Shown: one piece after another, positions 1 through 64,000 of the stretch
Numbering within the stretch: position 1 is the first letter of the stretch
Layout of the letters: every line of letters starts with the position of its first letter
From: a virus
Lineage: Duplodnaviria; Caudoviricetes
Direction: 5' to 3' (one strand)
Length of the DNA stretch: 64,000 nucleotides
Virus record (IMG/VR): IMGVR_UViG_3300014205_000006
Location: 37,278-101,277 of that record
The notes under the pieces: model-generated
What the model saw: only the letters and a program-made list of their open reading frames with translations
What the model was told of the DNA's origin: nothing
Database searches by the model: none
Position numbers and translations under genes: made by a program

Positions 1-2
1 GG

Positions 3-932
3 GAGTCCTGCCCCACCTCGTTCGATGACCCCGAGGGCAAGTGCAACTGTCGCAACCTCCGCGATGACCAGCAGCCTTCGTACCGCTTCGGCGTCTACAT
101 GTACGTCCTCGCGCAGTACCACTTCAAGCAGCCGACCGGGAACAACGGTCAGACGGCTTCGTGGGCCAAGGACTGGCAGGCAGTCAACATCTCGCAGGCG
201 CTCGTCCACATGATGAACGACCCGCAGGACATGAACACCGTGGACAAGGGCGTCCGGTACTTCCAAGACCGGCCCGGCTTCAAGGTGTGGTTCCGTGGCC
301 CCGGCAAGGATGGCTACTACACCGAGCGGCTCTGGACCATCGCCTCGATGATGCCCAACCAGAACCTGTCGGCCAAGAACGTCCTCATCGCCCGGAAGCC
401 GGACGGCAAGATCGGCCTCCACTTCATCAACGGTCGCATCGAGGACGTCAAGTCCAACGGCGAGATCAGCAACCCCGTCATCACGTTGGACATCGCGCCC
501 GACGGCATCGTGGAGTGCAACGTCCCGCTGAACGACACCGACCGCGCGAAGATGATGCGGCTGTACGACGCGCTGCCCCCGGTGCGTGAGTTCTTCCTCG
601 ACAACTTCAAGTGGCCGCTCTTCAAGGACGAGGACAGCGAGGCCGTGGACGAGGGCCCGCAGCCGCCGGTCGTGATGCAGCAGCCGGTCGCCGCGCCGCC
701 CGCGCCGGTGTACGAGGCCCCGGCCCCCGTCGCCGAGGCCCCGGTGTACCAGCCGCCCGTCGAGGCCCCGGTCGCCGTCGCTCCGCCGCCGGTTGCCGCC
801 GTGCCGGACTCGGGCCCGCGTCACGCGCCGCCGCCGCCCACGCCCGTCCCGCCCTCTGACATCGCGTCCGAGGGGCTGGAGCGGTTCGAGCCCGAGGCCA
901 CGGCCCCGCGCCGAACCTTCATGCCGGAATAG
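3..932 (+). CDS. 5'-truncated probable ssDNA-binding protein (T4 gp32-like) with Pro/acidic tail
   Basis: Frame is open from the window edge (ESCPTSFDDPEGKCNCRN...RFGVYMYV). Cys cluster plus beta-strand resembles the gp32 Zn site; low-complexity acidic/Pro C-terminus; replication context. Confidence 0.45.
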   Translation, partial: ESCPTSFDDPEGKCNCRNLRDDQQPSYRFGVYMYVLAQYHFKQPTGNNGQTASWAKDWQAVNISQALVHMMNDPQDMNTVDKGVRYFQDRPGFKVWFRGPGKDGYYTERLWTIASMMPNQNLSAKNVLIARKPDGKIGLHFINGRIEDVKSNGEISNPVITLDIAPDGIVECNVPLNDTDRAKMMRLYDALPPVREFFLDNFKWPLFKDEDSEAVDEGPQPPVVMQQPVAAPPAPVYEAPAPVAEAPVYQPPVEAPVAVAPPPVAAVPDSGPRHAPPPPTPVPPSDIASEGLERFEPEATAPRRTFMPE

Positions 933-937
933 CAACC

Positions 938-1801
938 GTGAAGTGCGCCCGGTGCGGGTATGGCTGGTCGAAGGATTGCGATACCCCGCACTCGGGCCCT
1001 TGCGGTTGCGGCGCTTGGCACGAGTTCGGCCTTGGCTGCTACGGCAAGCCGGAGCCGGACTACAGACGCAATGGAGTTGAAGTGACGAATGAACCGGCAG
1101 AACCGGCTGTGAACTTCGGGATGGGACTGACCGTCAGCCCTGCCCCGTACGAGTCCATCAGGGCGGATGTGACGTTCCTGAACGTCACGCCCGCGAACAT
1201 CGAGCAGGTGATCCAAGACGCGAAGCCCCTCATCGAACGTCTGTTCGAGGCGGCGCTGGGACACCTTGACGACGCGGTGACCGACGTGAGGGCAGACCGC
1301 TATGGCGGCCAGCCGCGCGTCGTGAACGCGCTCAAGCCCAAGACCTGCGGCGTGTGCGGAGGCCCGTTCCCTCAGGGCCATCGGTCGGACGAGTGCGACG
1401 CATACCGTGTCGGCACGTACACACCGACGAACGTCCCCGTCATCAACTCGATGGAGACGCTCGCCGAGGCCGTGACGGCCCAGTCCAACGCCAAGCGCAA
1501 CCCGAAGGTCATCGCCGCCGAGCGCGCGAAGCAAGTCGAGGCGATCAAGGCGATGCAGACGGTGCTGGCGGGCGAGGGCGTGCCGCTGAGCATCTTGGAG
1601 AACGTCAGGAACACCCTCGCCGAGGGCGCGAGTCCTGAGGAGTTCCGTCAAGCCGTGACCGATGTTCTCACCGGCGCGATGTCTCTGGGCGGCGAGAAGG
1701 CAGACGACGCACCCCCGCCGACCGTCGCCCCGGCGTGGAAGAGGCCGGAGCCGATGGTGAATGCCGCCGTCGCCGCTAAGAAGGGGCTGGTGCTCGAATG
1801 A
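938..1801 (+). CDS. hypothetical protein with Cys/His Zn-binding motifs
   Basis: 287 aa ORF, CxxC motifs, ATGA-coupled to the next gene. Confidence 0.6.
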   Translation: MKCARCGYGWSKDCDTPHSGPCGCGAWHEFGLGCYGKPEPDYRRNGVEVTNEPAEPAVNFGMGLTVSPAPYESIRADVTFLNVTPANIEQVIQDAKPLIERLFEAALGHLDDAVTDVRADRYGGQPRVVNALKPKTCGVCGGPFPQGHRSDECDAYRVGTYTPTNVPVINSMETLAEAVTAQSNAKRNPKVIAAERAKQVEAIKAMQTVLAGEGVPLSILENVRNTLAEGASPEEFRQAVTDVLTGAMSLGGEKADDAPPPTVAPAWKRPEPMVNAAVAAKKGLVLE

Positions 1802-2613
1802 AGGTCTGCGTACTCGGCGCGGGCCCCGCTGGCCTGATGGCCGCCTACGCCGCCATCGAGGCGGGCCACGAGGTCAAGGTCATCGACAAGGCCATCGCGT
1901 ACGACATCGGCCAGCGCTTGGCCAGCGGTCAGTTGAACGCGGGCGTGTTCCTGCTCCACGACCGCTGCGGGCTCTTGCCGCTCTGGGGGCGTGACGAGCC
2001 GGTGATCTACGGCGTCATGGGCGGCGACCTTCGCCGGACGTCTGAACTCGGGCGGGAATACTCGCTCAAGGTGTATGGCGCTCCGAACGTCGACACGAGC
2101 ATCAACAAGTATGGCCTCGCCGGGCCTCGCATCGAGTACGACGGCACGGCGGCGACTTGGCTCCTGTTCGACATCGTGAAGCCGTTCATCGTGCAGGGCG
2201 ACGTGACGCTGGACACGCTCATCGCGGAGTTGAACAACAACGACCGGGTGATCAGCACCGTCCCGCTCAGCGTCCTTCACCCCGGCGAGATGCCGCATGT
2301 CCAGGCGTGGGTGAAGCACGGCTCGAATAAGGGCGAGTCATACGTCTGGTACGCGCCGCAACCGGCGCTCGCGTGGTACCGGGCGTCAGCGGCCTTCGGA
2401 CGCTTCACGCTTGAGTGGCCGGGGCACATCGACCAGCCCGACCCCGGCGCGCGCCGCATTGTGAAGCCCATCAAGCCCTCGCCCGAGGGGCAAGCGTTCA
2501 TCGACGCGTGGGAGGCGACCAACCACGTGCTCTTCACGGGTCGGTTCGGACGCTGGGACAAGTCCATCGAGCAGCACAACGTGTACGAGGCGGTCTTGGA
2601 GTTCCTCCGATGA
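1798..2613 (+). CDS. FAD/NAD(P)-dependent oxidoreductase (UDP-galactopyranose mutase-like fold)
   Basis: N-terminal VLGAGPAGL dinucleotide-binding motif and C-terminal FTGRFGRW. Confidence 0.7.
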   Translation: MKVCVLGAGPAGLMAAYAAIEAGHEVKVIDKAIAYDIGQRLASGQLNAGVFLLHDRCGLLPLWGRDEPVIYGVMGGDLRRTSELGREYSLKVYGAPNVDTSINKYGLAGPRIEYDGTAATWLLFDIVKPFIVQGDVTLDTLIAELNNNDRVISTVPLSVLHPGEMPHVQAWVKHGSNKGESYVWYAPQPALAWYRASAAFGRFTLEWPGHIDQPDPGARRIVKPIKPSPEGQAFIDAWEATNHVLFTGRFGRWDKSIEQHNVYEAVLEFLR

Positions 2614-3428
2614 CCGAGTTCGAGGACATGTGGGATGAGCAGAAGGGCTTTCAGGCCCTGATGGGCGAGGACGCGCTGCCCGAGGCAGACCGCATCGCGC
2701 GCCTCGGTGAACTCGCCCTGCTCGCGACCGGCGAGGGCGTGGACATGCTCAACGCGCTCGGCTACAAGCATCATCGCCCGTTCGTGAAGCCGAACTGGGC
2801 GAATGCCCGCGCCGAGTACGTCGACATGCTCAAGTACACGCTGGCCATCGGCGTCGTGTCGGGCTTCAACGTCCAAGCCGTGGTCTCGGACTTCTGGAGC
2901 AAGTCAGACGTCGTGAAGCAGCGCTACCTGCGCGAGCGCAACGAGGACAGGTCGCAGCCTTGCGCCATCTTCGACCTCGACGGCGTGATCGCGCACTACA
3001 ACGCGCCGAGCGCCGAGGAGATTGCCGATGGCGCGTTCCTCCGCGCTGAGCCGTACCTCACGACTCGCGCGCTGCTCGGCAAGGTGCAGGCGGCGGGCTT
3101 GCGGGTCGTGATCATCACCGCTCGCAAGGAGACGCGCTATCGCAACGTCGTCACTGACACGGAGCGCTGGCTGAAGATGCACGCCGTGCCGTATGACTCC
3201 CTCATCTTCGCGTTCGACAAGCGGACGGCGGCAGAGGACTTCGCGCCGGTGTTCGCCGTCGAGGACTCGCCGAAGCATGCGATGGACTACGCATCGGCGG
3301 GCATCCGCACTTGGCTGATCACCCCTTCGGCGGCGCTGATGCCGCCGACTCCGAACCTGACGATTCGGTACTCGGTCTCAGAGGCCGTGAGCGACATCGA
3401 AACGCTGTTGGCGGGACGCACCGCATGA
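2610..3428 (+). CDS. dimeric dUTPase/MazG-like NTP pyrophosphatase fused to a HAD phosphatase
   Basis: N-half GEGVDML..YKHHR..AEYVDMLKY; C-half IFDLDGV, ITAR, VEDSP (HAD motifs). ATG at 2610 overlaps the upstream stop. Confidence 0.75.
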   Translation: MTEFEDMWDEQKGFQALMGEDALPEADRIARLGELALLATGEGVDMLNALGYKHHRPFVKPNWANARAEYVDMLKYTLAIGVVSGFNVQAVVSDFWSKSDVVKQRYLRERNEDRSQPCAIFDLDGVIAHYNAPSAEEIADGAFLRAEPYLTTRALLGKVQAAGLRVVIITARKETRYRNVVTDTERWLKMHAVPYDSLIFAFDKRTAAEDFAPVFAVEDSPKHAMDYASAGIRTWLITPSAALMPPTPNLTIRYSVSEAVSDIETLLAGRTA

Positions 3429-3847
3429 AGTTGGGCGAGCCAGAGGAGTTGAAGTTGACGCAGATTGAAGAGGGCACCCGTTCCGTGGTCGTGGACTTCA
3501 TCCACACCGATGAGGGGCTCACGATGTCGTGGCAGGGCATCGAACTGCCGCGCGAGGAGTTCTTCAAGTTCCTCGACGGACTGAAGCGCATCATCGGGAT
3601 GAGGGCGGCGATGCTCTCCCACCCGCAGACCGGCATCTGGCGCGTTGACGAGGCCTCGCTGAAGGCCTACGGCAAGACGCAGGACGCGACGCGGCCCTTG
3701 ATCGAGGGCTACATTCAGGGCTACTTCGGCGTGGGCTCGGTCGAGGTCACCGTGTCAGACGCCCGGACGCCCGCGCCCATCTCCTCGCCGCCGTCCGCCG
3801 TTGGCGGCCCCTCGTGGCGGCAGCGCCAAGCGGAGGGTCTGCGATGA
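3425..3847 (+). CDS. hypothetical protein
   Basis: ATGA-coupled on both sides. Confidence 0.6.
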   Translation: MKLGEPEELKLTQIEEGTRSVVVDFIHTDEGLTMSWQGIELPREEFFKFLDGLKRIIGMRAAMLSHPQTGIWRVDEASLKAYGKTQDATRPLIEGYIQGYFGVGSVEVTVSDARTPAPISSPPSAVGGPSWRQRQAEGLR

Positions 3848-6800
3848 CCCTCATCGGCCCTGAGGACTTCGTTGACCTCCACGTCCACACGACCTTCTCA
3901 TACCTCGACGGGATTGGGCACCCCGCCGACGTGATCAAGCGCGCCGCCGAGTTGGGGCGCAAGGCGATTGCGATCACAGACCACGGCAGCGTCTCCGGCC
4001 ACCCGTACTTCGAGATTGCCGCCGGGAAGTCTGGCATCAAACCCATCTTCGGCTGCGAGGTGTACCAGACCGGCTCGGCGGCGGGCGACAAGGCGAACAA
4101 GAAGCGGGTCAACCGTCACCTGTCCGTCCTCGCCCGGAATGAGCGCGGCTACCAGAACCTGCTCGGCCTCGTGAGCCAGTCATACCGTGACTTCTACTAC
4201 AAACCGCTCACGGACAACAAGAACCTCGGCGATCACCTTGAAGGCCTTGTCGTGATGTCCGGGTGCCTCTCGGGTCACATCGCTGAGCGACTCCTCATCA
4301 ACGACTTCGACGGCGCGTTGAAGGCTGCGCAAGCCTTCCGTGACGCGCTCGGCGATGACTACTACCTTGAGACCCAGTTGTTCGACCTTGACGACACGCG
4401 CAAGGTGAACTACGGCGTGATGGACTTGGCGAAGCAGACCGGCATCCCGCTCGTGATGACCGGCGACGTCCACATGATGACGGAGGATCAGCGCGACGTT
4501 CGCAAGTTGCTCCACAAGGTGCGCGACGGCAAGGGCTGGTATGACGAGGACGCGGGTGACTTCCAGTACCTGTCCGAGTACCAGTTGCTCCCGCACGAGT
4601 TGGAGCACTTCGCTGACAAGGCCGGGCTGCTCCCCATCTTCAAGGAGGCGGCGGAGAACACGCTGGCCATCGCCGAGAAGTGCACGGTGGCCATCCCCAA
4701 GTCCGAGTTCATCCACTTCCCGATTCCGTGCCTTGAGTGCGGCGAGGACGAGGTTCAGCACGACGGCTCGAAGTGTGTTGGCGGGTACGTCCCGCGCTTC
4801 AAGTCGAATGCCGAGATGTTCTATCAGCAGATTCACGATGGCTGCGCCTTCAGGGGAGTTGACTTCAACAACCCGACGATCAAGGCACGCATCTTGTACG
4901 AGGCGGGGCTGATCGAGTCCAAGAACTTCACTGACTACTTCCTCGTGGTCGGTGACCTCGTGCGGTGGTCGAAGGATCAAGGCATCTTGGTCGGCCCGTC
5001 GCGCGGCTCCTCGGCGGGCTCGCTCATCTGCTGGCTCCTGCGCATCACGGAGATCAACCCTCTGGACTTCGGGCTCCTGTTCGAACGCTTCATCGATGTG
5101 CTGCGCTCCGATCTGCCCGACATCGACATCGACTTCGACTCGAACAAGCGCCAGCAAGTCCGTGACTACATGGCGCGGAAGTACGGCAACGACCGGGTGG
5201 GGATGCTCGGAACCTTCACGCAGTGGAAGGGCAAGAACGCCCTCGACTCGGTAGGCCGCGTGTTCGGCATCCCCAAGACTGACGTCGAGACAGTGAAGAA
5301 CCTGATCATCGACCGTTCGAGCGCTGACGCTCGCGCCGGGGCGACGATTGAGGACACGTTCTCAGCGTTCCCTGCGGCAGAGGCGGTCGCGAAGAAGTAC
5401 CCCGACATCATGCGAGCGGTCGCCCTTGAGGGACAGTACAAGGGGTGGTCAACTCACGCTTGCGGCTTCATGGTCTCCTCGCGCCCGTTGGAGGAGGTCT
5501 GCGCGTTCTACTACAAGCCTGACGACCCTCACGGCATCGTCAGCGTCGACAAGAAGGGCGCTGACCACCTCGGGCTCATCAAGATTGACATCCTCGGCAT
5601 CTCGGCGCTGTCGGTCATCCAAGAGTGCCTCACGGCGACCGGGATGTCGATGGGCGACCTGTATGACATGACGCGCCCGGACTCGCTCGCCGACCCGATG
5701 GTGCTCGACGGCTTCAGCCGTCAGGACATCTTCGGCATCTTCCAGTTCGAGGGGAACGCCATGCGCTCCGTCCTCAGCGAGTTCGATGCGCCGGTCACGT
5801 TCGCGGAGTTGGCCGATATGGTCGCCCTCTGTCGGCCCGGCCCACTCCACGGCGGCATGACGCGCAACTACGTCCTGATCAGGAACGGCATCGGCGAGCC
5901 GACCACCCTTCACCCGTCCGTGGACGAGCAACTGGCCTACACGTACGGACAGGTGGTCTATCAGGAGCAACTGCTCAACATCGCCCGCTACGTCGGCCAG
6001 ATGACTTGGGAGTCGATCAACGACCTCCGCAACTCGATGGCCCGCAAGTACGGCAAGGAGCACATGAACTCCATGCGCGAGGAGTTCGTGACGGGCTCTG
6101 TGAAGTCCGGCCTGACGGAGGCGCAGGCAATCGCCACGTGGGAGTCGATGGTCTCGTTCGGACAGTGGGCCTTCAACCTCTCGCACAGCGTCGGATACGC
6201 CATCCTCGCGTACTGGGCGATGTACTTCAAGCAGCACTACCCGACGCAGTTCTACGCAGCCGCGTTGAACAACGGGCCGGACGACAACCTCAAGCGGATG
6301 TACCTCTTGGAGTTCCAGCGGAAGGGCGGCGTGATCCTGCCGCCGCACATCAACAAGTCCGGCTCCGGCTGGACGGTGGACTCCCACATGCGGATTCGCG
6401 CCGGGTTCGCCGCCATCGACGGCATCGGCGATACGGTCGCCGCCCGCATCGTGGCGGGACAGCCGTACGCCGACGCTGCCGACCTCGCCGGGCGACGGAC
6501 TCACCAGCCGACCATCGCCAACCCGAACCGGATGGCCGTGGTCGCGAACAAGGCTCACATCGCCGCCCTCGACCGCGTGGGCGCGTGGAGTGACGAGGAG
6601 GCGATGGATGACTTCCTCGGTCTCAAGTCGCTCACCGATGCGCTTGACAACTGCGGGGCGACGCACAAGATCGGCCTGATCCAACACGCCGACGAAGGCG
6701 ACATGTTCGTGGCGGGCGTGCTCTCGCGTCGCAACCAGCGCTCCACCGCTGAAGAGGAGCACGAGCGCTCCCGGCGCGTTGACCCGGTGACGGGCGAGTT

Positions 6801-7134
6801 GCAGATCATCGAGCGCCGGGCGCTGTCGCGACCCGACCTTGACGAGTTCTGCATCTTCAACGTCGAGGACGACACCGGCATCATCGTCGGATACGTCAAC
6901 CGCTTCCGCTACCCGAAGTTCAAGCAACTGATCTGGCAGACGGCTCGCGACGGCGACATCGTCCTGCTCCAAGGCACGAAGTCAGCCGGGCGTCGCCGCG
7001 TGGACGTGGACTACATGGAGATCATGTACCGTCAGCGGCCTGATCGGACGTACCAGCCCTATGACCAGTGGGTCGAGGAGCAAGAGGAGGCTGAAGCAGC
7101 CGCCGCAGCACTGGCGCAGGAGGCGACGGCATGA
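3844..7134 (+). CDS. dnaE: DNA polymerase III alpha subunit (phage-encoded family C polymerase)
   Basis: PHP motifs HVHT/TDHG/GCE, GPSRGSSAGS, catalytic PDIDIDF, KIDILG, FNLSHS, C-terminal OB fold (VEDDTG). Confidence 0.95.
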   Translation: MTLIGPEDFVDLHVHTTFSYLDGIGHPADVIKRAAELGRKAIAITDHGSVSGHPYFEIAAGKSGIKPIFGCEVYQTGSAAGDKANKKRVNRHLSVLARNERGYQNLLGLVSQSYRDFYYKPLTDNKNLGDHLEGLVVMSGCLSGHIAERLLINDFDGALKAAQAFRDALGDDYYLETQLFDLDDTRKVNYGVMDLAKQTGIPLVMTGDVHMMTEDQRDVRKLLHKVRDGKGWYDEDAGDFQYLSEYQLLPHELEHFADKAGLLPIFKEAAENTLAIAEKCTVAIPKSEFIHFPIPCLECGEDEVQHDGSKCVGGYVPRFKSNAEMFYQQIHDGCAFRGVDFNNPTIKARILYEAGLIESKNFTDYFLVVGDLVRWSKDQGILVGPSRGSSAGSLICWLLRITEINPLDFGLLFERFIDVLRSDLPDIDIDFDSNKRQQVRDYMARKYGNDRVGMLGTFTQWKGKNALDSVGRVFGIPKTDVETVKNLIIDRSSADARAGATIEDTFSAFPAAEAVAKKYPDIMRAVALEGQYKGWSTHACGFMVSSRPLEEVCAFYYKPDDPHGIVSVDKKGADHLGLIKIDILGISALSVIQECLTATGMSMGDLYDMTRPDSLADPMVLDGFSRQDIFGIFQFEGNAMRSVLSEFDAPVTFAELADMVALCRPGPLHGGMTRNYVLIRNGIGEPTTLHPSVDEQLAYTYGQVVYQEQLLNIARYVGQMTWESINDLRNSMARKYGKEHMNSMREEFVTGSVKSGLTEAQAIATWESMVSFGQWAFNLSHSVGYAILAYWAMYFKQHYPTQFYAAALNNGPDDNLKRMYLLEFQRKGGVILPPHINKSGSGWTVDSHMRIRAGFAAIDGIGDTVAARIVAGQPYADAADLAGRRTHQPTIANPNRMAVVANKAHIAALDRVGAWSDEEAMDDFLGLKSLTDALDNCGATHKIGLIQHADEGDMFVAGVLSRRNQRSTAEEEHERSRRVDPVTGELQIIERRALSRPDLDEFCIFNVEDDTGIIVGYVNRFRYPKFKQLIWQTARDGDIVLLQGTKSAGRRRVDVDYMEIMYRQRPDRTYQPYDQWVEEQEEAEAAAAALAQEATA

Positions 7135-7598
7135 TGTACATCGGCATCGACCCCGGAGTGACGGGCGCAATCGCGTTCATCAACCCGGAGGGATTCTCAT
7201 GGGTCGAGGACACGCCGGTCGAGAAGGCGACGTCAGGCCACAACTACCTCGGCGCGTCGATGGCGGCGCTGATCAAGAGCGTCGAGCGCAACGGCATCGT
7301 CCACGCGTGCATCGAGGACATCGTAACGCTGCCCGGGCAGAACCCGGCGCACGTCGCCAAGCGCGGGCGTGGGCTCGGCATCTGGGAGGGAATCCTGCTG
7401 GCGGAGGGCATCCCCTACACCATCGTGCGCCCTCACATCTGGAAGAAAGAGATGGGGCTGTCGTCCGACAAGTCGAGCAGCCGGGCGCTCGCTCAGCAAC
7501 TGCACCCTGACCTCGCCGCGTGCTTCGCTCGCGTCAAGGATGACGGGCGCGCCGAGGCAGCGCTGATCGCCGACTACGGCATGCGGAAGGGGTTGTAA
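7131..7598 (+). CDS. RuvC-like Holliday junction resolvase
   Basis: IGIDPGVTGA, acidic IED, PxxWK, DGRAEAALIA. Confidence 0.85.
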   Translation: MMYIGIDPGVTGAIAFINPEGFSWVEDTPVEKATSGHNYLGASMAALIKSVERNGIVHACIEDIVTLPGQNPAHVAKRGRGLGIWEGILLAEGIPYTIVRPHIWKKEMGLSSDKSSSRALAQQLHPDLAACFARVKDDGRAEAALIADYGMRKGL

Positions 7599-8608
7599 TG
7601 GCCGGCAAGAAGCAGATGACGAGCATCGCAGACCTTCACAAGAAGCACCTGCTGATGAAGGGCGATGACCCTCGGCTGGTCATCAAGTACCTCTCGACCG
7701 GCATCGGCGCGCTGGACGAGATCACCGGCGGCGGCATCCCGCGCGGACGCGTCAGCCTCGCCGTGGGGCGCGAGTCGGCGGGCAAGACGTTGATCTGCCA
7801 GTACACGGCGGCGGAGACGCAGCGTCAGGGCGGGACGGTCGCCCTCATCGATGCCGAGCAGGCATTCGACGGCGACTGGTGGGCCGGGACGGGCGTGAAC
7901 GTCAGCGACCTCATCCTCAGCCGCCCGTCGAATGGCGAGGAGGCCGTGGATGTTGCGATGGCGCTGGTCGGCGAGGTTGACCTCATCCTCATCGACTCGA
8001 TGGCAGCGCTCATCCCCTCGGCGGTGATGGAGCAGTCGGCGGAGGACAACAACGTCGCCGGGCTCTCGCGCGTCCACAAGAAGTTGTTCGACCGCATCAT
8101 CGCTCCGCTCGGACTCAGCAAGACCGCGATTCTGGCCACCAACCAGTTCAGGGTCGCCATCGGGAATCCCGACCCGAGCGCCGTGTCGTTCCCCGGCGGC
8201 GAGGCGCAGCGCTTCTGGTCCAGCCTGACGATGCGAGTGTCGAAGGGCGGCTGGATTGAGACCGGCGGCGAGAAGATGGGCTTCAAGGTCGGCGTGTACG
8301 TCATGAAGAACAAGACTGGCCGCGCCTACAGGTCTGTTACGCTGCCGTTCACCTTCGATGGCCTGTTCGACTACGTGACCGTGGTCGTGGCGGAGGCCAT
8401 CGACAAGGAGATCATCCAACACTCGGGCGCGTGGTACCGCTTCCCGTCCGAATGGCCGGTGGCCATCGTTCCTGATGCCGGGTACGGGCTCCTGCCCGAG
8501 GCGCACCGTGTGCAGGGACTCGACAAGGTGCATCAAATCTTCGCTCAGAACCCGGAGGCGCTTGAGTGCCTCAAGGCGGCGACGTACGCCAAGGAGGAGG
8601 TCGCGTGA
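7598..8608 (+). CDS. recA: RecA-like recombinase
   Basis: GGGIPRGR, GRESAGKT, IDAEQ, IDSMAAL, NQFR, PGG, KNK. Confidence 0.92.
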   Translation: MAGKKQMTSIADLHKKHLLMKGDDPRLVIKYLSTGIGALDEITGGGIPRGRVSLAVGRESAGKTLICQYTAAETQRQGGTVALIDAEQAFDGDWWAGTGVNVSDLILSRPSNGEEAVDVAMALVGEVDLILIDSMAALIPSAVMEQSAEDNNVAGLSRVHKKLFDRIIAPLGLSKTAILATNQFRVAIGNPDPSAVSFPGGEAQRFWSSLTMRVSKGGWIETGGEKMGFKVGVYVMKNKTGRAYRSVTLPFTFDGLFDYVTVVVAEAIDKEIIQHSGAWYRFPSEWPVAIVPDAGYGLLPEAHRVQGLDKVHQIFAQNPEALECLKAATYAKEEVA

Positions 8609-8739
8609 CGAACTCATCGCAGTGCGTGGTGTGCCCTCACAAAGCCGCCGAGCACGTCATGGCAGAGAACGCGCAGGGGTGGCAGGGCGACTACTGCACC
8701 CTCTGCCGGACTCGTTGTAACGCAAGGAAGCCGCGATGA
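8605..8739 (+). CDS. 44 aa Cys-rich protein (not in ORF track)
   Basis: GTG start overlapping the recA stop; CVVC...H...CTLC..C; stop overlaps the next ATG. Confidence 0.55.
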   Translation: MTNSSQCVVCPHKAAEHVMAENAQGWQGDYCTLCRTRCNARKPR

Positions 8740-9110
8740 GCGCGGGCGCGACCGGCACGGGCATCGAGCGCACGCTACGCGGGCTGCTACGCCACCTCAA
8801 CCTCATCGTCGTGGACGAGAGGCCCTTTGACCCCTACAGGGTTGATCTGTACTGCCCCGAGTTGCACGTCGCATTCGAGGCGGACGGGCCGACGCACGGC
8901 TTCAGCGGGCGCGACAGGAAGCGCGACGGGGAGTTGGCCGAGAAGTACGGGCTGGTTGTGTACCGCGTCCCGCTCGCCCGGCTCCGCAACGAGAAGCGCC
9001 GAGTGGAGGTGCTCGCCGAAATCGAGCAGTGCATCCCGCTCTGGACAGGGACGTACCTCAAGCGCGTGAAGCACGCTGACCGTCACGCGCCCGAGTGGAG
9101 GGGGATGTAA
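8736..9110 (+). CDS. DUF559/Vsr-like endonuclease
   Basis: YRVDLY...FEADGPTH...DRKRD pattern. Confidence 0.75.
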   Translation: MSAGATGTGIERTLRGLLRHLNLIVVDERPFDPYRVDLYCPELHVAFEADGPTHGFSGRDRKRDGELAEKYGLVVYRVPLARLRNEKRRVEVLAEIEQCIPLWTGTYLKRVKHADRHAPEWRGM

Positions 9111-9928
9111 TGCCGACCGGGAAGCGCCGCATCCTTGTTGACCCGAGGGACTGGCTCATCAACTTCATCTGGGCGGCGATCAACGACGCGCCCGGATGGA
9201 TCACCATCGGCCTCCAGAACAGCGAGTATGTGACGGGCGGGAACGCTTGGCACCACCCGTCCGGGCTCGCGAACCGCTGTCTGAGGGCCAAGCAGTTCGC
9301 GTTCATCGGCATGCCGAGCACAGACGACTCGTGGGGCGGGAAGGGCACGTATGCCGCCTTCCTCGGCACGGCGAGTCACAAGTTGTTCGCCCATCTCGTC
9401 TCGAACACCGACCCGATCATGGACGAGTTCAGGGCCAAGTACGCGGAGCCGCTCGCCCGGATTCACTCTGCCGAGGTCACGATCAACGAGCCGAATGTGC
9501 CCGTGCTGGGCACATTCGACGTTGACGTGATCGACTATGACGATGTGGATACGGTGGTCGACTGGAAGACGGTCGGCAACCTGCCGCGTGACCTGAAGGA
9601 AGATCACGCCGAGCAGATTCTCTGGTACATGTACATGAAGGGGCGCAAGCGCGGCTCCTTGATGTACATCTCGCGCATCAACGGCGACCACAAGCGCTTC
9701 GATGTCGACTGGGCGACGTACCGCCCGCTGTGGGAGCAGTCGGCGGCGGAAGCCGAGAAGGTGACCATCGCGACCGTGAACGGGGTGCTGGCCGACCGGA
9801 CGCCCCCGTCAAGGACTGACTGCCCCAAATGCCCGTTCTACACGGTCTGTGAGCGCACCGAAAACTCGGGCGACGAGTCATGGCGACCGCTCGCCCTCGC
9901 CGCCGTTGAAGAACTGATGGCGAGGTAG
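9110..9928 (+). CDS. Cas4-like PD-(D/E)XK exonuclease
   Basis: PSGLANRC, GTASH, GTFD..VVDWKT, QxxxY and C-terminal CPKCPFYTVC (four-Cys Fe-S staple). Confidence 0.8.
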   Translation: MPTGKRRILVDPRDWLINFIWAAINDAPGWITIGLQNSEYVTGGNAWHHPSGLANRCLRAKQFAFIGMPSTDDSWGGKGTYAAFLGTASHKLFAHLVSNTDPIMDEFRAKYAEPLARIHSAEVTINEPNVPVLGTFDVDVIDYDDVDTVVDWKTVGNLPRDLKEDHAEQILWYMYMKGRKRGSLMYISRINGDHKRFDVDWATYRPLWEQSAAEAEKVTIATVNGVLADRTPPSRTDCPKCPFYTVCERTENSGDESWRPLALAAVEELMAR

Positions 9929-9931
9929 CGC

Positions 9932-10450
9932 ATGGCCGCTTCGGACGCTTGGCCCACGGCTCGCATCTGGAATGAGGTGGGACTCTCCGGCCTTCCCGAC
10001 ATCGCGGTCGAGGGCGACCAGAACAAGTTGACCATCCACATGCCGCCCTCGGCGGATGGGCTCTCCCTCGGCGACCTCAGCAACGGCCTTCAGGAGTACG
10101 CGGCATACACCGCGTACGCGGCGACCGTCCTCAGCGCTGAAGAGGCGAAGGTCGAGTACATCGAGGACAAGTTTGAGCATGCGGTCGCGCTCGCCTCGGC
10201 GAAGATGCGGCAGGACCAGCCGGACGCCGTGAAGAAACTCACCGTGGACGGCATCCGGGCGCTCGTGATCGAGGGCGACCCGGAACTCATCGGGATGGCA
10301 GAGGAGTTGCGCATCGTCAACGCCCTCGTAAAGCGGCACACCCGGTTGTACGAGGGCTACAAGACTTCGTACAACGCCTACAGCAGGCAGGTCGAGTTCT
10401 TGCGCATCGAGCACGAGCAGACCCGGCAGACCGAAAGGCATGGACGTTGA
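9932..10450 (+). CDS. helical protein, possible UvsY-like recombination mediator
   Basis: Coiled-coil character, KLTVDGIRALV..DPE segment, sits with RecA and the exonuclease. Confidence 0.4.
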   Translation: MAASDAWPTARIWNEVGLSGLPDIAVEGDQNKLTIHMPPSADGLSLGDLSNGLQEYAAYTAYAATVLSAEEAKVEYIEDKFEHAVALASAKMRQDQPDAVKKLTVDGIRALVIEGDPELIGMAEELRIVNALVKRHTRLYEGYKTSYNAYSRQVEFLRIEHEQTRQTERHGR

Positions 10451-10854
10451 CCCCTCCCAAGGAACTGACCGACCGACAGCGCAACATCCTCTCGCGCATG
10501 AAGGCCTCGGGCGGCAACCCGTTGTCCTACACAGCCGCCTCAATCGCGGCTGAGACCGGGATGAAGCGGGCGACCGTCACGAACGCGCTGGACTCGCTCT
10601 ACGCGGTTCACCGCCTTGTCGAGCGCATCGACACGAACAAGGGCATCATCTGGCGTCGCGTCTTCACCGAGGGCGAGGAGTCCCCGATGGAGGAGTTGGC
10701 GCCCAAGAAGCCGGTGGAGCCGCCCTGCCAGGTCTGCGGCGGCAAGCGCTCCCTCGACGTTCTGACGGCGAGCGGGACGAACACCGTCCCTTGCCCGAAG
10801 TGCAGATCAACCGAGTTCGACGGCGTGTACAACAAGTACCCCGCCGCCGAGTAG
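10447..10854 (+). CDS. winged-HTH DNA-binding protein with C-terminal Zn ribbon
   Basis: LTDRQRNIL...SIAAETGMKRATVTNAL; CQVC...CPKC. Confidence 0.65.
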   Translation: MTPPKELTDRQRNILSRMKASGGNPLSYTAASIAAETGMKRATVTNALDSLYAVHRLVERIDTNKGIIWRRVFTEGEESPMEELAPKKPVEPPCQVCGGKRSLDVLTASGTNTVPCPKCRSTEFDGVYNKYPAAE

Positions 10855-10883
10855 GCATTGCGCTCTTGGAGAAAGGGTGCCCG

Positions 10884-11201
10884 ATGTCGTGGCCGAAAGG
10901 TCGGAAGCATACACAGGAGGAGTTGGACCGCATCCGCGCGGCTCGCAAGGGCCCGGCGCTCCCGCCGAAGGATGCGGCCCCGATTCGTGACACGTCCGTG
11001 AACCGGACGAGTTCAATTCCGTGCATCGCTGGCACCGTGCACCACTGGAAGATCAACGACGCGCTCATGGGCCTGTGCAAGAACTGCGGAGCGGGGCACC
11101 AGTTCGTGCACGAGGTCGGTCAACAAGTCGAGTTGCACGCATCGCCGTGGGACGTTCAGGGGTGGGCGGCGAACCCGCAGAGAGTAGCCAACATTGACTG
11201 A
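10884..11201 (+). CDS. hypothetical Zn-binding protein
   Basis: KGRKHT start; C..HHW..CKNCG motif. Confidence 0.5.
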   Translation: MSWPKGRKHTQEELDRIRAARKGPALPPKDAAPIRDTSVNRTSSIPCIAGTVHHWKINDALMGLCKNCGAGHQFVHEVGQQVELHASPWDVQGWAANPQRVANID

Positions 11202-12159
11202 ATCAGGTACGCTCGGAGAGGCTCGCCGTTCCATCGGGGGCAGCGTGGACTGTGGGAGTCCCGGCCCCTCGCCTACTCACCCCAAGAGTCGGGCGGCGGC
11301 GAGCCACCCCTTCACCCTCCAGCGCTTCAACTGGAACAACGAGCCCGGCGAGTTCGCTGTGGGCGTCCCCATCTACTACGGGGACGAGCGGAAGCGCAAG
11401 AACAACCTCAAGCGCCTCGATGCCTCGCTCGCGCTGCTCGCCGCCGCGAACCCCGGAGCGACATTCCTCCTGCTCGATGACGGTTCTCCCGCGCCCGTGG
11501 ACGTGGACCATTTCTCGCCAATCCTAGGCAACGTCGCATGGGCCTACGCGCGGCAGGAGAACCGGGGAGCGGGCGGGGCATACCACGCGCTTCAGGTCGC
11601 CCTCTCGCCGTGCCGGTACGTCGCGAACCTCGACGCCGACGTGGAGTTGGACGACCCGCTCGCCCTCCAGCACGCCGCTGAGGGCTTCGACGCGAACCCG
11701 GACGCGGTGATCATCTCCTCGAACATCACCTACTTCGCGCGCATGTGGTTCGCGCAGAACCCGGACGGCGGGCGGTGGGTGTCGGGCGCGAACAGCGCGG
11801 ACTTCCGCCTGTACAAGTCCATCCTGCTCGGTGAAGTGGGGTACGTTGACCCTGAGATTCGTCGCCTCGAAGATGGCGAGTTCAGGCTGCGTATGGAGGC
11901 GCTTCACGGCCTGAAGGTGTACGTTGACCGGCTCATTACGGGCAAGGCGACGCCGGGGATGACCGACGCCGCGCGTGCCGAGGAGAACGTGCCGATGGTG
12001 CTGTCCCGCTCGCCGTGGGCGCAGGCAACTCGGCGGAGGGATGGGAGGTTCCTGTCGCTCAGGCTCCGTGCGAAGGCGCGAGAGCAGAACTGGCAGGACA
12101 GGTACGTCGGGCCCGCGCCCTACGCACTCGCGCTCCGCGACGCGCTGTGGGAGGCCTGA
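11194..12159 (+). CDS. glycosyltransferase family 2 (GT-A); start uncertain
   Basis: VGVPIY, LLDDGS, ENRGAG, NLDADV (DxD). Confidence 0.75.
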   Translation: MTESGTLGEARRSIGGSVDCGSPGPSPTHPKSRAAASHPFTLQRFNWNNEPGEFAVGVPIYYGDERKRKNNLKRLDASLALLAAANPGATFLLLDDGSPAPVDVDHFSPILGNVAWAYARQENRGAGGAYHALQVALSPCRYVANLDADVELDDPLALQHAAEGFDANPDAVIISSNITYFARMWFAQNPDGGRWVSGANSADFRLYKSILLGEVGYVDPEIRRLEDGEFRLRMEALHGLKVYVDRLITGKATPGMTDAARAEENVPMVLSRSPWAQATRRRDGRFLSLRLRAKAREQNWQDRYVGPAPYALALRDALWEA

Positions 12160-12361
12160 TGGCGCTCCCTCGGGCCCGCGTGTGGGGACAGGGTGAGTCC
12201 CGTCAGACGTCTGACGCGCCCGCCACTGTCCAATCGCCCCGCCGGGCGGCGTTCAACGCCTTCGTCAAACTGCTCTCGTCTCACACTGACGAGAACATCA
12301 TGTACACGAAACATCGCTGCGAGCAGTGTGACCTCGCGTTCAGTGCATGGCTGGAGTTGCT

Positions 12362-12856
12362 ATGACGTTGCGGATTTGCGAGTGGGAAGATTGGCTGGCG
12401 CACGGGAGCCCGGAGCACGATTATCACACGCTGTCGCTCCCGCTCGGGCACGCACTGCCCGGCATCTGGCGTTGCCCGCCCGGCTGCCCCGTCGCGATGT
12501 TCAACAAGGACTGGCACGACCACGCGCCCGAATCGCCGTGGCCGCACCTGAAGGTCGCGCCCGAGCCGACACTTGAAGAGGTCATCGCCGAGTACCTCGA
12601 ATGGGCCAACGAGACGTTCCCCACGGCGACGCCCACGAGTGCCGTGGTTCACCTCTCCCGCGAGGTCGCTGAACTCTTGGACGAACCGACCGATGGCGAG
12701 GAGCAGAGCGACGCGCTGATGCTGCTCCTCCACGCCGCGCACCTGTCGGGCAACGACATGAAGTACGAACTCCGCCGCAAGTTGGCGATCAACCGGGCCC
12801 GGACGTGGGGCAAGCCGGACGCTGACGGAGTCGTGGAGCACGTCCGCGATGAGTAG
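12362..12856 (+). CDS. DUF550-type dATP/dGTP pyrophosphohydrolase (MazG fold)
   Basis: WANETF...HLSREVAE...EEQSD...KLAINRARTWGKPD. Confidence 0.75.
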   Translation: MTLRICEWEDWLAHGSPEHDYHTLSLPLGHALPGIWRCPPGCPVAMFNKDWHDHAPESPWPHLKVAPEPTLEEVIAEYLEWANETFPTATPTSAVVHLSREVAELLDEPTDGEEQSDALMLLLHAAHLSGNDMKYELRRKLAINRARTWGKPDADGVVEHVRDE

Positions 12857-13346
12857 CAGCATCACCGACAAGCCGTGCATCGCCTGCGGCCTTCCGCGCA
12901 AGTGGTTCTCCTACAGCGAGGGCTACACGAGCGGGGCGTACTGGAATGAGCCCTGCCAGCACTGCCCGTCCGGGCACGGTCGGATGCCTTGGCCCGAATA
13001 CTTCAAGGGCATCGCCATCGCCGTGAGCGCTCGCGCGTCCTGCCCTCGCGACACGGTAGGCGCGGTCATCGTGGACGCCTACCACCGAGTGATCGCGACC
13101 GGCTACAACGGCGCAGCGCCCGGCGAGGATGAGTGCGTCGAGGTCGGCTGCCGCATCGAGGACGGGCACTGCCAGCGGGCGAATCACGCCGAGGTCAACG
13201 CCCTCGCCGATGCCGCCGCCCGAGGCGTGAGCGTTCGCGGGTGCACGATGTACCTGTACCGCGAGCGGTTCCCTGACCTCGGCGTCTGCCGTGAGTGCGA
13301 CAAGTTGGTCAGAGCAGTTGGGCTCTACAAGGTGGAGGTCGTGTGA
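12849..13346 (+). CDS. dCMP deaminase
   Basis: RASC..VGAVIV, TGYNG, HAEVNA, CREC. Confidence 0.88.
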   Translation: MSSSITDKPCIACGLPRKWFSYSEGYTSGAYWNEPCQHCPSGHGRMPWPEYFKGIAIAVSARASCPRDTVGAVIVDAYHRVIATGYNGAAPGEDECVEVGCRIEDGHCQRANHAEVNALADAAARGVSVRGCTMYLYRERFPDLGVCRECDKLVRAVGLYKVEVV

Positions 13347-13726
13347 TGCCGCGAGTCGTGGTCGATGTCGACCGTCACATCTGCCCGACGTGCGGACAGA
13401 TGCGGGGCGGAGCGCCCGAGGAGTTCACGAAGGGCGACTTCAAGGTCTATCTCCTGAAGGGCTACGCGACCGTGGACGGAAGCGTGATCCAGATCAGTCC
13501 GACCGAGTGGTTGGTGCTCTTGGCGCTTGCGAAGCAGCCGAACCGCCCGGTGGCGAGCCACAACATCGCTCGCGAGGTGTGGGGCTATGCCGACATGTCG
13601 GCCCGCTCGAACTTGCGCGTCCAAATCTCCCGTCTGCGCAAGAAGGGCGTGCCCATCACGACGCTCTACAACGCATACGGCCTGTTCGAGGACGATGTGC
13701 CGTCCCGCGACCGGCGGGTGCCGTGA
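13346..13726 (+). CDS. OmpR/PhoB-type winged-helix regulator (no receiver domain)
   Basis: ISPTEWLVL..L..VWGY....NLRVQISRLRKK...YG. Confidence 0.75.
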   Translation: MPRVVVDVDRHICPTCGQMRGGAPEEFTKGDFKVYLLKGYATVDGSVIQISPTEWLVLLALAKQPNRPVASHNIAREVWGYADMSARSNLRVQISRLRKKGVPITTLYNAYGLFEDDVPSRDRRVP

Positions 13727-14064
13727 TCAAGTGCATCATCTGCTCCGCCCGCGTCGAGACGGCTTGGCCTCACATGAAGGACGAGCACGACATCGACGCC
13801 CCGGCGGTGCCCGACACGACGTTGGTGCAGCATCGCGCCCCGGCCCGCGTGATCCGCGAGCCCGCGCCTCGCCCTACAGGGCGACCTCCGCTGCTGAGTC
13901 GCGTACGGCCCGATTTGGGGCTGAGCGCCGACGTGTTCGAGTGCTGCGGGGCCAAGACCATCGTGATCGACTCGCGCCCCGGCGAGGGTACGATCCGCCG
14001 CCGCCGGAAGTGCCCGACGTGTGGCGACCGCTTCACGACGCTGGAATTGAGGTTGACCGAATGA
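13723..14064 (+). CDS. NrdR-like Zn-ribbon protein with N-terminal C2H2 finger
   Basis: TIVIDSR...IRRRRKCPTCGDRFTTLE; no ATP cone. Confidence 0.7.
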   Translation: MIKCIICSARVETAWPHMKDEHDIDAPAVPDTTLVQHRAPARVIREPAPRPTGRPPLLSRVRPDLGLSADVFECCGAKTIVIDSRPGEGTIRRRRKCPTCGDRFTTLELRLTE

Positions 14065-14321
14065 CGCAGCAGGTTGATACGTTCCGGGCGGCGGTCGAGA
14101 CCATCGCCGCTCCGCTCGTCAAGGCGGTCGAGGACGAGATGCAGCGCATCTTCAATCCTCGGCGGTTCGGCTCTGACCATGACAGCGCTTGGTGCAACGA
14201 CTGCGCACGGCACGTCTACCGGCAGACGTTCAATCACGACAAGTGGGCGCACAGCGAGCGCTGCCGTTGGCCTGTCCTCGCTCGCGCGCTCGCGCTCTAC
14301 AAGGCGGGGCTTGAGGCGTAG

Positions 14322-14361
14322 GCCCGCTCAAAGCGTAGGGGTGAGCCCGCTCAAAGCGGGC
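14322..14361. repeat. direct repeat GCCCGCTCAAAGCG x2; the second copy forms a hairpin
   Basis: Copies at 14322-14335 and 14345-14358; GCCCGCT-CAA-AGCGGGC; intergenic. Confidence 0.7.
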
Positions 14362-14899
14362 CCGACCTCGTAGGGAATTGCGACATGGGCGATGCACGAG
14401 TCAACTAGCATCTCTGTGACGGTGACGGGGTTCGTGGCGTGGCCGCCGAACATGGCGAATCAGCTGATGACGCTACATCTCGACCCGCACTGCGGCCCGC
14501 TCACCCGAAGCGCGTGGCGCGAGCGGACAGGACGGCCCAAGGTGCATCTCCGCCTCGTCACGGTCGAGGCGACCGAACTGCGCGTGTGGAAGTCGATGTT
14601 CAGGCGCAAGCCGGGGAGACGCGACATCGCCGTGTACGGGACATCGCAGTACAAGCGCGGCGTCCTCGTCTGGTCGGGTGTCTGGAGATGGAAGTCGTGC
14701 ACGTCCTGCGCTGCTAGGCAACTGCTCGACGTGGTGAGGCCCGCAGCGTGAAGGGCGTGTCGATGCTCACGGCATCCTGCGACACCTGCCGGAAGCGGGC
14801 GCGGTTCGGCAAGCCGGGCGCGGCGTGGCGCTGGGTAGAGCGGCACAAGCGCGATACGGGGCACGCCCTCTGGCGTATCGAAGGGCAAGGAGTAACACG

Positions 14900-15331
14900 A
14901 TGAGAGTGCTTGACGCGGGACACCGATACGAGTTGCAGGGGAACAAGGGCGGCGGGCCTACCGTCCTCCAGTTCTTCAAGGATGCCCGGCTCCACGATGG
15001 CGACGGGGCGGAGGGGACGACCAACCAAGAGGTCGCCCGCGCCCTGATCGACCGTCTGCGCTACCTCGAAGCGGAAGCCCCTTGGGGCGGCGACTTCCAC
15101 ATGATCGACAACCTCCGTGACCTGATCGTGATGCACGAGGTCAGGGCGGCGATGAGGCGCGGGCTCTGTGGCGCGGCGGCGATGCGTGTCCTCGTCGCGC
15201 TGAACCGGGCCGAACTCCCGAGCGTGGGAATCGAGCGCATCCAACCCCGCTCGGCGGACGGTCACATCTACCCGCGCGACATCCACCGCGCAGCCGATTG
15301 CGACGGGAAATGCGAGCGCCTCGATGCCTGA
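14900..15331 (+). CDS. Tad1/Acb2-like anti-defence sponge candidate
   Basis: GHRYEL...LQFFK...GTTNQEV..LIDRL..L...P...E.RAA.R pattern parallels the Tad1 H-x-Y / F-Q-x-G / G..DLL..DRL / R..R layout. Confidence 0.45.
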   Translation: MRVLDAGHRYELQGNKGGGPTVLQFFKDARLHDGDGAEGTTNQEVARALIDRLRYLEAEAPWGGDFHMIDNLRDLIVMHEVRAAMRRGLCGAAAMRVLVALNRAELPSVGIERIQPRSADGHIYPRDIHRAADCDGKCERLDA

Positions 15332-15593
15332 ACAGTATCGTGTTTCAGATGGTGGCGTAGGTATCGTCCAAATCGCGGGTGAAAACGCCGGGAAAGCCTC
15401 GGCGGAGTTCAGGGCCGCGATGGGGTGGGGGCGGGAGCGACTCGCCCAAAAGGTCGGTGTCGGCTGGCAGACCATCTACAACTGGGAACGGCGCGGTCAG
15501 GTGCCGCACCCCAAGCACCTCGCCGCGCTGAAGGCCGTGATCCTGTACTACGCCCTGCGCGCTGAGAGAGGCATCCCTGACGACCCGGCGTGA
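15324..15593 (+). CDS. XRE-family HTH regulator
   Basis: RAAMGWGRERLAQKVGVGWQTIYNWERR..P. Confidence 0.8.
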   Translation: MPEQYRVSDGGVGIVQIAGENAGKASAEFRAAMGWGRERLAQKVGVGWQTIYNWERRGQVPHPKHLAALKAVILYYALRAERGIPDDPA

Positions 15594-16158
15594 GCCGGTC
15601 GGTCGGTCGATACGGTCGATGGAATACGCGCTGCCCTATGCTTGCTGGCTGGAGTACCTGATTTGGCCCCATGGCGCGCCATGAGGCGGAACACTAAATC
15701 AAATGTGCCTCTAGACCGCCAGAAATCTTACCCAGCAGGCAATGGACTTCCGGGCCTAATTCTGACATATGTCTTAAATGGCGCTGATAATCACGAACTC
15801 CTCGCCGCCATGACCCCGTTCCCCGTGTAGCAGATCGGCGAACCGAGCCCGTACGCAACTCACAGATCGGCGGAAGCACGCTTGTCAAATTTGCGCTTGT
15901 GAAGTGCGTCCGGCTGAAGAGAAGCGACGACAGATAGAACCGGAAGCCCGACACCCCGCCCCTTCCGTCTGACCGTTCCGCTCATTCAGAACACGATTTC
16001 ACCCGAGCCTGCCCCGTCGCCCATTGAAGACCTGCTTTTGACATGTGCGCCCCAGATGTGAGCTGGCAGCCCGTACGCGAGGCGGCCCCATGGGTGATGG
16101 CGCTACCCTCGGCGAGGCTCGCATCGTGACGAGCACGGAGCACGGCAGGAGCGGCACG

Positions 16159-16767
16159 ATGGGTAAGAAGCGGACGCGCGTGGCCAACGACCTCGCCCGC
16201 TATGACGACGTGAACATCGAGGTCTACCGCCTGAGGCTGCTCGGCCTCACCGACCCGGCCATCGCCAAGCGCCTCTCTCTATCTACGCGGCAGATTCCCG
16301 CCGCCGCCCGGCGCGGGGAGGCGCTCGTCCAGCACGTTCAGGAAGGCGATGTGCTTGATGCGAGGCGGAGAGCCATTGCCCGCCACGAATACCTGATGTC
16401 CCAGCACTTCGCTAATCACACCCTGCTCCGCGACCGGATAGGGGAGGGGGTAGGGGACGCCGAGCCCGACCCGGCGAAGCCGCCCCCGCTCCCGCTCCTC
16501 GCGCACGACCTCGTTGAGCTGGTGAATGCGGACACGAAGGTGCTACAGGCGATTGGCGCTGAAGGGGCTGCTATCGAGGGCCTCCAAGGAGCCGCCCCGA
16601 GTAGGGGAGAGCAGGGCACGCCCGCTATCACGAACAACATCCTCATCGCCCTGCCGAGCGGGGAGCAGGTGCCTATCGCCGCGCTCTCCGGGCCAGACCT
16701 CGACGCCGCCATCCTCGCTCTGGAGGCCGGGGAGGACGTGATCGAAGGCGAATTCACCCCGGAGTAG
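16159..16767 (+). CDS. probable terminase small subunit (HTH)
   Basis: LRLLGLTDPAIAKRL HTH, helical middle, C-terminal TNNILI...DVIEGEF; AGGAG RBS; flanked by non-coding DNA. Confidence 0.55.
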   Translation: MGKKRTRVANDLARYDDVNIEVYRLRLLGLTDPAIAKRLSLSTRQIPAAARRGEALVQHVQEGDVLDARRRAIARHEYLMSQHFANHTLLRDRIGEGVGDAEPDPAKPPPLPLLAHDLVELVNADTKVLQAIGAEGAAIEGLQGAAPSRGEQGTPAITNNILIALPSGEQVPIAALSGPDLDAAILALEAGEDVIEGEFTPE

Positions 16768-17266
16768 GGTGCCAGTGTCCAAAAAAGCCAGCAAAACACT
16801 GGCAATGACACGCTCGGGATAAGCGAAGCAATACAGCGTATATATGCTACCTCGCCCACACACGTGGTAATACGCTCGTACGAATACACATCTTGCTGGC
16901 TCTCCCACGCCAAGCCATGACCAAAGCCATCATCCGCGCCGTTTCGCACATCGCACATGCGAGGTAGCGCTGGCCCCGCGCAGTAGCGTGCCAAATTTCC
17001 GTCAAAATGAACATGGTCGCCGCGCCCTCGCCGGACGGAGCCGAGCCTTGGCGGTAGCGGGCCGGGCCTTCAGGATTTTGCCACGAGCCGGTCAGCGCCT
17101 TGCCAAAACCGCTTCAAATTTTGCCATACATCCGGGCGAATTTGGGGTGGATAGTAGTAGCGCGATTATCCGGATGGGAGTAGTATCGCGATTATCCCCG
17201 GCGAACCCCTCAGGCTCGAAACAGGAGCCCGTAGCAGGGCAAGCGGTGGGGAGCGGATGCCGGGCG

Positions 17267-17367
17267 GGGCTCGTGGAGCCCAATGGTAGTGGCGGCGCTT
17301 CCCTGCTTCTCCCTCGTGGAGGATTTCAGGGAGGCGAGGTGTGGCGGTTCGAGTCCGCCCGAGCCCT
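17267..17367 (+). ncRNA. tRNA-like RNA with oversized anticodon arm and no CCA
   Basis: Acceptor GGGCTCG/CGAGCCC, D-arm GCC-CAATGGTAGT-GGC, T-arm GGCGG-TTCGAGT-CCGCC, 41-nt arm at 17296-17336. Confidence 0.65.
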
Positions 17368-17702
17368 GCCCGGCACGGCGACTAGCACGGTCACGTCCGG
17401 GTCGCTCCCGGCGTCTCCCCGTCTTGTCGCCGTTCCGCCGAGGGACAGGACGGGACGCTGAAGCGGGCTGAGAAGATCAGCACTGGCCCGCTACTGCGAT
17501 CACCAGTCTCCCGTCCGGCCCTCGGCAGTAGACCGTCAGCCACCCGTTGAAATGGGTGATGCCTCGGTAGGCGGGTGGCGGCGCAGTCGGGGTCTTGGTC
17601 TGGGGCGCGAGGCTCGTGTTGCGTCGCCTCATCAGCGGTAGCGCACGACGCGCTCCGGGCCAAGGCCCCGGCGACCACGAGTGATTTGGGGAGGCACGCC
17701 CG

Positions 17703-20700
17703 ATGGAGCACCCGAGGTACGCGGACGGGACGCCGATGCTGATCGGCGACAAGGTGAGGCTCCACGCCTCTGTCTATCCCGCCTTGGAGCGTGAGGTGGA
17801 CGGCCACATCAAGGGCATCGAGTGGCACCGGGGCGAGGGCGAGCCGTGGCTCACGATGAGCGAGCACCCGGCGCTCGTCATCCGCACCGGCGACGTGGTC
17901 GGGAGGGCGGAGTGATGCGGCCCTTCACTCTCAAGGAGAGGTTCATCATCATCCTCACGCACGGAGTCCGCTCATGACAGCCCCCCGCCCTCGCCGAGAT
18001 GCCCATCCGCTGCCCGGCGCACCCTGACTACACGGCGGCGGTGTCGTACTACGCCAACGGGCGTGACGGGCGATACCCGGTTCACGCGACGCCGGACGGC
18101 GAGTGCGACGGCTGCCAATTCATCTTCGCCTTGCGCCACGCGCTCGGCGATGGCACGGTGGAGGTGCGCTCATGACCGCGCAGGGGCCCGCCACGCCGGA
18201 GCAGTACGGGATGATCTGCCACTACGAGACGGTGTGTCTCCAGCCGCGCGGCTATCACCGCAGCGACGGCGGCGTGCTCGTCAACCACCCCTTCATGACG
18301 CGGGAGGACGTGGCCGCGCTCGCCGCGCCGCTGATGCACTTCTCCAATGGGGCTGTGTACGTCGGCGGCGTCCGCACGCTCGCCTACTCACAGTGCGGCG
18401 AGGAGTTCCCCGGCGACGGCCCGGCGACGGACGATGTTGACGCGGTCACGTGTCTGAAGTGCCTCCGCGAGGGGTTGAAGGCGTGGATGGACGTCAATGA
18501 CTGAAGCGCTCCACCGCGAGGGCCATTGGGCGGCGGGCGTCCTCGCCGAGATTGGCGCGCCATGCGGTTGCGGCGAGCCCGCCGACGTGCTGGGCATGCT
18601 CCGCGACCTGCTCGCCGACATGCCGCTCTATGAGAGTGCCGAACGCCGGGAGCGCTACCAGACCCCGCAGTATGCGTTCATCCTCGCCGTCCTCACGGAG
18701 GCCGGGCTGCTCGCTCATGGCGGAATCCTCACCGGCTCGTGGATCGAGCCGAAGGGCGCGCGACTGCTCGCCTACCTCAAGGCGGCAGACCTCGCCGCCC
18801 TCGCCGCTGACCCGGTGGGCTTGCACTTTGAATGCTCGGAGTACCCTGAATGATCGACGTGTCTTGGCTGAGTGTCCTCGCCGGGTTCATCATCGGCACG
18901 CTGTCCACGGTCGCCGAGCGTCATTGGCACCGCTACCGCTCCACGCGCAACATCGATGGCTGCACCGTCTGGCTGGACGTCCCGCTCGGCGACTACGACC
19001 ACGACACGCGCGGGCCCAACACGTTCGGCGACCTCTACCGCATCCGCTACCCGGACGAGAAGCAGCCGCTGCGCGGCAGGGGCCTGCCCATCTTCGTCCC
19101 GCCCGCCGTGAAGCGCTACATCCAAGAGGAGCGCGGGCGATGATGTCGCCGTGGATCAAGCGGGAGTTTGATGATGCGAGGACGCACTTGATCGACAAGC
19201 GTGACGACCTCTGCGCCACTTGTCAAAGGACGCGCCACGCGATTCCTCACGAGTGCGATGCACCGCCCGGTACGCCGGGGCACAGAACGTGCCATCCATT
19301 CGTTGAGCCGGAGCGACTCATCGACGCTGAGCACATCGAGGTGGGACAGTCCGTGGTCGTGACCGGCACCTCGGCGTACGGCCAGACGACACGCTCGCTG
19401 TCCGCAAAGCCGTGCGCCAGACCCGACTGCGCCCAGCCCGAGGGGAGCGTCATCCACAGCGTGAACGGCCCCGCCTCTGTCGTCGCGCTGGACGGCGGCG
19501 TCCTGCCGCGCCACGTGTACCAGCCGGGGACGCTGCCGAACCTATGGGCCATCTACACGAACCTGTGCAACCTCTCTGGCGGGCCCGCGTCCGGGTCGAT
19601 GTACGATGACTGGGCGCGCCGCCGCCGGGCGCAGGCTGACATCGTCCGGCAGGAGATTGACCGGCTCACGCGCGAGGAGGCCGCTGCCGACCGGCTGGAG
19701 ATGGGCAAGACGCTCGCGGCGGTCTACACGCGGTTGCGCGAGCACAGCCCTGATGGCCCTCCGTGCGGTGCCGACCGTATCATCGAGGACGTGCTGGACA
19801 TGCTGACAGGAGACAAGCGGTGACGCGCGAGGATTTCATCGCCCGCTTCGGCCCTGCCGACCCGCTTGCCCGCCACGCGTTCGAGGATGCGCTGAAAGAG
19901 TTGTTCGAAGAGGTTGACAACCGCATCGACAACATGCAGATCAACGCCGAGGATGTGGCCAAGCGGCTGCGCGACCTCGCTGAGAGTTTGGACGAGGGAC
20001 ACGTATGACCCTGTGCACTTGCGGGCACGCCGAGTTCGCGCCGAACGGCGACGCCATCCACGTCTGCGAGTGCGAGGGCCCGCACTCTGAGGAGACTTCC
20101 GGCGATGACTACTGCGTTGAATGCCGCGAGACGATGGCGCGCTCGAACGCCGACGCCTACCACGTGTTCAAGCCCACGATGACCATCATCGATGACGCAA
20201 CGCCTCCGATCATCGAGGCCCCTTGGACGCCGGAACAGGTCGAGGCGCTCAATGCCTATCAGACGTCGGGCGCGTGGCACCCGTTCACCTGCGCGAACCG
20301 CGACCCCGCGACGCACGAGGCGCACGGACGCGGCGACTATGGCGTGCTGATCGCGACGCCCGCCGGTTGGGTTTGCGAGGACTGCAACTACACGCAGAAC
20401 TGGGCGCACCGCTTCATGGCCGAGACGGATGACGGCTTCGCCGCGACTGCCGCCCTCCTGCTCAGCGTCGCTCCGCCCGGCTACGGCTTCCGGTGTATGA
20501 CGTGCAACGCGACCTTCTCCAGCGGCTTCGGCGCGTACACCCACCAGATGATCTCTGACCATGCGCCGGTCGCCGCGATGGAGCGCCTCAAGGAGCCGTG
20601 GCACCGCCGCCCGCAAGTCCGGGTGTTCGCCTCGACTTGCCTGTCGTTGCTCGGCATCGCTGTCGCCGTCGCCCTCGGGTGGCTGCGATGAGCATCTTCA

Positions 20701-22609
20701 ACAACCGTTGCTCTTGCCCCGGTCATCGCTTCCCCGGCGTGCACCACGTGCGTGCTTGTTGCGACAGACCGCACGTGAAGGGTGACGGCCCGGTTGTCGG
20801 CATCGCACCGCTCCACAAGTGCTACTATGCCTCGTGTCGGGAGTGCGGCCCCTATTGCACGTCGTGCGGGAGCAAGCCGCCCGAGGATTTGCCGTTGACG
20901 TTCACCGTGTCGTTGTACGAGCATGTCGAGCACATCGAGAGGTTGCGCCGTGGGACACCCTGAGCATTGGCCGACGCACCGAGCGTGCGAGGAATGCTGG
21001 CAGCGTTCGTTCGGCACTCGCCCGGCGCGCGTCCCCTTCGAGTTGGGGACGTGCTGCGCATGCGGGGCGACGATGCGCAACCTCGACATCGAGGTCAACC
21101 TCAGGCCGGGGACGGCCAAGTGCGGGAGCCGCTGATGACAGCACGTGAGAGGGCGCTTGAGGCGGCGGCACAGAGGGTGCAGGACATCGTGCCGCGTCAC
21201 CCGTTGCCGTGGGATGTGAAGTACGCCCTCGCCCTCGCCCTGATCATCGAGCCGAACCGCTGCACCGAGTGCAAGCGTGACCTGCCGCTGATGAAGTGCG
21301 TCTGTGGAGGCAAGTGATGGCAGACCCGTTGGACATCGAGGTCGAGGCCGCCATCGCGAGGTTGACCATCTCTCGTGTCATCCTCCATCTCATCGCTCCG
21401 TACGGCACGTTCCAGAGCGTGCCGACGCGAGTGCTCAGCGCGATGCGTGAGATAATGTTCGCGTTCTACGCAGATACTGACCAAGAGTTGAAGCGCCGCG
21501 AGGTCGCGGCAGCAGCCGAGGGGGAGCGCCATGGAGAATGACACGCTCCAGTGTCAACGGTGCACGTATTGCTGGGTGCCGAGCAAGGGCGCTCGCCCCA
21601 TGACGCCGGACGGTCGCCCGGTCGCTTGCCCTCAGTGCAAGTCGCGCCAGTGGCGGACGCCGCGTGAGGGCGTCGCCGAGTTGCGGGCGGAGGTCGCGGC
21701 CCTCACAGAGGCGTTGAGGGTGGCGGGCGAGGAACTTGCCGCCGAGACGGCGCGCGCCAACGATTGGGAGACCAAGTACACCCTGTTGAACGAGGTGCGC
21801 AACCTGCTCAACGAGGAGTTGTTTGCGCTGAAGGGGATTGCCCCTCAAGAGATGGTTGACGTCACGACCCTCGCCGACAAGCAGCGCGTCGTCATGCGCA
21901 AGTTCAAGCCCGAGACGCAAGAGGCGATGGGCATCGCTCCCGCGCCGCTCACGCCGAAGGATGCCGCCATCGCCGTCCTCATCGAACAGGGCATCCCGCA
22001 GAGCATCATCGATGATGCGGCGCTGCACATCGAGATGGAGTATGCCGACAAGCATCCGCCCGGCGCTGTAATCCCTTGGGAGACGGCGTTGCCGGAGCGC
22101 GTCACAACGGTGATGTCGAAGGGCGCGAGATGATGGGCAATTGCTCGATGTGCGAGAGGGGCTCGTGCTTCGGTTGTACCGGCGGCGGTTGCCTCTGTCT
22201 TCACAGCATGCCTCGGTTGGACGGGCGCATTTACCGTGAGCGCGAGATGTCTTGGGGCGAGCGCAACAACCTTGAGGCGGCGCTGAAGAACGCCTTGCTG
22301 GAGCGCGACATGTGGAGGGAGCGCTTCGGATACGAGCAGGCGCAGAACAAGCACCTCGCCGCCGAACTCGACAAGTTGAAGAGGCAAGGCCTCGACGGCA
22401 GCAGCAACGCCACCGGCGTCGCTCTGAAGGCCGACATGACGGTTCCGCCCGAGCCGCTGGTGAAGGAACTCCTCGCCGATGGGGTGCCGCAGAGCATCCT
22501 CGATGAGGTTGTGAAGAGGCTGGTCGCGCAAGGGGCCTTCCACACCGTCACCGGGTGGGAAGTGCACATGCGCCGGGAGGTCGTGGCCCTGATGACGGGC
22601 GTCGCATGA
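17703..22609 (+). other. array of about 18 small, translationally coupled hypothetical ORFs, many Cys/His-rich
   Basis: Consecutive ATGA/TGATG overlaps (e.g. 17703, 18497, 18850, 20005, 21531, 22130). Confidence 0.6.
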
Positions 22610-22613
22610 GCGT

Positions 22614-22687
22614 TGGGGCGTCGTCTAACGGTAGGACGGCAGACTTTGAATCTGCTTGTGTAGGTTCGACTCCTACCGCCCCAGCCA
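22614..22687 (+). tRNA. tRNA-Gln (UUG) with encoded CCA
   Basis: TGGGGCG/CGCCCCA acceptor, GCAGA-CTTTGAA-TCTGC anticodon arm, GTAGG-TTCGACT-CCTAC T-arm, 3' GCCA. Confidence 0.93.
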
Positions 22688-22740
22688 GTCATCCCAATTG
22701 CCGGTGCAGCATCTACATGGTTCGGTCGAGGGGGCGCGGT

Positions 22741-23455
22741 ATGAATGTGACGATGGCAGCGCTGGTGAAGGCGGCGGGGTGCCTGCCCGAGTGCGGTGCG
22801 TCGGTCGAGTTTGACGGAGCCTCGCGCATGATGCGCGTGAAGCACAACGACCCGTTCACGCCCGGCGACGTGTTCGACCTTGAGGTGGCGCAGTCGGCGC
22901 TCGCCGCCGACCCGCAACTCATCACGAAGATGCTCAAGGCATTCCACGCGGAGCCCGGATATGACGAGGCCTAGTCACATCACTTGGCCATTCGACAGGA
23001 CTGTACGGACGGCGGGCTGCGTATTCGCATGCGGCGTGGACATCCGGTACGTAGGGCCGGGCATCTCATTCACGCCAGGGCTCGTCGTCCGTCACAACAA
23101 CCTCTTTCAACCCGGCGACGTGTTCGAGATGCGCATCCAGGTGCGGGACGGGATTCACGACGGCAACGTCGAGCGCATCGTGTTCGACCTCTTGGCGGCG
23201 CTTCACATCGACCCCTGCCTTCAAGGTGAAGAGGTCGAGGTTGGCGACGATTTGAAGATTGACTTGGGCCTCACGGATGTGAGTAAGGCCTATCTCAACG
23301 AGATGGTTCAATTGCCGCCCATCGACCCCGGCTTGATAGACAGCATGCGCGCGACCGGCTCCGGCATGAACATCTTCGCTGTCAGGGCGGACTCCGCAGG
23401 TGCGTCTCTGTCGCTTGATGACATACGCCGGGCGATGGACGCTCTCAACCGCTAG
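22741..23455 (+). CDS. two tandem paralogous hypothetical ORFs (22741-22974, 22961-23455)
   Basis: Both contain V..AGC...CG...V.HN..F.PGDVF. Confidence 0.6.
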
Positions 23456-23490
23456 TCCCGTCTCCATGACTTCGCCGCTAGACTCGAAGT

Positions 23491-23943
23491 ATGGACGCAT
23501 CGCGCCTCGACCTCGCACGCTTCGCTCACGACATGGATGGCCTCGCCGCCATCAAGTTCCACGGCGACCACGACCAAGAGGATCACGGCAACCGGGCAGG
23601 CACGGCGACGGCGGAACGCTCCGCGCCGGGCCACCGTAAGCAGCCCCCTGATCGCGCTGAGCACCGCCCGAAGCAGAGGCGGCCAGTGCTGGAGAAGTCG
23701 GCAGGGCCGCGCGTCGGATACGAGGCATTCGGACAACCCAAGGTCGGCTTCCCCAAGATTGAAGTCGTGTGGGATGGCGATGAGGAAGATGAGAGGGACG
23801 AGGCCGGGCCTCGTTTCAAGATCAACCCCAAGCCGCCCGAGACTGAGGTGGACACCGAGCACCCCGGCCTGATCAAGCGCGCCCGCGCCGCCATCGGTCT
23901 CAACGAGGGCGACTGGCCGACCTATGCCCCTCAGCCGCGCTGA
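23491..23943 (+). CDS. FH-HDQ-tagged hypothetical protein
   Basis: AIKFHGDHDQEDHGN; directly upstream of terL. Confidence 0.65.
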   Translation: MDASRLDLARFAHDMDGLAAIKFHGDHDQEDHGNRAGTATAERSAPGHRKQPPDRAEHRPKQRRPVLEKSAGPRVGYEAFGQPKVGFPKIEVVWDGDEEDERDEAGPRFKINPKPPETEVDTEHPGLIKRARAAIGLNEGDWPTYAPQPR

Positions 23944-25564
23944 GCAACTTCACGCCCTGAAGGTCGAACGTGCCCGCCGCCCCGATGGGGCTGCCACTTT
24001 CGCTGAATTGATGCTCCGAGACCATCAAACGATGGCTCCGATCCACAATGCCGACATCCACCGCGAGTGGCACGACGCTGCGAACAACCACAAGTTCACG
24101 GTGATCGAGGCTCCGCGTGACCACGGCAAGACGGAGCAGATGGCGATTGCCCGCCCGATTTGGGAGTTGGGCATGAACCCGGAGTTGCGGATCAAGATCA
24201 TCGGCAACAACGATGAGAAGGCAGCTGAGCGCGTCCGCTCCATCCGCGAGAACATCGACAACAATGAAGCCGTCCACGAGGTGTTCCCTCACCTCAAGCC
24301 CAAGCGCGGACGCGAGTGGAACGACCACAAGATCACCGTGGAGCGCCGCTCCCTCTCGAAAGACCCGAGCATCGAGGCCAAGGGCATCCTCGCCGGTACG
24401 GTCGGTGGGCGCGGCGACCTTGAGTTGTTCGACGACCCGATTGACCTGCGCAACACCATCCTCAACCCGGCCTTCCGTCAACAGATCATCGACACCTTCG
24501 ACAACACGTGGCGGAACCTGCTGGAGCCGGACGGTCGCATCCAAGCGATCATGACGCCGTGGCACACGGCTGACCTCCTGAATCACATGAAGCGCCAGTC
24601 GGACTTCTTTGTGGTGACCCACAAGATCAACCTCGACATCGGCGATGAGATTCGCAGCGAGGTCACCGACACGCACATCATCCGTGAGGGCATCCTCTGG
24701 CCGCAGCACTGGCCGCGCGAGGCGCTGGAGGAACGTCGCCGGGCGAGCGTCCGAGCGTTCCAGCGCGGCTACGAGTTGCGCCCCATCTCTGATGAAGAGG
24801 TGATGTTCGGCAAGCAGATCATCCAGCACGCCATCCGCAATGACCTCCGGTGGCCCGTCGTGCACGTCCCGCACCGCCCCGTCTTCACAGGCGTTGACCT
24901 CGCCGCGAGCCTCGGCGGGAAGGGCGCGTTCACTGTCGTCTTCACGGCTGAGGTTGATGAGCGCGGGACGCGCATCCCCATCGACATCCGCCGGGCTCGG
25001 CAGCCGTTCCCGGTGACGATCAATGACATCCGTCAGACGTGGGACATCTACAAGCCCATGCTGATCGGCGTCGAGTCCAATGCGTATCAGGCGAGCGTCG
25101 TTCAACAGCTGGCGGAGTATGCCGCTCACATCCCCGTGGTGGGCCTCGCGACCGGCACGAACAAGATGGACTTGGACTTCGGCCTTCCCTCGATGCACCA
25201 GCAGTTCGTCAACGGCGGTTGGGCCATCCCCGCCGCCGATCACGCAGACGGCTGCGAGTGCCCGCGCTGCGCGTGGGTCGAGGAGTTGGAGTCATACCCG
25301 GCGAGCGCCTACAGCGACACTCTGATGGCGATGTGGATGTGCGAGCAGGTCGTGCGCAAGGGCTATGCGGGCGTGGACGAAGGCGCAGAGCGCCTGTTGG
25401 CGCTGACTCAGACCAGTCGCTTCCTCGACAAGTGGGGAGCGTCAGAGGGCGAGTCGCGCCGCGACTGGTCGCCGCCGGGCATGACGAGCGAGCCTCTGGC
25501 CGCGCCGGGCGTGAGCATCGTGTCGTCTGCCGACAGACCGTCAAGGTGGCGCGGAGCCGGTTGA
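23924..25564 (+). CDS. terL: terminase large subunit
   Basis: Walker A APRDHGKT, Walker B LFDDP, MTPWH, nuclease GVDLA, VESNAYQ, SDTLMA. Confidence 0.92.
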   Translation: MPLSRAEQLHALKVERARRPDGAATFAELMLRDHQTMAPIHNADIHREWHDAANNHKFTVIEAPRDHGKTEQMAIARPIWELGMNPELRIKIIGNNDEKAAERVRSIRENIDNNEAVHEVFPHLKPKRGREWNDHKITVERRSLSKDPSIEAKGILAGTVGGRGDLELFDDPIDLRNTILNPAFRQQIIDTFDNTWRNLLEPDGRIQAIMTPWHTADLLNHMKRQSDFFVVTHKINLDIGDEIRSEVTDTHIIREGILWPQHWPREALEERRRASVRAFQRGYELRPISDEEVMFGKQIIQHAIRNDLRWPVVHVPHRPVFTGVDLAASLGGKGAFTVVFTAEVDERGTRIPIDIRRARQPFPVTINDIRQTWDIYKPMLIGVESNAYQASVVQQLAEYAAHIPVVGLATGTNKMDLDFGLPSMHQQFVNGGWAIPAADHADGCECPRCAWVEELESYPASAYSDTLMAMWMCEQVVRKGYAGVDEGAERLLALTQTSRFLDKWGASEGESRRDWSPPGMTSEPLAAPGVSIVSSADRPSRWRGAG

Positions 25565-25570
25565 CGAGCC

Positions 25571-25595
25571 CTCCCAAGAGTCGCGCCGGTAGGCT
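25571..25595 (+). promoter_or_regulatory. putative late-promoter motif CTCCCAAGAGTC..CGCCGG-TAG[AG]CT
   Basis: Near-identical copy at 38778-38801; related TAGACT/TAGCCT boxes at 23479, 42916 and about 49469, all intergenic and upstream of virion-region genes. Confidence 0.55.
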
Positions 25596-25630
25596 AGGTA
25601 TGAACACTCTCATCCACGGAGGCCTAGCAC

Positions 25631-27295
25631 ATGGCGACCGGCGACGACAACGGCGCGAGCCCTTCCCTCACAGGTGGCCTTCCGGCGGTAGCGGACGCGG
25701 AGCGCGACACCGTCAGCCTCTCTGAGGTCGGCACCTCCGGCCTTCGGCGCTATGGCGGCATCATCCAAGAGGAGTTCCTGCCTGAACTCCGGGGCCTGCG
25801 TGGCGTCCGCGTCTTCCAAGAGATGCGCTGGAATGACCCCACTGTCGGCGGCATGATCCGCGCCACCAAGGACGCGATCCACTCTGTGAAGTGGGACGTG
25901 GAGGCAGACGGCGAGGAGGCAGTCGACAACGAGGCTGAAATCTTCCTCCGTCAGTGTATGGACGACATGTCCCACTCGTGGTGGGATATGGTCAATGAAG
26001 CGCTCTCCATGATCGCCTTCGGCTGGGCGTACCACGAGGTGGTCTACAAGGTTCGGCAGGGGCATAACCCGAGCGGCACTGACGCGTGGGGCCAGCCGCT
26101 TCCCAAGTCCAAGTTCGATGACCGTCGCATCGGTTGGCGCAAGATTGCCCTGCGCGGGCAAGAGACGCTCTACCGCTGGGACATCGACAACACTGGCGGC
26201 ATCCGGGCGATGCTCCAGTTTGACCCGGTCGCGGGCGGCGGCATCCGCACCATCCCTATTGAGCAGGCCCTCCTGTTCCGCACCGACCGTGAAAAGAACA
26301 ATCCCGAGGGCGTGTCGATGCTCCGGTGGGCGTACCGCCCTTGGTACTTCAAGAAGCAGTTGGAGGAGATTGAGGCCATCGGCATCGAGCGCGACTTGGT
26401 GGGCATGCCCGTCATGACGCTGCCTCAGGGCGCGACCGTCTCTGACCGCAACATCGCCCTCGACATGCTCCAGAAGTTGAAGAGTGACGAGTCCACCGGC
26501 CTCGTGCTCGTGCGCGGCATCGATGAGCGCCACGACTGGACATTCGGCCTGACGCAGTCGTCCGGCGCTCGGACGGTCAACACGCACCAGAGCATCGACC
26601 GCTACTCGGGCGAGATTGCGCTGGCGTTCCTCGCGCAGTTCCTCCGGCTCGGCGCGGCGGGCGGCGGCTCGTATGCCCTGAGCCGTGACCAAAAGGATTT
26701 CTTCTACCTCAGCATCACGTCCATCCTCGACTCCATCGAGGAGGTCATCAACAACTACCTCGTGGTCAAGTTGTTCGAGTTCAACGAGGTCGCCTTCAAG
26801 GGGCTCAAGAACCCGCCGAAGATCAAGCACGGCAAGGTCGGCCAGCGTGAGATGGTCAACTTCGTCAACGCGATCAAGTCGCTCGCCGACGCCGGGCTGC
26901 TCGGCCCGGTGGACTCTGACCTGCTCCAGTTCTTCCGCACGACCCTCGACCTGCCTGAGATCAGCGCCGATGAGATTGACGCGATGGACAAGGCGCGCGA
27001 GGAGCAGGGCCCCGCGCCGATGACGCCGGGCATCTCCCCGACCGCTGCGCTCCAAGCGGAGACTGCCGCTAAGGTCGCAGAGACCAAGCCGGACGGCCCC
27101 ATCAAGGAGACGGACAAGCACCCTGATTCGCCGCGCGAGCCGGGCGACGGGAACAACGGTCAAGCGGCGTCCGGCGGCGCGAAGGGCGACCAGCCGAGCG
27201 GCGACGGCAGCGGTCACGCCGGGAGCGGCGACCGCAAGATGGCAGAGCCCGTCGCCGCCGGAGGCATCCTGCGCAAGTGGCTCGCCCCGCGCTGA
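25631..27295 (+). CDS. portal protein (DUF935/Mu gp29-like)
   Basis: EEFLPELRG, FGWAYHEVVY, NNPEGVSMLR, IGIERDL.G.P, GSYALS; follows terL. Confidence 0.88.
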   Translation: MATGDDNGASPSLTGGLPAVADAERDTVSLSEVGTSGLRRYGGIIQEEFLPELRGLRGVRVFQEMRWNDPTVGGMIRATKDAIHSVKWDVEADGEEAVDNEAEIFLRQCMDDMSHSWWDMVNEALSMIAFGWAYHEVVYKVRQGHNPSGTDAWGQPLPKSKFDDRRIGWRKIALRGQETLYRWDIDNTGGIRAMLQFDPVAGGGIRTIPIEQALLFRTDREKNNPEGVSMLRWAYRPWYFKKQLEEIEAIGIERDLVGMPVMTLPQGATVSDRNIALDMLQKLKSDESTGLVLVRGIDERHDWTFGLTQSSGARTVNTHQSIDRYSGEIALAFLAQFLRLGAAGGGSYALSRDQKDFFYLSITSILDSIEEVINNYLVVKLFEFNEVAFKGLKNPPKIKHGKVGQREMVNFVNAIKSLADAGLLGPVDSDLLQFFRTTLDLPEISADEIDAMDKAREEQGPAPMTPGISPTAALQAETAAKVAETKPDGPIKETDKHPDSPREPGDGNNGQAASGGAKGDQPSGDGSGHAGSGDRKMAEPVAAGGILRKWLAPR

Positions 27296-27514
27296 TGAAG
27301 CACGAACCTGCCGCCATCCTCGCGCGTCCTGACGGGTCGATCATGGTGCGCTGCACCTGTGGGGAGATTGGCGGCGGTGCGAAGGGCCTCTGGACATTCG
27401 AGTTCAAAGATGGCATGGTGCAGACTACGCCCTCCATCGACATGAGAGGGTGCTTCCACACTCCGAACCCTTCCGGGTGGTGGCCGTCCGTCGCGACTTG
27501 GGATGAGTTGGTAG

Positions 27515-28360
27515 ATGGCGCGAGTTGAGACCCCGTACAAGTTGGCGCACCGCCCGGAGCGGCTGAGCACGCAGTTCGCGCGCTCGTATTCCGGGCCTGT
27601 CCGGACGGCGATTCTCGACCACCAGGCAAGCATCGCTGCTGGCTTGAGAGCGTATCTCCGGAAACTGGGTAGCAAAGTGGCGGAGCATGGCGCGACGCCA
27701 CTCTCGGCACGTTCTATCATCGAGGCCCCGGAGACGGTCGAGGCGTTGCGGTTGTTCCTCACCGGCTCGCTCATCCCGCTCTACACGCTGGGACACGCCG
27801 AGGCGATGACCGGCCCGCGTCGGTTCGCGGAGCCGACGCCCGCCGAGATTCTCGCAGGGACGGCGAATCTACCGCCCGAGTTGACGCGCCGGTTCAGCCC
27901 GCTCGTGCTCAGCCGCATGACGCCCCTCCAGTTGCGGGCGCTCGCCGCGTTGTACGCGGACTTCGGCCCCATCAGCGCGGGCGTCGCGGCGGGCGTGAGC
28001 GACGGCGTGGCGGCGATCATCGGCAACGGCATCGCCGAGGGCTGGAGCCGGGCTCGCATGACGCGGGCGATCCAGACCGCGTTCTACAACATCAGCGAGG
28101 TCAGCGCCCGGCGCATCGCTCAGACCGAGACCATCCGGGCGACGGCGCAGGGCCGCGTCGAGGCGCTCCGCGGCAACCCTCTCACGCGCTGGAAGGAGTG
28201 GCAAGCCGCTCCGGACGCATGCGAGGATTGCGAGGCGATGGGCGGACAGGTCGTGGAGGTTGATGAGCCGTTCGTCTCGCCGAGCGGCGAGGAGTTCGAC
28301 ACGCCGCCCTTCCACCCGAACTGCCGATGTGGAGTCACAGGAAGTGTCGAGGGCCCCTGA
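27515..28360 (+). CDS. MuF/SPP1 gp7-like minor head protein (short form, no toxin extension)
   Basis: ARRIAQTE, KEW, CEDC, PPFHPNCRC. Confidence 0.88.
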   Translation: MARVETPYKLAHRPERLSTQFARSYSGPVRTAILDHQASIAAGLRAYLRKLGSKVAEHGATPLSARSIIEAPETVEALRLFLTGSLIPLYTLGHAEAMTGPRRFAEPTPAEILAGTANLPPELTRRFSPLVLSRMTPLQLRALAALYADFGPISAGVAAGVSDGVAAIIGNGIAEGWSRARMTRAIQTAFYNISEVSARRIAQTETIRATAQGRVEALRGNPLTRWKEWQAAPDACEDCEAMGGQVVEVDEPFVSPSGEEFDTPPFHPNCRCGVTGSVEGP

Positions 28361-28821
28361 TGGACGTGACGGCGAATCTGGATGTGCCCGCTTGGATCGA
28401 GGCGCTGCTTGACCCGGCCATGGCCGCCGAGGGTCTTGCCCTGCTGATGGATGCGGTCGGCACGGAGGTCGTGAAGGACATCGTGGAGCACACGCCGAGG
28501 CGCACCGGCTTCCTCGCCGGGGAGTGGTCGCACACGATGGACGGCATGGACGTCGTCATCCGCAACCCGACCGAGTATGCCGCATACGTCGAGGAGGACA
28601 CGAAGGCGCACGAGATTGCGGCGAGCGCCGCTCTCATCCTGCGCTGGTACGGGGCGACCACCGTGAGCGGCGTCGGCATCGAGGGCACGCAGCAGTTCGC
28701 CAAGAAGGTGCAGCACCCCGGCACCACCGGTCAACGGATGGTGCAGGGCGCGCTAGACCGGCTCCAAGAGCACTGCGACACGGCGAGTGCGGCCCTGATG
28801 CGACACTACGGCTTGGCCTGA
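28360..28821 (+). CDS. HK97 gp10-like virion morphogenesis protein
   Basis: TPRRTGFL...EYAAYVE..T.AH.I...KVQHPGT. Confidence 0.75.
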   Translation: MDVTANLDVPAWIEALLDPAMAAEGLALLMDAVGTEVVKDIVEHTPRRTGFLAGEWSHTMDGMDVVIRNPTEYAAYVEEDTKAHEIAASAALILRWYGATTVSGVGIEGTQQFAKKVQHPGTTGQRMVQGALDRLQEHCDTASAALMRHYGLA

Positions 28822-31800
28822 TCTGCAAACGGCGGGTCGCTGTCTCCCTCTACAAGGAGGGCAGCAGGGCCACGGCACTCGTCACAGGAACGACCGACAC
28901 CGTGATCGCAGGGCTCTACAGGGAGGGCAGGGGCGGGCTCCCAATAGGCGTCATGCGAGCCGGGAGTGCGGTTCGGGCACAGCCCGCCGTCTACGGGCGC
29001 GTACTCGCTGAACTTCGCGAGTTGGAACCCGCAGACCTTGCACCGATACCACGTCGGCGCGGGCGGTTCAGGGAGGGCAGGAGAGGCCGATGGGAGCAGG
29101 TCGCCGAGGGCGCGCATGGCGTCGGCGAGGCTCGTGTGCTGCGCGACTCTGAACCATCCGTTGCTCGCGGACACTTCGAGGACTCCGGGGCCGCGCTCGT
29201 TGATGCGGCCAAGCGGCTGCCCGCCGCGCTGGACGATCCAGATGCGCATCGAACCGTGCTTCGTCTCCTCGGCGATCAGGTCGCCGTTCTGCGTGATCTT
29301 CCCGTGTGGCAGGTCAGGGACGGTCATCGGGATTTCTCCATTCTCCGAACGGCCTCATGACAGTAGTCTGCGGACGGGTGGCCGTCATGAGCGAGATGCT
29401 CTGTCCATTCGAGTCTGCGGATGGTGTCGCCGCAGTTGGCGCAGAACCCGGCGCTGATCCATCGCGGCTCGCGGTACACCCATTGCTCACGACAGAACAG
29501 ACGGTACGCGCCGAACGCTATGAGCAGGAGCCCTGACGGGATGATCGTCGCGACCGCCATCGGGTCGATGGTCGTCCCGTAGGCGAGGTGCGAGTACAGG
29601 GCGGTTGCCGATACGCCGAGCATGCCGAAGCCGTACACGAACAGCGCCATGCTCCACGGCGGGCCGTATCTCCGGATGGTCACTCGGGACGGAGCGTTGA
29701 GTCCGCGCGGGCGATTTTGATTGACCATTTGGGGCCGTCCTTGCTGCTGTGGCCGCGCTTCCGACCGATTGGCTTGACCTGGATGCTCGTCGGCGTGACG
29801 CGTAGCACGACCACCCGGTTGTCCTCTGTCACGTGGAGCCCGACGCGCTTGACGAGCACCTGTCCGACTCGGTAGGCGGTCATGGATTTGCCCGAGCGGC
29901 GAGGATGCGCCGTTCCAGTTCATCGCACGCGTCGATGAAGAACCGAGCCTCAGCGTACTTGTCGAGGGTCGTGGAGTTGAGTTGCGGGCGCTTCTCCTCG
30001 CGGAGGGCCCGGATGATCTCAAGCGCGTCAGGCATGGGCGGCCTCCGGCACGTAGCCAACCGCGCCCTCCACGAGGTAGTACGGCATCCCGCCGGGGAGC
30101 GCGCTCCACATCGAGCGGTCGAACATCGACTTGGCGAGCCCGAGGGCGACGCCGAGCGTGAACAACTTCTCCATGCTGGGGTGCTCGCCCCACTGCGGCC
30201 CGCGCCCGTCCGTGTCGAACGGGGCGCACTCGGCTGCCATGAGGAATGACCACCCGCCCGCGAAGTTCGGGTGTAGCATCGACAGCCACTCGGCGACCTC
30301 CGCGCGGTGCCCCTCCAACCGCTCGGCGTGGAAGGCGTACTGCGCGACGATGCCGTCGGCGACGACACCATCCATGCGAGCGCCGTTGCGCATCGCTGTG
30401 GCCTCGGCATCGGTGAACAGGCAGTCCTTGAACACCTCGCCGAGGGCGGTTGCATCGATCATGACGTTGCTCCTTCAGGCGGCGAGCCCGGCGGGCACGC
30501 CTCATGCTTTGCGTTCAGGTACTCGATGTACTTGAGGAAGGCATCGATGCTCACCGGGGCTGGCGATGGCTCGTCCACGCCGCAGCGGTTGCAGTGCGCG
30601 AACGGGAGCCGGAGCACGAGCCACGGCGCTTCGGGCGAGGCGACGATGCCATCGATGCGCATCCCGCTGAGTTGCCCGCCAGCGTCATACAGACCCGCCT
30701 CTGTGAGGACTTCCAACACGGCGTCCTCGGCGGAGGCGGGCGTCCATGGCGAGTTCGGCTCCATCTCGAACTTCACGACCACTTGCATCAGATTGCCCCT
30801 TCGGATTCATCGATGGCGCTCCGGAGGGCGACGGCGACCCGCTTCAGTCGGTCGATGTGCCGTCGCGGCGAGCCGTTCTCAGCGGCGGCGAGCGTCGCGT
30901 TCACGATGACCGTCAGAGCCGCCTCTGCGTCCTCGCGGTCGATGACGGCAGTCACGTTCGTCACAGGGCCCTCCACCACTCGTTGTGCCACTGCGGGTTG
31001 GCGCGACCGTAGGAGTAGGCCCACCACAGCCAGCCGAAGCCCCAACCGTACTGAGCCCACTTGCGCTCGGGTTCGATGCGGAACCAGCGTGGCTTCCAGA
31101 AGATGGGCGGGCCCCATGCCAACTTCCCGGCAGAGCGCTTCTCATGGTTGAGCGGGAATGTGACCTCGCCCTTCCAGAGGAGGCTCCACGACGGGTAGAT
31201 GTCCAGCCCCTTCAGCGCGCCGATGGTGACGGGGAACTTGATCTGCTTCACAGCGGTCGCCGTTCCTGATCGCCGCACCGGGCGCAGTCGCGGTAGGCAT
31301 CGGGGTCGCCTCGCAGCCACATGTCGCCGGGGCTCCACAACACCCAGCCGCTCCAAGCGTGCAGCCCGAAGGCGCAGCGGAGCGACTCGACGCCGAGGAG
31401 CGTCCTGATGCGGTCGAGCATCAGCACACCTCGCAGTTCTCATCGGTGCAGGGCGACCATGGATGGCGCCCCACGGTGAAGTACAGTCCGCCGTACGCGC
31501 CCTTGTGGACCAGCGCGTCCTCAGGCTCGCCGCAGACCTCGCCCGATGGCAGGACGGCGGTGCACAGCCCGTTGCTCGCCATGCTTATGCCTCCACCAGA
31601 ATCCCCGGCGCGCCCGGCGCGGGCCGGTACCAGATGCCGGTGATCTCAGAGCCACTTCCCTGCGGCCCTACGCGCTCGGCGTTGCTGCGGTGGTACTCGC
31701 CGTCAGGCATGCGCAGGGACGGCGGCCACGTGTCGCCCCAGCCGAGGTAGGCGCGCTTGGTCGGCGGCAGGTCAACCCCTGCGTCCAGAGCGCGGGCCCG

Positions 31801-32060
31801 GCCCTCGTACTCCACGTCCATGTCGCGGGCCTCGTTGGCCGTCATGGCTACATCGTCTCCATCACGTACAGGTCGTGGACCTGCACCGAGCGGTTGCGCT
31901 TCAGCCACGTCTGGCCGATGGCCTCGATCAGGTCGCCCTTGACGTAGGTCACGGCGGTGATCTCGGCGTACTGGGCCAGCGCCTCCGCGCGGGCGGCGAC
32001 GGTCGCCGCCTCGGTCAGTACAGTCGTCCCGGTCGTGGTCGCGGTCGTCATCCTGTCCAT
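28806..32060 (-). other. leftward array of small early/accessory ORFs (e.g. 28806-29327, membrane protein 29324-29683, 30028-30462, 30459-30788)
   Basis: Coupled minus-strand ORFs downstream of the VWA gene; one has two hydrophobic helices. Confidence 0.6.
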
Positions 32061-32144
32061 CCCCTCCTGCGCCCTCGCGGGCCCGTCCAACGAGTCAATT
32101 ATACCTCGTATCTCGTTGAAACGGGCCATCGTGCGGGGAGAATC

Positions 32145-34472
32145 TTACCGGGCCTTGGCGATGTCGGCGATCATCTTCGCGAGCGGTCGCCCGACCGCCT
32201 CGATGCTCCCCTGCCAAGTGATGTAGTTGTCCTTGCCGTACTTCGCCAGCTGGCCCTTCTCGCTGATGTTGCCGATGGCGACGCTCCGGACGTCCACGCC
32301 CCGCTTCCGGGCCTCATCGATGCGCTTGTCGAGGTCGTAGTCGCCGTCGCCGTCGCTCAGCATGATCACGACGGGCTTCTCCTCACCCTTGACGGCCCGC
32401 TTGATCGCCCGCCACGCCCAGCCGAGCACATCCCCGTCAGGCGTGCCGCCCTGCGTGACGCCGGTCAGCCGGAAGATGTCAGAGGGCTTCCCGCCGGACT
32501 CCCATGCGAGCACCACGCCCGCGTCCGCGCCGGGCAGGTGTCGGAACGAGTCGCTCCAACCCCACACCGCGACCCGCGTGTCGGGCAGACCCTGCGAGGC
32601 GACCGCGATGGCGTGGGCAACCTGAGTCGCCGCCCGCATGTCGTCGGCGTGCATCGACCCGGAGCAGTCGACCATGAGCCAGATCAGGGTCTTGCGCGGG
32701 CTCGGCGCGACCCGCTGCGAGAACACTCGCGGGTCGTTCATCGCGATGCGGTGCAGGTTCCGTCCGTCCACCCGGCCCCGCTTCTGGTGCCGCTCGACAG
32801 AGTTCGTCCCGCCCTTGCTCCGCATCAGAACCTGTCGCACCTGCGCGGTGACGCTCGGCGAGGGCTTGACGTTGCTGACCTTGCTCGGGCGGGCGACGCC
32901 GTTCAGCGACCGGGCCACATCGACCCGGCTGTTGCCCTTGCCGCCGTCTTCCATCTCGCGGTCGGCATCCAGCGCTGCCTGCACCTGCTGCGCGATGCTT
33001 TCGAGGGTGTCGCCCCGGCTCTTGGGCGTGTATCCGTTCCGCTCGACAGACTTGTCCACATCGTCCGAGGAGCAGGGCGACAGGGGCAGGGCAGTCCCGC
33101 CGCTGTTCTTCTCTGCCTGGTCGGCAGCCTCGCCCAGTTCGATGTCCTCGTACTTGCTCGGCGTCGCCGTGGGGGTCTGACCGGCCCGGTTGGCGCCCTC
33201 AGCGCGCGGTGCGGACGAGTTCACGCCGCCGCCGGTGCTCGACCCGCTGCCGCCCTCGGCATCGCCGCCGGACTCGGCGTCAGAGTGCCCGGCTCCATCG
33301 CCGTCCCCGTCAGCGTCATCGGACTCGCCATCGCCATCGGACTCGCCATCGCCGCCGGACTCGCCGCCGCTCTGGCCCTTGCCGGTCTGCGACTCGCCAT
33401 CCCCGTCGCCGGGCTCGCCGTCGCCGGGCTCGCCGTCGCCGTTGTCGTCGCCGGGCTGGCCCTTCATCTTCACAGGCTCGCCGCTCGGCACCGCCCCGGC
33501 GGGCATCTTCTCGATGGTCATCGTCACGCCCATCGCGTTCGCGAGCGTCTCGCTCAGCGTCTCACCGGTCTGCGCGATGTGGATCAGGGCCTCGCGAATC
33601 GCCATGACGTGTCGTCGCGGCGCATCGTGCTCGGCACCCCGCTCCGCCCAGTCAATCCACCACTGCTTCTCGGCAGCGTCCACGCCCGTCCAGTCAGTCC
33701 ACTCCTCGTACCGAATCGCGCAGATGGCGATGTCAATCGGTCGAGTCGGCGCGGGCGCGTTCAGCGACTTGGCGACGTACTCCAGCACCGGGCGGAACAC
33801 GCCCGAGAATCCGGGGAAGTCAGTCGTGAATCGCCGCTCGATGCGGTAGTCATCGAGCAGGTTGCTCAGGGTCGCAGCGGTCTGCGAGCCGGGGAACGCG
33901 GTCTTGACCGCCTCAGCCGTGCCGCGCCCGTAGCGCGGGTGGCTCACCTCGTGCGCGGCGAGGCCGGTCAGGATGGCCGCCGCCTCGTCCACGTCCAACT
34001 TCTTGTCGAGCAGCGGGGCGGTCGTGATGACCACCTTCTTGCCCTTCATGTCCGTCCCGGCGGTCAGCGCCGAGTCATCGAAGGCCACGCTGTAGTTCTC
34101 GTCGCCGCTGAAGGCGTTGACGACGGTCTGGACCATCTTGCTCGCCGCGATGGCGCGCTTCTCGATGCTGCCGATGCCGTTCGCCGCGCCCCAGCCGTAG
34201 TTCCGCCACAGCCCGCCGATGTGGTCGCGGTCAACCTGCCGGTTCCAGTTCGTGGAGACCAGCGGCGCGCTGTCGAAGTCCTTGTACTTGTCGAGGTCAA
34301 CGGCGTCGTACGCCTGCGGCATCGCCGGGCGCAGCGCCGTGCCCGTCAGGGCGTCGGCCTCTTCTTCATCCTCGTCATCGAGGTCGTCCCAGTCGTCCTC
34401 ATCGTCCCAGTCCTCATCCTCGTCATCGAGGTCGAGGTCGTCATCTTCAAACTTGTCGGTTGGCTGGGTCAT
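32145..34472 (-). CDS. VWA-domain protein with HExxH metallopeptidase-like N-domain (CobT-like)
   Basis: AAHEVSH, NLLDDYRIE, G/D/E-rich linker, MIDAS VDCSGSM, GGTP, MLSDG. Confidence 0.85.
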   Translation of the reverse strand: MTQPTDKFEDDDLDLDDEDEDWDDEDDWDDLDDEDEEEADALTGTALRPAMPQAYDAVDLDKYKDFDSAPLVSTNWNRQVDRDHIGGLWRNYGWGAANGIGSIEKRAIAASKMVQTVVNAFSGDENYSVAFDDSALTAGTDMKGKKVVITTAPLLDKKLDVDEAAAILTGLAAHEVSHPRYGRGTAEAVKTAFPGSQTAATLSNLLDDYRIERRFTTDFPGFSGVFRPVLEYVAKSLNAPAPTRPIDIAICAIRYEEWTDWTGVDAAEKQWWIDWAERGAEHDAPRRHVMAIREALIHIAQTGETLSETLANAMGVTMTIEKMPAGAVPSGEPVKMKGQPGDDNGDGEPGDGEPGDGDGESQTGKGQSGGESGGDGESDGDGESDDADGDGDGAGHSDAESGGDAEGGSGSSTGGGVNSSAPRAEGANRAGQTPTATPSKYEDIELGEAADQAEKNSGGTALPLSPCSSDDVDKSVERNGYTPKSRGDTLESIAQQVQAALDADREMEDGGKGNSRVDVARSLNGVARPSKVSNVKPSPSVTAQVRQVLMRSKGGTNSVERHQKRGRVDGRNLHRIAMNDPRVFSQRVAPSPRKTLIWLMVDCSGSMHADDMRAATQVAHAIAVASQGLPDTRVAVWGWSDSFRHLPGADAGVVLAWESGGKPSDIFRLTGVTQGGTPDGDVLGWAWRAIKRAVKGEEKPVVIMLSDGDGDYDLDKRIDEARKRGVDVRSVAIGNISEKGQLAKYGKDNYITWQGSIEAVGRPLAKMIADIAKAR

Positions 34473-34497
34473 CCCTGCGTCCCTTCCCTACGAGGCG

Positions 34498-34526
34498 ATA
34501 CTACCTCGTACGTCGCATCCCGTCTA
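34498..34526 (-). promoter_or_regulatory. sigma70-like promoter TAGACG-N17-TAGTAT
   Basis: Exact 17-bp spacer; inverted copy at 34732-34760. Confidence 0.75.
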
Positions 34527-34590
34527 CCCACTCCGCGAACCGGGCGGCCACTCCGTCCCAGCGCCCCGCGAAGGCAGGGCCTCCACGGAT

Positions 34591-34619
34591 ATTGTACCTC
34601 CTATATCGCTCGCCGTCTA
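34591..34619 (-). promoter_or_regulatory. sigma70-like promoter TAGACG-N17-TACAAT
   Basis: Same -35 box, 17-bp spacer ending GAGG. Confidence 0.72.
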
Positions 34620-34731
34620 TACGCCCGTCGCCAGCAAATCATGGCGGTTGATACTCGGTTGAAACAGTTGATAACGGGGCGGAGCGCGCCCCATGGAGCG
34701 TCATGGCCCCGGAAGTCCACCAACGGCTGGG

Positions 34732-34760
34732 TAGACGAGTCGCGACGTACGAGGTACTAT
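34732..34760 (+). promoter_or_regulatory. sigma70-like promoter TAGACG-N17-TACTAT
   Basis: Same -35 box; spacer shares GCGACGTACGAGG with the leftward promoter. Confidence 0.75.
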
Positions 34761-34808
34761 TACCTCGGTCCACGGGACGCGCGGGCCGCAGGGAAGGACA
34801 CGCAGGGG

Positions 34809-35834
34809 ATGACGACCTACCACGGGGAGATTACGGTTGACCCGGTCACGGGCGTGCCGATGGCCGTCTGCGACATCTGTAACAAGGTGGTCAAGTTGCA
34901 GGGGCTCGGCGGCCACCGCCACTACTCGCACGGTGCCGGTGCGAAGGCCAACAAGGAGGATGTGGCCACGTCCAGCGAGACGGTCGCCGAGGCGGTCGCC
35001 AACATCACTGGCGAGCACAAGTACCGCCCGATGCCGGGGCTCCTCGGGCTCTGGACGGCTGTGACCAAGGGCGCGCGGAACGGGCAGCACCCCGCCAACA
35101 TCCTGTTCGTGGGGCCGTCCGGCTCGGGCAAGACCGAGGGCGCCAAGTTCCTTGCCGCCAAGTCCGGCCTCGACCTCGTCAAGGTCGATGCGGCCTCGAT
35201 GGTCGATGCCGAGTCGTGGTTCGGTCAGCGCGAGGTCATCGCTGAGAACGGTCTGGCGGTCACCCGCTACGTGCCGTCCGCCTTCGTGGAGGCCCTGACC
35301 CGTCCCTGCGTCATCCTCATCGATGAGATGAACCGAATCACGGACTCGCAGCGCCAGGTGCTGCTCCCGCTCCTCGACTCGACTCACCGCGTGATGAACC
35401 CGCTGACCGGCCTCGTCATCGAGAAGCACCCGGAGTGCTACATCCTGATGAGCGGCAACATCGGCCTTCAGTTCACCGGCACGAGCGCCATCGACCCGGC
35501 CTTCATGGACCGCTCGCTGGTCGTGGAGTTCGACTACCCTGAGGCTGCCGATGAGGTCGCGATTGCGATGGAGGCCACCGGCGTCGCCGAGGCAGTCGCG
35601 CAGATGTTCGTCCGCCTCGCGGCGGAGTCGCGGAACAAGGCCAAGGCTGACCCGGACTTCAACCCCATCTCGACTCGTGAGATCATCTCGATGAGCCGCC
35701 TCGTGGCCAACGGTCTGACCCCGGCGCTCGCGGTGAAGTTCGCCGTCCTGAACTCGGCGAGCAACGATGGCGGCGGGTCGTCCGTCCGCGCTCAGCTGGA
35801 GACCATCTGGCGAGGTCTGGCCCCGGCCTACTAG
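34809..35834 (+). CDS. MoxR/CbbQ-NirQ-NorQ-type AAA+ ATPase with N-terminal C2H2 finger
   Basis: GPSGSGKT, LIDEMNR, SGN, DPAFMDR, ISTRE; true start is the ATG at 34809 after a purine-rich RBS. Confidence 0.88.
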   Translation: MTTYHGEITVDPVTGVPMAVCDICNKVVKLQGLGGHRHYSHGAGAKANKEDVATSSETVAEAVANITGEHKYRPMPGLLGLWTAVTKGARNGQHPANILFVGPSGSGKTEGAKFLAAKSGLDLVKVDAASMVDAESWFGQREVIAENGLAVTRYVPSAFVEALTRPCVILIDEMNRITDSQRQVLLPLLDSTHRVMNPLTGLVIEKHPECYILMSGNIGLQFTGTSAIDPAFMDRSLVVEFDYPEAADEVAIAMEATGVAEAVAQMFVRLAAESRNKAKADPDFNPISTREIISMSRLVANGLTPALAVKFAVLNSASNDGGGSSVRAQLETIWRGLAPAY

Positions 35835-35881
35835 CGGCGAGCAGGGGCGCGGGACGGCTCGCGCCCCGTTGGAGGTGACGG

Positions 35882-38769
35882 ATGTTCATCCAGTTCAACA
35901 TGATCAGCGGCGACCGAAAGAGCAAGGTGTACGGGCCATTCGAGCGCGCCGACATCATGGGCGCTTGCATCACCGTCGCGCACGACTTCGCGGAGCAGAC
36001 CCTGCGCGAGGACGGGACGCTGTACTGGTCGCTCCTCTCGCAGCCGGAGGACGAGTGCGATGAGCGCGGCTGCGAAGGGCCGCACCCGGTCGTGAGCAGC
36101 GAGGACGCCGAGGCAGAGTGGGATGCGGTCGAGTTCCTCAACCTCATCGACCCGCGCGACGCCCTGATGCTCAGGGCCATCTGTGCCCTCGGCGACGCCT
36201 CTGCGACCGGCTTCGGCGCGGGGCCCGCGTACACGGAGGCTCTGGAGCGCATCATCGGGAAGGCATCATGAGAATCGTGAACAAGCACGGCATGCCGATA
36301 CCGGAGGGCGTGTACGCTCGGGCGGGCATCAATGACCGCTCCGCGCCCGGCGTCTTGCCGGCGCTCGAACTGCTGATCGAGCGCGAACTGAACGGCTACG
36401 AGGACGCACCATTCCATGTGATCGGCGACACGGAGATTCCGTCATGGGTGCGCGAGGGCGACGCGCGCGAGGCGCTCATGCCTCACGGAACGTGCAACGT
36501 CTGTGCCTTGCCGGTCGTGTTCGACGGCGAGTGGTTCATCAGCAGCGACTACTTTGGGAAGCGCCCGAAGCCTCACAAGCATGAGGTCGCATGAAGCGCG
36601 GCCACTCCCGGCACTCGAACCCGGACGGCTTCATGCCGCGCCGCTATGCGTTCGAGTCGCAGCACGGTCATCACTTCGAGCGGCCCATCCGCCCGACCTC
36701 CGCACAGCGCCAAGTGGCCAAGCGGATGCAGCACAAGAAGGACAGGCAACGCGTCATGACCATCGTCCACGACTGCGCGACGCCGCCGGTGTCGCTCAAG
36801 GCGCTCCGCGCCGCGCTGAACGCCCGCATCTGCCGGCAGGTGCTACACGACGGCGACGGCTCCGCCGCCGAGTGCGGACACCGCTACGATGCGCATCAGC
36901 GCTCGCCGGAGTTGAGCGCGCGCTTCGGGGTGCCCATCCACATCTGCGTCCCCTGCACGGAGGCAACAGGCCCGTTCGGGAAGCGGACGGTCATCATCCA
37001 CAACCGGGTCGAGCATGCGCCGGTCGAGGCCTAGCATGGCCGAGGTTGACGGCGCGAAGTTGGACGCGCTGCTGGAGGAGGTCGCCGGGCTCATCTCCGG
37101 CCTCCATGTCCCGCGCTCCCTCGGCGGTGGCATCCTCGGGACGGCGACGCCGCACTACACGGCGCTCCGCGAGTTGATCGGCGACTGGGGCTGGACGGAC
37201 GCCGACACGGTGAAGGCAAACCTCGTCAAGTACCTCGCGCAGGAGTCAGAGACGCTGTGAGCCATCCGTCGAACCCTTGGACGCACGCCATCTGCCAGGT
37301 GTGCTGGTACCTCAAGAGGGGCGACCAGACGCCCGCTCACCTCGCCGATGCGCGCGAGGACGCATGCTGCTACTGCGGCGTCAAGACCAAGTCCGGCATC
37401 TACGTCCGCGACAACCCGATGGAGGTTCACAAGTAATGGCGGGCAATCCGGTCGTGTTCGCGTCCTCGGCAACGACACAGAGCCTGACGGCCACCCGTAT
37501 GTGAGTTCGCTGGACTACCCGGCGCAGCACGAGGTCAACCCTGCTGACTGGTGCGCCATTTGCGGCTCAGACGAGGACGAGCATGGAGGCGACTGGCCCG
37601 ACCTGACCCGACCTGACGGTGAGTTGGAGCGGGCCCGGCGCTTGACCATCCAGCGCCTCGCGCTGGAGATGGCTGACGCGGAGACGGAGGAGGCATTTGA
37701 GGCGGCGCGCGACCGTCTGAAGTTGGAGATCCAGGCCATCGAGTTCATCGAAAGCGAGGCACAATCGTCGGTCGAGGCGCGACCTCAAAGCGCGCCGGGC
37801 CCGGACGGGCCGTGGATGGACCTGGATGCGCTCGACAAGTTCACAGGCGGCATGATCTTCCCGGTGGTCGAGGCCGGACTTGACGCCAAGACGTACTGGG
37901 AGCAGGCAAAGGCGCGAGGGCGCGATGCATTCAAGGAGATGTTGGACAATGACTGAGGCAGCACCCGTCAAGCATTGGTCGCGCACGCCGGGCACGCGCG
38001 TCTTTGCGCTCCGTGACAGCGATGACAAGCACGTGTACATGTTCGGCTTCGGCGAGTACGAGGGCGACTTCACGCCGCCGGGCTGGGCACGCACCGGCTT
38101 CGGCGAGGTCACGAGCACGAACCCCCGCATCAAGTTGGATGACGGCAAGACCGTCTGGGGCTTCGAGTGCTGGTGGGGGCCGGAGGCCGACTGGCCCGCT
38201 GTGCTCGAACGCTACGCGCCCCGGACGGTGGCCATGGTGGACGCGGACGAGTACCACGCCGAGGTTCAGGCCGCAGACCGCGCCCACGGCGGCTGATGCA
38301 GTACAAGCGCCAACGGCATCGTCTGATCACGGACATCGACTCGTTCGAGTTCATCATGACGATGCCAGAGAAGGTCAAATGGACGCGCCCGCGCGGCATA
38401 TCGGGCTCGTCCGTCGATGAACAGGCCGCCAAGATGGAGGGGAAGATGCACGCAGCAGTGTCGGTGATCACGCCGCACAACGTCTCAATCGAGGAGCGCC
38501 TCAAGGAGGTCGAGGCCAAGTTCAACGATGGGTCATTCGGCGAGGCGGGCCCGGAGCCGCGCCTTGACTCCATCCGCATCGTCGGCTACCGAGCACCGCT
38601 GGAGACCGAGACGCTGTTCAGCCCGACCTATGCCCTGGTCGATGCCAACCTCAACTGGATTGAGCGCGGCGACAACGAGGACGAAAGCGCTTGGAAGAAG
38701 CGCTACATGGATGCGATGTTCGGCCAGCCGCATGACGCCGTCATCCTCGTCTGCGCCTATCACGTCTGA
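35882..38769 (+). other. rightward array of about 9 small early/accessory ORFs
   Basis: Coupled ORFs at 35882, 36268, 36591, 37036, 37950, 38296 and others. Confidence 0.6.
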
Positions 38770-38837
38770 CCTCGGCGCTCCCAAGAGTCCGCCGGTAGAC
38801 TCGACTTGAACAGGCCGCACGTAGGAGGCAAAGGCAC

Positions 38838-39821
38838 ATGCGCTCTCTCGTCACAGGAATCGCCGGGCAAGATGGGTACTACCTCGCCAAGCACTTGCTT
38901 GAGCGCGGCGATGAGGTGAGAGGGCTCGCCCGCCGGTCGAGCACATCCGAGGCGCGCATCGTCGGGCTCTGCCGCGAGTTGCCCGGCCTCAAGATCGAGT
39001 ACGGCGACATCACCGACTCCGGCAGCGTGGCAGACCTTGTCCAGCGCTTCCGGCCCGACCGCGTGTTCAACCTCGCCGCCATCTCGTTCGTCCCGGCGAG
39101 TTGGGAGAACCCGGCGCAGGTCGTGGAGGTCAACGCCAAGGGCCTCATCAATGTCCTCGCCGCCGTTCGCTCGTTCGCGCCCGAGGCGCGGGTGGCGCAG
39201 GCATCGACGTCTGAGATGTACGGCGATGTGGACCATGGACGGATGCTCAGCGAGGACTCGCCGATGCACCCGCGCAGCGTGTACGGGGCGGCCAAGTTGT
39301 TCGCCCACAACGCATGCGACATCTACCGCGAGTCATACGGCATGTACATCTCCAGCCTTATCTCGTTCAACCACGAGTCCCCGCGCCGCCCGGAGCACTT
39401 CGTCACGCGCAAGGTCACGTCATGGGCCGCGCGCGTCGCCGGTGGCAGCACGGAGCGCCTCGCGCTGGGCAACCTCGACGCCTACCGTGACTGGGGCTTC
39501 GCGGGCGACTACATGAGGGGCATGATGCTCGCGCTGGAAGCGCCGGAGCCCGCCGACTACGTGTTGGCGACCGGCGAGATGCACTCCATCAAGGAGTTGG
39601 TCGCCGCCGCGTGCCGGACGGCGGGCATCGACTTCCTCAAGGAGTTCGGCCCGCTCGTCAGCGACCCGACCCTCGTGCGCCCGCATGACGTGAACCGGCT
39701 CTGCGGCGACCCCGACCGCGCCAAGCGCGTTCTGGGCTGGGAGCCCGAGGTCGGCTTTGACGACCTCATCGCGATGATGGTCCACGCGGACAAGAAGCAA
39801 GTGCTGGCACGCTACAACTAG
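38838..39821 (+). CDS. gmd: GDP-mannose 4,6-dehydratase
   Basis: VTGIAGQDG, NLAAISFV, QASTSEMYG, YGAAK, FNHESPRR, FVTRK, LGNLDA.RDWG. Confidence 0.92.
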   Translation: MRSLVTGIAGQDGYYLAKHLLERGDEVRGLARRSSTSEARIVGLCRELPGLKIEYGDITDSGSVADLVQRFRPDRVFNLAAISFVPASWENPAQVVEVNAKGLINVLAAVRSFAPEARVAQASTSEMYGDVDHGRMLSEDSPMHPRSVYGAAKLFAHNACDIYRESYGMYISSLISFNHESPRRPEHFVTRKVTSWAARVAGGSTERLALGNLDAYRDWGFAGDYMRGMMLALEAPEPADYVLATGEMHSIKELVAAACRTAGIDFLKEFGPLVSDPTLVRPHDVNRLCGDPDRAKRVLGWEPEVGFDDLIAMMVHADKKQVLARYN

Positions 39822-39830
39822 GACTCGCTC

Positions 39831-40337
39831 ATGCCTGGCCACCTGTTCCGCAAGTTGATCGATGACGTCGCCGCTGTGAAGTTTCACGGCGAGCACGATC
39901 AGTCAGATCACAACCCTCACGGCAGCGGCCCCGCCGGTGGCGCGACTGACAAGGAGGGCTACCGCGAGTACAGGCGTCACGCCATCGCCGAGGACGGGAA
40001 GGCTGTGGAGCGGGCAGACCTCGCCGTCCGCCGCAAGCACGGCACGACCCACCCTGATGACCCGCCCGAGCCGAAGTTGGGCATGAAGGTCAAGTCCGGC
40101 GACACCGAGGGCGAGGTTGTCGGCATCGGCTCGAAGGGCACGGTGATGCTCAAGGTCGCGGGCGGCGATGTGAAGGAGGTCTCAGACCTCTCGCTCCGCA
40201 AGATTGACGACAAGCCTCAGCGACCGCTGGCCAAGTGGGAGCAGCGTGCCGCCGACCCGAAGAATGAGGTGTTCGGCATGTCGCCTGATAGACCTGAGAA
40301 GCCGGCCAAGAGCATCTTCGCGCGAAAGTCACGTTGA
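39831..40337 (+). CDS. FH-HDQ-tagged protein with KOW/SH3-like beta domain
   Basis: AVKFHGEHDQSDHN; LGMKVK...GEVVGI...V.LK. Confidence 0.65.
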   Translation: MPGHLFRKLIDDVAAVKFHGEHDQSDHNPHGSGPAGGATDKEGYREYRRHAIAEDGKAVERADLAVRRKHGTTHPDDPPEPKLGMKVKSGDTEGEVVGIGSKGTVMLKVAGGDVKEVSDLSLRKIDDKPQRPLAKWEQRAADPKNEVFGMSPDRPEKPAKSIFARKSR

Positions 40338-40519
40338 TGTCAGAGCCGGAGACGATCAAGTGCGGGGAGTGCTCCACGCCCGTCTTCAAGGTGGTGGGGC
40401 CGAACATCGTCCTGCTCGCCCGGCACCACGGCTCTCCGCACACGACCGTCATCCCAATCTCCTCGCTGGTCGCCGGGCCCATCGGTGACTCTGCGTTGTA
40501 CGAGGCGCTCAAGCGATGA
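40337..40519 (+). CDS. small Zn-ribbon protein
   Basis: IKCGECST...RHHG..H; coupled on both sides. Confidence 0.55.
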   Translation: MSEPETIKCGECSTPVFKVVGPNIVLLARHHGSPHTTVIPISSLVAGPIGDSALYEALKR

Positions 40520-41451
40520 TCACACGACTCGGCGCACCTGTCCCCGCTCCGCCCGAGTGGCCTGTGTACCAGTTCCACGGCGACCATGATCAGTCGACAC
40601 ACGGCAATCGTGACGGCGGAAGTGCCGGGCCGTCCGAGCCCGCGCCCTCGCTCCGCAGTTGGCGAGTCAGCGACGGCGACACCCTCAAGCGCCACAAGCC
40701 TGACGGCAAGAACTGGACGCGCGAGCGGAAGGCGCTTCACGAGAGGCTGGTCAAGAAGGCGATCAGCAAGGTCGCGCCCGCCGAGGGCGGCAAGCCGACG
40801 CTCTACATGATGGGCGGCGGGCCCGCTGCCGGCAAGTCCGACCTCGTCAAGAACAACCTCGTGGACCACCCGGACGCCGCTCACTCGGTGAGGGTTGACC
40901 CGGACGAGATCAAGGGCGAACTGCCCGAGTACCGCCAACTGGTCGCCGTGGGCAACCTTGAGGCGGCGGGCATCGTCCACGAGGAGTCGTCGCACGTGTC
41001 CAAACGCGTCATCGATGAGGCGCTCAAGTCCGGTCGTCACACCGTGTACGACTCGACCGGCGACGGCTCCATCGAGAGTCTGTCGGGCAAGATTGCGGCG
41101 GCGCGAGCGGCGGGCGCCAAGCGCATCGAGGCGGACTATGTGACCGTCCCGACCGAGATGGCCGTTCAGCGCGCGCTCGCCCGCGCCAAGAACCCCGAGA
41201 GCAGTTCGTTCGGGCGACTGCCCGACCTCAAGATTGTGCGGGAGACGCATCGCAAGGTGAGCGAGGTCTTGCCACAGGCGATCCAGCGCGGCTTGTTCGA
41301 CAAGGTCAAGGTCTGGGAGTCCACCGGGCGCACGCCGCGTCTCATCGCCGAGGCGCGCGGCGCTCGGATCACAGTCCACGACCAAGCCGCTTGGAAGCGG
41401 TTTCTGGCGAAGGCCGATGAGGACGACGGCGACGGGACGGTGTACGACTGA
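40516..41451 (+). CDS. FH-HDQ-tagged zeta-toxin-family P-loop kinase
   Basis: YQFHGDHDQSTHGN; MGGGPAAGKS, VDPDEIK, VHEESS, YDST, GR.P. Confidence 0.82.
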   Translation: MITRLGAPVPAPPEWPVYQFHGDHDQSTHGNRDGGSAGPSEPAPSLRSWRVSDGDTLKRHKPDGKNWTRERKALHERLVKKAISKVAPAEGGKPTLYMMGGGPAAGKSDLVKNNLVDHPDAAHSVRVDPDEIKGELPEYRQLVAVGNLEAAGIVHEESSHVSKRVIDEALKSGRHTVYDSTGDGSIESLSGKIAAARAAGAKRIEADYVTVPTEMAVQRALARAKNPESSSFGRLPDLKIVRETHRKVSEVLPQAIQRGLFDKVKVWESTGRTPRLIAEARGARITVHDQAAWKRFLAKADEDDGDGTVYD

Positions 41452-41627
41452 TGGAGAGCCTACCCGAAGTGAGCAACAAGATGCTGCGCGCGGCCCTCGA
41501 CGGCAAGTCATTCGAGGATGTCGGCGTGGAGGACACGCCCTACAACCGGCGTCTGTGGGCTTCACGAATTGAGTACGTCGCCGAGGCCCGCCGCCTTGGC
41601 CTTGAAATTGAATTCGCAAGGGAGTAG
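41451..41627 (+). CDS. 58 aa ORF, candidate antitoxin of the zeta kinase (not in ORF track)
   Basis: TGATG overlap with the zeta stop; MESLPEVSNKMLRAALDG...FARE. Confidence 0.55.
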   Translation: MESLPEVSNKMLRAALDGKSFEDVGVEDTPYNRRLWASRIEYVAEARRLGLEIEFARE

Positions 41628-41631
41628 CATC

Positions 41632-42369
41632 ATGCGTCCGACCTCTCGCTCACTCAAGGCCGGCACGCCGCACAGCGCTCCGCGCCCGGCGTCCGCCCGG
41701 CCCAAGGCCGAGCCGCCCAAGCACTTCGCTGGCGACGTCACGGCGAGCCGCTTCACGTCGCACGAGGTCATCGACCCGGAGACGCTGAAGGCCCCGGCGC
41801 GCGACAAGCGCCTCAGCGACCTCGACGCTGTGAACGCTGTGAAGTTCCACGGCGACCACGATCAGAGCGACCACAACCCTCACAAGGGCGGTGGCGGCGG
41901 TGTCGGCGGCGGCGAGGCGGCAGCCCGTGACGGCGTGTCAAAGGAGATTCAAGCCGAGCGCTGGGGCAAGCCCGGCGAAGCGCCGTGGGACTCCAAGCAG
42001 GCCAAGGCTGCTCTGACGACCATCCGGTCTGAGAAGGCGAATTTGATGCGCGCGGCGATGGACCACAAGTCCGAACGCCTCGCCAAGATCAGTCCGGGTC
42101 GTGTCGAGCGTGGGCTGGACTTCCTCGTCACCTCTGTCAACGCAGAGGCGGAGTTTGGAGAGAAGCCGTCTGCTGACGAGGTCAAGCGGGTGTTGAGCGA
42201 TGTGCGCAAGTCGCTCCCCGAGGCGCACCACGCCAAGTTCGATGCGTTCGCCGGGAAGGTCAACAAGGCCCTCGGTATCGGCACCTCAGCGATTGAAGCG
42301 GCCTTCAAGAAGCCGCTGTCCGGCAAGGATGACGCCAAGGAGCGCATGAACCATCCGGGGCTCTGGTAG
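41632..42369 (+). CDS. FH-HDQ-tagged helical protein
   Basis: NAVKFHGDHDQSDHNPH followed by a Gly linker. Confidence 0.65.
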   Translation: MRPTSRSLKAGTPHSAPRPASARPKAEPPKHFAGDVTASRFTSHEVIDPETLKAPARDKRLSDLDAVNAVKFHGDHDQSDHNPHKGGGGGVGGGEAAARDGVSKEIQAERWGKPGEAPWDSKQAKAALTTIRSEKANLMRAAMDHKSERLAKISPGRVERGLDFLVTSVNAEAEFGEKPSADEVKRVLSDVRKSLPEAHHAKFDAFAGKVNKALGIGTSAIEAAFKKPLSGKDDAKERMNHPGLW

Positions 42370-43132
42370 TGAGACCTCCGCAGTTCAACGGCTTCATGAG
42401 CGGCTCTCACTTCGCCGCCGTGCCGCTCCCCGGTGGACTGGAGGAGCAAGACCCCTCTGCGCTCGTCCAAGGCGGGAAGCCGCTGACCGGCGTGAACGAC
42501 AACCTCGGCGACGGCATGCCGAGTGACCCGATGGTCATGCCCGTCTACACGCCGCCGGTGGAGCCCGTCCTGCCCGACCTCGGGCCCGAGGTCACGCCGA
42601 TTGAATTCCAGAATCTCCTCTGGAAGCGCGGTGTGAAGGATGTTGCGGAAGCCACTTCCCCGCCACAAGGCATGCCCGGTGACACCGATGGTGGATAACT
42701 CCCCGGAAGTCAAAAAGCGCTGTACGCAGCGCCATCTCCTCAACCATCGGACGGGGACGATCCATCACTCGCGCTGCGAAGCGATCAAGGCCGAAGTCAA
42801 CAAGACGAACTTCGAGGAGGTGAGCATGCGCCTCGCCTCTGTGTTCCTCGCGCGCTACAAGCGCTGCGGCATCTGCTACGCCAACGACTGCTCCCGCCCG
42901 TAACAGTCACGACGCTAGACTTGAGCGAGACAGGGGGCCGGGCATGGCAGACCTCAACCAACCCGTGATCACAGGCAGGGATGCCGAGTTCCTCCCGACG
43001 ATCAACCGTGTGCTCCGCACCATCATGCGTCCCGGCGAGGGGTTGATCATCGCGAGTGACGGTGATGTGATCAAACCGCTTCCGGGCCAGACCTTGATCG
43101 TCGCCGTCTCATACGACGACCCGGAGTAGGCT

Positions 43133-44947
43133 GTGCCTGCTCACGCGACGCCGACTGTTCTCACATCCGGATTCACAAACGGATATGCCTTCAACTACAC
43201 GTCGGCATCCATGACGCCCGCCGGTGGAGGCGTGGTGTTCGCGGTGGTGCACCACTCGAACCTTGACGCCGACCCGACGCTCTCAGGGCTCGGTCTGGTT
43301 TGGACAAAGGTTGCCAGCCTCAACTTCTTCTTCAACTTCGTTCACATCTCGCTCTACAAGGGCATCGGCACGCCGACGCCGGGCACGGTGACGATCACCT
43401 ATGCCGCGACGCCGTCATCCTGCGGATGGCAGTTCATCGAGGCAGTCGGGGCGACCGACGTGGTACAGTCAGCGACACAGACCGGCTCCGTCACATACCC
43501 GACTGTCGCTCACAAGTTCCCTCCGGCGACGGTCGCGCTTGCGGCATTCGCCGAACCCACGAATGGGGTGATTGCGGCCGTCACAGGCTATGGATCGTCA
43601 GCGTTCACAAAAGGAGCCGGGTACACGCAATTTGCGACAACGGGTGCAGCGGGAGCGTTCGGCGTTTGCTCTGCCGAATGGTATGGCAGCGCTGATGTCG
43701 CTCCCGGCTGGGCTGCGCAATCAGGCCTGTACGATGGCTATGCGGATGGCTGGGGAGGTCTGGCCGCTGAAATCGCGTACCCGACTGCCACCGCTCCGAC
43801 CGCAACGACCGAGGCGGCGACCAGCGTCACAGACACGACGGCGACTCTGAACGGCACGGTCAACGCGAACCTCGCCGAGGCGACGGTGTCATATGAGATC
43901 AGCCTCAACAGCGACATGAGCGGCGCCACGACGGTCGCCGCGACTCCGGGCGCCGCCGGGGCAGAGGCTGGCGTTGTTGCCTCGACCGGGGCGGCGACGG
44001 GCCTCACGCCGGGCACGCTGTACTACCATCGCGTGAAGGCCGTCAACAGCGTCGGGACTTCCTATGGCGCCACAGAGTCGTTCACGACGGCGCTTGTCGC
44101 GCCGCTCGTCACGGCCATCGCCTCCAACCTCGCCGGGACGCGAGTTGAGATCACATTCGACAAGGCGATGGCAGACCCGACCGGGAAGCACGCTCAGTTC
44201 ACGTACTCCCTCGATGGCGTGGCGGGGACGTTCAGCGCCGCCGCCCTCGACCCCGACAGCACCTCTGTGATCGTCCTCACCGTGGTCGGCCAAATCGTCG
44301 GCGCAGACCACGACCCGCCCCTCGCGCTGACGGTGTCGTACACGGCTGGTACGGTGCTCGCGGCGGACGGCGGCGTGCTGGCGACGTTCAGCGGGACGGC
44401 GGCGACGAATGGCTCTGTCGGCGGGCCCCTCATGGGCGGGACGGCTGATGGCGATACCTACATCCGCGGCACCGCCGACGGTGACACAAGTGTGAGCGGT
44501 ATCGTAAACGGCGCGACCGTGATCGGTGGCACAGTCGATTCAGGAGGCGCTGAGATGATCTATGTGACGGCGGTGGACTCGGCGGGCGAGGACATCGTGG
44601 TCGTCTCGGGAAGCCCTGCGCTTGCCGACAACAAGATCACCAAGAACGGCGCGACCTACAACCTCACTGGCAAGACTGTCACGGCCAAGATTCGCGCCAA
44701 GGACGCGCCGAACACGGCCATCGACGCGAGCCTTGAGACCATCGCCGTCACGAACGGCGGCGGGACGTACACCGAGGCGCAGGGCGGCGTGACCTTCCAG
44801 ATCACGAGCGCGATGCTCGTTCTGCTCCAGCCGCCGAGCGGCAAGGCCCTCGACGTGCTGAAGCGGTACTTCATCCAGTACAACGTCACGACTGACGACT
44901 TCCAACCTGCGGAGGTCATCGAGTTCGCTGTGCGGAGGGGGTTGTAG
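43133..44947 (+). CDS. Ala/Thr/Gly-rich virion surface protein with FnIII/Ig-like domain
   Basis: TATLNGTVN...GLTPGTLYYHRVKAVNSVG FnIII signature. Confidence 0.7.
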   Translation: MPAHATPTVLTSGFTNGYAFNYTSASMTPAGGGVVFAVVHHSNLDADPTLSGLGLVWTKVASLNFFFNFVHISLYKGIGTPTPGTVTITYAATPSSCGWQFIEAVGATDVVQSATQTGSVTYPTVAHKFPPATVALAAFAEPTNGVIAAVTGYGSSAFTKGAGYTQFATTGAAGAFGVCSAEWYGSADVAPGWAAQSGLYDGYADGWGGLAAEIAYPTATAPTATTEAATSVTDTTATLNGTVNANLAEATVSYEISLNSDMSGATTVAATPGAAGAEAGVVASTGAATGLTPGTLYYHRVKAVNSVGTSYGATESFTTALVAPLVTAIASNLAGTRVEITFDKAMADPTGKHAQFTYSLDGVAGTFSAAALDPDSTSVIVLTVVGQIVGADHDPPLALTVSYTAGTVLAADGGVLATFSGTAATNGSVGGPLMGGTADGDTYIRGTADGDTSVSGIVNGATVIGGTVDSGGAEMIYVTAVDSAGEDIVVVSGSPALADNKITKNGATYNLTGKTVTAKIRAKDAPNTAIDASLETIAVTNGGGTYTEAQGGVTFQITSAMLVLLQPPSGKALDVLKRYFIQYNVTTDDFQPAEVIEFAVRRGL

Positions 44948-45063
44948 ATGGAACTGCCTGATCGCATCGTCGCCGCCATGAAGCCCTACCTCGCCCCGGC
45001 GACGCTCGCGCTGGTCGAGAAGCACGTCCTCAAGCGCCGCGAGGACAAGCCCGCCGAGGACGC

Positions 45064-47037
45064 ATGACCGCGCTCCACGACGCCCTCCGCGACTCGATGC
45101 GCTTCCACGGTGATCACGATCAGAGTTCTCACGGGAACCGTGGTGCCAGTACTGGCGGCGAGCCGCGCCACGACAAGGATGGCGCGACGAACATCCAGAA
45201 GATGCTGAAGATGGTAGCGCAGACGTCGGGCCGCGAGCCCGGACGCCCCAAGTCGTCCGCTGCGATCATCCTCGACCACGGACGCGAGTACAAGCCGGGC
45301 CCTGACACATACAAGGGGCCGCGCGGCCAGCAGGGCGCTTGCTACATGAATGCCGGGCGGATGGTGCTGAACTCCTCGGCGGATGAGGGTCTGACCTACG
45401 TCGAGGGCTACATGACGGTGTACGGCATCCCGATTGAGCACGCTTGGGTCGTGGACAAGTCCGGCGCGGTGATCGACCCGACCATCAAGCCCGACGACAA
45501 CGGCCACGCCTACTTCGGTGTGCCATTCACGACTGACTACGTGCGCGAGACGGCGCTGCGGACGGGCATGTGGGGCATCATCAGCGGGATGAGCAACCGC
45601 GAGTTGTTCACAGAGTCAGACGCGCAGACGCGCTCCCACGTCAAGAAGTTCAACGAGGGCGGGCCGGTCGCCGCCGGACTCGCTGTGCTCGCGCTCGACA
45701 CCGGGCGCGTCCTGATGCTCCGCCGGGCATTCAACCCGCACGACGGCTCTGGCGAGGTTGACGAGGCGGCTGGCACGTGGGAGTTCCCCGGCGGCCACGT
45801 TGACGACGGCGAGGATGCGTTTGACGCCGCCCGGCGCGAGTGGGAGGAGGAAGTTGGCCTCACGCTCCCGCCCGGCGCGATTCACGGCGAGTGGACGTCG
45901 CCGAATGGCGTGTACCAAGGCTACGTCTACGCAATCCGCGCCGAGGCCGATGTCCCGTTCAGCAACGACCGTGACGAGGTCACGAACCCTGACGACCCCG
46001 ATGGCGATGGGCGCGAGTCGCTTGCGTGGTGGGAGCCCAACGCGATGCGGACGGGCGAGGGGCTCAGGCGCGAGTTGGCGGGCGACATCGCCCTCGTCTG
46101 CGATGCCATCGGCGAGCGCCCGACCCTCCACGAGGCGCTCCGGGCGGCGCTCCGCTTCCACCTGCCAGGCGAGCACGACCAAGCCGACCACGGCCAGCGG
46201 AACGGCTGGACGGCCTCCAACCGCGAGCGCAAGGAGCGCGAGGCTGCCAAGAAGGCCGGGGCAACGCCCAAGTTGACGAGCAAGGGCATCATCGACACAT
46301 TCATGACGGCACGCTCGTACTCCTCGCCGACGCCCGAGGCGCGCGAGGCATCCCTCAAACTGGCCAAGCAGTTGTACGAGGCCGAAGGCGTCAAGGTTGA
46401 AATTCGCTCCATCACCAACCAAGGCTCTGCGCCGTTTGTCGAGATGGAGATTTGGCCGGATGGCCCGCGCGGCCCGCGTGACGAACCCCTCGCCTCGCTT
46501 GTGCGCGAGTTCCGTGAAGGCGGCGACGTTCACAACTCGTACTTCAGGATCAACCGGGGCGACATGCAGGGCGGAGGCCTCGCCGCTCGCATCGCCGCGC
46601 ACTCTGAGCGCCAGTTGTTCGAGGCGGGCTTCAAGACCCTCAGCCTCAACGCGAACATCGATGTGGGCAAGTACGCATGGGCCAAGCAGGGCTTCGACTT
46701 CGCCGACCCGCACGTGGCAACTGAAAAGCGCGAGCGCCTTGTCGAGTTCGTCGCCAAGGAGACGGGCCTCAACATCGGGCAGGCAGAGGCGAAGGTCGCA
46801 CAATTGGCGCGGGCCAACGGCGGTCTGAAGCATGCCTGGGAGTTCGCGGCGCTTGACGACGGCAAGAAGTACGAGTGGAGCAGCAATAGCAAGAGGGGCG
46901 ACGGGCACCTGGGCAAGGCCTTCATGCTCGCCGACTGGTCTTGGGATGGCGTGAAGCAACTCGACCCTGACTCCACGTCGCAGAAGGTCTCACGCGCCTA
47001 CATCGAGGCCACGGCCAAGAAGGGCGGCAAGAAGTGA
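45064..47037 (+). CDS. polyprotein: tag - papain/transglutaminase-like domain - NUDIX - tag - GNAT-like domain
   Basis: GACYMNA..YVEG..EHAW..IDPT (Cys-His-Asp); WEFPGGHVDDGEDAFDAARREWEEEVG (Nudix box); QGGG..GKYAWAKQGF; two FH-HDQ tags. Confidence 0.8.
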   Translation: MTALHDALRDSMRFHGDHDQSSHGNRGASTGGEPRHDKDGATNIQKMLKMVAQTSGREPGRPKSSAAIILDHGREYKPGPDTYKGPRGQQGACYMNAGRMVLNSSADEGLTYVEGYMTVYGIPIEHAWVVDKSGAVIDPTIKPDDNGHAYFGVPFTTDYVRETALRTGMWGIISGMSNRELFTESDAQTRSHVKKFNEGGPVAAGLAVLALDTGRVLMLRRAFNPHDGSGEVDEAAGTWEFPGGHVDDGEDAFDAARREWEEEVGLTLPPGAIHGEWTSPNGVYQGYVYAIRAEADVPFSNDRDEVTNPDDPDGDGRESLAWWEPNAMRTGEGLRRELAGDIALVCDAIGERPTLHEALRAALRFHLPGEHDQADHGQRNGWTASNRERKEREAAKKAGATPKLTSKGIIDTFMTARSYSSPTPEAREASLKLAKQLYEAEGVKVEIRSITNQGSAPFVEMEIWPDGPRGPRDEPLASLVREFREGGDVHNSYFRINRGDMQGGGLAARIAAHSERQLFEAGFKTLSLNANIDVGKYAWAKQGFDFADPHVATEKRERLVEFVAKETGLNIGQAEAKVAQLARANGGLKHAWEFAALDDGKKYEWSSNSKRGDGHLGKAFMLADWSWDGVKQLDPDSTSQKVSRAYIEATAKKGGKK

Positions 47038-47702
47038 TCCCTGTGATCCTGCCCAAGGACGCGCCCCATGAGGGCTCTGACGAGGACTTCTGGCTGCCAG
47101 ACGAGGATGACGACGCCGAGTGGCTTGACGCGATGAAGCGCATCGACCTCTCCGAGCCGGACGCGGGTGACGTCCACGTTGACGGCGTCCTCAAGTTCGA
47201 GCCCGCCGACGATGAGGATGAACTCATCGACCGTGATGACGACGGGCACCGTCCGCGTCTCCATGAGCGACTCCTCGCCGCGCTCCGCCCGCTTCGTGAG
47301 CGGCTTCGCGACGCGATGGGCTTTCACGCAGAGCACGATCAAGAGGATCACGGCAACCGCGATGGCGGCGGCAAGGAAGGCGAGAAGGGTGGCGGGCGTC
47401 GCGGGCGAGGACGTTGGACCGACCTCGGCGGCGGGCCGAACCGCAACCCTGAGTTCGAGCAGCCGCGCCGCTTCCGCATCAACCGTCACGCGAAGGGGCG
47501 CATGGTTGAGCGCCGCGTGTCAGAGGAAGCCGTCGAGTACGTGCTGAAGAACTACGGCATGAAGATTCCCGCCGCGCCCATCCCCGGCGCGCCGCGCTCT
47601 GAAATTCGCCTCGGCAACTTCCGTGGCCGTCCGCTGGCCGTGTACGTCGAGGAGGATTCCAACCCGCCGTACGTGAAGACGGTCGCTTGGAGAGACGAAT
47701 GA
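47034..47702 (+). CDS. acidic N-domain - tag - DUF4258 (RelE/BrnT-fold) RNase-like toxin
   Basis: HAKGRMVERRVSEEAVEYVL...LAVYVE...VKTV. Confidence 0.75.
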   Translation: MIPVILPKDAPHEGSDEDFWLPDEDDDAEWLDAMKRIDLSEPDAGDVHVDGVLKFEPADDEDELIDRDDDGHRPRLHERLLAALRPLRERLRDAMGFHAEHDQEDHGNRDGGGKEGEKGGGRRGRGRWTDLGGGPNRNPEFEQPRRFRINRHAKGRMVERRVSEEAVEYVLKNYGMKIPAAPIPGAPRSEIRLGNFRGRPLAVYVEEDSNPPYVKTVAWRDE

Positions 47703-49264
47703 TCGAACTGGAGTATGACGCCGAGGATGACATCCTGTATGTCCGGCTCGGGTCGGGCGCGGTCGCGCGCTCGCGCGCGTTCGGCGACTCCCGCATCGTG
47801 GACTTCAACGCGGGCGGCCAGCCCATCGGCGTCGAGTTCATCGGCGCGAGTGCGGGCGTTGACCTGAGCGGCATCCCCGAGGGCGAGCGCATCCGGCGTG
47901 AGGTCGAGGACTTGGCTCTGGAGGAGTCATCGCGGGAGTTCTGCGAAGGCCTCTTGGAGGCGATGAACTTTCACGGCGACCACGACCAGTCCGATCACGG
48001 CAGTTGGGCCGACGGCTCGGCTGACTTCGAGCAGACGGTTGCGGGCGAGCGCGGCAAGAGCAAGTGGTTCAACCCTCTCAAGGACACGCCCGCCGTCCGC
48101 GCGGCCAAGACAGCCGCGTTTGAGGCGGCAGTTGCGCGCTGGGGCAAGACCGATGACTGGACGAAGGGCGGCTACATCCTGAAGGATGGCTCGCAGATTC
48201 AGTTGCGGGGCAACGCCAACGGCAGCACACACGATGAGTTCGCGCGGGCCGCGATGCCGCAGGAGTTGTACCCTGAGGCGTGGACTGAATACGACGGCAA
48301 GCGTGACTATGACTTCGGCCCCGGCCTCACGACGCTCCAACAAGACACCGGCATCATCCGCATCCTGCCCGAGACGGACGGCCAGATGCAGGGTGGCATC
48401 GGCAAGGCGGTCGTGACAGTGAACCTGCCGCCGGGCGGGGCGTCAGACTCGCAGGTGAACCTGCTGGAGTCCATCCTTGGACAGACAGGGCGATTGAGCA
48501 TCACCACTCCGCAGGACGAGTGGTATGACATCACACAGCCCAACGAGTTGCGCCGGGCGAATGCCATCATCAAGGGTGAGCGCGGCCCGCTGACGGACAT
48601 GGAGCGCGCTCGTCTGCGCTTCCACGAGGAGCACGACCAGAGCGAGCACGGCAACTGGGCGTCAGACCTCGCGAGCGGCAAGGGTGGCGTGAAGTCAGAG
48701 TTGAAGTTGGCGCCCGTCCGCCAGCGGGCCTTCAAGGGCGAGCAGGTCTCCATCCCCGACAGGTTCAAACTCAGCAAGTCCGAGACGAGCAAGTTGACCG
48801 AGCAAATCGCCGCCGCCTACGCCGAGCGCGCCGGGCTCCGCAACGCGCGGCTCCTCGGCCACGACGGCAAGAACAACTACCCGGTCGATGTGGTCGCCGG
48901 GCGGACGCTGTACGAGGTCAAGGGCGGGCAGGTGTCGAACAGCGGCGGCGCTCAGCAGTTCCGCATCACCGTCGATCAGAACTGGCAGGCAGAGGCCCGC
49001 GACAAGGCGCGAGCGAAGGGGCCCGAGGCGCTCCGCCGCTTCAATGCCCGCGCGCAGCGCGACGCTCTGGCCCGCAAGGAGAAGGCGGTGGCCGCAGTCT
49101 CTGAGCAAGCGGGCAAGCAGTTCTCTGGCGGGACGATTGGCGTGATCATCAACCCCGTCACCAAGACGGCGGACGTCCACGTGTTCGAGGGATTCCACCA
49201 GCGCATCGGTTGGCGGTCTGAGGAGGCTGAGAGTGGCTATGTCGGAACCTTCCGCTACCGATGA
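47699..49264 (+). CDS. DUF2283 antitoxin - tag - unknown domain - tag - PD-(D/E)XK nuclease-like domain
   Basis: YDAEDDILYVRL...IVDF...PIGVEFIGAS; YPVDVV...LYEVKGG; two tags. Confidence 0.75.
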   Translation: MIELEYDAEDDILYVRLGSGAVARSRAFGDSRIVDFNAGGQPIGVEFIGASAGVDLSGIPEGERIRREVEDLALEESSREFCEGLLEAMNFHGDHDQSDHGSWADGSADFEQTVAGERGKSKWFNPLKDTPAVRAAKTAAFEAAVARWGKTDDWTKGGYILKDGSQIQLRGNANGSTHDEFARAAMPQELYPEAWTEYDGKRDYDFGPGLTTLQQDTGIIRILPETDGQMQGGIGKAVVTVNLPPGGASDSQVNLLESILGQTGRLSITTPQDEWYDITQPNELRRANAIIKGERGPLTDMERARLRFHEEHDQSEHGNWASDLASGKGGVKSELKLAPVRQRAFKGEQVSIPDRFKLSKSETSKLTEQIAAAYAERAGLRNARLLGHDGKNNYPVDVVAGRTLYEVKGGQVSNSGGAQQFRITVDQNWQAEARDKARAKGPEALRRFNARAQRDALARKEKAVAAVSEQAGKQFSGGTIGVIINPVTKTADVHVFEGFHQRIGWRSEEAESGYVGTFRYR

Positions 49265-49427
49265 GTCTGAGGACGTTGTCTTCGCAGACGACGCGCCCCT
49301 GACCGATGAAGAGATGATCGACCTGCTCGGGCCCGAGGGCTTTGCGCGATACCAGCAACAGTTGGAAGAGTACGACAAGTGGTTGGAATCGCAACTGAAG
49401 GTCGCGCCCGACTCGTCTGACGACTGA
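49233..49427 (+). CDS. small acidic protein, candidate immunity protein
   Basis: Overlaps the 3' end of the nuclease gene; GAGGAGG RBS; very acidic. Confidence 0.55.
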   Translation: MAMSEPSATDESEDVVFADDAPLTDEEMIDLLGPEGFARYQQQLEEYDKWLESQLKVAPDSSDD

Positions 49428-49518
49428 CCAACCTCCCCATGGTATAGACGGGCCATGACTCCCACCCCTAGCCTTCCCGCTAACGGCTCATTCAACAGAT
49501 ATGAGTTTGGGGAGACGC

Positions 49519-50901
49519 ATGGCCGACAACACCGCCGAACTTGAAGAGTCCATCGTCAGTCTCCAAGAGGCTGTGATCGACGTACAAGACCACTCGGCGG
49601 CTATGGCCCGCGAAGCGGCTGCCGCCCTCGCCGAGGGAGACTGGGCCACCGCTGGCGAGGCTCTCAACGAGATCATCGACAAGTTCGCCACCGACCCGTC
49701 TGAGGGCAAGGTGGACATCGAGGCGCTCCGCAAGAAGCGCGATGACGACGATGACGACGCCTCCGATGACGACGACAAGCCCAAGGGAGAGATGACCGCC
49801 ATGAGCGAGCAGATGCGCGTGGGGGTCGCCCTTGACGAGGGCGAGCCCGCGAAGCCCATCCAGATTTTCCGCACCGGGGAGTTCAACCACCCGAGGTACG
49901 GCAAGATCATCATCGACCAGAAGATGCTCGGCGAGATCGCCAGCAACTTCAAGTCCCGCGTCCGTGGCCAGGACATCCCCATCGACCTTGAGCACAAGAA
50001 CGACCAAGGCGCGGTCGGCTGGATCAAGGACGTCAAGTTGGAAGAGGGCGCGCTGTGGGCGACGCCCGAGTGGAGCGAGGACGCCGCTCGCGACATCCGT
50101 AACAAGAAGTTCCGGTACATGTCGCCGCAGTTCGGGCCGTGGACCAACCCGGAGACGGGCGCCAAGTTCGATCACGTCCTGATGAGCGCCGCTCTGACCA
50201 ACTACCCCTTCCTCAAGGAGATGGAGCCCGTCAGCCTGAACGAGATTCAGGCGTGGGCCGAGTCGGACAAGTCGGACGGGCCCCCGTGGCTCAAGGACAA
50301 GGACAAGGGCGACGACGGCGAGGACGCCGAGAAGCCCGCAGCCAACGAGGACAAGCCCGCCGACGACGCCGGTGACGACGACGACGACGGTGAAACCAAG
50401 ATGCACGAGGAGCGCAAGATGGACAAGCCGGTGAGCCTCGCGGAGAACCCTGAGTTCATCGCGCTGGCGGAGCAGAACGCGGTGCTGGAGCGCAAGGTCG
50501 CCCTCATGGAGCGCGCGGAGCGGGTCACCCGCTTCAGCGAGATCATCGATGACGGCAACTGGGTCGGCGACCGCGACTCGCACGTCTCCTTCATGGAGTC
50601 GCTGGCCGACAAGTTCGGCGAGGACTCCGAGGAGTTCAAGTTCCACGTCGCGCAGCAGAACGCGACCGCGAAGGTCATCACGTCCTCGCCGATGTTCTCC
50701 GAGCGCGGCACGCGCGGCTCGGGCGTGACGGTCGCGGGTGACGAGGCCATCAAGACCGCTGCTCGTGAGCTGGTCGCGTCCGGCCAGGTCAAGAACTTCA
50801 GCGAGGGTGTCGAAATGGCGATCCAGAACGACCCCGCGCTGTACGAGGCGTACGACCGCGCCCACAAGCAGCGCGTCCGGCGGGCGACCGGCGGCGAGTA
50901 G
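49519..50901 (+). CDS. Mu gpI-like prohead protease/scaffold
   Basis: IPIDLEH, AVGWI, FRYMSP.F, AALTNYPFL, acidic coiled scaffold tail. Confidence 0.88.
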   Translation: MADNTAELEESIVSLQEAVIDVQDHSAAMAREAAAALAEGDWATAGEALNEIIDKFATDPSEGKVDIEALRKKRDDDDDDASDDDDKPKGEMTAMSEQMRVGVALDEGEPAKPIQIFRTGEFNHPRYGKIIIDQKMLGEIASNFKSRVRGQDIPIDLEHKNDQGAVGWIKDVKLEEGALWATPEWSEDAARDIRNKKFRYMSPQFGPWTNPETGAKFDHVLMSAALTNYPFLKEMEPVSLNEIQAWAESDKSDGPPWLKDKDKGDDGEDAEKPAANEDKPADDAGDDDDDGETKMHEERKMDKPVSLAENPEFIALAEQNAVLERKVALMERAERVTRFSEIIDDGNWVGDRDSHVSFMESLADKFGEDSEEFKFHVAQQNATAKVITSSPMFSERGTRGSGVTVAGDEAIKTAARELVASGQVKNFSEGVEMAIQNDPALYEAYDRAHKQRVRRATGGE

Positions 50902-50989
50902 CACCCACCCAGCTGAACAAAACGGGTTGGCGACGTGATAGACACCGGGGAAACCGGCACGAGGCGCGGCGCGGACACGGAGGTCTGAG

Positions 50990-51385
50990 ATGACGGTTTC
51001 GCAGAAGATCAACGAGTTCTCGTACGTCGCCGGTGGCGACCTGTCGAGCAACCAGTTCCGTCTGATGACGCAGGAGACGGACGGCGACGTGGTCGCGGCG
51101 ACCAGCGCCACGGCGGCGCTCTCGCCCATCGTCGGCGTCCTCCTGAACAAGCCCGCCGCCCAAGGCCGGGCCGCTGCCGTCGCCGGCATCGGTTCCATCG
51201 TCAAGGTCGAGGCGGGTGCGGAGATTGCCGTGGGCGACGCGATTCGCGCCGTCACCGGTGGCCGTGGCTCGGCGACCGTGGTCGCGGGCGACTGGATCGG
51301 CGGCTACGCCGTTTCCGTCGCGGGCGGCTCCGGCTCGCTGTTCATGATGTCCGTCCAGCCCGGTCGATTCGCCGGCACCGCCTAG
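50990..51385 (+). CDS. capsid cement/decoration protein (DUF2190-like)
   Basis: Small Ala/Gly-rich protein, VGVL.NKP, KVEAG.EI.VGD; between protease and capsid. Confidence 0.75.
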   Translation: MTVSQKINEFSYVAGGDLSSNQFRLMTQETDGDVVAATSATAALSPIVGVLLNKPAAQGRAAAVAGIGSIVKVEAGAEIAVGDAIRAVTGGRGSATVVAGDWIGGYAVSVAGGSGSLFMMSVQPGRFAGTA

Positions 51386-51451
51386 TCGCGAGGCGGGGCT
51401 TGACTGAGTCCCGCCACGCGTTCGTGAAACAAGTCTGAAGGAGAGTCCCTG

Positions 51452-52429
51452 ATGCCGCAGCCCGATGTCGGTGACGTTCACGTCAACGCCCTGCTCACGA
51501 ACATGAGCATTGCGCACTACAACCAGATGGACGCCTACATCGCTGACAAGGCGTTCCCGATTGTCTTCGTGGAGAAGCAGTCGGACATCTACCCGGTGTA
51601 TGACCGGGGCTACTTCTTCGCCGACGAGGGGAGCGCGATGCTGCGTGCCCCCGGTGCCCAGGCACCGACCAGCGGCTGGAAGATCACGAACAGCAACACG
51701 TACTTCGCTCGGAACTGGGCCATCGGCACCGAGATTCCGGACGAACTGCGCGCCAACGCCGAGGCTGTCTTCAACCTCGACAACGACGCGACGCTGTTCA
51801 CGACGCAACTCCAGCTGATCCGGCGTGAGCGGCAGTTCGCCGCCTCGTTCATGATCACCGGCGTCTGGGGCACCGACAAGGTCGGCGGCACCGACTTCGT
51901 GGTCTGGTCGGACTTCGGCGGCTCTGACCCGCTGAACGACCTGGAGGACGGCCTGGACACGGTGGAGCAGAACACCGGCGTCCGCCCGAACAAGTTGATC
52001 CTCGGGTCGCTTGTCTGGCGCCGCCTGAAGCACCACCCCGACCTCGTGGACCGCATCCGTGGCGGTGCGACGACCGGCAACCCTGCCATCGTCCAGCGTC
52101 AGCTGCTCGCGGAGATTCTCGAAATTGACGAGGTGATGGTCGCTCGCGCGTCCTACCGCTCGTCTGCCGAGGGTGCCTCGCTCACGCTCGCGCGGGTGGT
52201 CGGCGCGGACGCCCTGCTCCTGTACACGCCCCCGGCTCCCGGCCTGATGGTCGCGGCTGCGGGCTACACCTTCGTCTGGCGGCCCATGGTCTCGCCGGGC
52301 GCGGTGCAGTACATCCGCAAGGGCCGCGAGGAGCGCCCGCGCCGGGACTGGATCGAGTCGCACTCGTACCTCGACATGGTCGCCACCGAGGCGCAGTCGG
52401 GCTACTTCTTCGACGGGGCGGCTGCGTAA
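51452..52429 (+). CDS. major capsid protein
   Basis: VHVNALLTNMSIA, FPIVFVEKQSD, G.RPNKL.LG..VW..L..HP; position. Confidence 0.88.
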   Translation: MPQPDVGDVHVNALLTNMSIAHYNQMDAYIADKAFPIVFVEKQSDIYPVYDRGYFFADEGSAMLRAPGAQAPTSGWKITNSNTYFARNWAIGTEIPDELRANAEAVFNLDNDATLFTTQLQLIRRERQFAASFMITGVWGTDKVGGTDFVVWSDFGGSDPLNDLEDGLDTVEQNTGVRPNKLILGSLVWRRLKHHPDLVDRIRGGATTGNPAIVQRQLLAEILEIDEVMVARASYRSSAEGASLTLARVVGADALLLYTPPAPGLMVAAAGYTFVWRPMVSPGAVQYIRKGREERPRRDWIESHSYLDMVATEAQSGYFFDGAAA

Positions 52430-52468
52430 CCCGCAGCCCGCTCTGGGGCACGCCAGAGAGGTCTGAAG

Positions 52469-53020
52469 ATGGCTAAGTGTAACGGTTGCGGCGGCGAGTG
52501 CACAGGGAAGTTCTGCCGGTCTTGCTGGCCCGCTGAACTCGCCGCCCGCAACCGAGCCGCCAAGGGCGGCGCGACTGAAGGAACCGCCCGAGGAGGCAAG
52601 ACAGTGACTGGTAGCACCAAGGTCATCAACGACGGCAAGACGATGTTCGTGGTCTCGCCGCAGATGAAGCAGTACGGCGACCAGCCGCTCTCTCAGGGCG
52701 AACTGTTCCGGCTTCAGGGGCTTCGCAATGACGATGCCCTCCTGAAGTACAACTACGCCAAGCCCTTCACGGGCGAGGACGCGCTGGTCTGCGGCGAGTG
52801 CCAGCGTCAGTTCGCTCACCAGAGCGGTCTGACCGGTCACGCCCGGACTCACAAGCCCGGCGTCGAGGAGCCCAACCGGCTCCTGACGGATGAGGAGCGC
52901 TTCGCCAAGCCGCCCGCCGCCGAGGAGGTGCTGCCGCCGAGCGGTACGCACCTCGACCTCATGAAGCGGGGCGAAATCGCCGGGATGGCCGGTGCGGCAG
53001 ACATGAGCGCCGACCGCTAG
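52469..53020 (+). CDS. hypothetical protein with C2H2 finger
   Basis: CGECQRQF......GHARTH. Confidence 0.55.
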   Translation: MAKCNGCGGECTGKFCRSCWPAELAARNRAAKGGATEGTARGGKTVTGSTKVINDGKTMFVVSPQMKQYGDQPLSQGELFRLQGLRNDDALLKYNYAKPFTGEDALVCGECQRQFAHQSGLTGHARTHKPGVEEPNRLLTDEERFAKPPAAEEVLPPSGTHLDLMKRGEIAGMAGAADMSADR

Positions 53021-53087
53021 CAAGCCAACGATAACTGGGAGGTAGCGGCGCGGGTCGCCGCAGAGTCCTGGAACTGGGAGCCTCAAA

Positions 53088-54074
53088 ATGGGTTGGGAGA
53101 AGATTCGCCGGAACACGGTCATCCGTGGCCTTCTGCGGATTGCCACCGGCGTCAACGGCGGCGACATCGACTTCTGCATCATGTCCAACGAGGGCGCGCC
53201 GACTGACGGCACCTCTGGTACGGGTGCGGGCGTGGCGGGCAAGGGCTCGCTCTGCGCCGACGTGACCAACGGCGTCATCTACATCAACGGCGGCACCAAG
53301 GCCTCTCCCGCGTGGGAACCGATCGGCGCGGGCGGCTCGCTCGGCTCGCTGGTCGAGGTTCGCAACGAGACGGGCGGCACCCTCGCTGCCGGCACGCCGG
53401 TCTACATCAGCGGCTACAACGCCTCCGAGGACAAGTGGCTCATCACGAAGGCGGACGCGGACGCGGCTGGGCGCATCGCTCAGTTCGTCACGACCGCCTC
53501 GCTGGCGACCGCGACCAATGGCCTCGCCGCGAAGGTCTACCGGGGCACTGTCAACGGCACCGGCTCCGCCGCCCTCGACCTCTCTGGCGCGGCGGTCGGT
53601 GACCCGGTGTACCTCGATGTGACGGCGGGTGAGTGCGTTCTCGCCGCCCCGTCCGGCGCGGACGACCAGGTGCAGATCATCGGTCGTGTCGCTGTCGTCG
53701 CCACCGACATCGTGGAGGTGTACATCACCGACGCGACGGTCATCGGCACGAACGAACTGGCGGCGCTCGCGGTCACGACCGCGAAGATTGCCGCCAGCGC
53801 GGTCACCGGCGCGAAGATGGCGACCGGCATCGTCAAGCAGAACCTCATCGCCGGTATCGATGAGACGATGGACACGACCTACGACATCACCGGCATGGCT
53901 GCCGGCGACGAAATCGTGGGCGTCATCGTCCTCACGACGGCGGCGAGCATCGCGACGGCGGCGCAGCGTGCCAATGCGGACTTCACCGCCGGGGCGAACG
54001 TGATGACCGTCGGCGCGAACGCGGTGGATAACACGGGCAACCAGCTGCTCGTGACCTGGATCGATCACACGTAA
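53088..54074 (+). CDS. head fibre/decoration-like structural protein
   Basis: GAP...GSL..D..NG.IYIN.GT; AVTTAKIAASAVT repeat. Confidence 0.65.
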   Translation: MGWEKIRRNTVIRGLLRIATGVNGGDIDFCIMSNEGAPTDGTSGTGAGVAGKGSLCADVTNGVIYINGGTKASPAWEPIGAGGSLGSLVEVRNETGGTLAAGTPVYISGYNASEDKWLITKADADAAGRIAQFVTTASLATATNGLAAKVYRGTVNGTGSAALDLSGAAVGDPVYLDVTAGECVLAAPSGADDQVQIIGRVAVVATDIVEVYITDATVIGTNELAALAVTTAKIAASAVTGAKMATGIVKQNLIAGIDETMDTTYDITGMAAGDEIVGVIVLTTAASIATAAQRANADFTAGANVMTVGANAVDNTGNQLLVTWIDHT

Positions 54075-54319
54075 TGCTGGTGGACTGGACGCGCGAGGGT
54101 TGGCGAGTTCTGAGGTTTGAGGGTGACCCCGAGCCTCGCATCATCAAGGGCAACCTTGAAATCGTCGGCCCCGCGCGTCTGGTCCTGACCGGCAGTGACG
54201 GCTCTCACGGCTACGTCGAGTGCGTAGCAGTTGAGGAAGAGGGCTCTGGATAGTCGGAACCCTGACCATAGCGTTCAGTAGGCGCCATAAGCGCCCGTTC
54301 AGAGACGCCAAGGAGTACC

Positions 54320-55156
54320 ATGCTCGTAGCAGTCATCAGTGACCTTGCGCCTTCGGAACGTCCGGGCGGCGCGACTCGAATGCTCGGCAGACTCCTTGGC
54401 GTCGCTCCCGACGACATCGTTGTCGACCTCATCCAGCCCTCGCACTCGCAGCCCGTCGAGGCCATCGCCGCCGCCGACGTGGTCGTGTCCTACCTCGCGC
54501 AGCGGGCCCGGCCCGAGGCGCTTGAGGCAGTCGTGTCTCACCCCGCGCACGTCCGCATCGAGACGGGGTTGTGGGCCGAGCCGGGGAACAGCGAGTGGCG
54601 CAAGGCTCTGTCCGAGCGCGCCGTGGCGACGCTCTACGACAGCCCGATGCACCAGCGACTCTACGCGGAGCGCTGGGGTGTCGCCCCCTCGAACCCGTAC
54701 GTGCTGCCTTGCCCCATCCCGGTCGCCGAGATTCGGGCGCACGCGCTTGACCCGCGCGAGCGGGACTTGGGCATCGTGTGGGCGGGCGAGTGGAGCGTCG
54801 ACAAGGGCGCAGACCTCGCGATGCGATGGGCAGCCGACCACCGTCTGGGCGTGGACTTCTACTCGCCGTCCATGGACGTGGCGAATCAAGTGCCGGCCCA
54901 GTTCTGCAACTTCAAGGGCTTCGTGCCCGAGGCGGACTGGTACCCGACGCTCGCCCGGTACTCGAAACTGATCCACTTCCCGCGCGTGCCCGAGCCCTTT
55001 CCGTACATCGTGATGGAGGCGTTCGCGCTTGGCCTTCAGGTCGAGATGACGGGCCGCGTGGGCATCGAGTCCTACGACTGCGACATGGTCGAGTTGCTCG
55101 ACCGCTGCGACCGCGCCGCCGGGGAGTTCTGGGACATCGTGAGGTCGGCCAAGTGA
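54320..55156 (+). CDS. GT-B glycosyltransferase
   Basis: RPGGA, WAG....KG, EPFPYIVMEA. Confidence 0.75.
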   Translation: MLVAVISDLAPSERPGGATRMLGRLLGVAPDDIVVDLIQPSHSQPVEAIAAADVVVSYLAQRARPEALEAVVSHPAHVRIETGLWAEPGNSEWRKALSERAVATLYDSPMHQRLYAERWGVAPSNPYVLPCPIPVAEIRAHALDPRERDLGIVWAGEWSVDKGADLAMRWAADHRLGVDFYSPSMDVANQVPAQFCNFKGFVPEADWYPTLARYSKLIHFPRVPEPFPYIVMEAFALGLQVEMTGRVGIESYDCDMVELLDRCDRAAGEFWDIVRSAK

Positions 55157-55509
55157 GCACGATCACACCGCGTCCTTGGGGCATCTTCGAGGTGATGGAG
55201 TCGGGCCCCGGCTACTGCGCAAAGCGGTTGGTCATCGACCCCGGCCAGAGGCTCTCCCTCCAGTTGCACCAGCACCGCTCTGAGAAGTGGCTGGTCGTCA
55301 GGGGCTCGGGCTCTGCCCTCGTCAACGGCAAGACGTTCAGCCTCAACGTGGGCACGGTCGTGGACGTCCCGAAGGGCGCAATTCACCGCCTCCAAGCGAA
55401 CCCGCTGACCGCGCTCATCGTGGTCGAGGTCGCGACGGGAGACGACATCCGCGAGGATGACATCCAACGACTTGAAGACGACTACGGAAGGGCAGGCACG
55501 GCCCGATGA
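55153..55509 (+). CDS. mannose-6-phosphate isomerase type II C-terminal cupin
   Basis: RPWG, RLSLQ.H.HRSE.W.VV.G, HRL, EDDI.R.EDDYGR. Confidence 0.88.
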   Translation: MSTITPRPWGIFEVMESGPGYCAKRLVIDPGQRLSLQLHQHRSEKWLVVRGSGSALVNGKTFSLNVGTVVDVPKGAIHRLQANPLTALIVVEVATGDDIREDDIQRLEDDYGRAGTAR

Positions 55510-55964
55510 GGATCATCGAGAAGGCATTCGACCGGGTGGACAAGGGCGTGAACTCGCGCGACAACTACCTCACGGTGGTGATCGCCGGGGTGTCCTTTGA
55601 CCACACGGCGATGCAGGAGTTGATCGGCGAGGCGCTGGGGAAGGGTGAGTGCTACGTCACCGACCCGAACCCGGACTTGGTCGAGGATTTGAATGCGGCG
55701 CTGGAGGCAGCGGGCCTCGATGAAATCGAGGTCTACTCGATGGAGGCGGGTGCGTTCCTCCGCCAGTTGCGCGACCGCATCCACATCCTGTACCTGTTCG
55801 ACGCCTCGTGGGAGACGTTCAAGTTGGGCGCCACTCGGGTTCCGCCGTTCGGCGTGATCCTGCTTGAGTCCGTCCGGCCCACGACGCTCCAGATGGCCGA
55901 GCGCGCCGGGTGGCGAGTTGAAGACATCGAGGGGAGGGTTCAACTGCTATGCCGCGCCGCGTAA
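55506..55964 (+). CDS. hypothetical protein, possibly a degenerate methyltransferase fold
   Basis: Coupled ORF; only weak Rossmann-like resemblance. Confidence 0.4.
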   Translation: MRIIEKAFDRVDKGVNSRDNYLTVVIAGVSFDHTAMQELIGEALGKGECYVTDPNPDLVEDLNAALEAAGLDEIEVYSMEAGAFLRQLRDRIHILYLFDASWETFKLGATRVPPFGVILLESVRPTTLQMAERAGWRVEDIEGRVQLLCRAA

Positions 55965-56647
55965 ACGTCCTGATGCCCACCCTCGGTCGCCTCGGCACTC
56001 GCGCCGAGGACGCCCTGCGCGAGCACGCGCCCTTCGACGTCAACCTGATCCAGTCCGGCGTCCCCGGCTGGTCGGCGGCGATCAACGACTGCCTCGCACA
56101 GCGCGAGCGCGGCGAGGACTGCCTCATCATCGATGACGATGTGTTCGTCGGGCCCGAGACGTTCAACCCGCTCTGGGATCACTACGCCGACGCCGACGTG
56201 TTCGGATTCCTCCTGCGATACCCGACCGGCGAGATCCAGCACGATGGTGGCTACGTCACGCCAGACATGGTGGCGGGTCACATCCGTGACGGACGGGAGG
56301 GTGAGCCCTCTTTCGTGCGCTACGTCACTGCCTCGCTCTGCTACGTGAAGGCTGACGTGTTCGAGCGCATCCCGCGCCTCGTCCAGTGGCCGGGCGTCCA
56401 GTGGGAGGATGTCGCGCTCTGCGTGGATGCATGGGCGCAGGGCTTCAAGGTGATGTACCTTCCCGGCGAGGCGGTTCACGAGGAGACGGCGACCAAGCGG
56501 TTTGACCCGAACCTCAACCAGCGCTTCGCGCAGAACGGCGCGCACTTCCACGACCTGTACAAGGGGAAGGTCGCGCGCCTCGATCAACGCTTTGGCGGGG
56601 AGCGCCGACTGCGCACCGCGCCGGTTCTTCAGCAGGTGGCACGATGA
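55949..56647 (+). CDS. glycosyltransferase family 2
   Basis: VLMPT, IIDDDV, IQHDGG, WEDVALC, HEE. Confidence 0.8.
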   Translation: MPRRVNVLMPTLGRLGTRAEDALREHAPFDVNLIQSGVPGWSAAINDCLAQRERGEDCLIIDDDVFVGPETFNPLWDHYADADVFGFLLRYPTGEIQHDGGYVTPDMVAGHIRDGREGEPSFVRYVTASLCYVKADVFERIPRLVQWPGVQWEDVALCVDAWAQGFKVMYLPGEAVHEETATKRFDPNLNQRFAQNGAHFHDLYKGKVARLDQRFGGERRLRTAPVLQQVAR

Positions 56648-57702
56648 GCGACAACTTCGACCGATTCAACTCGTGGAAGATTCTCCGTCATGGCGACCGC
56701 CTTGAGGAGATTGCCGCCGGAGGCATGCCCTTCCCGGTGGACTGGCACGTGTACCCCTCGAACATCTGCAACCACTCGTGCGGGTGGTGCATGTTCCGGC
56801 AGAACGGCGAGCAGTTCGTCAACCACGTCCTGATGCCCGAGCACATCCTCATGAAGGCCGTGGACGACGCGGCCCGGACGGGCGCTGTCCTGATGCATTT
56901 CAGCGGCGGCGGCGAGCCGCTCGTCAACAAGCGCACTCCGGACGCGATGCGCCGGGCGGTCGCGGCGGGCCTCAAGGTCGCGCTGTCGACCAACGGCGCG
57001 CTCCTGACGCCCGAGGTCGCGGCCACGGTGGACTACCTCCGCATCTCCCTGAACGCGGGGACGCCGGAGCAGCACTTCAAGACCAATCACGGCGGCGAGG
57101 GCACGGCTGACTGGCCGCGCATCCTTGAGAACGTCCGTGCGGCGGTGCCTCACAAGAAGGGCGACATCGGCCTCGCCTTCGTGGTGGACCACTACAACTA
57201 CAACGACATCATCCCGTTCTGCGGAGTGGCCGCAGACCTCGGCGTTGACTTCGTCCAGATTCGCCCGGCGTTCTGGTACGACAAGGCAGAGGACGCGGCG
57301 ACGCGGGCGATCATGCCGACCGTGTACGAGATGGGGTTGGAGGCCAAGCGGCTGTACGGCCACGCGGTGGACATCTTCGCCCTCGGTGAGAAGTTCGACG
57401 GGTTCTGGACGCCGCGCTCGTACGACAAGTGCCGGGCCGTGATCAGCGGCACGTGCCTCACCGCCACCGGCGACTTCGCGGTCTGCCAAGACCGCACTGA
57501 CCTGCGCTTCGGCGCGGAGTACGCGCACAGCGCGACCTTCGAGGACGTCTGGCTCAGCGATGAGCACCGACGCCTCGTGGACACGATCACGGCGGGAGAG
57601 GGCGGCGAGTTGGACAAGTGTCCCCGCTGCGTCTGGAACCGTCGCAACGAGATCATCCAGCACATGTTTGTCGATGACAACACCCGGCTGGCCCTCGTAT
57701 GA
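56644..57702 (+). CDS. radical SAM enzyme with SPASM/twitch domain
   Basis: CNHSCGWC, FSGGGEP, STNG, C...G.F.VC...CPRC. Confidence 0.9.
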   Translation: MSDNFDRFNSWKILRHGDRLEEIAAGGMPFPVDWHVYPSNICNHSCGWCMFRQNGEQFVNHVLMPEHILMKAVDDAARTGAVLMHFSGGGEPLVNKRTPDAMRRAVAAGLKVALSTNGALLTPEVAATVDYLRISLNAGTPEQHFKTNHGGEGTADWPRILENVRAAVPHKKGDIGLAFVVDHYNYNDIIPFCGVAADLGVDFVQIRPAFWYDKAEDAATRAIMPTVYEMGLEAKRLYGHAVDIFALGEKFDGFWTPRSYDKCRAVISGTCLTATGDFAVCQDRTDLRFGAEYAHSATFEDVWLSDEHRRLVDTITAGEGGELDKCPRCVWNRRNEIIQHMFVDDNTRLALV

Positions 57703-57832
57703 ACGTCCGCAACACGGTTCGCCGTCTTGCGGATTCGCCGCTGTCGTCCGGGGCGGAGGGCCGACGTGCCAACGGCACTTCGTCTCGGGCGACAGAGGCT
57801 ATTCAACCCGTTGAAATTGGGAGGCACGCCCG

Positions 57833-59083
57833 ATGACCGACAAGCCGCTCCGCATCCTCTGGCAGAGCAACGCGCCTCACTGCCCGACCGGGTACGGCGT
57901 CCAAGCCAACCAGATTCTCCCGCGCATGATGAAGCATGACAAGGTCGATGACGTTGCCATCTTCGCGTACTGGGGCGTTCAGGGCGGCATCGCCAAGTGG
58001 CCCATCGGCAACGGCAACAAGCGCGTGACCGTGTACCCGGCGATGTACGACCTCTGGGGCAACGATGTGATCAACAAGCACGTCAACGCCTTCGACGCGA
58101 ACCTCGTCATCACGCTCATGGACATCTGGGTGCTGCGGCCCGACTACGGCGACGGCTTCACGTGGTGCCCGTACATGCCGGTCGACACGCTGACCCTTCC
58201 CGAGGCGTTCCTGCCCCGGCTCAAGAACGCCTACCTGCCGCTGACGTACAGCCGTCACGCCGAGGCGCTGCTGAATGAGCAGGGCATTGAGAACGTCTAC
58301 GTGCCTCACGGCGTCAACACCAAGGTGTTCAGGCCGAAGCGCAACCAGAAGGCGGCCAAGCGGATGCTCGGCTTCGAGGATGACTGCTACCTCGTGGGGA
58401 TGGTCGCCGCGAACAAGTCCAACCCGCCGCGCAAGGGCTTCCCCGAGGCCTTTGAGGCATTCAAGGCGCTCCACGACGCGCACCCCGAGGCCCGGATGTA
58501 CGTTCATACGACGTCCACGCCTCACATGGGCGGGCCCGACCTTGAGGCGATGGCCCGGCACTACGGCCTGAGCGGGCTCGTGCGCTTCACGCAGGACTAC
58601 TACGCCTTCCTTGGGCTGGACGACTCGACGCTCGCCGAGTTGTACAACGCCTTCGATGTGCTCCTCCTGCCCACGATGGGCGAGGGGTTCGGCATCCCGA
58701 TCATCGAGGCTCAGGCGTGCGGGACGCCGGTGATCGTCACCGACGCGACCGCGTGTCCGGAGTTGGTCGGCGTCGGCTGGAAGGTGCCGTGGGATCACAA
58801 GGTCTGGGTGCCGACCGGCTCGTGGCAGGTGTACGCAAACGCCGCCGCCACGACAGAGGCGCTGCGAGAGGCCTACCAATCCGGCAAGACGGCTGCGATG
58901 CAGAAGCAGGCAGCCGAGTTCGCCCACGACTACGACTGGGATGTCGTCTGGAACAACCACTGGTCGCCGCTGCTGGCACGTCTCGGCGACGAACTCACCC
59001 CTCGCAAGTATCAGCTGATCGCTGAGGAGGCCGAAGATGGTCAACGTGCTGCCCGCGAAGTTCCGGCTCTCACAGGGCCGTGA
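57833..59083 (+). CDS. glycosyltransferase family 4
   Basis: PTGYG.Q, PHGV, RKG, GEGFGIPIIEAQACG.PVI. Confidence 0.9.
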   Translation: MTDKPLRILWQSNAPHCPTGYGVQANQILPRMMKHDKVDDVAIFAYWGVQGGIAKWPIGNGNKRVTVYPAMYDLWGNDVINKHVNAFDANLVITLMDIWVLRPDYGDGFTWCPYMPVDTLTLPEAFLPRLKNAYLPLTYSRHAEALLNEQGIENVYVPHGVNTKVFRPKRNQKAAKRMLGFEDDCYLVGMVAANKSNPPRKGFPEAFEAFKALHDAHPEARMYVHTTSTPHMGGPDLEAMARHYGLSGLVRFTQDYYAFLGLDDSTLAELYNAFDVLLLPTMGEGFGIPIIEAQACGTPVIVTDATACPELVGVGWKVPWDHKVWVPTGSWQVYANAAATTEALREAYQSGKTAAMQKQAAEFAHDYDWDVVWNNHWSPLLARLGDELTPRKYQLIAEEAEDGQRAAREVPALTGP

Positions 59084-59438
59084 GGTCCAACTCTACCGTC
59101 TGAGCGCTGCGGCGGTTGGTAGTGCGGCAACGTACTCCACTCCGTTCCCCGGCCCTTGGAAGGGCTCGTACACGGTGGGCGCGGGTGATGTCATCCAGCG
59201 GGGTGGCATCCAGACGCTCGCGATCAACGCCCTCCTGAGCAACGCGGGCTCGGTTGACGTCCTCGGCTACACCGAGGCAGCTGTGCTCGCCGGGACGGTC
59301 GCCACGCTCGCGCTCGGCGCGGGAACGGCGGCGGGGACGGCGGTGTCGGTCGGCAACTACCCGTACATCGGCGTCCAGATGCGGAACGGCGGCGGGGCGG
59401 GGACGGCAACCCTGTCGGTTCGCGGGCGGAGCAACTAG
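59037..59438 (+). CDS. hypothetical virion protein
   Basis: Ala/Gly/Thr-rich beta protein in the neck region. Confidence 0.5.
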   Translation: MVNVLPAKFRLSQGREVQLYRLSAAAVGSAATYSTPFPGPWKGSYTVGAGDVIQRGGIQTLAINALLSNAGSVDVLGYTEAAVLAGTVATLALGAGTAAGTAVSVGNYPYIGVQMRNGGGAGTATLSVRGRSN

Positions 59439-59441
59439 GCC

Positions 59442-59987
59442 ATGACCTACACGGGGTTTGAGACCGCAGCCGGAGCCTTGCTCACCGACGTGAGCATGCT
59501 GAACCGCCACCTCACGTTGAGCGGCTCCTTTGGCGCGCAGACTCACCCGACGTTGGAGGTCGTGGAGCAGTGGATCAACCTGTCGTACTCGCGCATCGTC
59601 GGTCTGCTGACCAAGGCGGGCTACTCGGCGACGCAGACGAACGCGCAGGTGCTCGCCATCCTTGAGCAGTTGAACGCGCTGGACGTGTCCATCCTCATCG
59701 AGTTGGCGCACCCCACGACCGCGACCGGCGAGGCGAATGAGCGCTTCAAGACCTTCATGACGATGCGCAAGGAGTTGGAGGCGCTTGTCAACTCCAACGC
59801 CTTCGCTGACCTCGGCGCGACGGCGGGCTCCTCGGCGACGAACATCGTGACCAAGGCGAGCGGCATCAGCGTGGCCGACCGCGAGACGCGCGCCGAGGAC
59901 ACGGATGACATCCCCAATCGCTTCCGGCGCGGCCAGTTCCGCAACCCGCAGTCGGGCTCCGACCCGGCGGTCAGGGACGGTTCCTGA
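59442..59987 (+). CDS. head-tail adaptor
   Basis: T.PT...V..WI.......L...GY; position. Confidence 0.6.
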   Translation: MTYTGFETAAGALLTDVSMLNRHLTLSGSFGAQTHPTLEVVEQWINLSYSRIVGLLTKAGYSATQTNAQVLAILEQLNALDVSILIELAHPTTATGEANERFKTFMTMRKELEALVNSNAFADLGATAGSSATNIVTKASGISVADRETRAEDTDDIPNRFRRGQFRNPQSGSDPAVRDGS

Positions 59988-60439
59988 TGTCGTACAAACT
60001 GGTCGAGGAGGCGCTCATCACGACCCTTCAGGGCATCACCGGCCTTGAGCAGTCGGTGAGCAACAAGATGACCTTCCTCGCCGAGGGGCACCAGCGCGCG
60101 GCCATCACGCAGTACAACTCATTCGAGCGCAAGGACTTCGCGTACAAGGGACAGGCGTCGATCAACTGGATCATCGATGTCGCGACGTTCGTTCGCTGGA
60201 TTGATGAAGACCAAGTGGTCACCGACGCCGATGAATTCCGCCAGAACATCATCGACCGGATCAACCAGTATCACGAACTCGGCGGCACGGCCAACGTGAT
60301 CGATGCGGTAGCGCTCCGGGGTCGCGCAGTGCCTCAGCTGGTCACGTTGGGGAGCAACAAGTTCTTCAAGGAGATCATCCAGGTGCACGCGCTGGAGTTG
60401 CTCAGTTTTGATCAACAGGATCACGGAGGTGCCGAGTGA
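59987..60439 (+). CDS. tail terminator-like protein
   Basis: Size and position before the tail tube genes. Confidence 0.55.
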   Translation: MSYKLVEEALITTLQGITGLEQSVSNKMTFLAEGHQRAAITQYNSFERKDFAYKGQASINWIIDVATFVRWIDEDQVVTDADEFRQNIIDRINQYHELGGTANVIDAVALRGRAVPQLVTLGSNKFFKEIIQVHALELLSFDQQDHGGAE

Positions 60440-60670
60440 GCCAGTGGGAAGTGACCAATGGCTTCAACCTCGTCAAGTCGCCGGGCGAGCCCGAGGAGCG
60501 GCACGAGGTTGGCGAGAAGGTCGAACTGAACGACAAGGATGCGGTCGCGCTCTACGGGCTCGGCGCTGTGACCCCGCTGGACAAGCGGGCTCGCGCCCTC
60601 GCCGGGGCCAATGCGCCAGCAGAGGGCACTCCTACGGTGCCGGACGCTGAGGAAGATGGGGTGACGCCCG

Positions 60671-61396
60671 ATGCCTAAGTTCCACGGCAAGAACGTCCGC
60701 GTGTTCTGGGGCGGGTACAACCTCTCCGGCGACCTGAACGACGTGAGCGTGCCGTTCAAGCACGACACGGCTGAGGTCGCGTCCTACTCGGACGCGAGCA
60801 AGTCATATGTGCTCGGCCAGCGCGATGCGATGTACTCCTACAAGGGGTGGTTCAACACCGGCGCGCTTCCCGCCCAGCACGCGGTCGCGACGGCTGACCT
60901 GAACGCAGCGCAGACCGGGCGTGTCCTCACGGTCGCCCCGATTGGCACGGCGACGCCGGGCGCGCCCTGCTTCGCGGGCTCGGCAGTCGTGATGAGCGAC
61001 TACAACGTTCACAACGGCCTCCACGCGGCGGTCGAGGCGTCGGCGGAGTTCCACTCCCTTGACGCCTACGGCATCGACCCCATCAGCAAGTTGCTGGAGT
61101 ACACGCCGCCGGGGAGCACGGCTGACGGCGCGGTGCTGGACGACAACGGCGCGGCGACCGCCTTCGGGCTCAGGGCCTACCTCAACGCCCTCACAGTCGT
61201 GGGCACCGTGGCACCGGTGATCCAACACGGCACCTCGGCGGCGGGGCCGTGGGTTGACCTCATCACGTTCGCGAGCGGCACGGCTCCGTACAGTGATGGA
61301 CAGTCGGTGACGGGTACGGTCAACCGCTACCTCCGCCGGAACATCCCCGCTGGCAGCGCGGAGGCGGTCATTTCGTTCGCCCGCCCGCTGTCGTAG
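60671..61396 (+). CDS. tail tube-like protein 1 with C-terminal extra domain
   Basis: MPKFHGKN...DTAEV.SY....KSYVLGQ.D. Confidence 0.65.
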   Translation: MPKFHGKNVRVFWGGYNLSGDLNDVSVPFKHDTAEVASYSDASKSYVLGQRDAMYSYKGWFNTGALPAQHAVATADLNAAQTGRVLTVAPIGTATPGAPCFAGSAVVMSDYNVHNGLHAAVEASAEFHSLDAYGIDPISKLLEYTPPGSTADGAVLDDNGAATAFGLRAYLNALTVVGTVAPVIQHGTSAAGPWVDLITFASGTAPYSDGQSVTGTVNRYLRRNIPAGSAEAVISFARPLS

Positions 61397-61430
61397 AGAC
61401 TGAACTGAAACCGACCGAAAGGACAGAGAC

Positions 61431-61856
61431 GTGCCCAAGTTCCACGCCAAGACCCTCCGCATCTGGGTCAACGACGGCTCCGCCGACCGCGAGATCAGCA
61501 GCGACGCTGACGACGTGCAAGCGCCCATCAAGTACGACACCGCTGAGGCCACCGGCTTCAACGAGAACAGCAAGAACTACCTGCTCGGCCAGTTCGACAC
61601 TCCGGTGTCGATCAAGGGCCAGTTCAACACGACCGCGAACCGGGCGCACGCGGTGCTGTCAGCCATCGTCGGCGGTACGGCGGGCTACCACATCCAGATC
61701 ATGCCGGCAGGCAGCACGGCGGGCTACCCGCTCCTTCACGGGACGGCGCTCTGCCACAACTACTCGCCGACCATGGGCCTGAAGGGCATCGTGGGCTACC
61801 AAGCCGACTTCGTGCCCGCCACGGCCACCGGCTTCGTCTGGGGCACCGTCTCCTAA
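61431..61856 (+). CDS. tail tube protein 2
   Basis: MPKFHAKT...DTAEATGF...SKNYLLGQ.D; paralog of the upstream gene. Confidence 0.7.
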   Translation: MPKFHAKTLRIWVNDGSADREISSDADDVQAPIKYDTAEATGFNENSKNYLLGQFDTPVSIKGQFNTTANRAHAVLSAIVGGTAGYHIQIMPAGSTAGYPLLHGTALCHNYSPTMGLKGIVGYQADFVPATATGFVWGTVS

Positions 61857-61897
61857 TCGGGAGGCGCTCTGCCCCGCAAGGGAAGGATTGGCACAAG

Positions 61898-62550
61898 ATG
61901 GGTATGGGTCTTGTCTGGGCGCAGACGGCGGTGCTTGAGTGCGAGAACGGTGACTCCATCACCTACCGCACCAAGTACACCGCCGCTGACCGTGACTACA
62001 TCTCGCAGCGGGCGACCAAGGTGCGCCGCGCCATCGTGGAGGGAGACGACCAGCCTGACCTGGAACTCTCGCTCAACATGAGCGCGATGGCCATCGCCAC
62101 GGCGGAGCGGATGATCGAGGGCTGGACGTTCCGGTTCCCCGAGGGGCACCCGATGGCCGGCAACCCGGTGCCGCTGACCAAGGAGTACATCGGGCGTCTG
62201 GACGAGGACACCATCAAGGCGTTGAACGAGGCGCTGACGGCGGCCAACCCCGTTCGGACGGCTGCCCAGTCAAAATCCTAGAGGAGGAGTTGTACGCAGC
62301 CCTCAGGTATGGCGAGCCCTTGCCGGCGGACTTTCATGAGGCACAACTCCTCCGAAGGATGAAGGTGCGGCCAACGTACACGGAAGCGGTAGGGGTGATG
62401 CCCGTACAGCTGGTCGCGGACTTGGTCACGCTTGAGTACATCGAGGCGCGAGTCAGGGCAGAGGCTTCCGGCGGCGGAAGCGCTCTCAGCCAAGAGGACG
62501 ATGAAGAGGACGGCGACGAAATCCTGCGCTCACTAGGAGTGGAATACTAG
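61898..62550 (+). CDS. tail assembly chaperone (61898-62281) with probable -1 frameshift extension to 62550
   Basis: Downstream ORF is in the -1 frame, overlaps the stop, and precedes the tape measure. Confidence 0.6.
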
Positions 62551-64000
62551 GTGGTCAGCGGCAACGGCGACATCGTCATCCGTCTGCGGGCTGAAGATGA
62601 CTTCAGCGACATCATGGACACGTTCCGTGATCAGGTGGGTGACGCGCGCCTTGCCGTGAGCGACCTTGAAGAGGGCAACATCTCTGCCCGTGAATCCTCT
62701 TCTGAGCTGATGCAGGCCGAAGCGCTCCTCAGCGACATCCTCTCCCAACTCAACAACAACCTCACGAACAGCGTGGGGGCGCTCGGCGAGGTACAGTCAG
62801 AGGCGCTGTTGGTCGCCAATGGCACGTCCGAGGCGGCGCTCACGGCGGGCGCTCTGTATGGGGCGCTTGACCTGTTGGTCGGCTCCGCGACCGAGGCCTC
62901 GCAAGCGCTGTCAGGCCTCGCCGACAACGGGCTCGGCGGTCTGACGCAGCAGCAGAATGACCAAGCCGACTCCGCTGAGGCGAGCGCCGCCGCCTCGGGC
63001 GATATGACTGACGCACTCGGCAATCTGTCGTCGGGCGTCAGCAACCTCGCCCCGCAGTTGAACACGCTGGTCGGTGTGACAGGCAACTTCGCCACGTCCA
63101 TGGAGGGCATCGTCACCGGCCTCAACAGCGAGACGGGCTTGATCGGTACGGTCACCGCGTTCACCGCAGCCGTCGCCGCGACTGCCGCCGCTGTCGGATT
63201 CCTCGGCAAGTCCGGCATCGACTACATGGACCAGCAAGCGCGCATCAGCACGATGACCGGCCTCGCCATCGAGGAGGTTGACCGCTGGTCCACGGCGATG
63301 AACCTCGCGAATGTGAGTTCCAGTCGCCTCTCCCTCATCACGCTCCGCCTCGGCAACTCAATGGAGGAGGCGATGGCGGGCGGCACGTCGCGAGCGGCAG
63401 ACGCCCTGCGCGAACTCGTGCCGGGCCTCAGCGATGCGAACGCGCAAGCGATGGAGATGGACGAGTTGCTCCCGCTCGTGTTCGGCAGCCTTCAAAAGAT
63501 GGACGAGCAGACGCGGAACGCGGCGGGCTCGGCACTGTTCGGCGTTCGTGCTTGGCGCGAGTTCATCCCTCTTGTCAAGGACTTCGAGGGGAAGATGGAC
63601 GCGGCGAATGGCGTGCTCGCCCGCACGCCCATCGAGATGCAGCAAGCGTCCGACATGACCGACCGCTACAACCTCGCCGCTGAGGAGTTGGGACGGCAGT
63701 GGACTGCCCTCGCCGTGACCGCTGCACCCCTCGTGCTCGCCTCGGTCGAGGCGATTCTGACCGGCATCAACGCACTGAAGAGCGCGACGATGGGCTCCAT
63801 CGGCTTCGTCAAGGAGCACTCCGCCGCTTTCATAGCCCTCTCCGTGGCCATCGGCATCGTCGCCGCGCCCGCCGTGATCAGCGCGCTCGTCTCGGGCCTC
63901 ACAGCCCTGAGCGTCGCGATGGCGGCTGGCGCGCTCGCAGCGATGGATCTCACGGCCACGATGTGGGGACTCTCGGCGGCCATCGTGGGCAACCCCGCGA
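62551..64000 (+). CDS. tape measure protein, 3'-truncated (not in ORF track)
   Basis: GTG start, MVSGNGDIVIRLRAEDDFS; Ala/Leu-rich helical frame running to the window end. Confidence 0.85.
   Translation, partial: MVSGNGDIVIRLRAEDDFSDIMDTFRDQVGDARLAVSDLEEGNISARESSSELMQAEALLSDILSQLNNNLTNSVGALGEVQSEALLVANGTSEAALTAGALYGALDLLVGSATEASQALSGLADNGLGGLTQQQNDQADSAEASAAASGDMTDALGNLSSGVSNLAPQLNTLVGVTGNFATSMEGIVTGLNSETGLIGTVTAFTAAVAATAAAVGFLGKSGIDYMDQQARISTMTGLAIEEVDRWSTAMNLANVSSSRLSLITLRLGNSMEEAMAGGTSRAADALRELVPGLSDANAQAMEMDELLPLVFGSLQKMDEQTRNAAGSALFGVRAWREFIPLVKDFEGKMDAANGVLARTPIEMQQASDMTDRYNLAAEELGRQWTALAVTAAPLVLASVEAILTGINALKSATMGSIGFVKEHSAAFIALSVAIGIVAAPAVISALVSGLTALSVAMAAGALAAMDLTATMWGLSAAIVGNPA

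What the first reader, a model, noticed from the sequence alone, without database searches (positions are those of the whole stretch)
23554..48652. A repeated F-H-x-[DE]-HDQ-x-x-H-[GN] tag marks nine cargo domains in seven head-region proteins: candidate capsid-loading and processing signal for a polymorphic effector system
Seen: copies at 23554 (KFHGDHDQEDHG), 39879 (KFHGEHDQSDHN), 40570 (QFHGDHDQSTHG), 41842 (KFHGDHDQSDHN), 45100 (RFHGDHDQSSHG), 46153 (RFHLPGEHDQADHG), 47319 (GFHAEHDQEDHG), 47966 (NFHGDHDQSDHG) and 48617 (RFHEEHDQSEHG). Codons differ between copies, so conservation is at the peptide level. The tag is usually followed by a Gly-rich linker and then an unrelated domain (zeta kinase, Cys-His-Asp enzyme, GNAT, DUF4258, PD-(D/E)XK, unknowns). 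All copies lie between the gene before terL and the prohead protease. Known parallels: T4 internal proteins carry a cleavable capsid-targeting sequence, and MuF proteins can carry C-terminal toxins. Here MuF is toxin-free. Inference: the tag is a portable address that loads stand-alone effectors into the head for injection, and its His/Asp residues may bind metal or DNA.
Basis: partly seen in the sequence, partly recalled or inferred. Interest (0 to 1): 0.92.

Follow-up and report, generated by a model that had tools for sequence, protein, structure and literature searches.

The report
His-rich cargo tag, Phe-type variant
A 101-kb uncultured phage puts the same short histidine-rich peptide in front of nine enzyme or toxin modules encoded among its head genes; the peptide is widespread but apparently undescribed, and the residue just before it changes with the type of head protease, so it is probably a "load and cut" label for proteins carried in the capsid.

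Summary
Nine copies of [KR]-F-H-G-[DE]-H-D-Q-x-x-H-[GN] lie at the stated coordinates, against 0.01 expected by chance. The rest of the 101-kb genome has none.

The motif is the local form of a widespread tag, consensus K-HGDHDQSxHGNWAxG. It occurs in 764 protein clusters, with up to 20 copies per protein. It heads each roughly 215-residue module of phage "polyvalent" proteins and sits next to portal, MuF and protease genes. I found no paper that describes it. This scan has noted the same tag on other genomes.

The residue before the first His is uniform within a protein (227 of 229) but differs between phages: K, R, F/Y, L or E.
- K goes with S78_2 proteases (60 loci).
- F/Y goes with Mu-gpI-type proteases (this window and three other loci).
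- Two proteases are fused directly to a tag of their own type.
- A tag-less NUDIX junction also has F here, where 65 of 97 homologues have K.

Best reading (about 0.5): a portable cargo label whose conserved part is a handle, cut after Phe by the prohead protease.

Cleavage, packaging and metal binding are all untested. A P-side motif scan of head proteins gave nothing beyond chance.

The parts
23554..23589 (+). tag copy 1 (KF|HGDHDQEDHG), aa 22-33 of the 150-aa protein 23491-23943 just upstream of terL
39879..39914 (+). tag copy 2 (KF|HGEHDQSDHN), N-terminus of 168-aa protein 39831-40337 (no family found)
40570..40605 (+). tag copy 3 (QF|HGDHDQSTHG), N-terminus of zeta-toxin kinase protein 40516-41451
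   Evidence: PF06414 7e-23; phrog_16619 minor head protein
41842..41877 (+). tag copy 4 (KF|HGDHDQSDHN) in protein 41518/41632-42369 (likely start 41632)
45100..45135 (+). tag copy 5 (RF|HGDHDQSSHG), N-terminus of the 657-aa three-module protein 45064-47037
45643..45663 (+). tag-less junction VKKF|NEGG in front of the NUDIX domain; F sits where 65 of 97 homologues have K
46153..46194 (+). tag copy 6, long form (RF|HLPGEHDQADHG), before the GNAT-like C-terminal module
47319..47354 (+). tag copy 7 (GF|HAEHDQEDHG) in 47034-47702, before the DUF4258 toxin-type domain
47966..48001 (+). tag copy 8 (NF|HGDHDQSDHG) in 47687-49264, after the N-terminal DUF2283 domain
48617..48652 (+). tag copy 9 (RF|HEEHDQSEHG) before the last module of 47687-49264 (D..ExK motif)
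49501..50901 (+). prohead protease-scaffold fusion, Mu gpI type; proposed reader and cutter of the tag; carries no tag itself
   Evidence: PF10123, 69.7 bits; phrog_328, phrog_976
25631..27295 (+). portal protein (Portal_Mu)
   Evidence: PF06074, 1.7e-36
27515..28360 (+). MuF head-morphogenesis protein without a toxin domain
   Evidence: PF04233, 4.7e-13, ends at residue 274 of 281
23924..25564 (+). large terminase
   Evidence: phrog_38, 2.5e-60
51452..52429 (+). major capsid protein, no delta domain; N-terminus MPQPDVGDVHVNALL

Best explanation
The motif is this phage's version of a widespread, undescribed cargo tag. Each unit has four parts: a short amphipathic leader, a specificity residue (here Phe), a conserved His/Asp-rich handle (HG[DE]HDQxxHG[NS][WR]) and a Gly-rich linker. 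The unit stands in front of every enzyme or toxin module destined for the capsid.

I propose that the Mu-gpI-type prohead protease-scaffold protein (49501-50901) recognises the unit inside the prohead and cuts after the Phe. That cut would remove N-terminal leaders and pre-tag domains (the acidic region of the 47034 protein, the DUF2283 antitoxin-like domain of the 47687 protein). It would also split multi-module proteins into single enzymes that begin HGDHDQ and leave with the DNA.

Shown here: the tag, its spread, its place in head modules, its place at module boundaries, the genome-wide uniformity of the residue before the handle, and the association of that residue with protease family.

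Inferred: recognition by the protease, the exact scissile bond, packaging and injection. What reads the conserved handle is unknown; the protease fold, the scaffold or a metal ion are candidates.
For: 1. Nine copies, chance expectation 0.01, none elsewhere in the genome.

2. Spread and layout:
- 764 clusters at E<=1e-3 among 1.84 billion representatives, up to 20 copies per protein.
- At least 120 IMG/VR stretches carry KHGDHDQxxHG.
- The first tag lies within 60 aa of the N-terminus in 170 of 236 proteins; median spacing is 215 aa.

3. Context. The order portal-MuF-[tagged genes]-protease-scaffold-MCP recurs in L001, L003 and L004. 98 of 120 IMG/VR loci hold a head-gene homologue.

4. Tags separate cargo from the portal (P0056, the L001 portal, L140), from MuF (P0011) and from proteases.

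5. The class of the residue before the first His is uniform in 227 of 229 multi-tag proteins (shuffles: mean 170, maximum 180). F and Y mix with each other but never with K. The P'-side variants GNW, GNR and NPH are shared across classes, so this is not simple recent duplication.

6. Link to protease family:
- K-type loci carry S78_2 proteases (60 loci).
- The window (F), L135 (F), L001 (Y) and L144 (F/Y) carry Mu-gpI-type proteases. The evidence is PF10123 for the window, phrog_976 for the window, L001 and L144, and a shared alignment with invariant His and Ser columns.
- The window's portal and MCP are clear homologues of the K-type ones (E 1e-100 and 1e-64), but its protease is not.

7. Two proteases are fused directly to a tag of their own type: the L135 Mu-type domain followed by SSKF|HGDHDQ, and the P0028 S78_2 domain followed by IEK|HGDHDQ.

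8. A second, tag-less junction shows the same switch. Seven residues before the NUDIX AAGLAV motif, 65 of 97 homologues have K (mostly portal, MuF or protease fusions) and the window has F.
Against: - No cleavage, packaging or virion data exist for any tag-bearing phage that I could find.
- The protease-family association rests on few independent lineages: one large K clade and about two aromatic clades. The proteases of the R-, E- and L-type phages and of the F-type phage L145/L146 were not identified.
- The window's own protease, MCP, portal and MuF carry no tag. A PSSM of the tags' P5-P1 residues finds nothing in head proteins beyond shuffles (p 0.1-0.9).
- A 15-residue conserved P' side is unusual for a plain protease site, so the handle must do something else that remains unexplained.
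- In AlphaFold2 the tag tethered to the L135 protease is disordered (pLDDT below 35). This is uninformative rather than negative.
Confidence: 0.5

Rival explanations
1. The tag is a docking (address) peptide only. It binds scaffold, capsid interior, portal or MuF and loads cargo, but is not cut. The genome-specific residue is then a contact residue for a phage-specific receptor.
For: - Single-domain proteins need no separation, yet they carry an N-terminal tag.
- The conserved stretch is long.
- The scaffold is replaced together with the protease in the window, so the covariation fits a scaffold receptor equally well.
Against: - Tags recur between every module of proteins already fused to portal, MuF or protease, where one address, or none, would do.
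- Tags sit exactly at the end of protease domains.
- The variable residue falls into classes typical of protease P1 pockets (K, R, F/Y, L, E).
- No structural partner family is shared by all tag-bearing loci.
Confidence: 0.2
2. The tag is a release site used after injection, or a self-cleaving element. It would be cut by a host protease or autocatalytically, perhaps with a metal held by the His and Asp residues. This would free the enzymes in the newly infected cell rather than in the prohead.
For: - Three invariant His and one invariant Asp suggest metal binding.
- Iyer et al. 2017 propose processing of polyvalent proteins inside the recipient cell as one option (PMC5512222).
Against: - The residue before the handle follows the phage's own protease family in related head lineages.
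- A self-cleaving chemistry would not need a genome-specific residue class.
- Ser at +3 (an S-x-H pattern) is only 76% conserved.
Confidence: 0.12
3. The tag is a neutral or structural inter-domain linker that persists as a recombination joint for shuffling effector cassettes, with no role in capsid loading or processing.
For: - Cassettes of leader, tag and domain are clearly shuffled among phages.
- Related cargo in L135 uses a different leader, FYSEDQPRDESGRWG.
Against: - Conservation is at the peptide level with divergent codons.
- Linkers do not keep six invariant residues across 764 clusters.
- N-terminal copies join nothing.
- The tag has a tight link to head modules.
Confidence: 0.08

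Closest known systems
Capsid targeting sequence (CTS) of phage T4 internal proteins IPI-III and Alt, removed by the gp21 prohead protease (Rao & Black 2010, PMC3012670; own knowledge for the cleavage rule L/I-x-E)
   Same: A short portable peptide shared by otherwise unrelated, fast-evolving anti-host proteins. It lies at the N-terminus of stand-alone cargo and is proposed to couple loading into the prohead with removal by the head protease.
   Different: - No sequence likeness to the T4 CTS.
- The conserved part lies on the side that would stay on the cargo.
- The tag is also internal, repeated up to 20 times per polypeptide.
- It works with HK97-type heads that have Mu-gpI, S78_2 or other proteases, not the T4 S77 protease.
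- Nothing here is experimentally shown.
Phage polyvalent proteins (Iyer, Burroughs, Anand, de Souza, Aravind 2017, PMC5512222)
   Same: The same domain repertoire (ART, zeta kinase, GNAT, 2H, NUDIX-type, MuF and portal fusions), the same virion-gene context, and the same proposal that these proteins are packaged and injected.
   Different: That paper proposes zincin-like MPTase domains as the processing agent. In the text I searched it does not mention this inter-module tag. Here many cargoes are stand-alone genes that carry the tag.
MuF polymorphic toxins (Jamet et al. 2017, PMC5576092)
   Same: Toxin or effector domains encoded beside portal and MuF, thought to ride in the capsid.
   Different: There the toxin is covalently fused to MuF. 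Here MuF is bare and the effectors carry the tag instead. The paper mentions no linker or cleavage motif.
Maturation cleavage by HK97-fold prohead proteases (HK97 gp4 cutting gp5 after Lys103; own knowledge)
   Same: The head protease trims proteins inside the prohead, and Lys at P1 matches the majority K-type tags.
   Different: Known substrates are capsid, scaffold and portal proteins, not arrays of effector modules. A P1 switch to Phe or Tyr with a Mu-gpI-type protease has not, to my knowledge, been described.

Membership tests
HDQ-type His-rich cargo tag (undescribed; defined here by profile A2) | Match to the profile x-H-G-[DE]-H-D-Q-x-x-H-G with invariant H, HDQ, H | tested here: met
   Nine hits at E 1e-17 to 1e-20; window proteins recovered in the database searches
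HDQ-type His-rich cargo tag (undescribed; defined here by profile A2) | Stands at the N-terminus or between modules of effector-type proteins encoded in a head module | tested here: met
   the same layout in L001, L003 and L004
HDQ-type His-rich cargo tag (undescribed; defined here by profile A2) | Lys before the first His (majority form) | tested here: not met
   The window has Phe in 9 of 9 copies, whereas K makes up 576 of 656 tags elsewhere. The window is therefore an F-type variant.
T4-type capsid targeting sequence | N-terminal only, about 10-19 residues, similar to the T4 CTS consensus, ending in L/I-x-E | tested here: not met
   Four of nine copies are internal; there is no sequence likeness; the residue before the handle is F, not E
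T4-type capsid targeting sequence | Removed by the prohead protease, and sufficient to package a foreign protein | not testable with these tools
   Needs virion proteomics and reporter fusions
Polyvalent proteins (Iyer et al. 2017) | Two or more effector-type domains in one polypeptide, encoded with virion genes | tested here: met
   45064-47037 has an unknown module, NUDIX and a GNAT-like module; 47687-49264 has DUF2283 plus two modules. The other five tagged proteins are single-module solo forms.
MuF polymorphic toxins (Jamet et al. 2017) | N-terminal MuF domain fused to a C-terminal toxin | tested here: not met
   MuF is 281 aa and the Pfam match ends at residue 274, leaving no extra domain
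Mu gpI-type prohead protease (PF10123), for the proposed reader 49501-50901 | Pfam match above the gathering score; conserved His and Ser columns; C-terminal scaffold part | tested here: met
   69.7 bits against a cut-off of 25.2; phrog_328 and phrog_976 head maturation protease; invariant H165 and S208 in alignment A3; the relative L135 folds like herpesvirus assemblin (weak, E 0.02)

The most novel reading that the evidence does not exclude
Tailed phages with HK97-type heads share a two-part 'load and cut' code. One part is a conserved His/Asp-rich handle, read by a feature common to prohead proteases or scaffolds. The other is a single preceding residue tuned to each protease family's pocket (K, R, F/Y, L, E). 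Any protein given leader, residue and handle would then be packed into the capsid, trimmed and injected. Exchanging the protease would force a genome-wide switch of that residue, as seen here (K to F at nine tags and one tag-less junction).
Probability: 0.35. Interest if true: 0.85.

Novelty: new variant of a known kind. Interest (0 to 1): 0.7.

Why it matters
How phages other than T4 choose which proteins to carry in the capsid is largely unknown. This matters because carried proteins act first in infection, for example against host defences or to take over the host.

A short tag present in hundreds of phage lineages would provide:
- a way to read the packaged effector set directly from sequence;
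- a testable rule linking each cargo to its head protease;
- possibly a handle for loading chosen proteins into phage capsids in laboratory strains.

The Phe-type variant in this window is a natural experiment. Its portal and capsid are the same as in the Lys-type phages, its protease is different, and every tag has switched.

Tried and rejected
- AlphaFold2 of the L135 protease with its tethered tag folded the protease well and left the tag disordered. This says nothing either way.
- A single-sequence fold of the last module of 47687-49264 was too poor (pLDDT 55) to test the PD-(D/E)XK claim.
- Cut-site matches seen by eye did not beat shuffled sequences in a PSSM scan (p 0.14-0.69) and are not used as evidence. 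These were KVY|H after the L001 protease domain, RFQVR|L in the L125 protease-scaffold, DKAEF|M in the L146 capsid protein, and KF|H in the window's scaffold part.
- The exact F-type pattern has no match in IMG/VR. Non-K patterns are rare there (9 stretches, mostly not real tags). The metagenome scan for F/Y types gave only 4 real loci.
- tblastn of one tag against GenBank phages found nothing usable, so no cultured phage with virion data was identified.
- Proteases of the E-type (L142, P0232 contig), L-type, R-type (L125, 462 aa, no Pfam family) and F-type L145/L146 phages could not be identified.
- MuF or portal as a universal partner could not be shown: no Pfam hits in the L002/L125 and L145 proteins.
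- Ni(II)-type S-x-H hydrolysis and an ATCUN-type copper site after cleavage were considered and dropped. Ser at +3 is only 76% conserved, and the long-form tags break the spacing.


Full report
**What is there**

The window is the right-hand 64 kb of a complete 101,277-bp IMG/VR virus record with terminal repeats, 65.8% G+C.

Translation of the + strand shows nine copies of [KRQGN]-F-H-G/A/E-[DE]-H-D-Q-x-x-H-[GN] at exactly the positions given. One of them is a long form, F-H-L-P-G-E-H-D-Q. The evidence that this is not chance:
- A degenerate DNA pattern for the core finds 8 copies where 0.01 is expected.
- A profile of the nine finds nine strong hits and nothing else in the whole genome.
- Synonymous positions differ between copies.

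The genes are as follows:

| Coordinates | Gene or protein | Tag position |
|---|---|---|
| 23491-23943 | 150-aa protein | tagged at N-terminus |
| 23924-25564 | large terminase | none |
| 25631-27295 | portal (Portal_Mu) | none |
| 27515-28360 | MuF, no toxin domain | none |
| about 28360-39830 | about 11 kb of other genes, partly on the minus strand | none |
| 39831-40337 | 168-aa protein | aa 22 |
| 40516-41451 | zeta-toxin kinase | aa 24 |
| 41632-42369 | protein of unknown family | aa 76 |
| 43133-44947 | fn3 protein | none |
| 45064-47037 | unknown module + NUDIX + GNAT-like module | aa 18 and 371 |
| 47034-47702 | acidic region + DUF4258 | aa 101 |
| 47687-49264 | DUF2283 + two modules | aa 99 and 316 |
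| 49501-50901 | Mu-gpI-type protease-scaffold fusion | none |
| 50990-51385 | cement-like protein | none |
| 51452-52429 | major capsid protein | none |

**The tag elsewhere**

- A profile search of 5.8 billion proteins returned 309 hits. These include giant proteins with up to eight copies, each copy in front of an ADP-ribosyltransferase, zeta kinase, GNAT or unknown module. Some are in one chain with MuF, a portal or a protease.
- An exhaustive profile search of 1.84 billion cluster representatives gave 764 clusters at E<=1e-3, with up to 20 copies in a 7,059-residue protein.
- The general consensus is [VS]-L-K-H-G-D-H-D-Q-S-x-H-G-N-W-A-x-G.
- The first copy lies within 60 residues of the N-terminus in 170 of 236 proteins. 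The median spacing is 215 residues. Glycine is enriched after the tag.
- In IMG/VR the K-type DNA pattern hits at least 120 stretches. Of these, 98 also hold a homologue of the window's portal, MuF, cement or capsid protein, or of the K-type protease or scaffold.
- Four contigs read in full show the same order: portal, MuF, tagged genes, protease, scaffold, capsid.

**The residue before the handle**

In the window the residue before the first His is Phe in all nine copies, including the long form. Elsewhere it is Lys in 576 of 656 tags. Whole proteins and contigs use another class consistently:

| Class | Examples |
|---|---|
| Tyr | L001 |
| Phe, or Phe/Tyr mixed | L143, L144, L145, P0012, P0065 |
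| Arg | L002/L125, P0240 |
| Leu | P0008 |
| Glu | P0167, P0232 |

The class is uniform in 227 of 229 multi-tag proteins. Label shuffles give a mean of 170 and never more than 180.

The variants on the other side of the tag (GNW, GNR, NPH) occur in several classes, and several occur together in this window. The uniformity is therefore not just recent copying of one tag.

**Link to the protease**

- The K-type loci carry an S78_2 (XkdF-type) protease (60 loci) and never a Mu-type one.
- The window's portal and capsid protein are clear homologues of the K-type ones (E 1e-100 and 1e-64), but its protease is of another family. It matches PF10123 and phrog_976.
- The proteases of the Tyr/Phe-type phages L001 and L144 hit the same phrog_976. 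They align with the window's protease, with His and Ser columns invariant.
- In the metagenome locus L135, a Mu-type protease domain is followed within about 15 residues by a full F-type tag, then a scaffold part.
- In P0028, an S78_2 domain is followed directly by a K-type tag.
- A model of the L135 protease domain is confident and resembles herpesvirus assemblin, but only weakly.
- A second kind of junction shows the same switch. The NUDIX module of the 45064 protein has 119 homologues, most of them fused to portal, MuF or S78-type proteases in actinobacterial (pro)phages. Seven residues before the conserved AAGLAV, 65 of 97 homologues have Lys (typically R-K|A-A-G). The window has Phe (V-K-K-F|N-E-G-G).

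**Reading**

The simplest account is that the residue before the handle is the P1 residue of a cut made by the phage's own prohead protease, and that the protease family sets which residue is used.

Tags on proteins already fused to portal, MuF or protease argue that separation of modules is part of the function. Tags at the N-terminus of single-domain proteins argue that recognition or loading is part of it too, as with the T4 capsid targeting sequence.

A cut after Phe in this phage would have three consequences:
- It would remove 14-26-residue leaders.
- It would remove the acidic pre-tag region of the DUF4258 protein and the DUF2283 domain of the next protein.
- It would separate the modules of the two polyproteins.

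**Limits**

- Nothing has been shown experimentally.
- The association rests on one large K clade and about two aromatic clades.
- The proteases of the R, E and L types and of L145/L146 were not found.
- The window's head proteins carry no tag. A PSSM of the P5-P1 residues finds no site in head proteins beyond chance, so the cut-site look-alikes that I saw by eye are not evidence.
- The long conserved handle is not explained by a protease site alone. Its partner (protease fold, scaffold or metal) is unknown.

**Novelty**

- The motif strings occur in no relevant paper of the library.
- The polyvalent-protein paper and the MuF-toxin paper do not mention such a linker in the text I searched.
- Earlier notes of this scan describe the same tag on other genomes. 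One states that the residue before it follows the protease type. I re-tested that here from an independent starting point, and it held.
- This window adds a Phe-type example with a Mu-gpI-type protease and the tag-less NUDIX junction.
- The closest known system is the T4 CTS with gp21 cleavage. The tag is not a member of that family (no likeness, internal copies, different protease) but probably works in a related way.

Noticed in passing
window 51461-51496 and 47157-47192: The capsid protein's N-terminus (PDVGDVHVNALL) recurs almost exactly (PDAGDVHVDGVL) in the pre-tag region of the DUF4258 protein. The same S/D-V-H-V-D motif forms the C-terminal tail of all K-type S78_2 proteases and the N-terminus of the protease homologue P0122. 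K-type capsid proteins start MPQP..SVHVDAILTN. This may be a second portable element that mimics the capsid N-arm to dock proteins in the prohead.
   Followed up: partly
L135:3849-5360 (minus strand): A relative with an F-type tag on its protease puts a different leader, [RK]-F-Y-S-E-D-Q-P-R-D-E-S-G-R-W-G-E-G-G, twice in a cargo protein. That protein's modules (the unknown 'C..H..D' module and a zeta kinase) are homologous to the window's. More than one tag family therefore serves the same cargo, again after [RK]-F.
   Followed up: partly
window 47034-47702 and 47687-49264: A DUF4258 (toxin-type) domain ends one protein, and a DUF2283 (its usual antitoxin partner) starts the overlapping next protein, ahead of that protein's first tag. 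A cut at the tag would detach the antitoxin-like domain.
   Followed up: partly
window 45673-46050 (NUDIX module): This NUDIX domain has 119 homologues at 40-58% identity. They are mostly fused to portal plus MuF (about 1,000-1,100 aa, including Streptomyces and Kitasatospora genome records) or to S78 or S78_2 proteases. Only one of them has an HDQ tag. Their junction is a conserved W-R-D-F-x-F...A-H-R-L-N..G-R..V-R-K|A-A-G leader.
   Followed up: partly
window 28806-34487 (minus strand) and 38838-39821: Two things interrupt the head module between MuF and the tagged genes. One is a minus-strand block that includes a 775-aa VWA-domain protein. The other is a GDP-mannose 4,6-dehydratase gene placed directly before the first tagged gene of the main cluster.
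   Followed up: no
window 60665-60690 and 61425-61450: Two adjacent genes start M/V-P-K-F-H-[GA]-K. This is the same K-F-H triplet as the tags but without the HDQ handle. It is probably a pair of paralogous tail proteins and a coincidence.
   Followed up: no
window 43133-44947: A 604-aa fn3-containing protein (weak PHROG match to minor tail protein) sits untagged in the middle of the tagged gene cluster.
   Followed up: no
P0125 (database protein, 7,059 aa): The largest tag carrier found: 20 tag copies in one polypeptide.
   Followed up: no
P0167 / L142:10001-22258: Glu-type tags read V-x-E|H, the pattern that T4-type prohead proteases cut (own knowledge). No protease gene could be found in the 32 kb available.
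   Followed up: partly

Follow-up and report, generated by a model that had tools for sequence, protein, structure and literature searches.

The MuF polymorphic toxins of temperate phages are encoded in head or packaging modules and are presumed to be capsid-borne, with a small protective ORF after them (Jamet et al. 2017, PMC5576092). For the MuF toxins in phage head modules, a small putative immunity ORF comes next in 89% of cases (PMC5576092). The phage polyvalent proteins contain strings of NUDIX, GNAT, zeta-like kinase, BECR RNase and nuclease domains (Iyer, Burroughs, Anand, de Souza, Aravind 2017, PMC5512222). They are head-associated and are presumed to enter the host along with the injected DNA (PMC5512222). 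No in-line antitoxin or immunity domain is described in that paper, where "neutraliz" has 0 occurrences. Bacteria and archaea encode two-gene, toxin-antitoxin-like modules of DUF4258 (PF14076) and DUF2283 (PF10049) with the toxin first and a tight junction, either an ATGA overlap or a spacing of a few nt. DUF4258 has been placed among the BECR RNase toxins as Ntox49/colicin-like (PMC11980606; bioRxiv 10.64898/2026.08.28.747851), and "little is known" about it (PMC11980606).

The window, the whole stretch of DNA analysed here, spans the 64 kb at the right-hand end of a phage genome of 101 kb and 66% GC. It contains a row of tagged cargo genes, of which the following are used here.

40516..41451, + strand, tagged zeta-toxin-like kinase cargo (PF06414, E 7e-23)
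45064..47037, + strand, ORF5, a tagged polyprotein of 657 aa (ORF list) with a GTGA overlap with ORF6 at its end
47699-49264, + strand, ORF7, 521 aa, with DUF2283 first and then its own His-rich tags and cargoes (ORF list, Pfam)
49233..49427, + strand, ORF8, 64 aa, acidic, net charge -16 (ORF list, charge computation)
49501..50901, + strand, Mu gpI-like head maturation protease/scaffold (PF10123, E 4e-19; phrog_328 head maturation protease, E 3e-22)

ORF6 and ORF7 lie within a long co-oriented late gene row, and ORF5 to ORF7 sit in the head-morphogenesis module. The portal is a separate gene (25631-27295), and the tagged cargo row lies between it and the prohead protease. Directly downstream of the cargo genes Pfam identified a Mu gpI-like protease, a cement protein and the major capsid protein. 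The modules found or indicated in the row are NUDIX, zeta, BECR, GNAT-like and REase-like. PHROGs annotated as "minor head protein", as well as the C-terminal ends of minor capsid proteins of Bacillus phages, match both the zeta and the GNAT-like modules. Unlike the MuF toxins, ORF5, ORF6 and ORF7 contain no MuF (PF04233/PF06152) or portal domain detectable with Pfam and PHROGs, and a His-rich tag marks the modules. The predicted protective domain does not stand alone but is part of the following cargo protein; the classical arrangement would be that of ORF8. Unlike in the polyvalent proteins, the domains are distributed over translationally coupled ORFs, and one of these opens with a predicted antitoxin.

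Each enzyme module is headed by a short leader helix and the tag FH-x-[DE]-HDQ-x-x-H-G. The cassette grammar of the array is leader helix, tag, Gly-rich linker and cargo. A six-frame motif scan found 9 copies of FH-x-[DE]-HDQ-x-x-H genome-wide, 9/9 in + strand ORFs of the window, at positions that include 47334, 47981 and 48632. The HLPGKHDQ form was found at 9 IMG/VR loci. In other viral contigs the same tag stands between portal domains and effector modules (ART, GNAT, 2H-phosphoesterase), and it also heads a GNAT-Acb1 protein. We infer that tagged proteins are loaded into the capsid and cleaved at the tag. The Mu gpI-like protease is the candidate enzyme for any such processing.

The capsid-targeting sequence of the internal proteins of phage T4 (IPI-III, Alt) is removed by the prohead protease. 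It is likewise a short N-terminal leader on unrelated head-interior proteins, with the protease gene adjoining. The tag of this phage differs in that its sequence is unrelated and that it also occurs internally and after long N-terminal additions.

The junction of ORF6 and ORF7 carries the main finding.

47034..47273, + strand, ORF6 acidic N-terminal segment, residues 1-80, net charge -20, pI 4.06 (charge computation)
47274..47354, + strand, ORF6 leader helix and tag FHAEHDQEDHG, residues 81-107 (motif scan)
47457..47699, + strand, ORF6 DUF4258 predicted toxin domain, residues 142-222, BECR-fold, colicin-E5-like RNase (Pfam, homologues, AF2 model)
47699..47914, + strand, DUF2283 predicted antitoxin domain, first ~72 residues of ORF7 (Pfam, partner alignment, junction sequence)

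An earlier note on this DNA had claimed that ORF6 (47034-47702) ends in a DUF4258-like domain and that the ATGA-coupled next ORF opens with a DUF2283-like domain. Pfam bore out both. DUF4258 (PF14076) lies at residues 151-218 of ORF6, where it scores 31.8 bits with a gathering threshold of 25 (E 1.8e-7). DUF2283 (PF10049) lies in the first ~50 residues of ORF7 (40.1 bits against 23, E 4.1e-10). The junction reads ...GGAGAGACGAATGATC..., in which the ATG of ORF7 (47699) overlaps the TGA stop of ORF6 (47700-47702) as ATGA, with GGAG upstream. The start of ORF7 was fixed at this ATG because free-living DUF2283 proteins align from there.

The DUF4258 domain appears to be an ordinary and intact member of its family. 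Exhaustive phmmer found ~40 free-living DUF4258 proteins of 65-122 aa that match residues 142-222 of ORF6 only. The best of them has 50% identity (E 2.4e-16). The domain keeps the family-conserved M157, R160, G198, R199, Y204, P211 and T216, as well as the mostly conserved H152; R156 is present too. R160, R199 and T216 are invariant across 19 aligned sequences. The putative catalytic set, which is the His/Arg of the first helix and the Thr of the last strand, is retained. The AF2 model has a pLDDT of 86.9 and the order H-H-E-E-E-E. Its best PDB matches are colicin E5 RNase domains, with TM 0.53-0.55, probability 0.85-0.98 and E only 0.1-0.4. The next matches are HigB2, a CDI toxin and RelE. 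A profile search of the domain also placed colicin E5 on top, weakly. The pI of the domain is 10.0.

The earlier note had stated that DUF4258 and DUF2283 genes normally occur as an adjacent pair, and this held for the nearest free-living relatives. A DUF2283 gene of 80-86 aa comes next at -4 to +4 nt in 7/7 contexts with readable downstream DNA (L010, L011, the P0009 contig, L018 and L038 with complete genes; L012 and L017 with truncated genes), and 3/7 share the 4-nt overlap of the phage. Between residues 1-72 of ORF7 and the DUF2283 proteins encoded beside the nearest DUF4258 homologues, identity is 36-51% (44% for the L038 partner). Residues 1-72 align with 6 partners and keep every invariant position. 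Compared with free-living pairs, the toxin and antitoxin halves alike have 44-51% identity. A profile search found no solved DUF2283 structure. The partner identity and the adjacency in all contexts mean that both halves trace to the same kind of operon, and that the whole toxin-then-antitoxin unit was captured with its junction intact. The identity of the domains, the anatomy of the junction and the cognate origin of both halves are observations. By homology and gene order, the junction is a true cognate toxin-antitoxin pair split over two tagged cargo proteins.

The pair differs from the bacterial and archaeal modules in several respects. A classical type II module is two small free-standing proteins; here the partners are domains of proteins of 222 aa and 521 aa, and the bicistronic junction is retained. 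The toxin domain has an acidic segment, a leader and a tag in front of it. The antitoxin is the N-terminal domain of a two-cargo polyprotein. The phage copy lies in a head module and not in a chromosome. Classical type II antitoxins are labile and autoregulate their operon through a DNA-binding domain; Pfam and a further domain search detected no DNA-binding family in ORF7.

The rest of ORF7 contains two tags and two cargo domains.

47915..48001, + strand, acidic linker, leader helix and tag 1, FHGDHDQSDHG, residues 91-101 (alignment, motif scan)
48005..48583, + strand, middle cargo domain, residues 103-295 (no family match)
48620..48652, + strand, tag 2, FHEEHDQSEHG, residues 308-318 (motif scan)
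48761..49261, + strand, C-terminal basic domain, ~residues 355-521, pI 10.2 for residues 325-521 (Atlas, motif)

The stretch of linker, leader and tag 1 stands where free-living DUF2283 proteins have their last ~8 residues. The middle domain has no match in Pfam, NCBIfam, PHROGs or PDB sequences. The C-terminal domain is a putative PD-(D/E)xK nuclease toxin with D397, E406 and K408. The earlier note's terminal nuclease has Atlas leads and a visible D397...E406-x-K408 motif in its favour, and it has no Pfam match even at E 10. The Atlas leads are Tox-REase-7 at 0.90 and, by structure, UPF0102/NERD/Hjc (TM 0.46-0.71 to UPF0102/NERD). The D and E are kept in the sole homologue, P0049, in which the K is an R. 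The AF2 model of this domain has a pLDDT of 39.5 and is unusable.

ORF5 precedes the pair and is built in the same tagged manner. Its order is leader, tag 1, a Cys-His-Asp (transglutaminase-like) N-domain, NUDIX (PF00293, residues 204-328, E 7.7e-16), leader, tag 2 and a GNAT-like C-domain.

45103..45135, + strand, tag 1, FHGDHDQSSHG, residues 14-24, after a 13-residue leader (six-frame motif scan)
46156..46194, + strand, tag 2, FHLPGEHDQADHG, residues 365-377, the "HLPG" form common in other phages (motif scan)
46216..47034, + strand, GNAT-like C-terminal cargo domain, residues 385-657, pI 9.3 (ESM-Atlas; phrog_27103, E 2e-20)

The C-domain has an Atlas feature score of 0.92 to a cluster with PF00583 in 20% of its members. 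Its structure has TM 0.60-0.66 to GNAT/MuF-containing clusters and 0.37-0.40 to classical GNATs. The earlier note's description of ORF5 as GNAT-ending is therefore backed by ESM-Atlas look-alikes only, with no Pfam match. Homologues of the domain lie at the C-termini of Bacillus phage minor capsid proteins.

We think it fairly probable that a captured toxin-antitoxin unit sits in the cargo row, and that its toxin is silenced, co-loaded and released in the next host. A two-gene DUF4258/DUF2283 unit would have recombined in frame into the accessory cargo row. The RNase toxin would have lost its own start and gained a leader and tag in front, which would make it the tagged cargo of ORF6. On the antitoxin side, the start codon and its ATGA overlap with the toxin stop would have been preserved. 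A few residues at the end of the antitoxin and its stop codon would be gone, and translation would now run on into the leader, tag and polyprotein of ORF7. Translational coupling would produce the DUF2283 domain right after each toxin. We infer that this domain binds and neutralises the RNase in the virion-producing cell. Toxicity and neutralisation are predicted at the level of the families, because neither DUF4258 nor DUF2283 has been experimentally characterised. Both partners are tagged, and the complex may be loaded into the prohead as such. Processing, or unfolding on ejection, would part toxin from antitoxin. A non-covalent complex would survive cleavage at the tags, so the model has to include a further step, in which the complex unfolds during ejection or the antitoxin fragment is lost. 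The RNase would then act in the next host beside the zeta kinase, NUDIX, GNAT-like and nuclease-like cargoes. The layout suggests, without proving it, a means of keeping a packaged RNase toxin harmless while virions form.

The earlier note had gone further and held that the same layout recurs along the row. In that form the recurrence is not supported; the likeness is one of charge, and the acidic pieces have no homologues among the proteins searched. In a full chain, each ORF-terminal toxin would be neutralised by the N-terminus of the next ORF, namely GNAT by the acidic head of ORF6, DUF4258 by DUF2283 and the nuclease by ORF8, and a maturation protease would cut the tags and arm the toxins inside the capsid only. 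We consider this unlikely. Three consecutive basic C-domains (pI 9.3, 10.0, 10.2) do precede acidic segments (net charge -20, -12, -16) at overlaps of 4 nt or 32 nt, the latter being that of ORF8 with the end of ORF7. The middle pair is a proven cognate module, and the protease gene is directly downstream. Net charge of -16 or below occurs in only 0.7% of the 64-residue windows of this genome's ORFs, but the protease/scaffold and similar head proteins are acidic too, so acidity is not specific. The very acidic peptide that the earlier note placed after ORF5 was confirmed in its charge. Residues 1-80 of ORF6 have no covering homologue among 1.8 billion representative proteins (exhaustive phmmer) and no Pfam match, and the small ORFs that follow the GNAT-like homologues in Bacillus phages are unrelated and not acidic. 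The small acidic ORF claimed after the nuclease was likewise confirmed in its charge, and its GTG start codon follows a strong Shine-Dalgarno sequence, GAGGAGG, at a distance of 7 nt. ORF8 has no homologue among phages. It is also absent from the head modules of capsid-related phages, and is therefore a member of the array and not a core head gene. Both outer "antitoxins" are thus without a homologue or a recognisable domain, and toxicity of the GNAT-like domain has no support. The ORF after the zeta kinase (41518/41632-42369) has a basic, Pro-rich N-terminus before its tag, and 41518-42369 contains no Pfam family and no antitoxin-like domain; therefore there is no general rule. Other toxin-like cargoes of the row, the zeta kinase and NUDIX among them, have no in-line inhibitor, which also speaks against the reading of the captured pair given above. 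In 8 ORFs with the tag from other viral contigs, Pfam found no antitoxin or immunity domain before the first tag. The acidic start of ORF6 is an unproven candidate in-line inhibitor and ORF8 an unproven candidate free-standing immunity protein; as a guess from charge, they may inhibit the preceding basic GNAT-like and nuclease-like domains. A general safety-catch, in which each nucleic-acid-targeting cargo is produced along with an acidic inhibitor from the start of the next gene, is quite improbable. The tagged complex would be loaded, the head protease would cut at the His-rich tags, the inhibitor fragments would be lost or displaced as DNA fills the head, and the toxins would be armed only in the sealed capsid. 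Engineered toxin-immunity fusions cut by a co-expressed protease, made for recombinant toxin production (PMC13675652), resemble this scheme, as a covalent inhibitor neutralises transiently and proteolysis frees the toxin. They differ in being man-made and in carrying the immunity protein on its own toxin, whereas the phage antitoxin is on a different, downstream cargo and meets the toxin in trans.

The unit could instead be a passenger that landed by illegitimate recombination and whose loss is costly or neutral, or an adaptor whose contact only couples ORF6 and ORF7 for loading; in either case the RNase would be idle in the next host. Toxin-antitoxin units are mobile and frequent in phage genomes, both domains are ordinary family members without special features, and in all that was searched this genome alone has the arrangement. 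It is absent from every relative, and the array as a whole is missing in phages whose capsid proteins are 62-66% identical. Because it occurs in a single genome, selection for the fusion cannot be shown. This reading is nonetheless distinctly unlikely. Both fusions are in frame and obey the cassette grammar of the array. The base composition of the inserted module is fully phage-like, with the same GC and GC3 as the rest of the phage, and its reading frames are unbroken. Every conserved toxin residue is retained, which favours a used and active cargo over a recent accident. It is extremely improbable that the fusions are assembly or sequencing errors and that the tagged genes in reality flank a free-standing toxin gene and a free-standing antitoxin gene. 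The source is a single contig. However, an error would have to remove the antitoxin stop, or the toxin start and the stops upstream, without disturbing the frame. In ORF6 the tag and Gly-rich linker share the frame of the toxin domain, DUF2283 reads in one frame into a normal leader and tag, and GC3 backs these frames. Identical products of 521 aa and 222 aa are in a public protein collection, probably from the same assembly.

The arrangement is one real in-line toxin-antitoxin junction, in one genome, and a variant on the known polyvalent and MuF toxin-immunity layouts. Phage heads carry toxin-like enzymes, among them the polyvalent proteins and MuF toxins, and protection of the producer cell while late genes are expressed has mostly been guessed from small downstream ORFs. 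In this phage homology puts a name to one protective partner, which forms a covalent part of the cargo that follows. The finding shows that cargo cassettes headed by the tag are able to take up entire toxin-antitoxin operons. The C-terminal domain of ORF6 and the N-terminal domain of ORF7 are a concrete pair for studying neutralisation, co-loading and release, and the pair would give a first functional handle on the uncharacterised DUF4258 and DUF2283 families. Should the other two acidic neighbours turn out to be inhibitors as well, virion-borne toxins would follow this layout as a general rule of design. The safety-catch, if true, would mean that engineered cleavable toxin-immunity fusions have an equivalent in nature, and would explain why the effectors that phages inject do not poison the cell that produces the virions.

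At the boundary of ORF6 and ORF7 a predicted toxin domain is followed directly by its predicted antitoxin. The three ORFs behind the tagged polyprotein ORF5 are as follows.

47034-47702: ORF6, 222 aa; acidic head (residues 1 to 80, net charge -20), leader and tag (81 to 107), Gly/Arg linker, DUF4258 domain
47699-49264: ORF7; DUF2283 domain, leader and tag 1 (tag residues 91 to 101), 190-residue domain without a family, tag 2 (308 to 318), basic C-terminal domain
49233-49427: ORF8, 64 aa; net charge -16, GAGGAGG ribosome-binding site, overlaps the end of ORF7

The earlier note described ORF6 as ending in DUF4258 and an ATGA-coupled ORF7 as opening with DUF2283 before its own tag and cargoes. 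This is correct, and both Pfam scores are above gathering. ORF6 scores 31.8 bits for DUF4258 (gathering score 25), and ORF7 scores 40.1 bits for DUF2283 (gathering score 23). The ATG of ORF7 at 47699 overlaps the ORF6 stop as ATGA, with GGAG upstream. The end of ORF5 and the start of ORF6 overlap as GTGA. Both overlaps look like ordinary translational coupling. A -1 frameshift joining ORF5, ORF6, and ORF7 was rejected; neither junction shows a slippery heptamer.

ORF6 was searched exhaustively with phmmer against 1.84 billion representative proteins, and about 40 small free-living proteins (65 to 122 aa) were retrieved. They match only residues 142 to 222, the best at 50% identity (E value, 2.4e-16). 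The few matches to the tag region include ORF7 itself and two multi-tag proteins. The nearest toxin homologues also bear out the adjacency of DUF4258 and DUF2283 as a gene pair, which was found in 7/7 readable contexts. On the contig of homologue P0004, a PF10049 gene encoding 80 aa begins 1 nt past the toxin stop. The gap is 4 nt on the contig of P0005, and the two genes overlap by 4 nt on those of P0009 and P0010. Two short contigs end inside the downstream ORF, and the remaining part still aligns as DUF2283. The seventh context, metagenome locus L038, contains an ATGA-coupled pair between chromosomal-type genes. The DUF2283 partners are 36 to 51% identical to ORF7 residues 1 to 72. Relative to them, only the last ~8 residues of the phage domain are swapped, for a linker and a leader into tag 1. 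Given this adjacency and identity, the sequence evidence is that the two halves are one captured toxin-first bicistron whose junction survives. A tag cassette was fused to the 5' side of the toxin, and the antitoxin lost its stop and runs on into the next cassette. The module matches the rest of the phage in GC and GC3, so it is not a fresh insertion.

The toxin domain appears intact, with all conserved positions kept. ORF6 contains every position that is invariant or nearly so among 19 family members (M157, R160, P179, A180, G198, R199, V203, Y204, V205, P211, and T216). It also contains H152, the usual first-helix His of the family. The AlphaFold2 model from the 19-member alignment is confident (pLDDT, 86.9), with two helices and a four-stranded sheet. 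Its closest solved structures are five entries of the colicin E5 tRNase domain (TM, 0.53 to 0.55; probability, 0.85 to 0.98; E value only 0.1 to 0.4). HigB2, a CDI toxin, and RelE follow. Colicin E5 also came first, weakly, when PDB sequences were searched with a profile. This resemblance agrees with the published placement of DUF4258 among the BECR RNase toxins, in a colicin-like Ntox49-related branch (PMC11980606; bioRxiv 10.64898/2026.08.28.747851). No member of DUF4258 has been examined experimentally (PMC11980606). A lead connecting DUF2283 with QseM/FseA was dropped; PMC4755241 applies the name to FseA homologues, and toxin partners are absent from that paper.

The earlier note also proposed that the same layout recurs at two further links. 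What holds is that the acidic ORF6 head and ORF8 follow a GNAT-like end and a nuclease-like end, respectively. Three consecutive basic domains, which are probably nucleic acid directed, are each followed by a segment of net charge -20, -12, or -16. Such acidity is found in only 0.7% of 64-residue windows of this genome's ORFs. The claim is weakened by the acidic pieces themselves, which contain no recognized domains. The ORF6 head had no homologue among the 1.84 billion representative proteins (phmmer), and ORF8 had none among 50,697 phage records. Related phages share a conserved head module, and ORF8 lies outside it. A tagged zeta-kinase ORF is a counterexample; the ORF after it has a basic, Pro-rich pre-tag part that is possibly partly noncoding. 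No inhibitor adjoins either of the internal domains, NUDIX and Cys-His-Asp.

Pfam gave no match for the C-terminal domain of ORF5. Its likeness to GNAT comes from ESM-Atlas, both in features (0.92) and in structure (TM of 0.60 to 0.66 to clusters that include GNAT/MuF proteins), and the domain matches phrog_27103. In Bacillus phages PBC5 and Shanette, its homologues are the C termini of "minor capsid proteins." Small ORFs lie 1 to 2 nt downstream of those genes, an arrangement as in MuF toxins. These ORFs are not acidic and are dissimilar to the ORF6 head. The ORF7 C-terminal domain has a pI of 10.2 and contains D397...E406-V-K408. In features it is similar to Tox-REase-7 (0.90), and in Atlas structure to UPF0102/NERD. 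It has one homologue only, and its AF2 model (pLDDT, 39.5) was too poor for a structure search.

Positions 42369-42698 contain a 109-aa acidic (pI 4.1), Pro-rich ORF without a family. It abuts the end of tagged ORF 41518-42369; here, too, an acidic ORF comes after a basic tagged cargo. Kinship of the ORF6 head, ORF8, the protease head, and ORF 42369 was considered and rejected; their similarity is compositional only. Over the first ~40 codons of ORF 41518 (41518-41640), the GC3 signal is weak and the translation is a low-complexity run of Pro, Ser, and Arg. ATG 41632 or a later codon is more likely to be the true start of this ORF.

The tag, F-H-x-[DE]-H-D-Q-x-x-H, is present in nine copies in real ORFs. 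All are among the portal-protease accessory genes and nowhere else in the genome. Each copy has a 10- to 15-residue amphipathic leader ahead of it (pattern L..AL..AM.FHG) and a Gly-rich linker and domain behind it. Among the domains tagged in this way are a zeta-toxin-like kinase (PF06414) and NUDIX. One tagged ORF lies apart from the rest at 23491-23943 (tag, 23554-23589), with the probable large terminase (23924-25564) and portal directly downstream. Tag 2 of ORF5 is a closely related form, K-H-L-P-G-K-H-D-Q-S-S-H-G. This HLPG form was found in nine IMG/VR contigs, versus no IMG/VR match for the exact FHGDHDQ DNA pattern. Elsewhere it lies behind portal domains and ahead of ADP-ribosyltransferase, GNAT, or 2H-phosphoesterase modules, and one 112-kb IMG/VR contig contains ten copies inside 11 kb. 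In IMG/VR locus L004 (2848-5559) a prohead serine protease domain (Peptidase_S78) has an HLPG-x-HDQ tag upstream, and in L001 (608-3844) two copies of the tag separate a portal domain from an ADP-ribosyltransferase. By these placements, the tag marks module boundaries generally in head-associated fusion proteins. A 499-aa protein from a Logan assembly (P0002) has the order tag, GNAT, Acb1 (anti-CBASS phosphodiesterase; PF23474; E value, 3e-36), tag, ART-like. By its sequence, the His-rich tag heads a known antidefense enzyme too. In eight tagged ORFs from other viral contigs, no antitoxin or immunity family turned up in the N-terminal part ahead of the tag. The architecture shares its theme and domain repertoire with the polyvalent proteins (Iyer et al. 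2017, PMC5512222), for which no in-line inhibitor is listed, unlike the ORF6/ORF7 junction.

The source contig is 101,277 bp with 66% GC, and the window is its final 64 kb. Genome positions 101155-101277 (window 63878-64000) repeat positions 1-123. This 123-bp overlap points either to a terminal repeat or to an assembly that closed into a circle, and the phage genome is thus probably complete. The head genes are as follows.

25631-27295, plus strand: Mu-type portal (PF06074)
49501-50901, plus strand: Mu gpI-like head protease/scaffold (PF10123, phrog_328)
Plus strand: cement protein and E-type major capsid protein

Accessory genes fill the roughly 22 kb of the interval 27295-49501: the tagged cargo row, a 1,319-aa AAA+ protein, a GDP-mannose dehydratase, and a 604-aa fn3 fiber-like protein. 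In the capsid-related phages (L021 to L029; major capsid protein 62 to 66% identical), the portal lies 1 to 2.4 kb upstream of the protease, versus ~22 kb here. The entire block is accessory. The compact portal-protease-capsid modules of those phages contain no HDQ tags, DUF4258, DUF2283, or ORF5 to ORF8 homologues.

Searches for the arrangement in other genomes were negative. Against 50,697 phage records, the region and ORF6, ORF7, and ORF8 gave short NUDIX matches only (BLASTN and TBLASTN). IMG/VR scans with ORF6 and ORF7 and a metagenome scan with ORF7 returned no match. A word-based protein search returned the query itself and one tag-only match, and for the DUF4258 domain it gave no candidate. 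When IMG/VR was scanned with a DUF2283 profile, a single gene (L019) was retrieved, free-standing and untagged. The arrangement is supported by one genome, and the array is absent from the phages with 62 to 66% identical capsid proteins.

The order of the domains, the signals for coupling, the cognate origin of the two halves, and the intact toxin domain are established here, and a mechanism may be proposed beside them. The DUF2283 domain would bind the RNase, as family-level gene pairing suggests. Translational coupling would deliver it right behind each toxin. The tags may steer both proteins into the prohead, which is consistent with gene position and tag distribution. The neighboring protease or the ORF5 Cys-His-Asp domain may then cut near the tags, by analogy with T4 internal proteins. 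Toxin and antitoxin would separate during ejection or later. This step is the weak point because tag cleavage leaves the noncovalent complex unbroken. By eye, the ORF5 domain (45241-45588, residues ~60 to 175) has a transglutaminase-core/papain-like signature, G-A-C-Y...E-H-A-W-V-V-D...V-I-D-P-T, which forms a Cys-His-Asp triad. It had no match in Pfam, NCBIfam, or PDB sequence searches, and its role could be to process the tagged polyproteins as a peptidase or to act on the host as an effector.

We favor, with moderate confidence, a role for the in-line DUF2283 antitoxin of ORF7 in protecting the producer cell. The full chain, with all three toxins neutralized by the start of the next ORF, has the acidic followers on its side and the zeta-kinase counterexample against it, and we consider it unlikely. 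A passenger or adaptor role of the toxin-antitoxin unit, against which the conserved toxin residues count, is rated slightly lower again. That the fusions are an artifact is very improbable, with a single contig on one side and unbroken reading frames through both fusions on the other.

DUF4258/DUF2283 pairs are already known. So are head-module toxins with downstream immunity ORFs (PMC5576092), single-chain toxin-antitoxin fusions (PMC11980606), engineered cleavable toxin-immunity fusions (PMC13675652), and polyvalent proteins (Iyer et al. 2017, PMC5512222). We found no published description of an antitoxin fused ahead of a different, downstream cargo in a tag-delimited array. The components themselves are known, and what is new, in this one genome, is an antitoxin that heads another cargo protein inside a tagged array.
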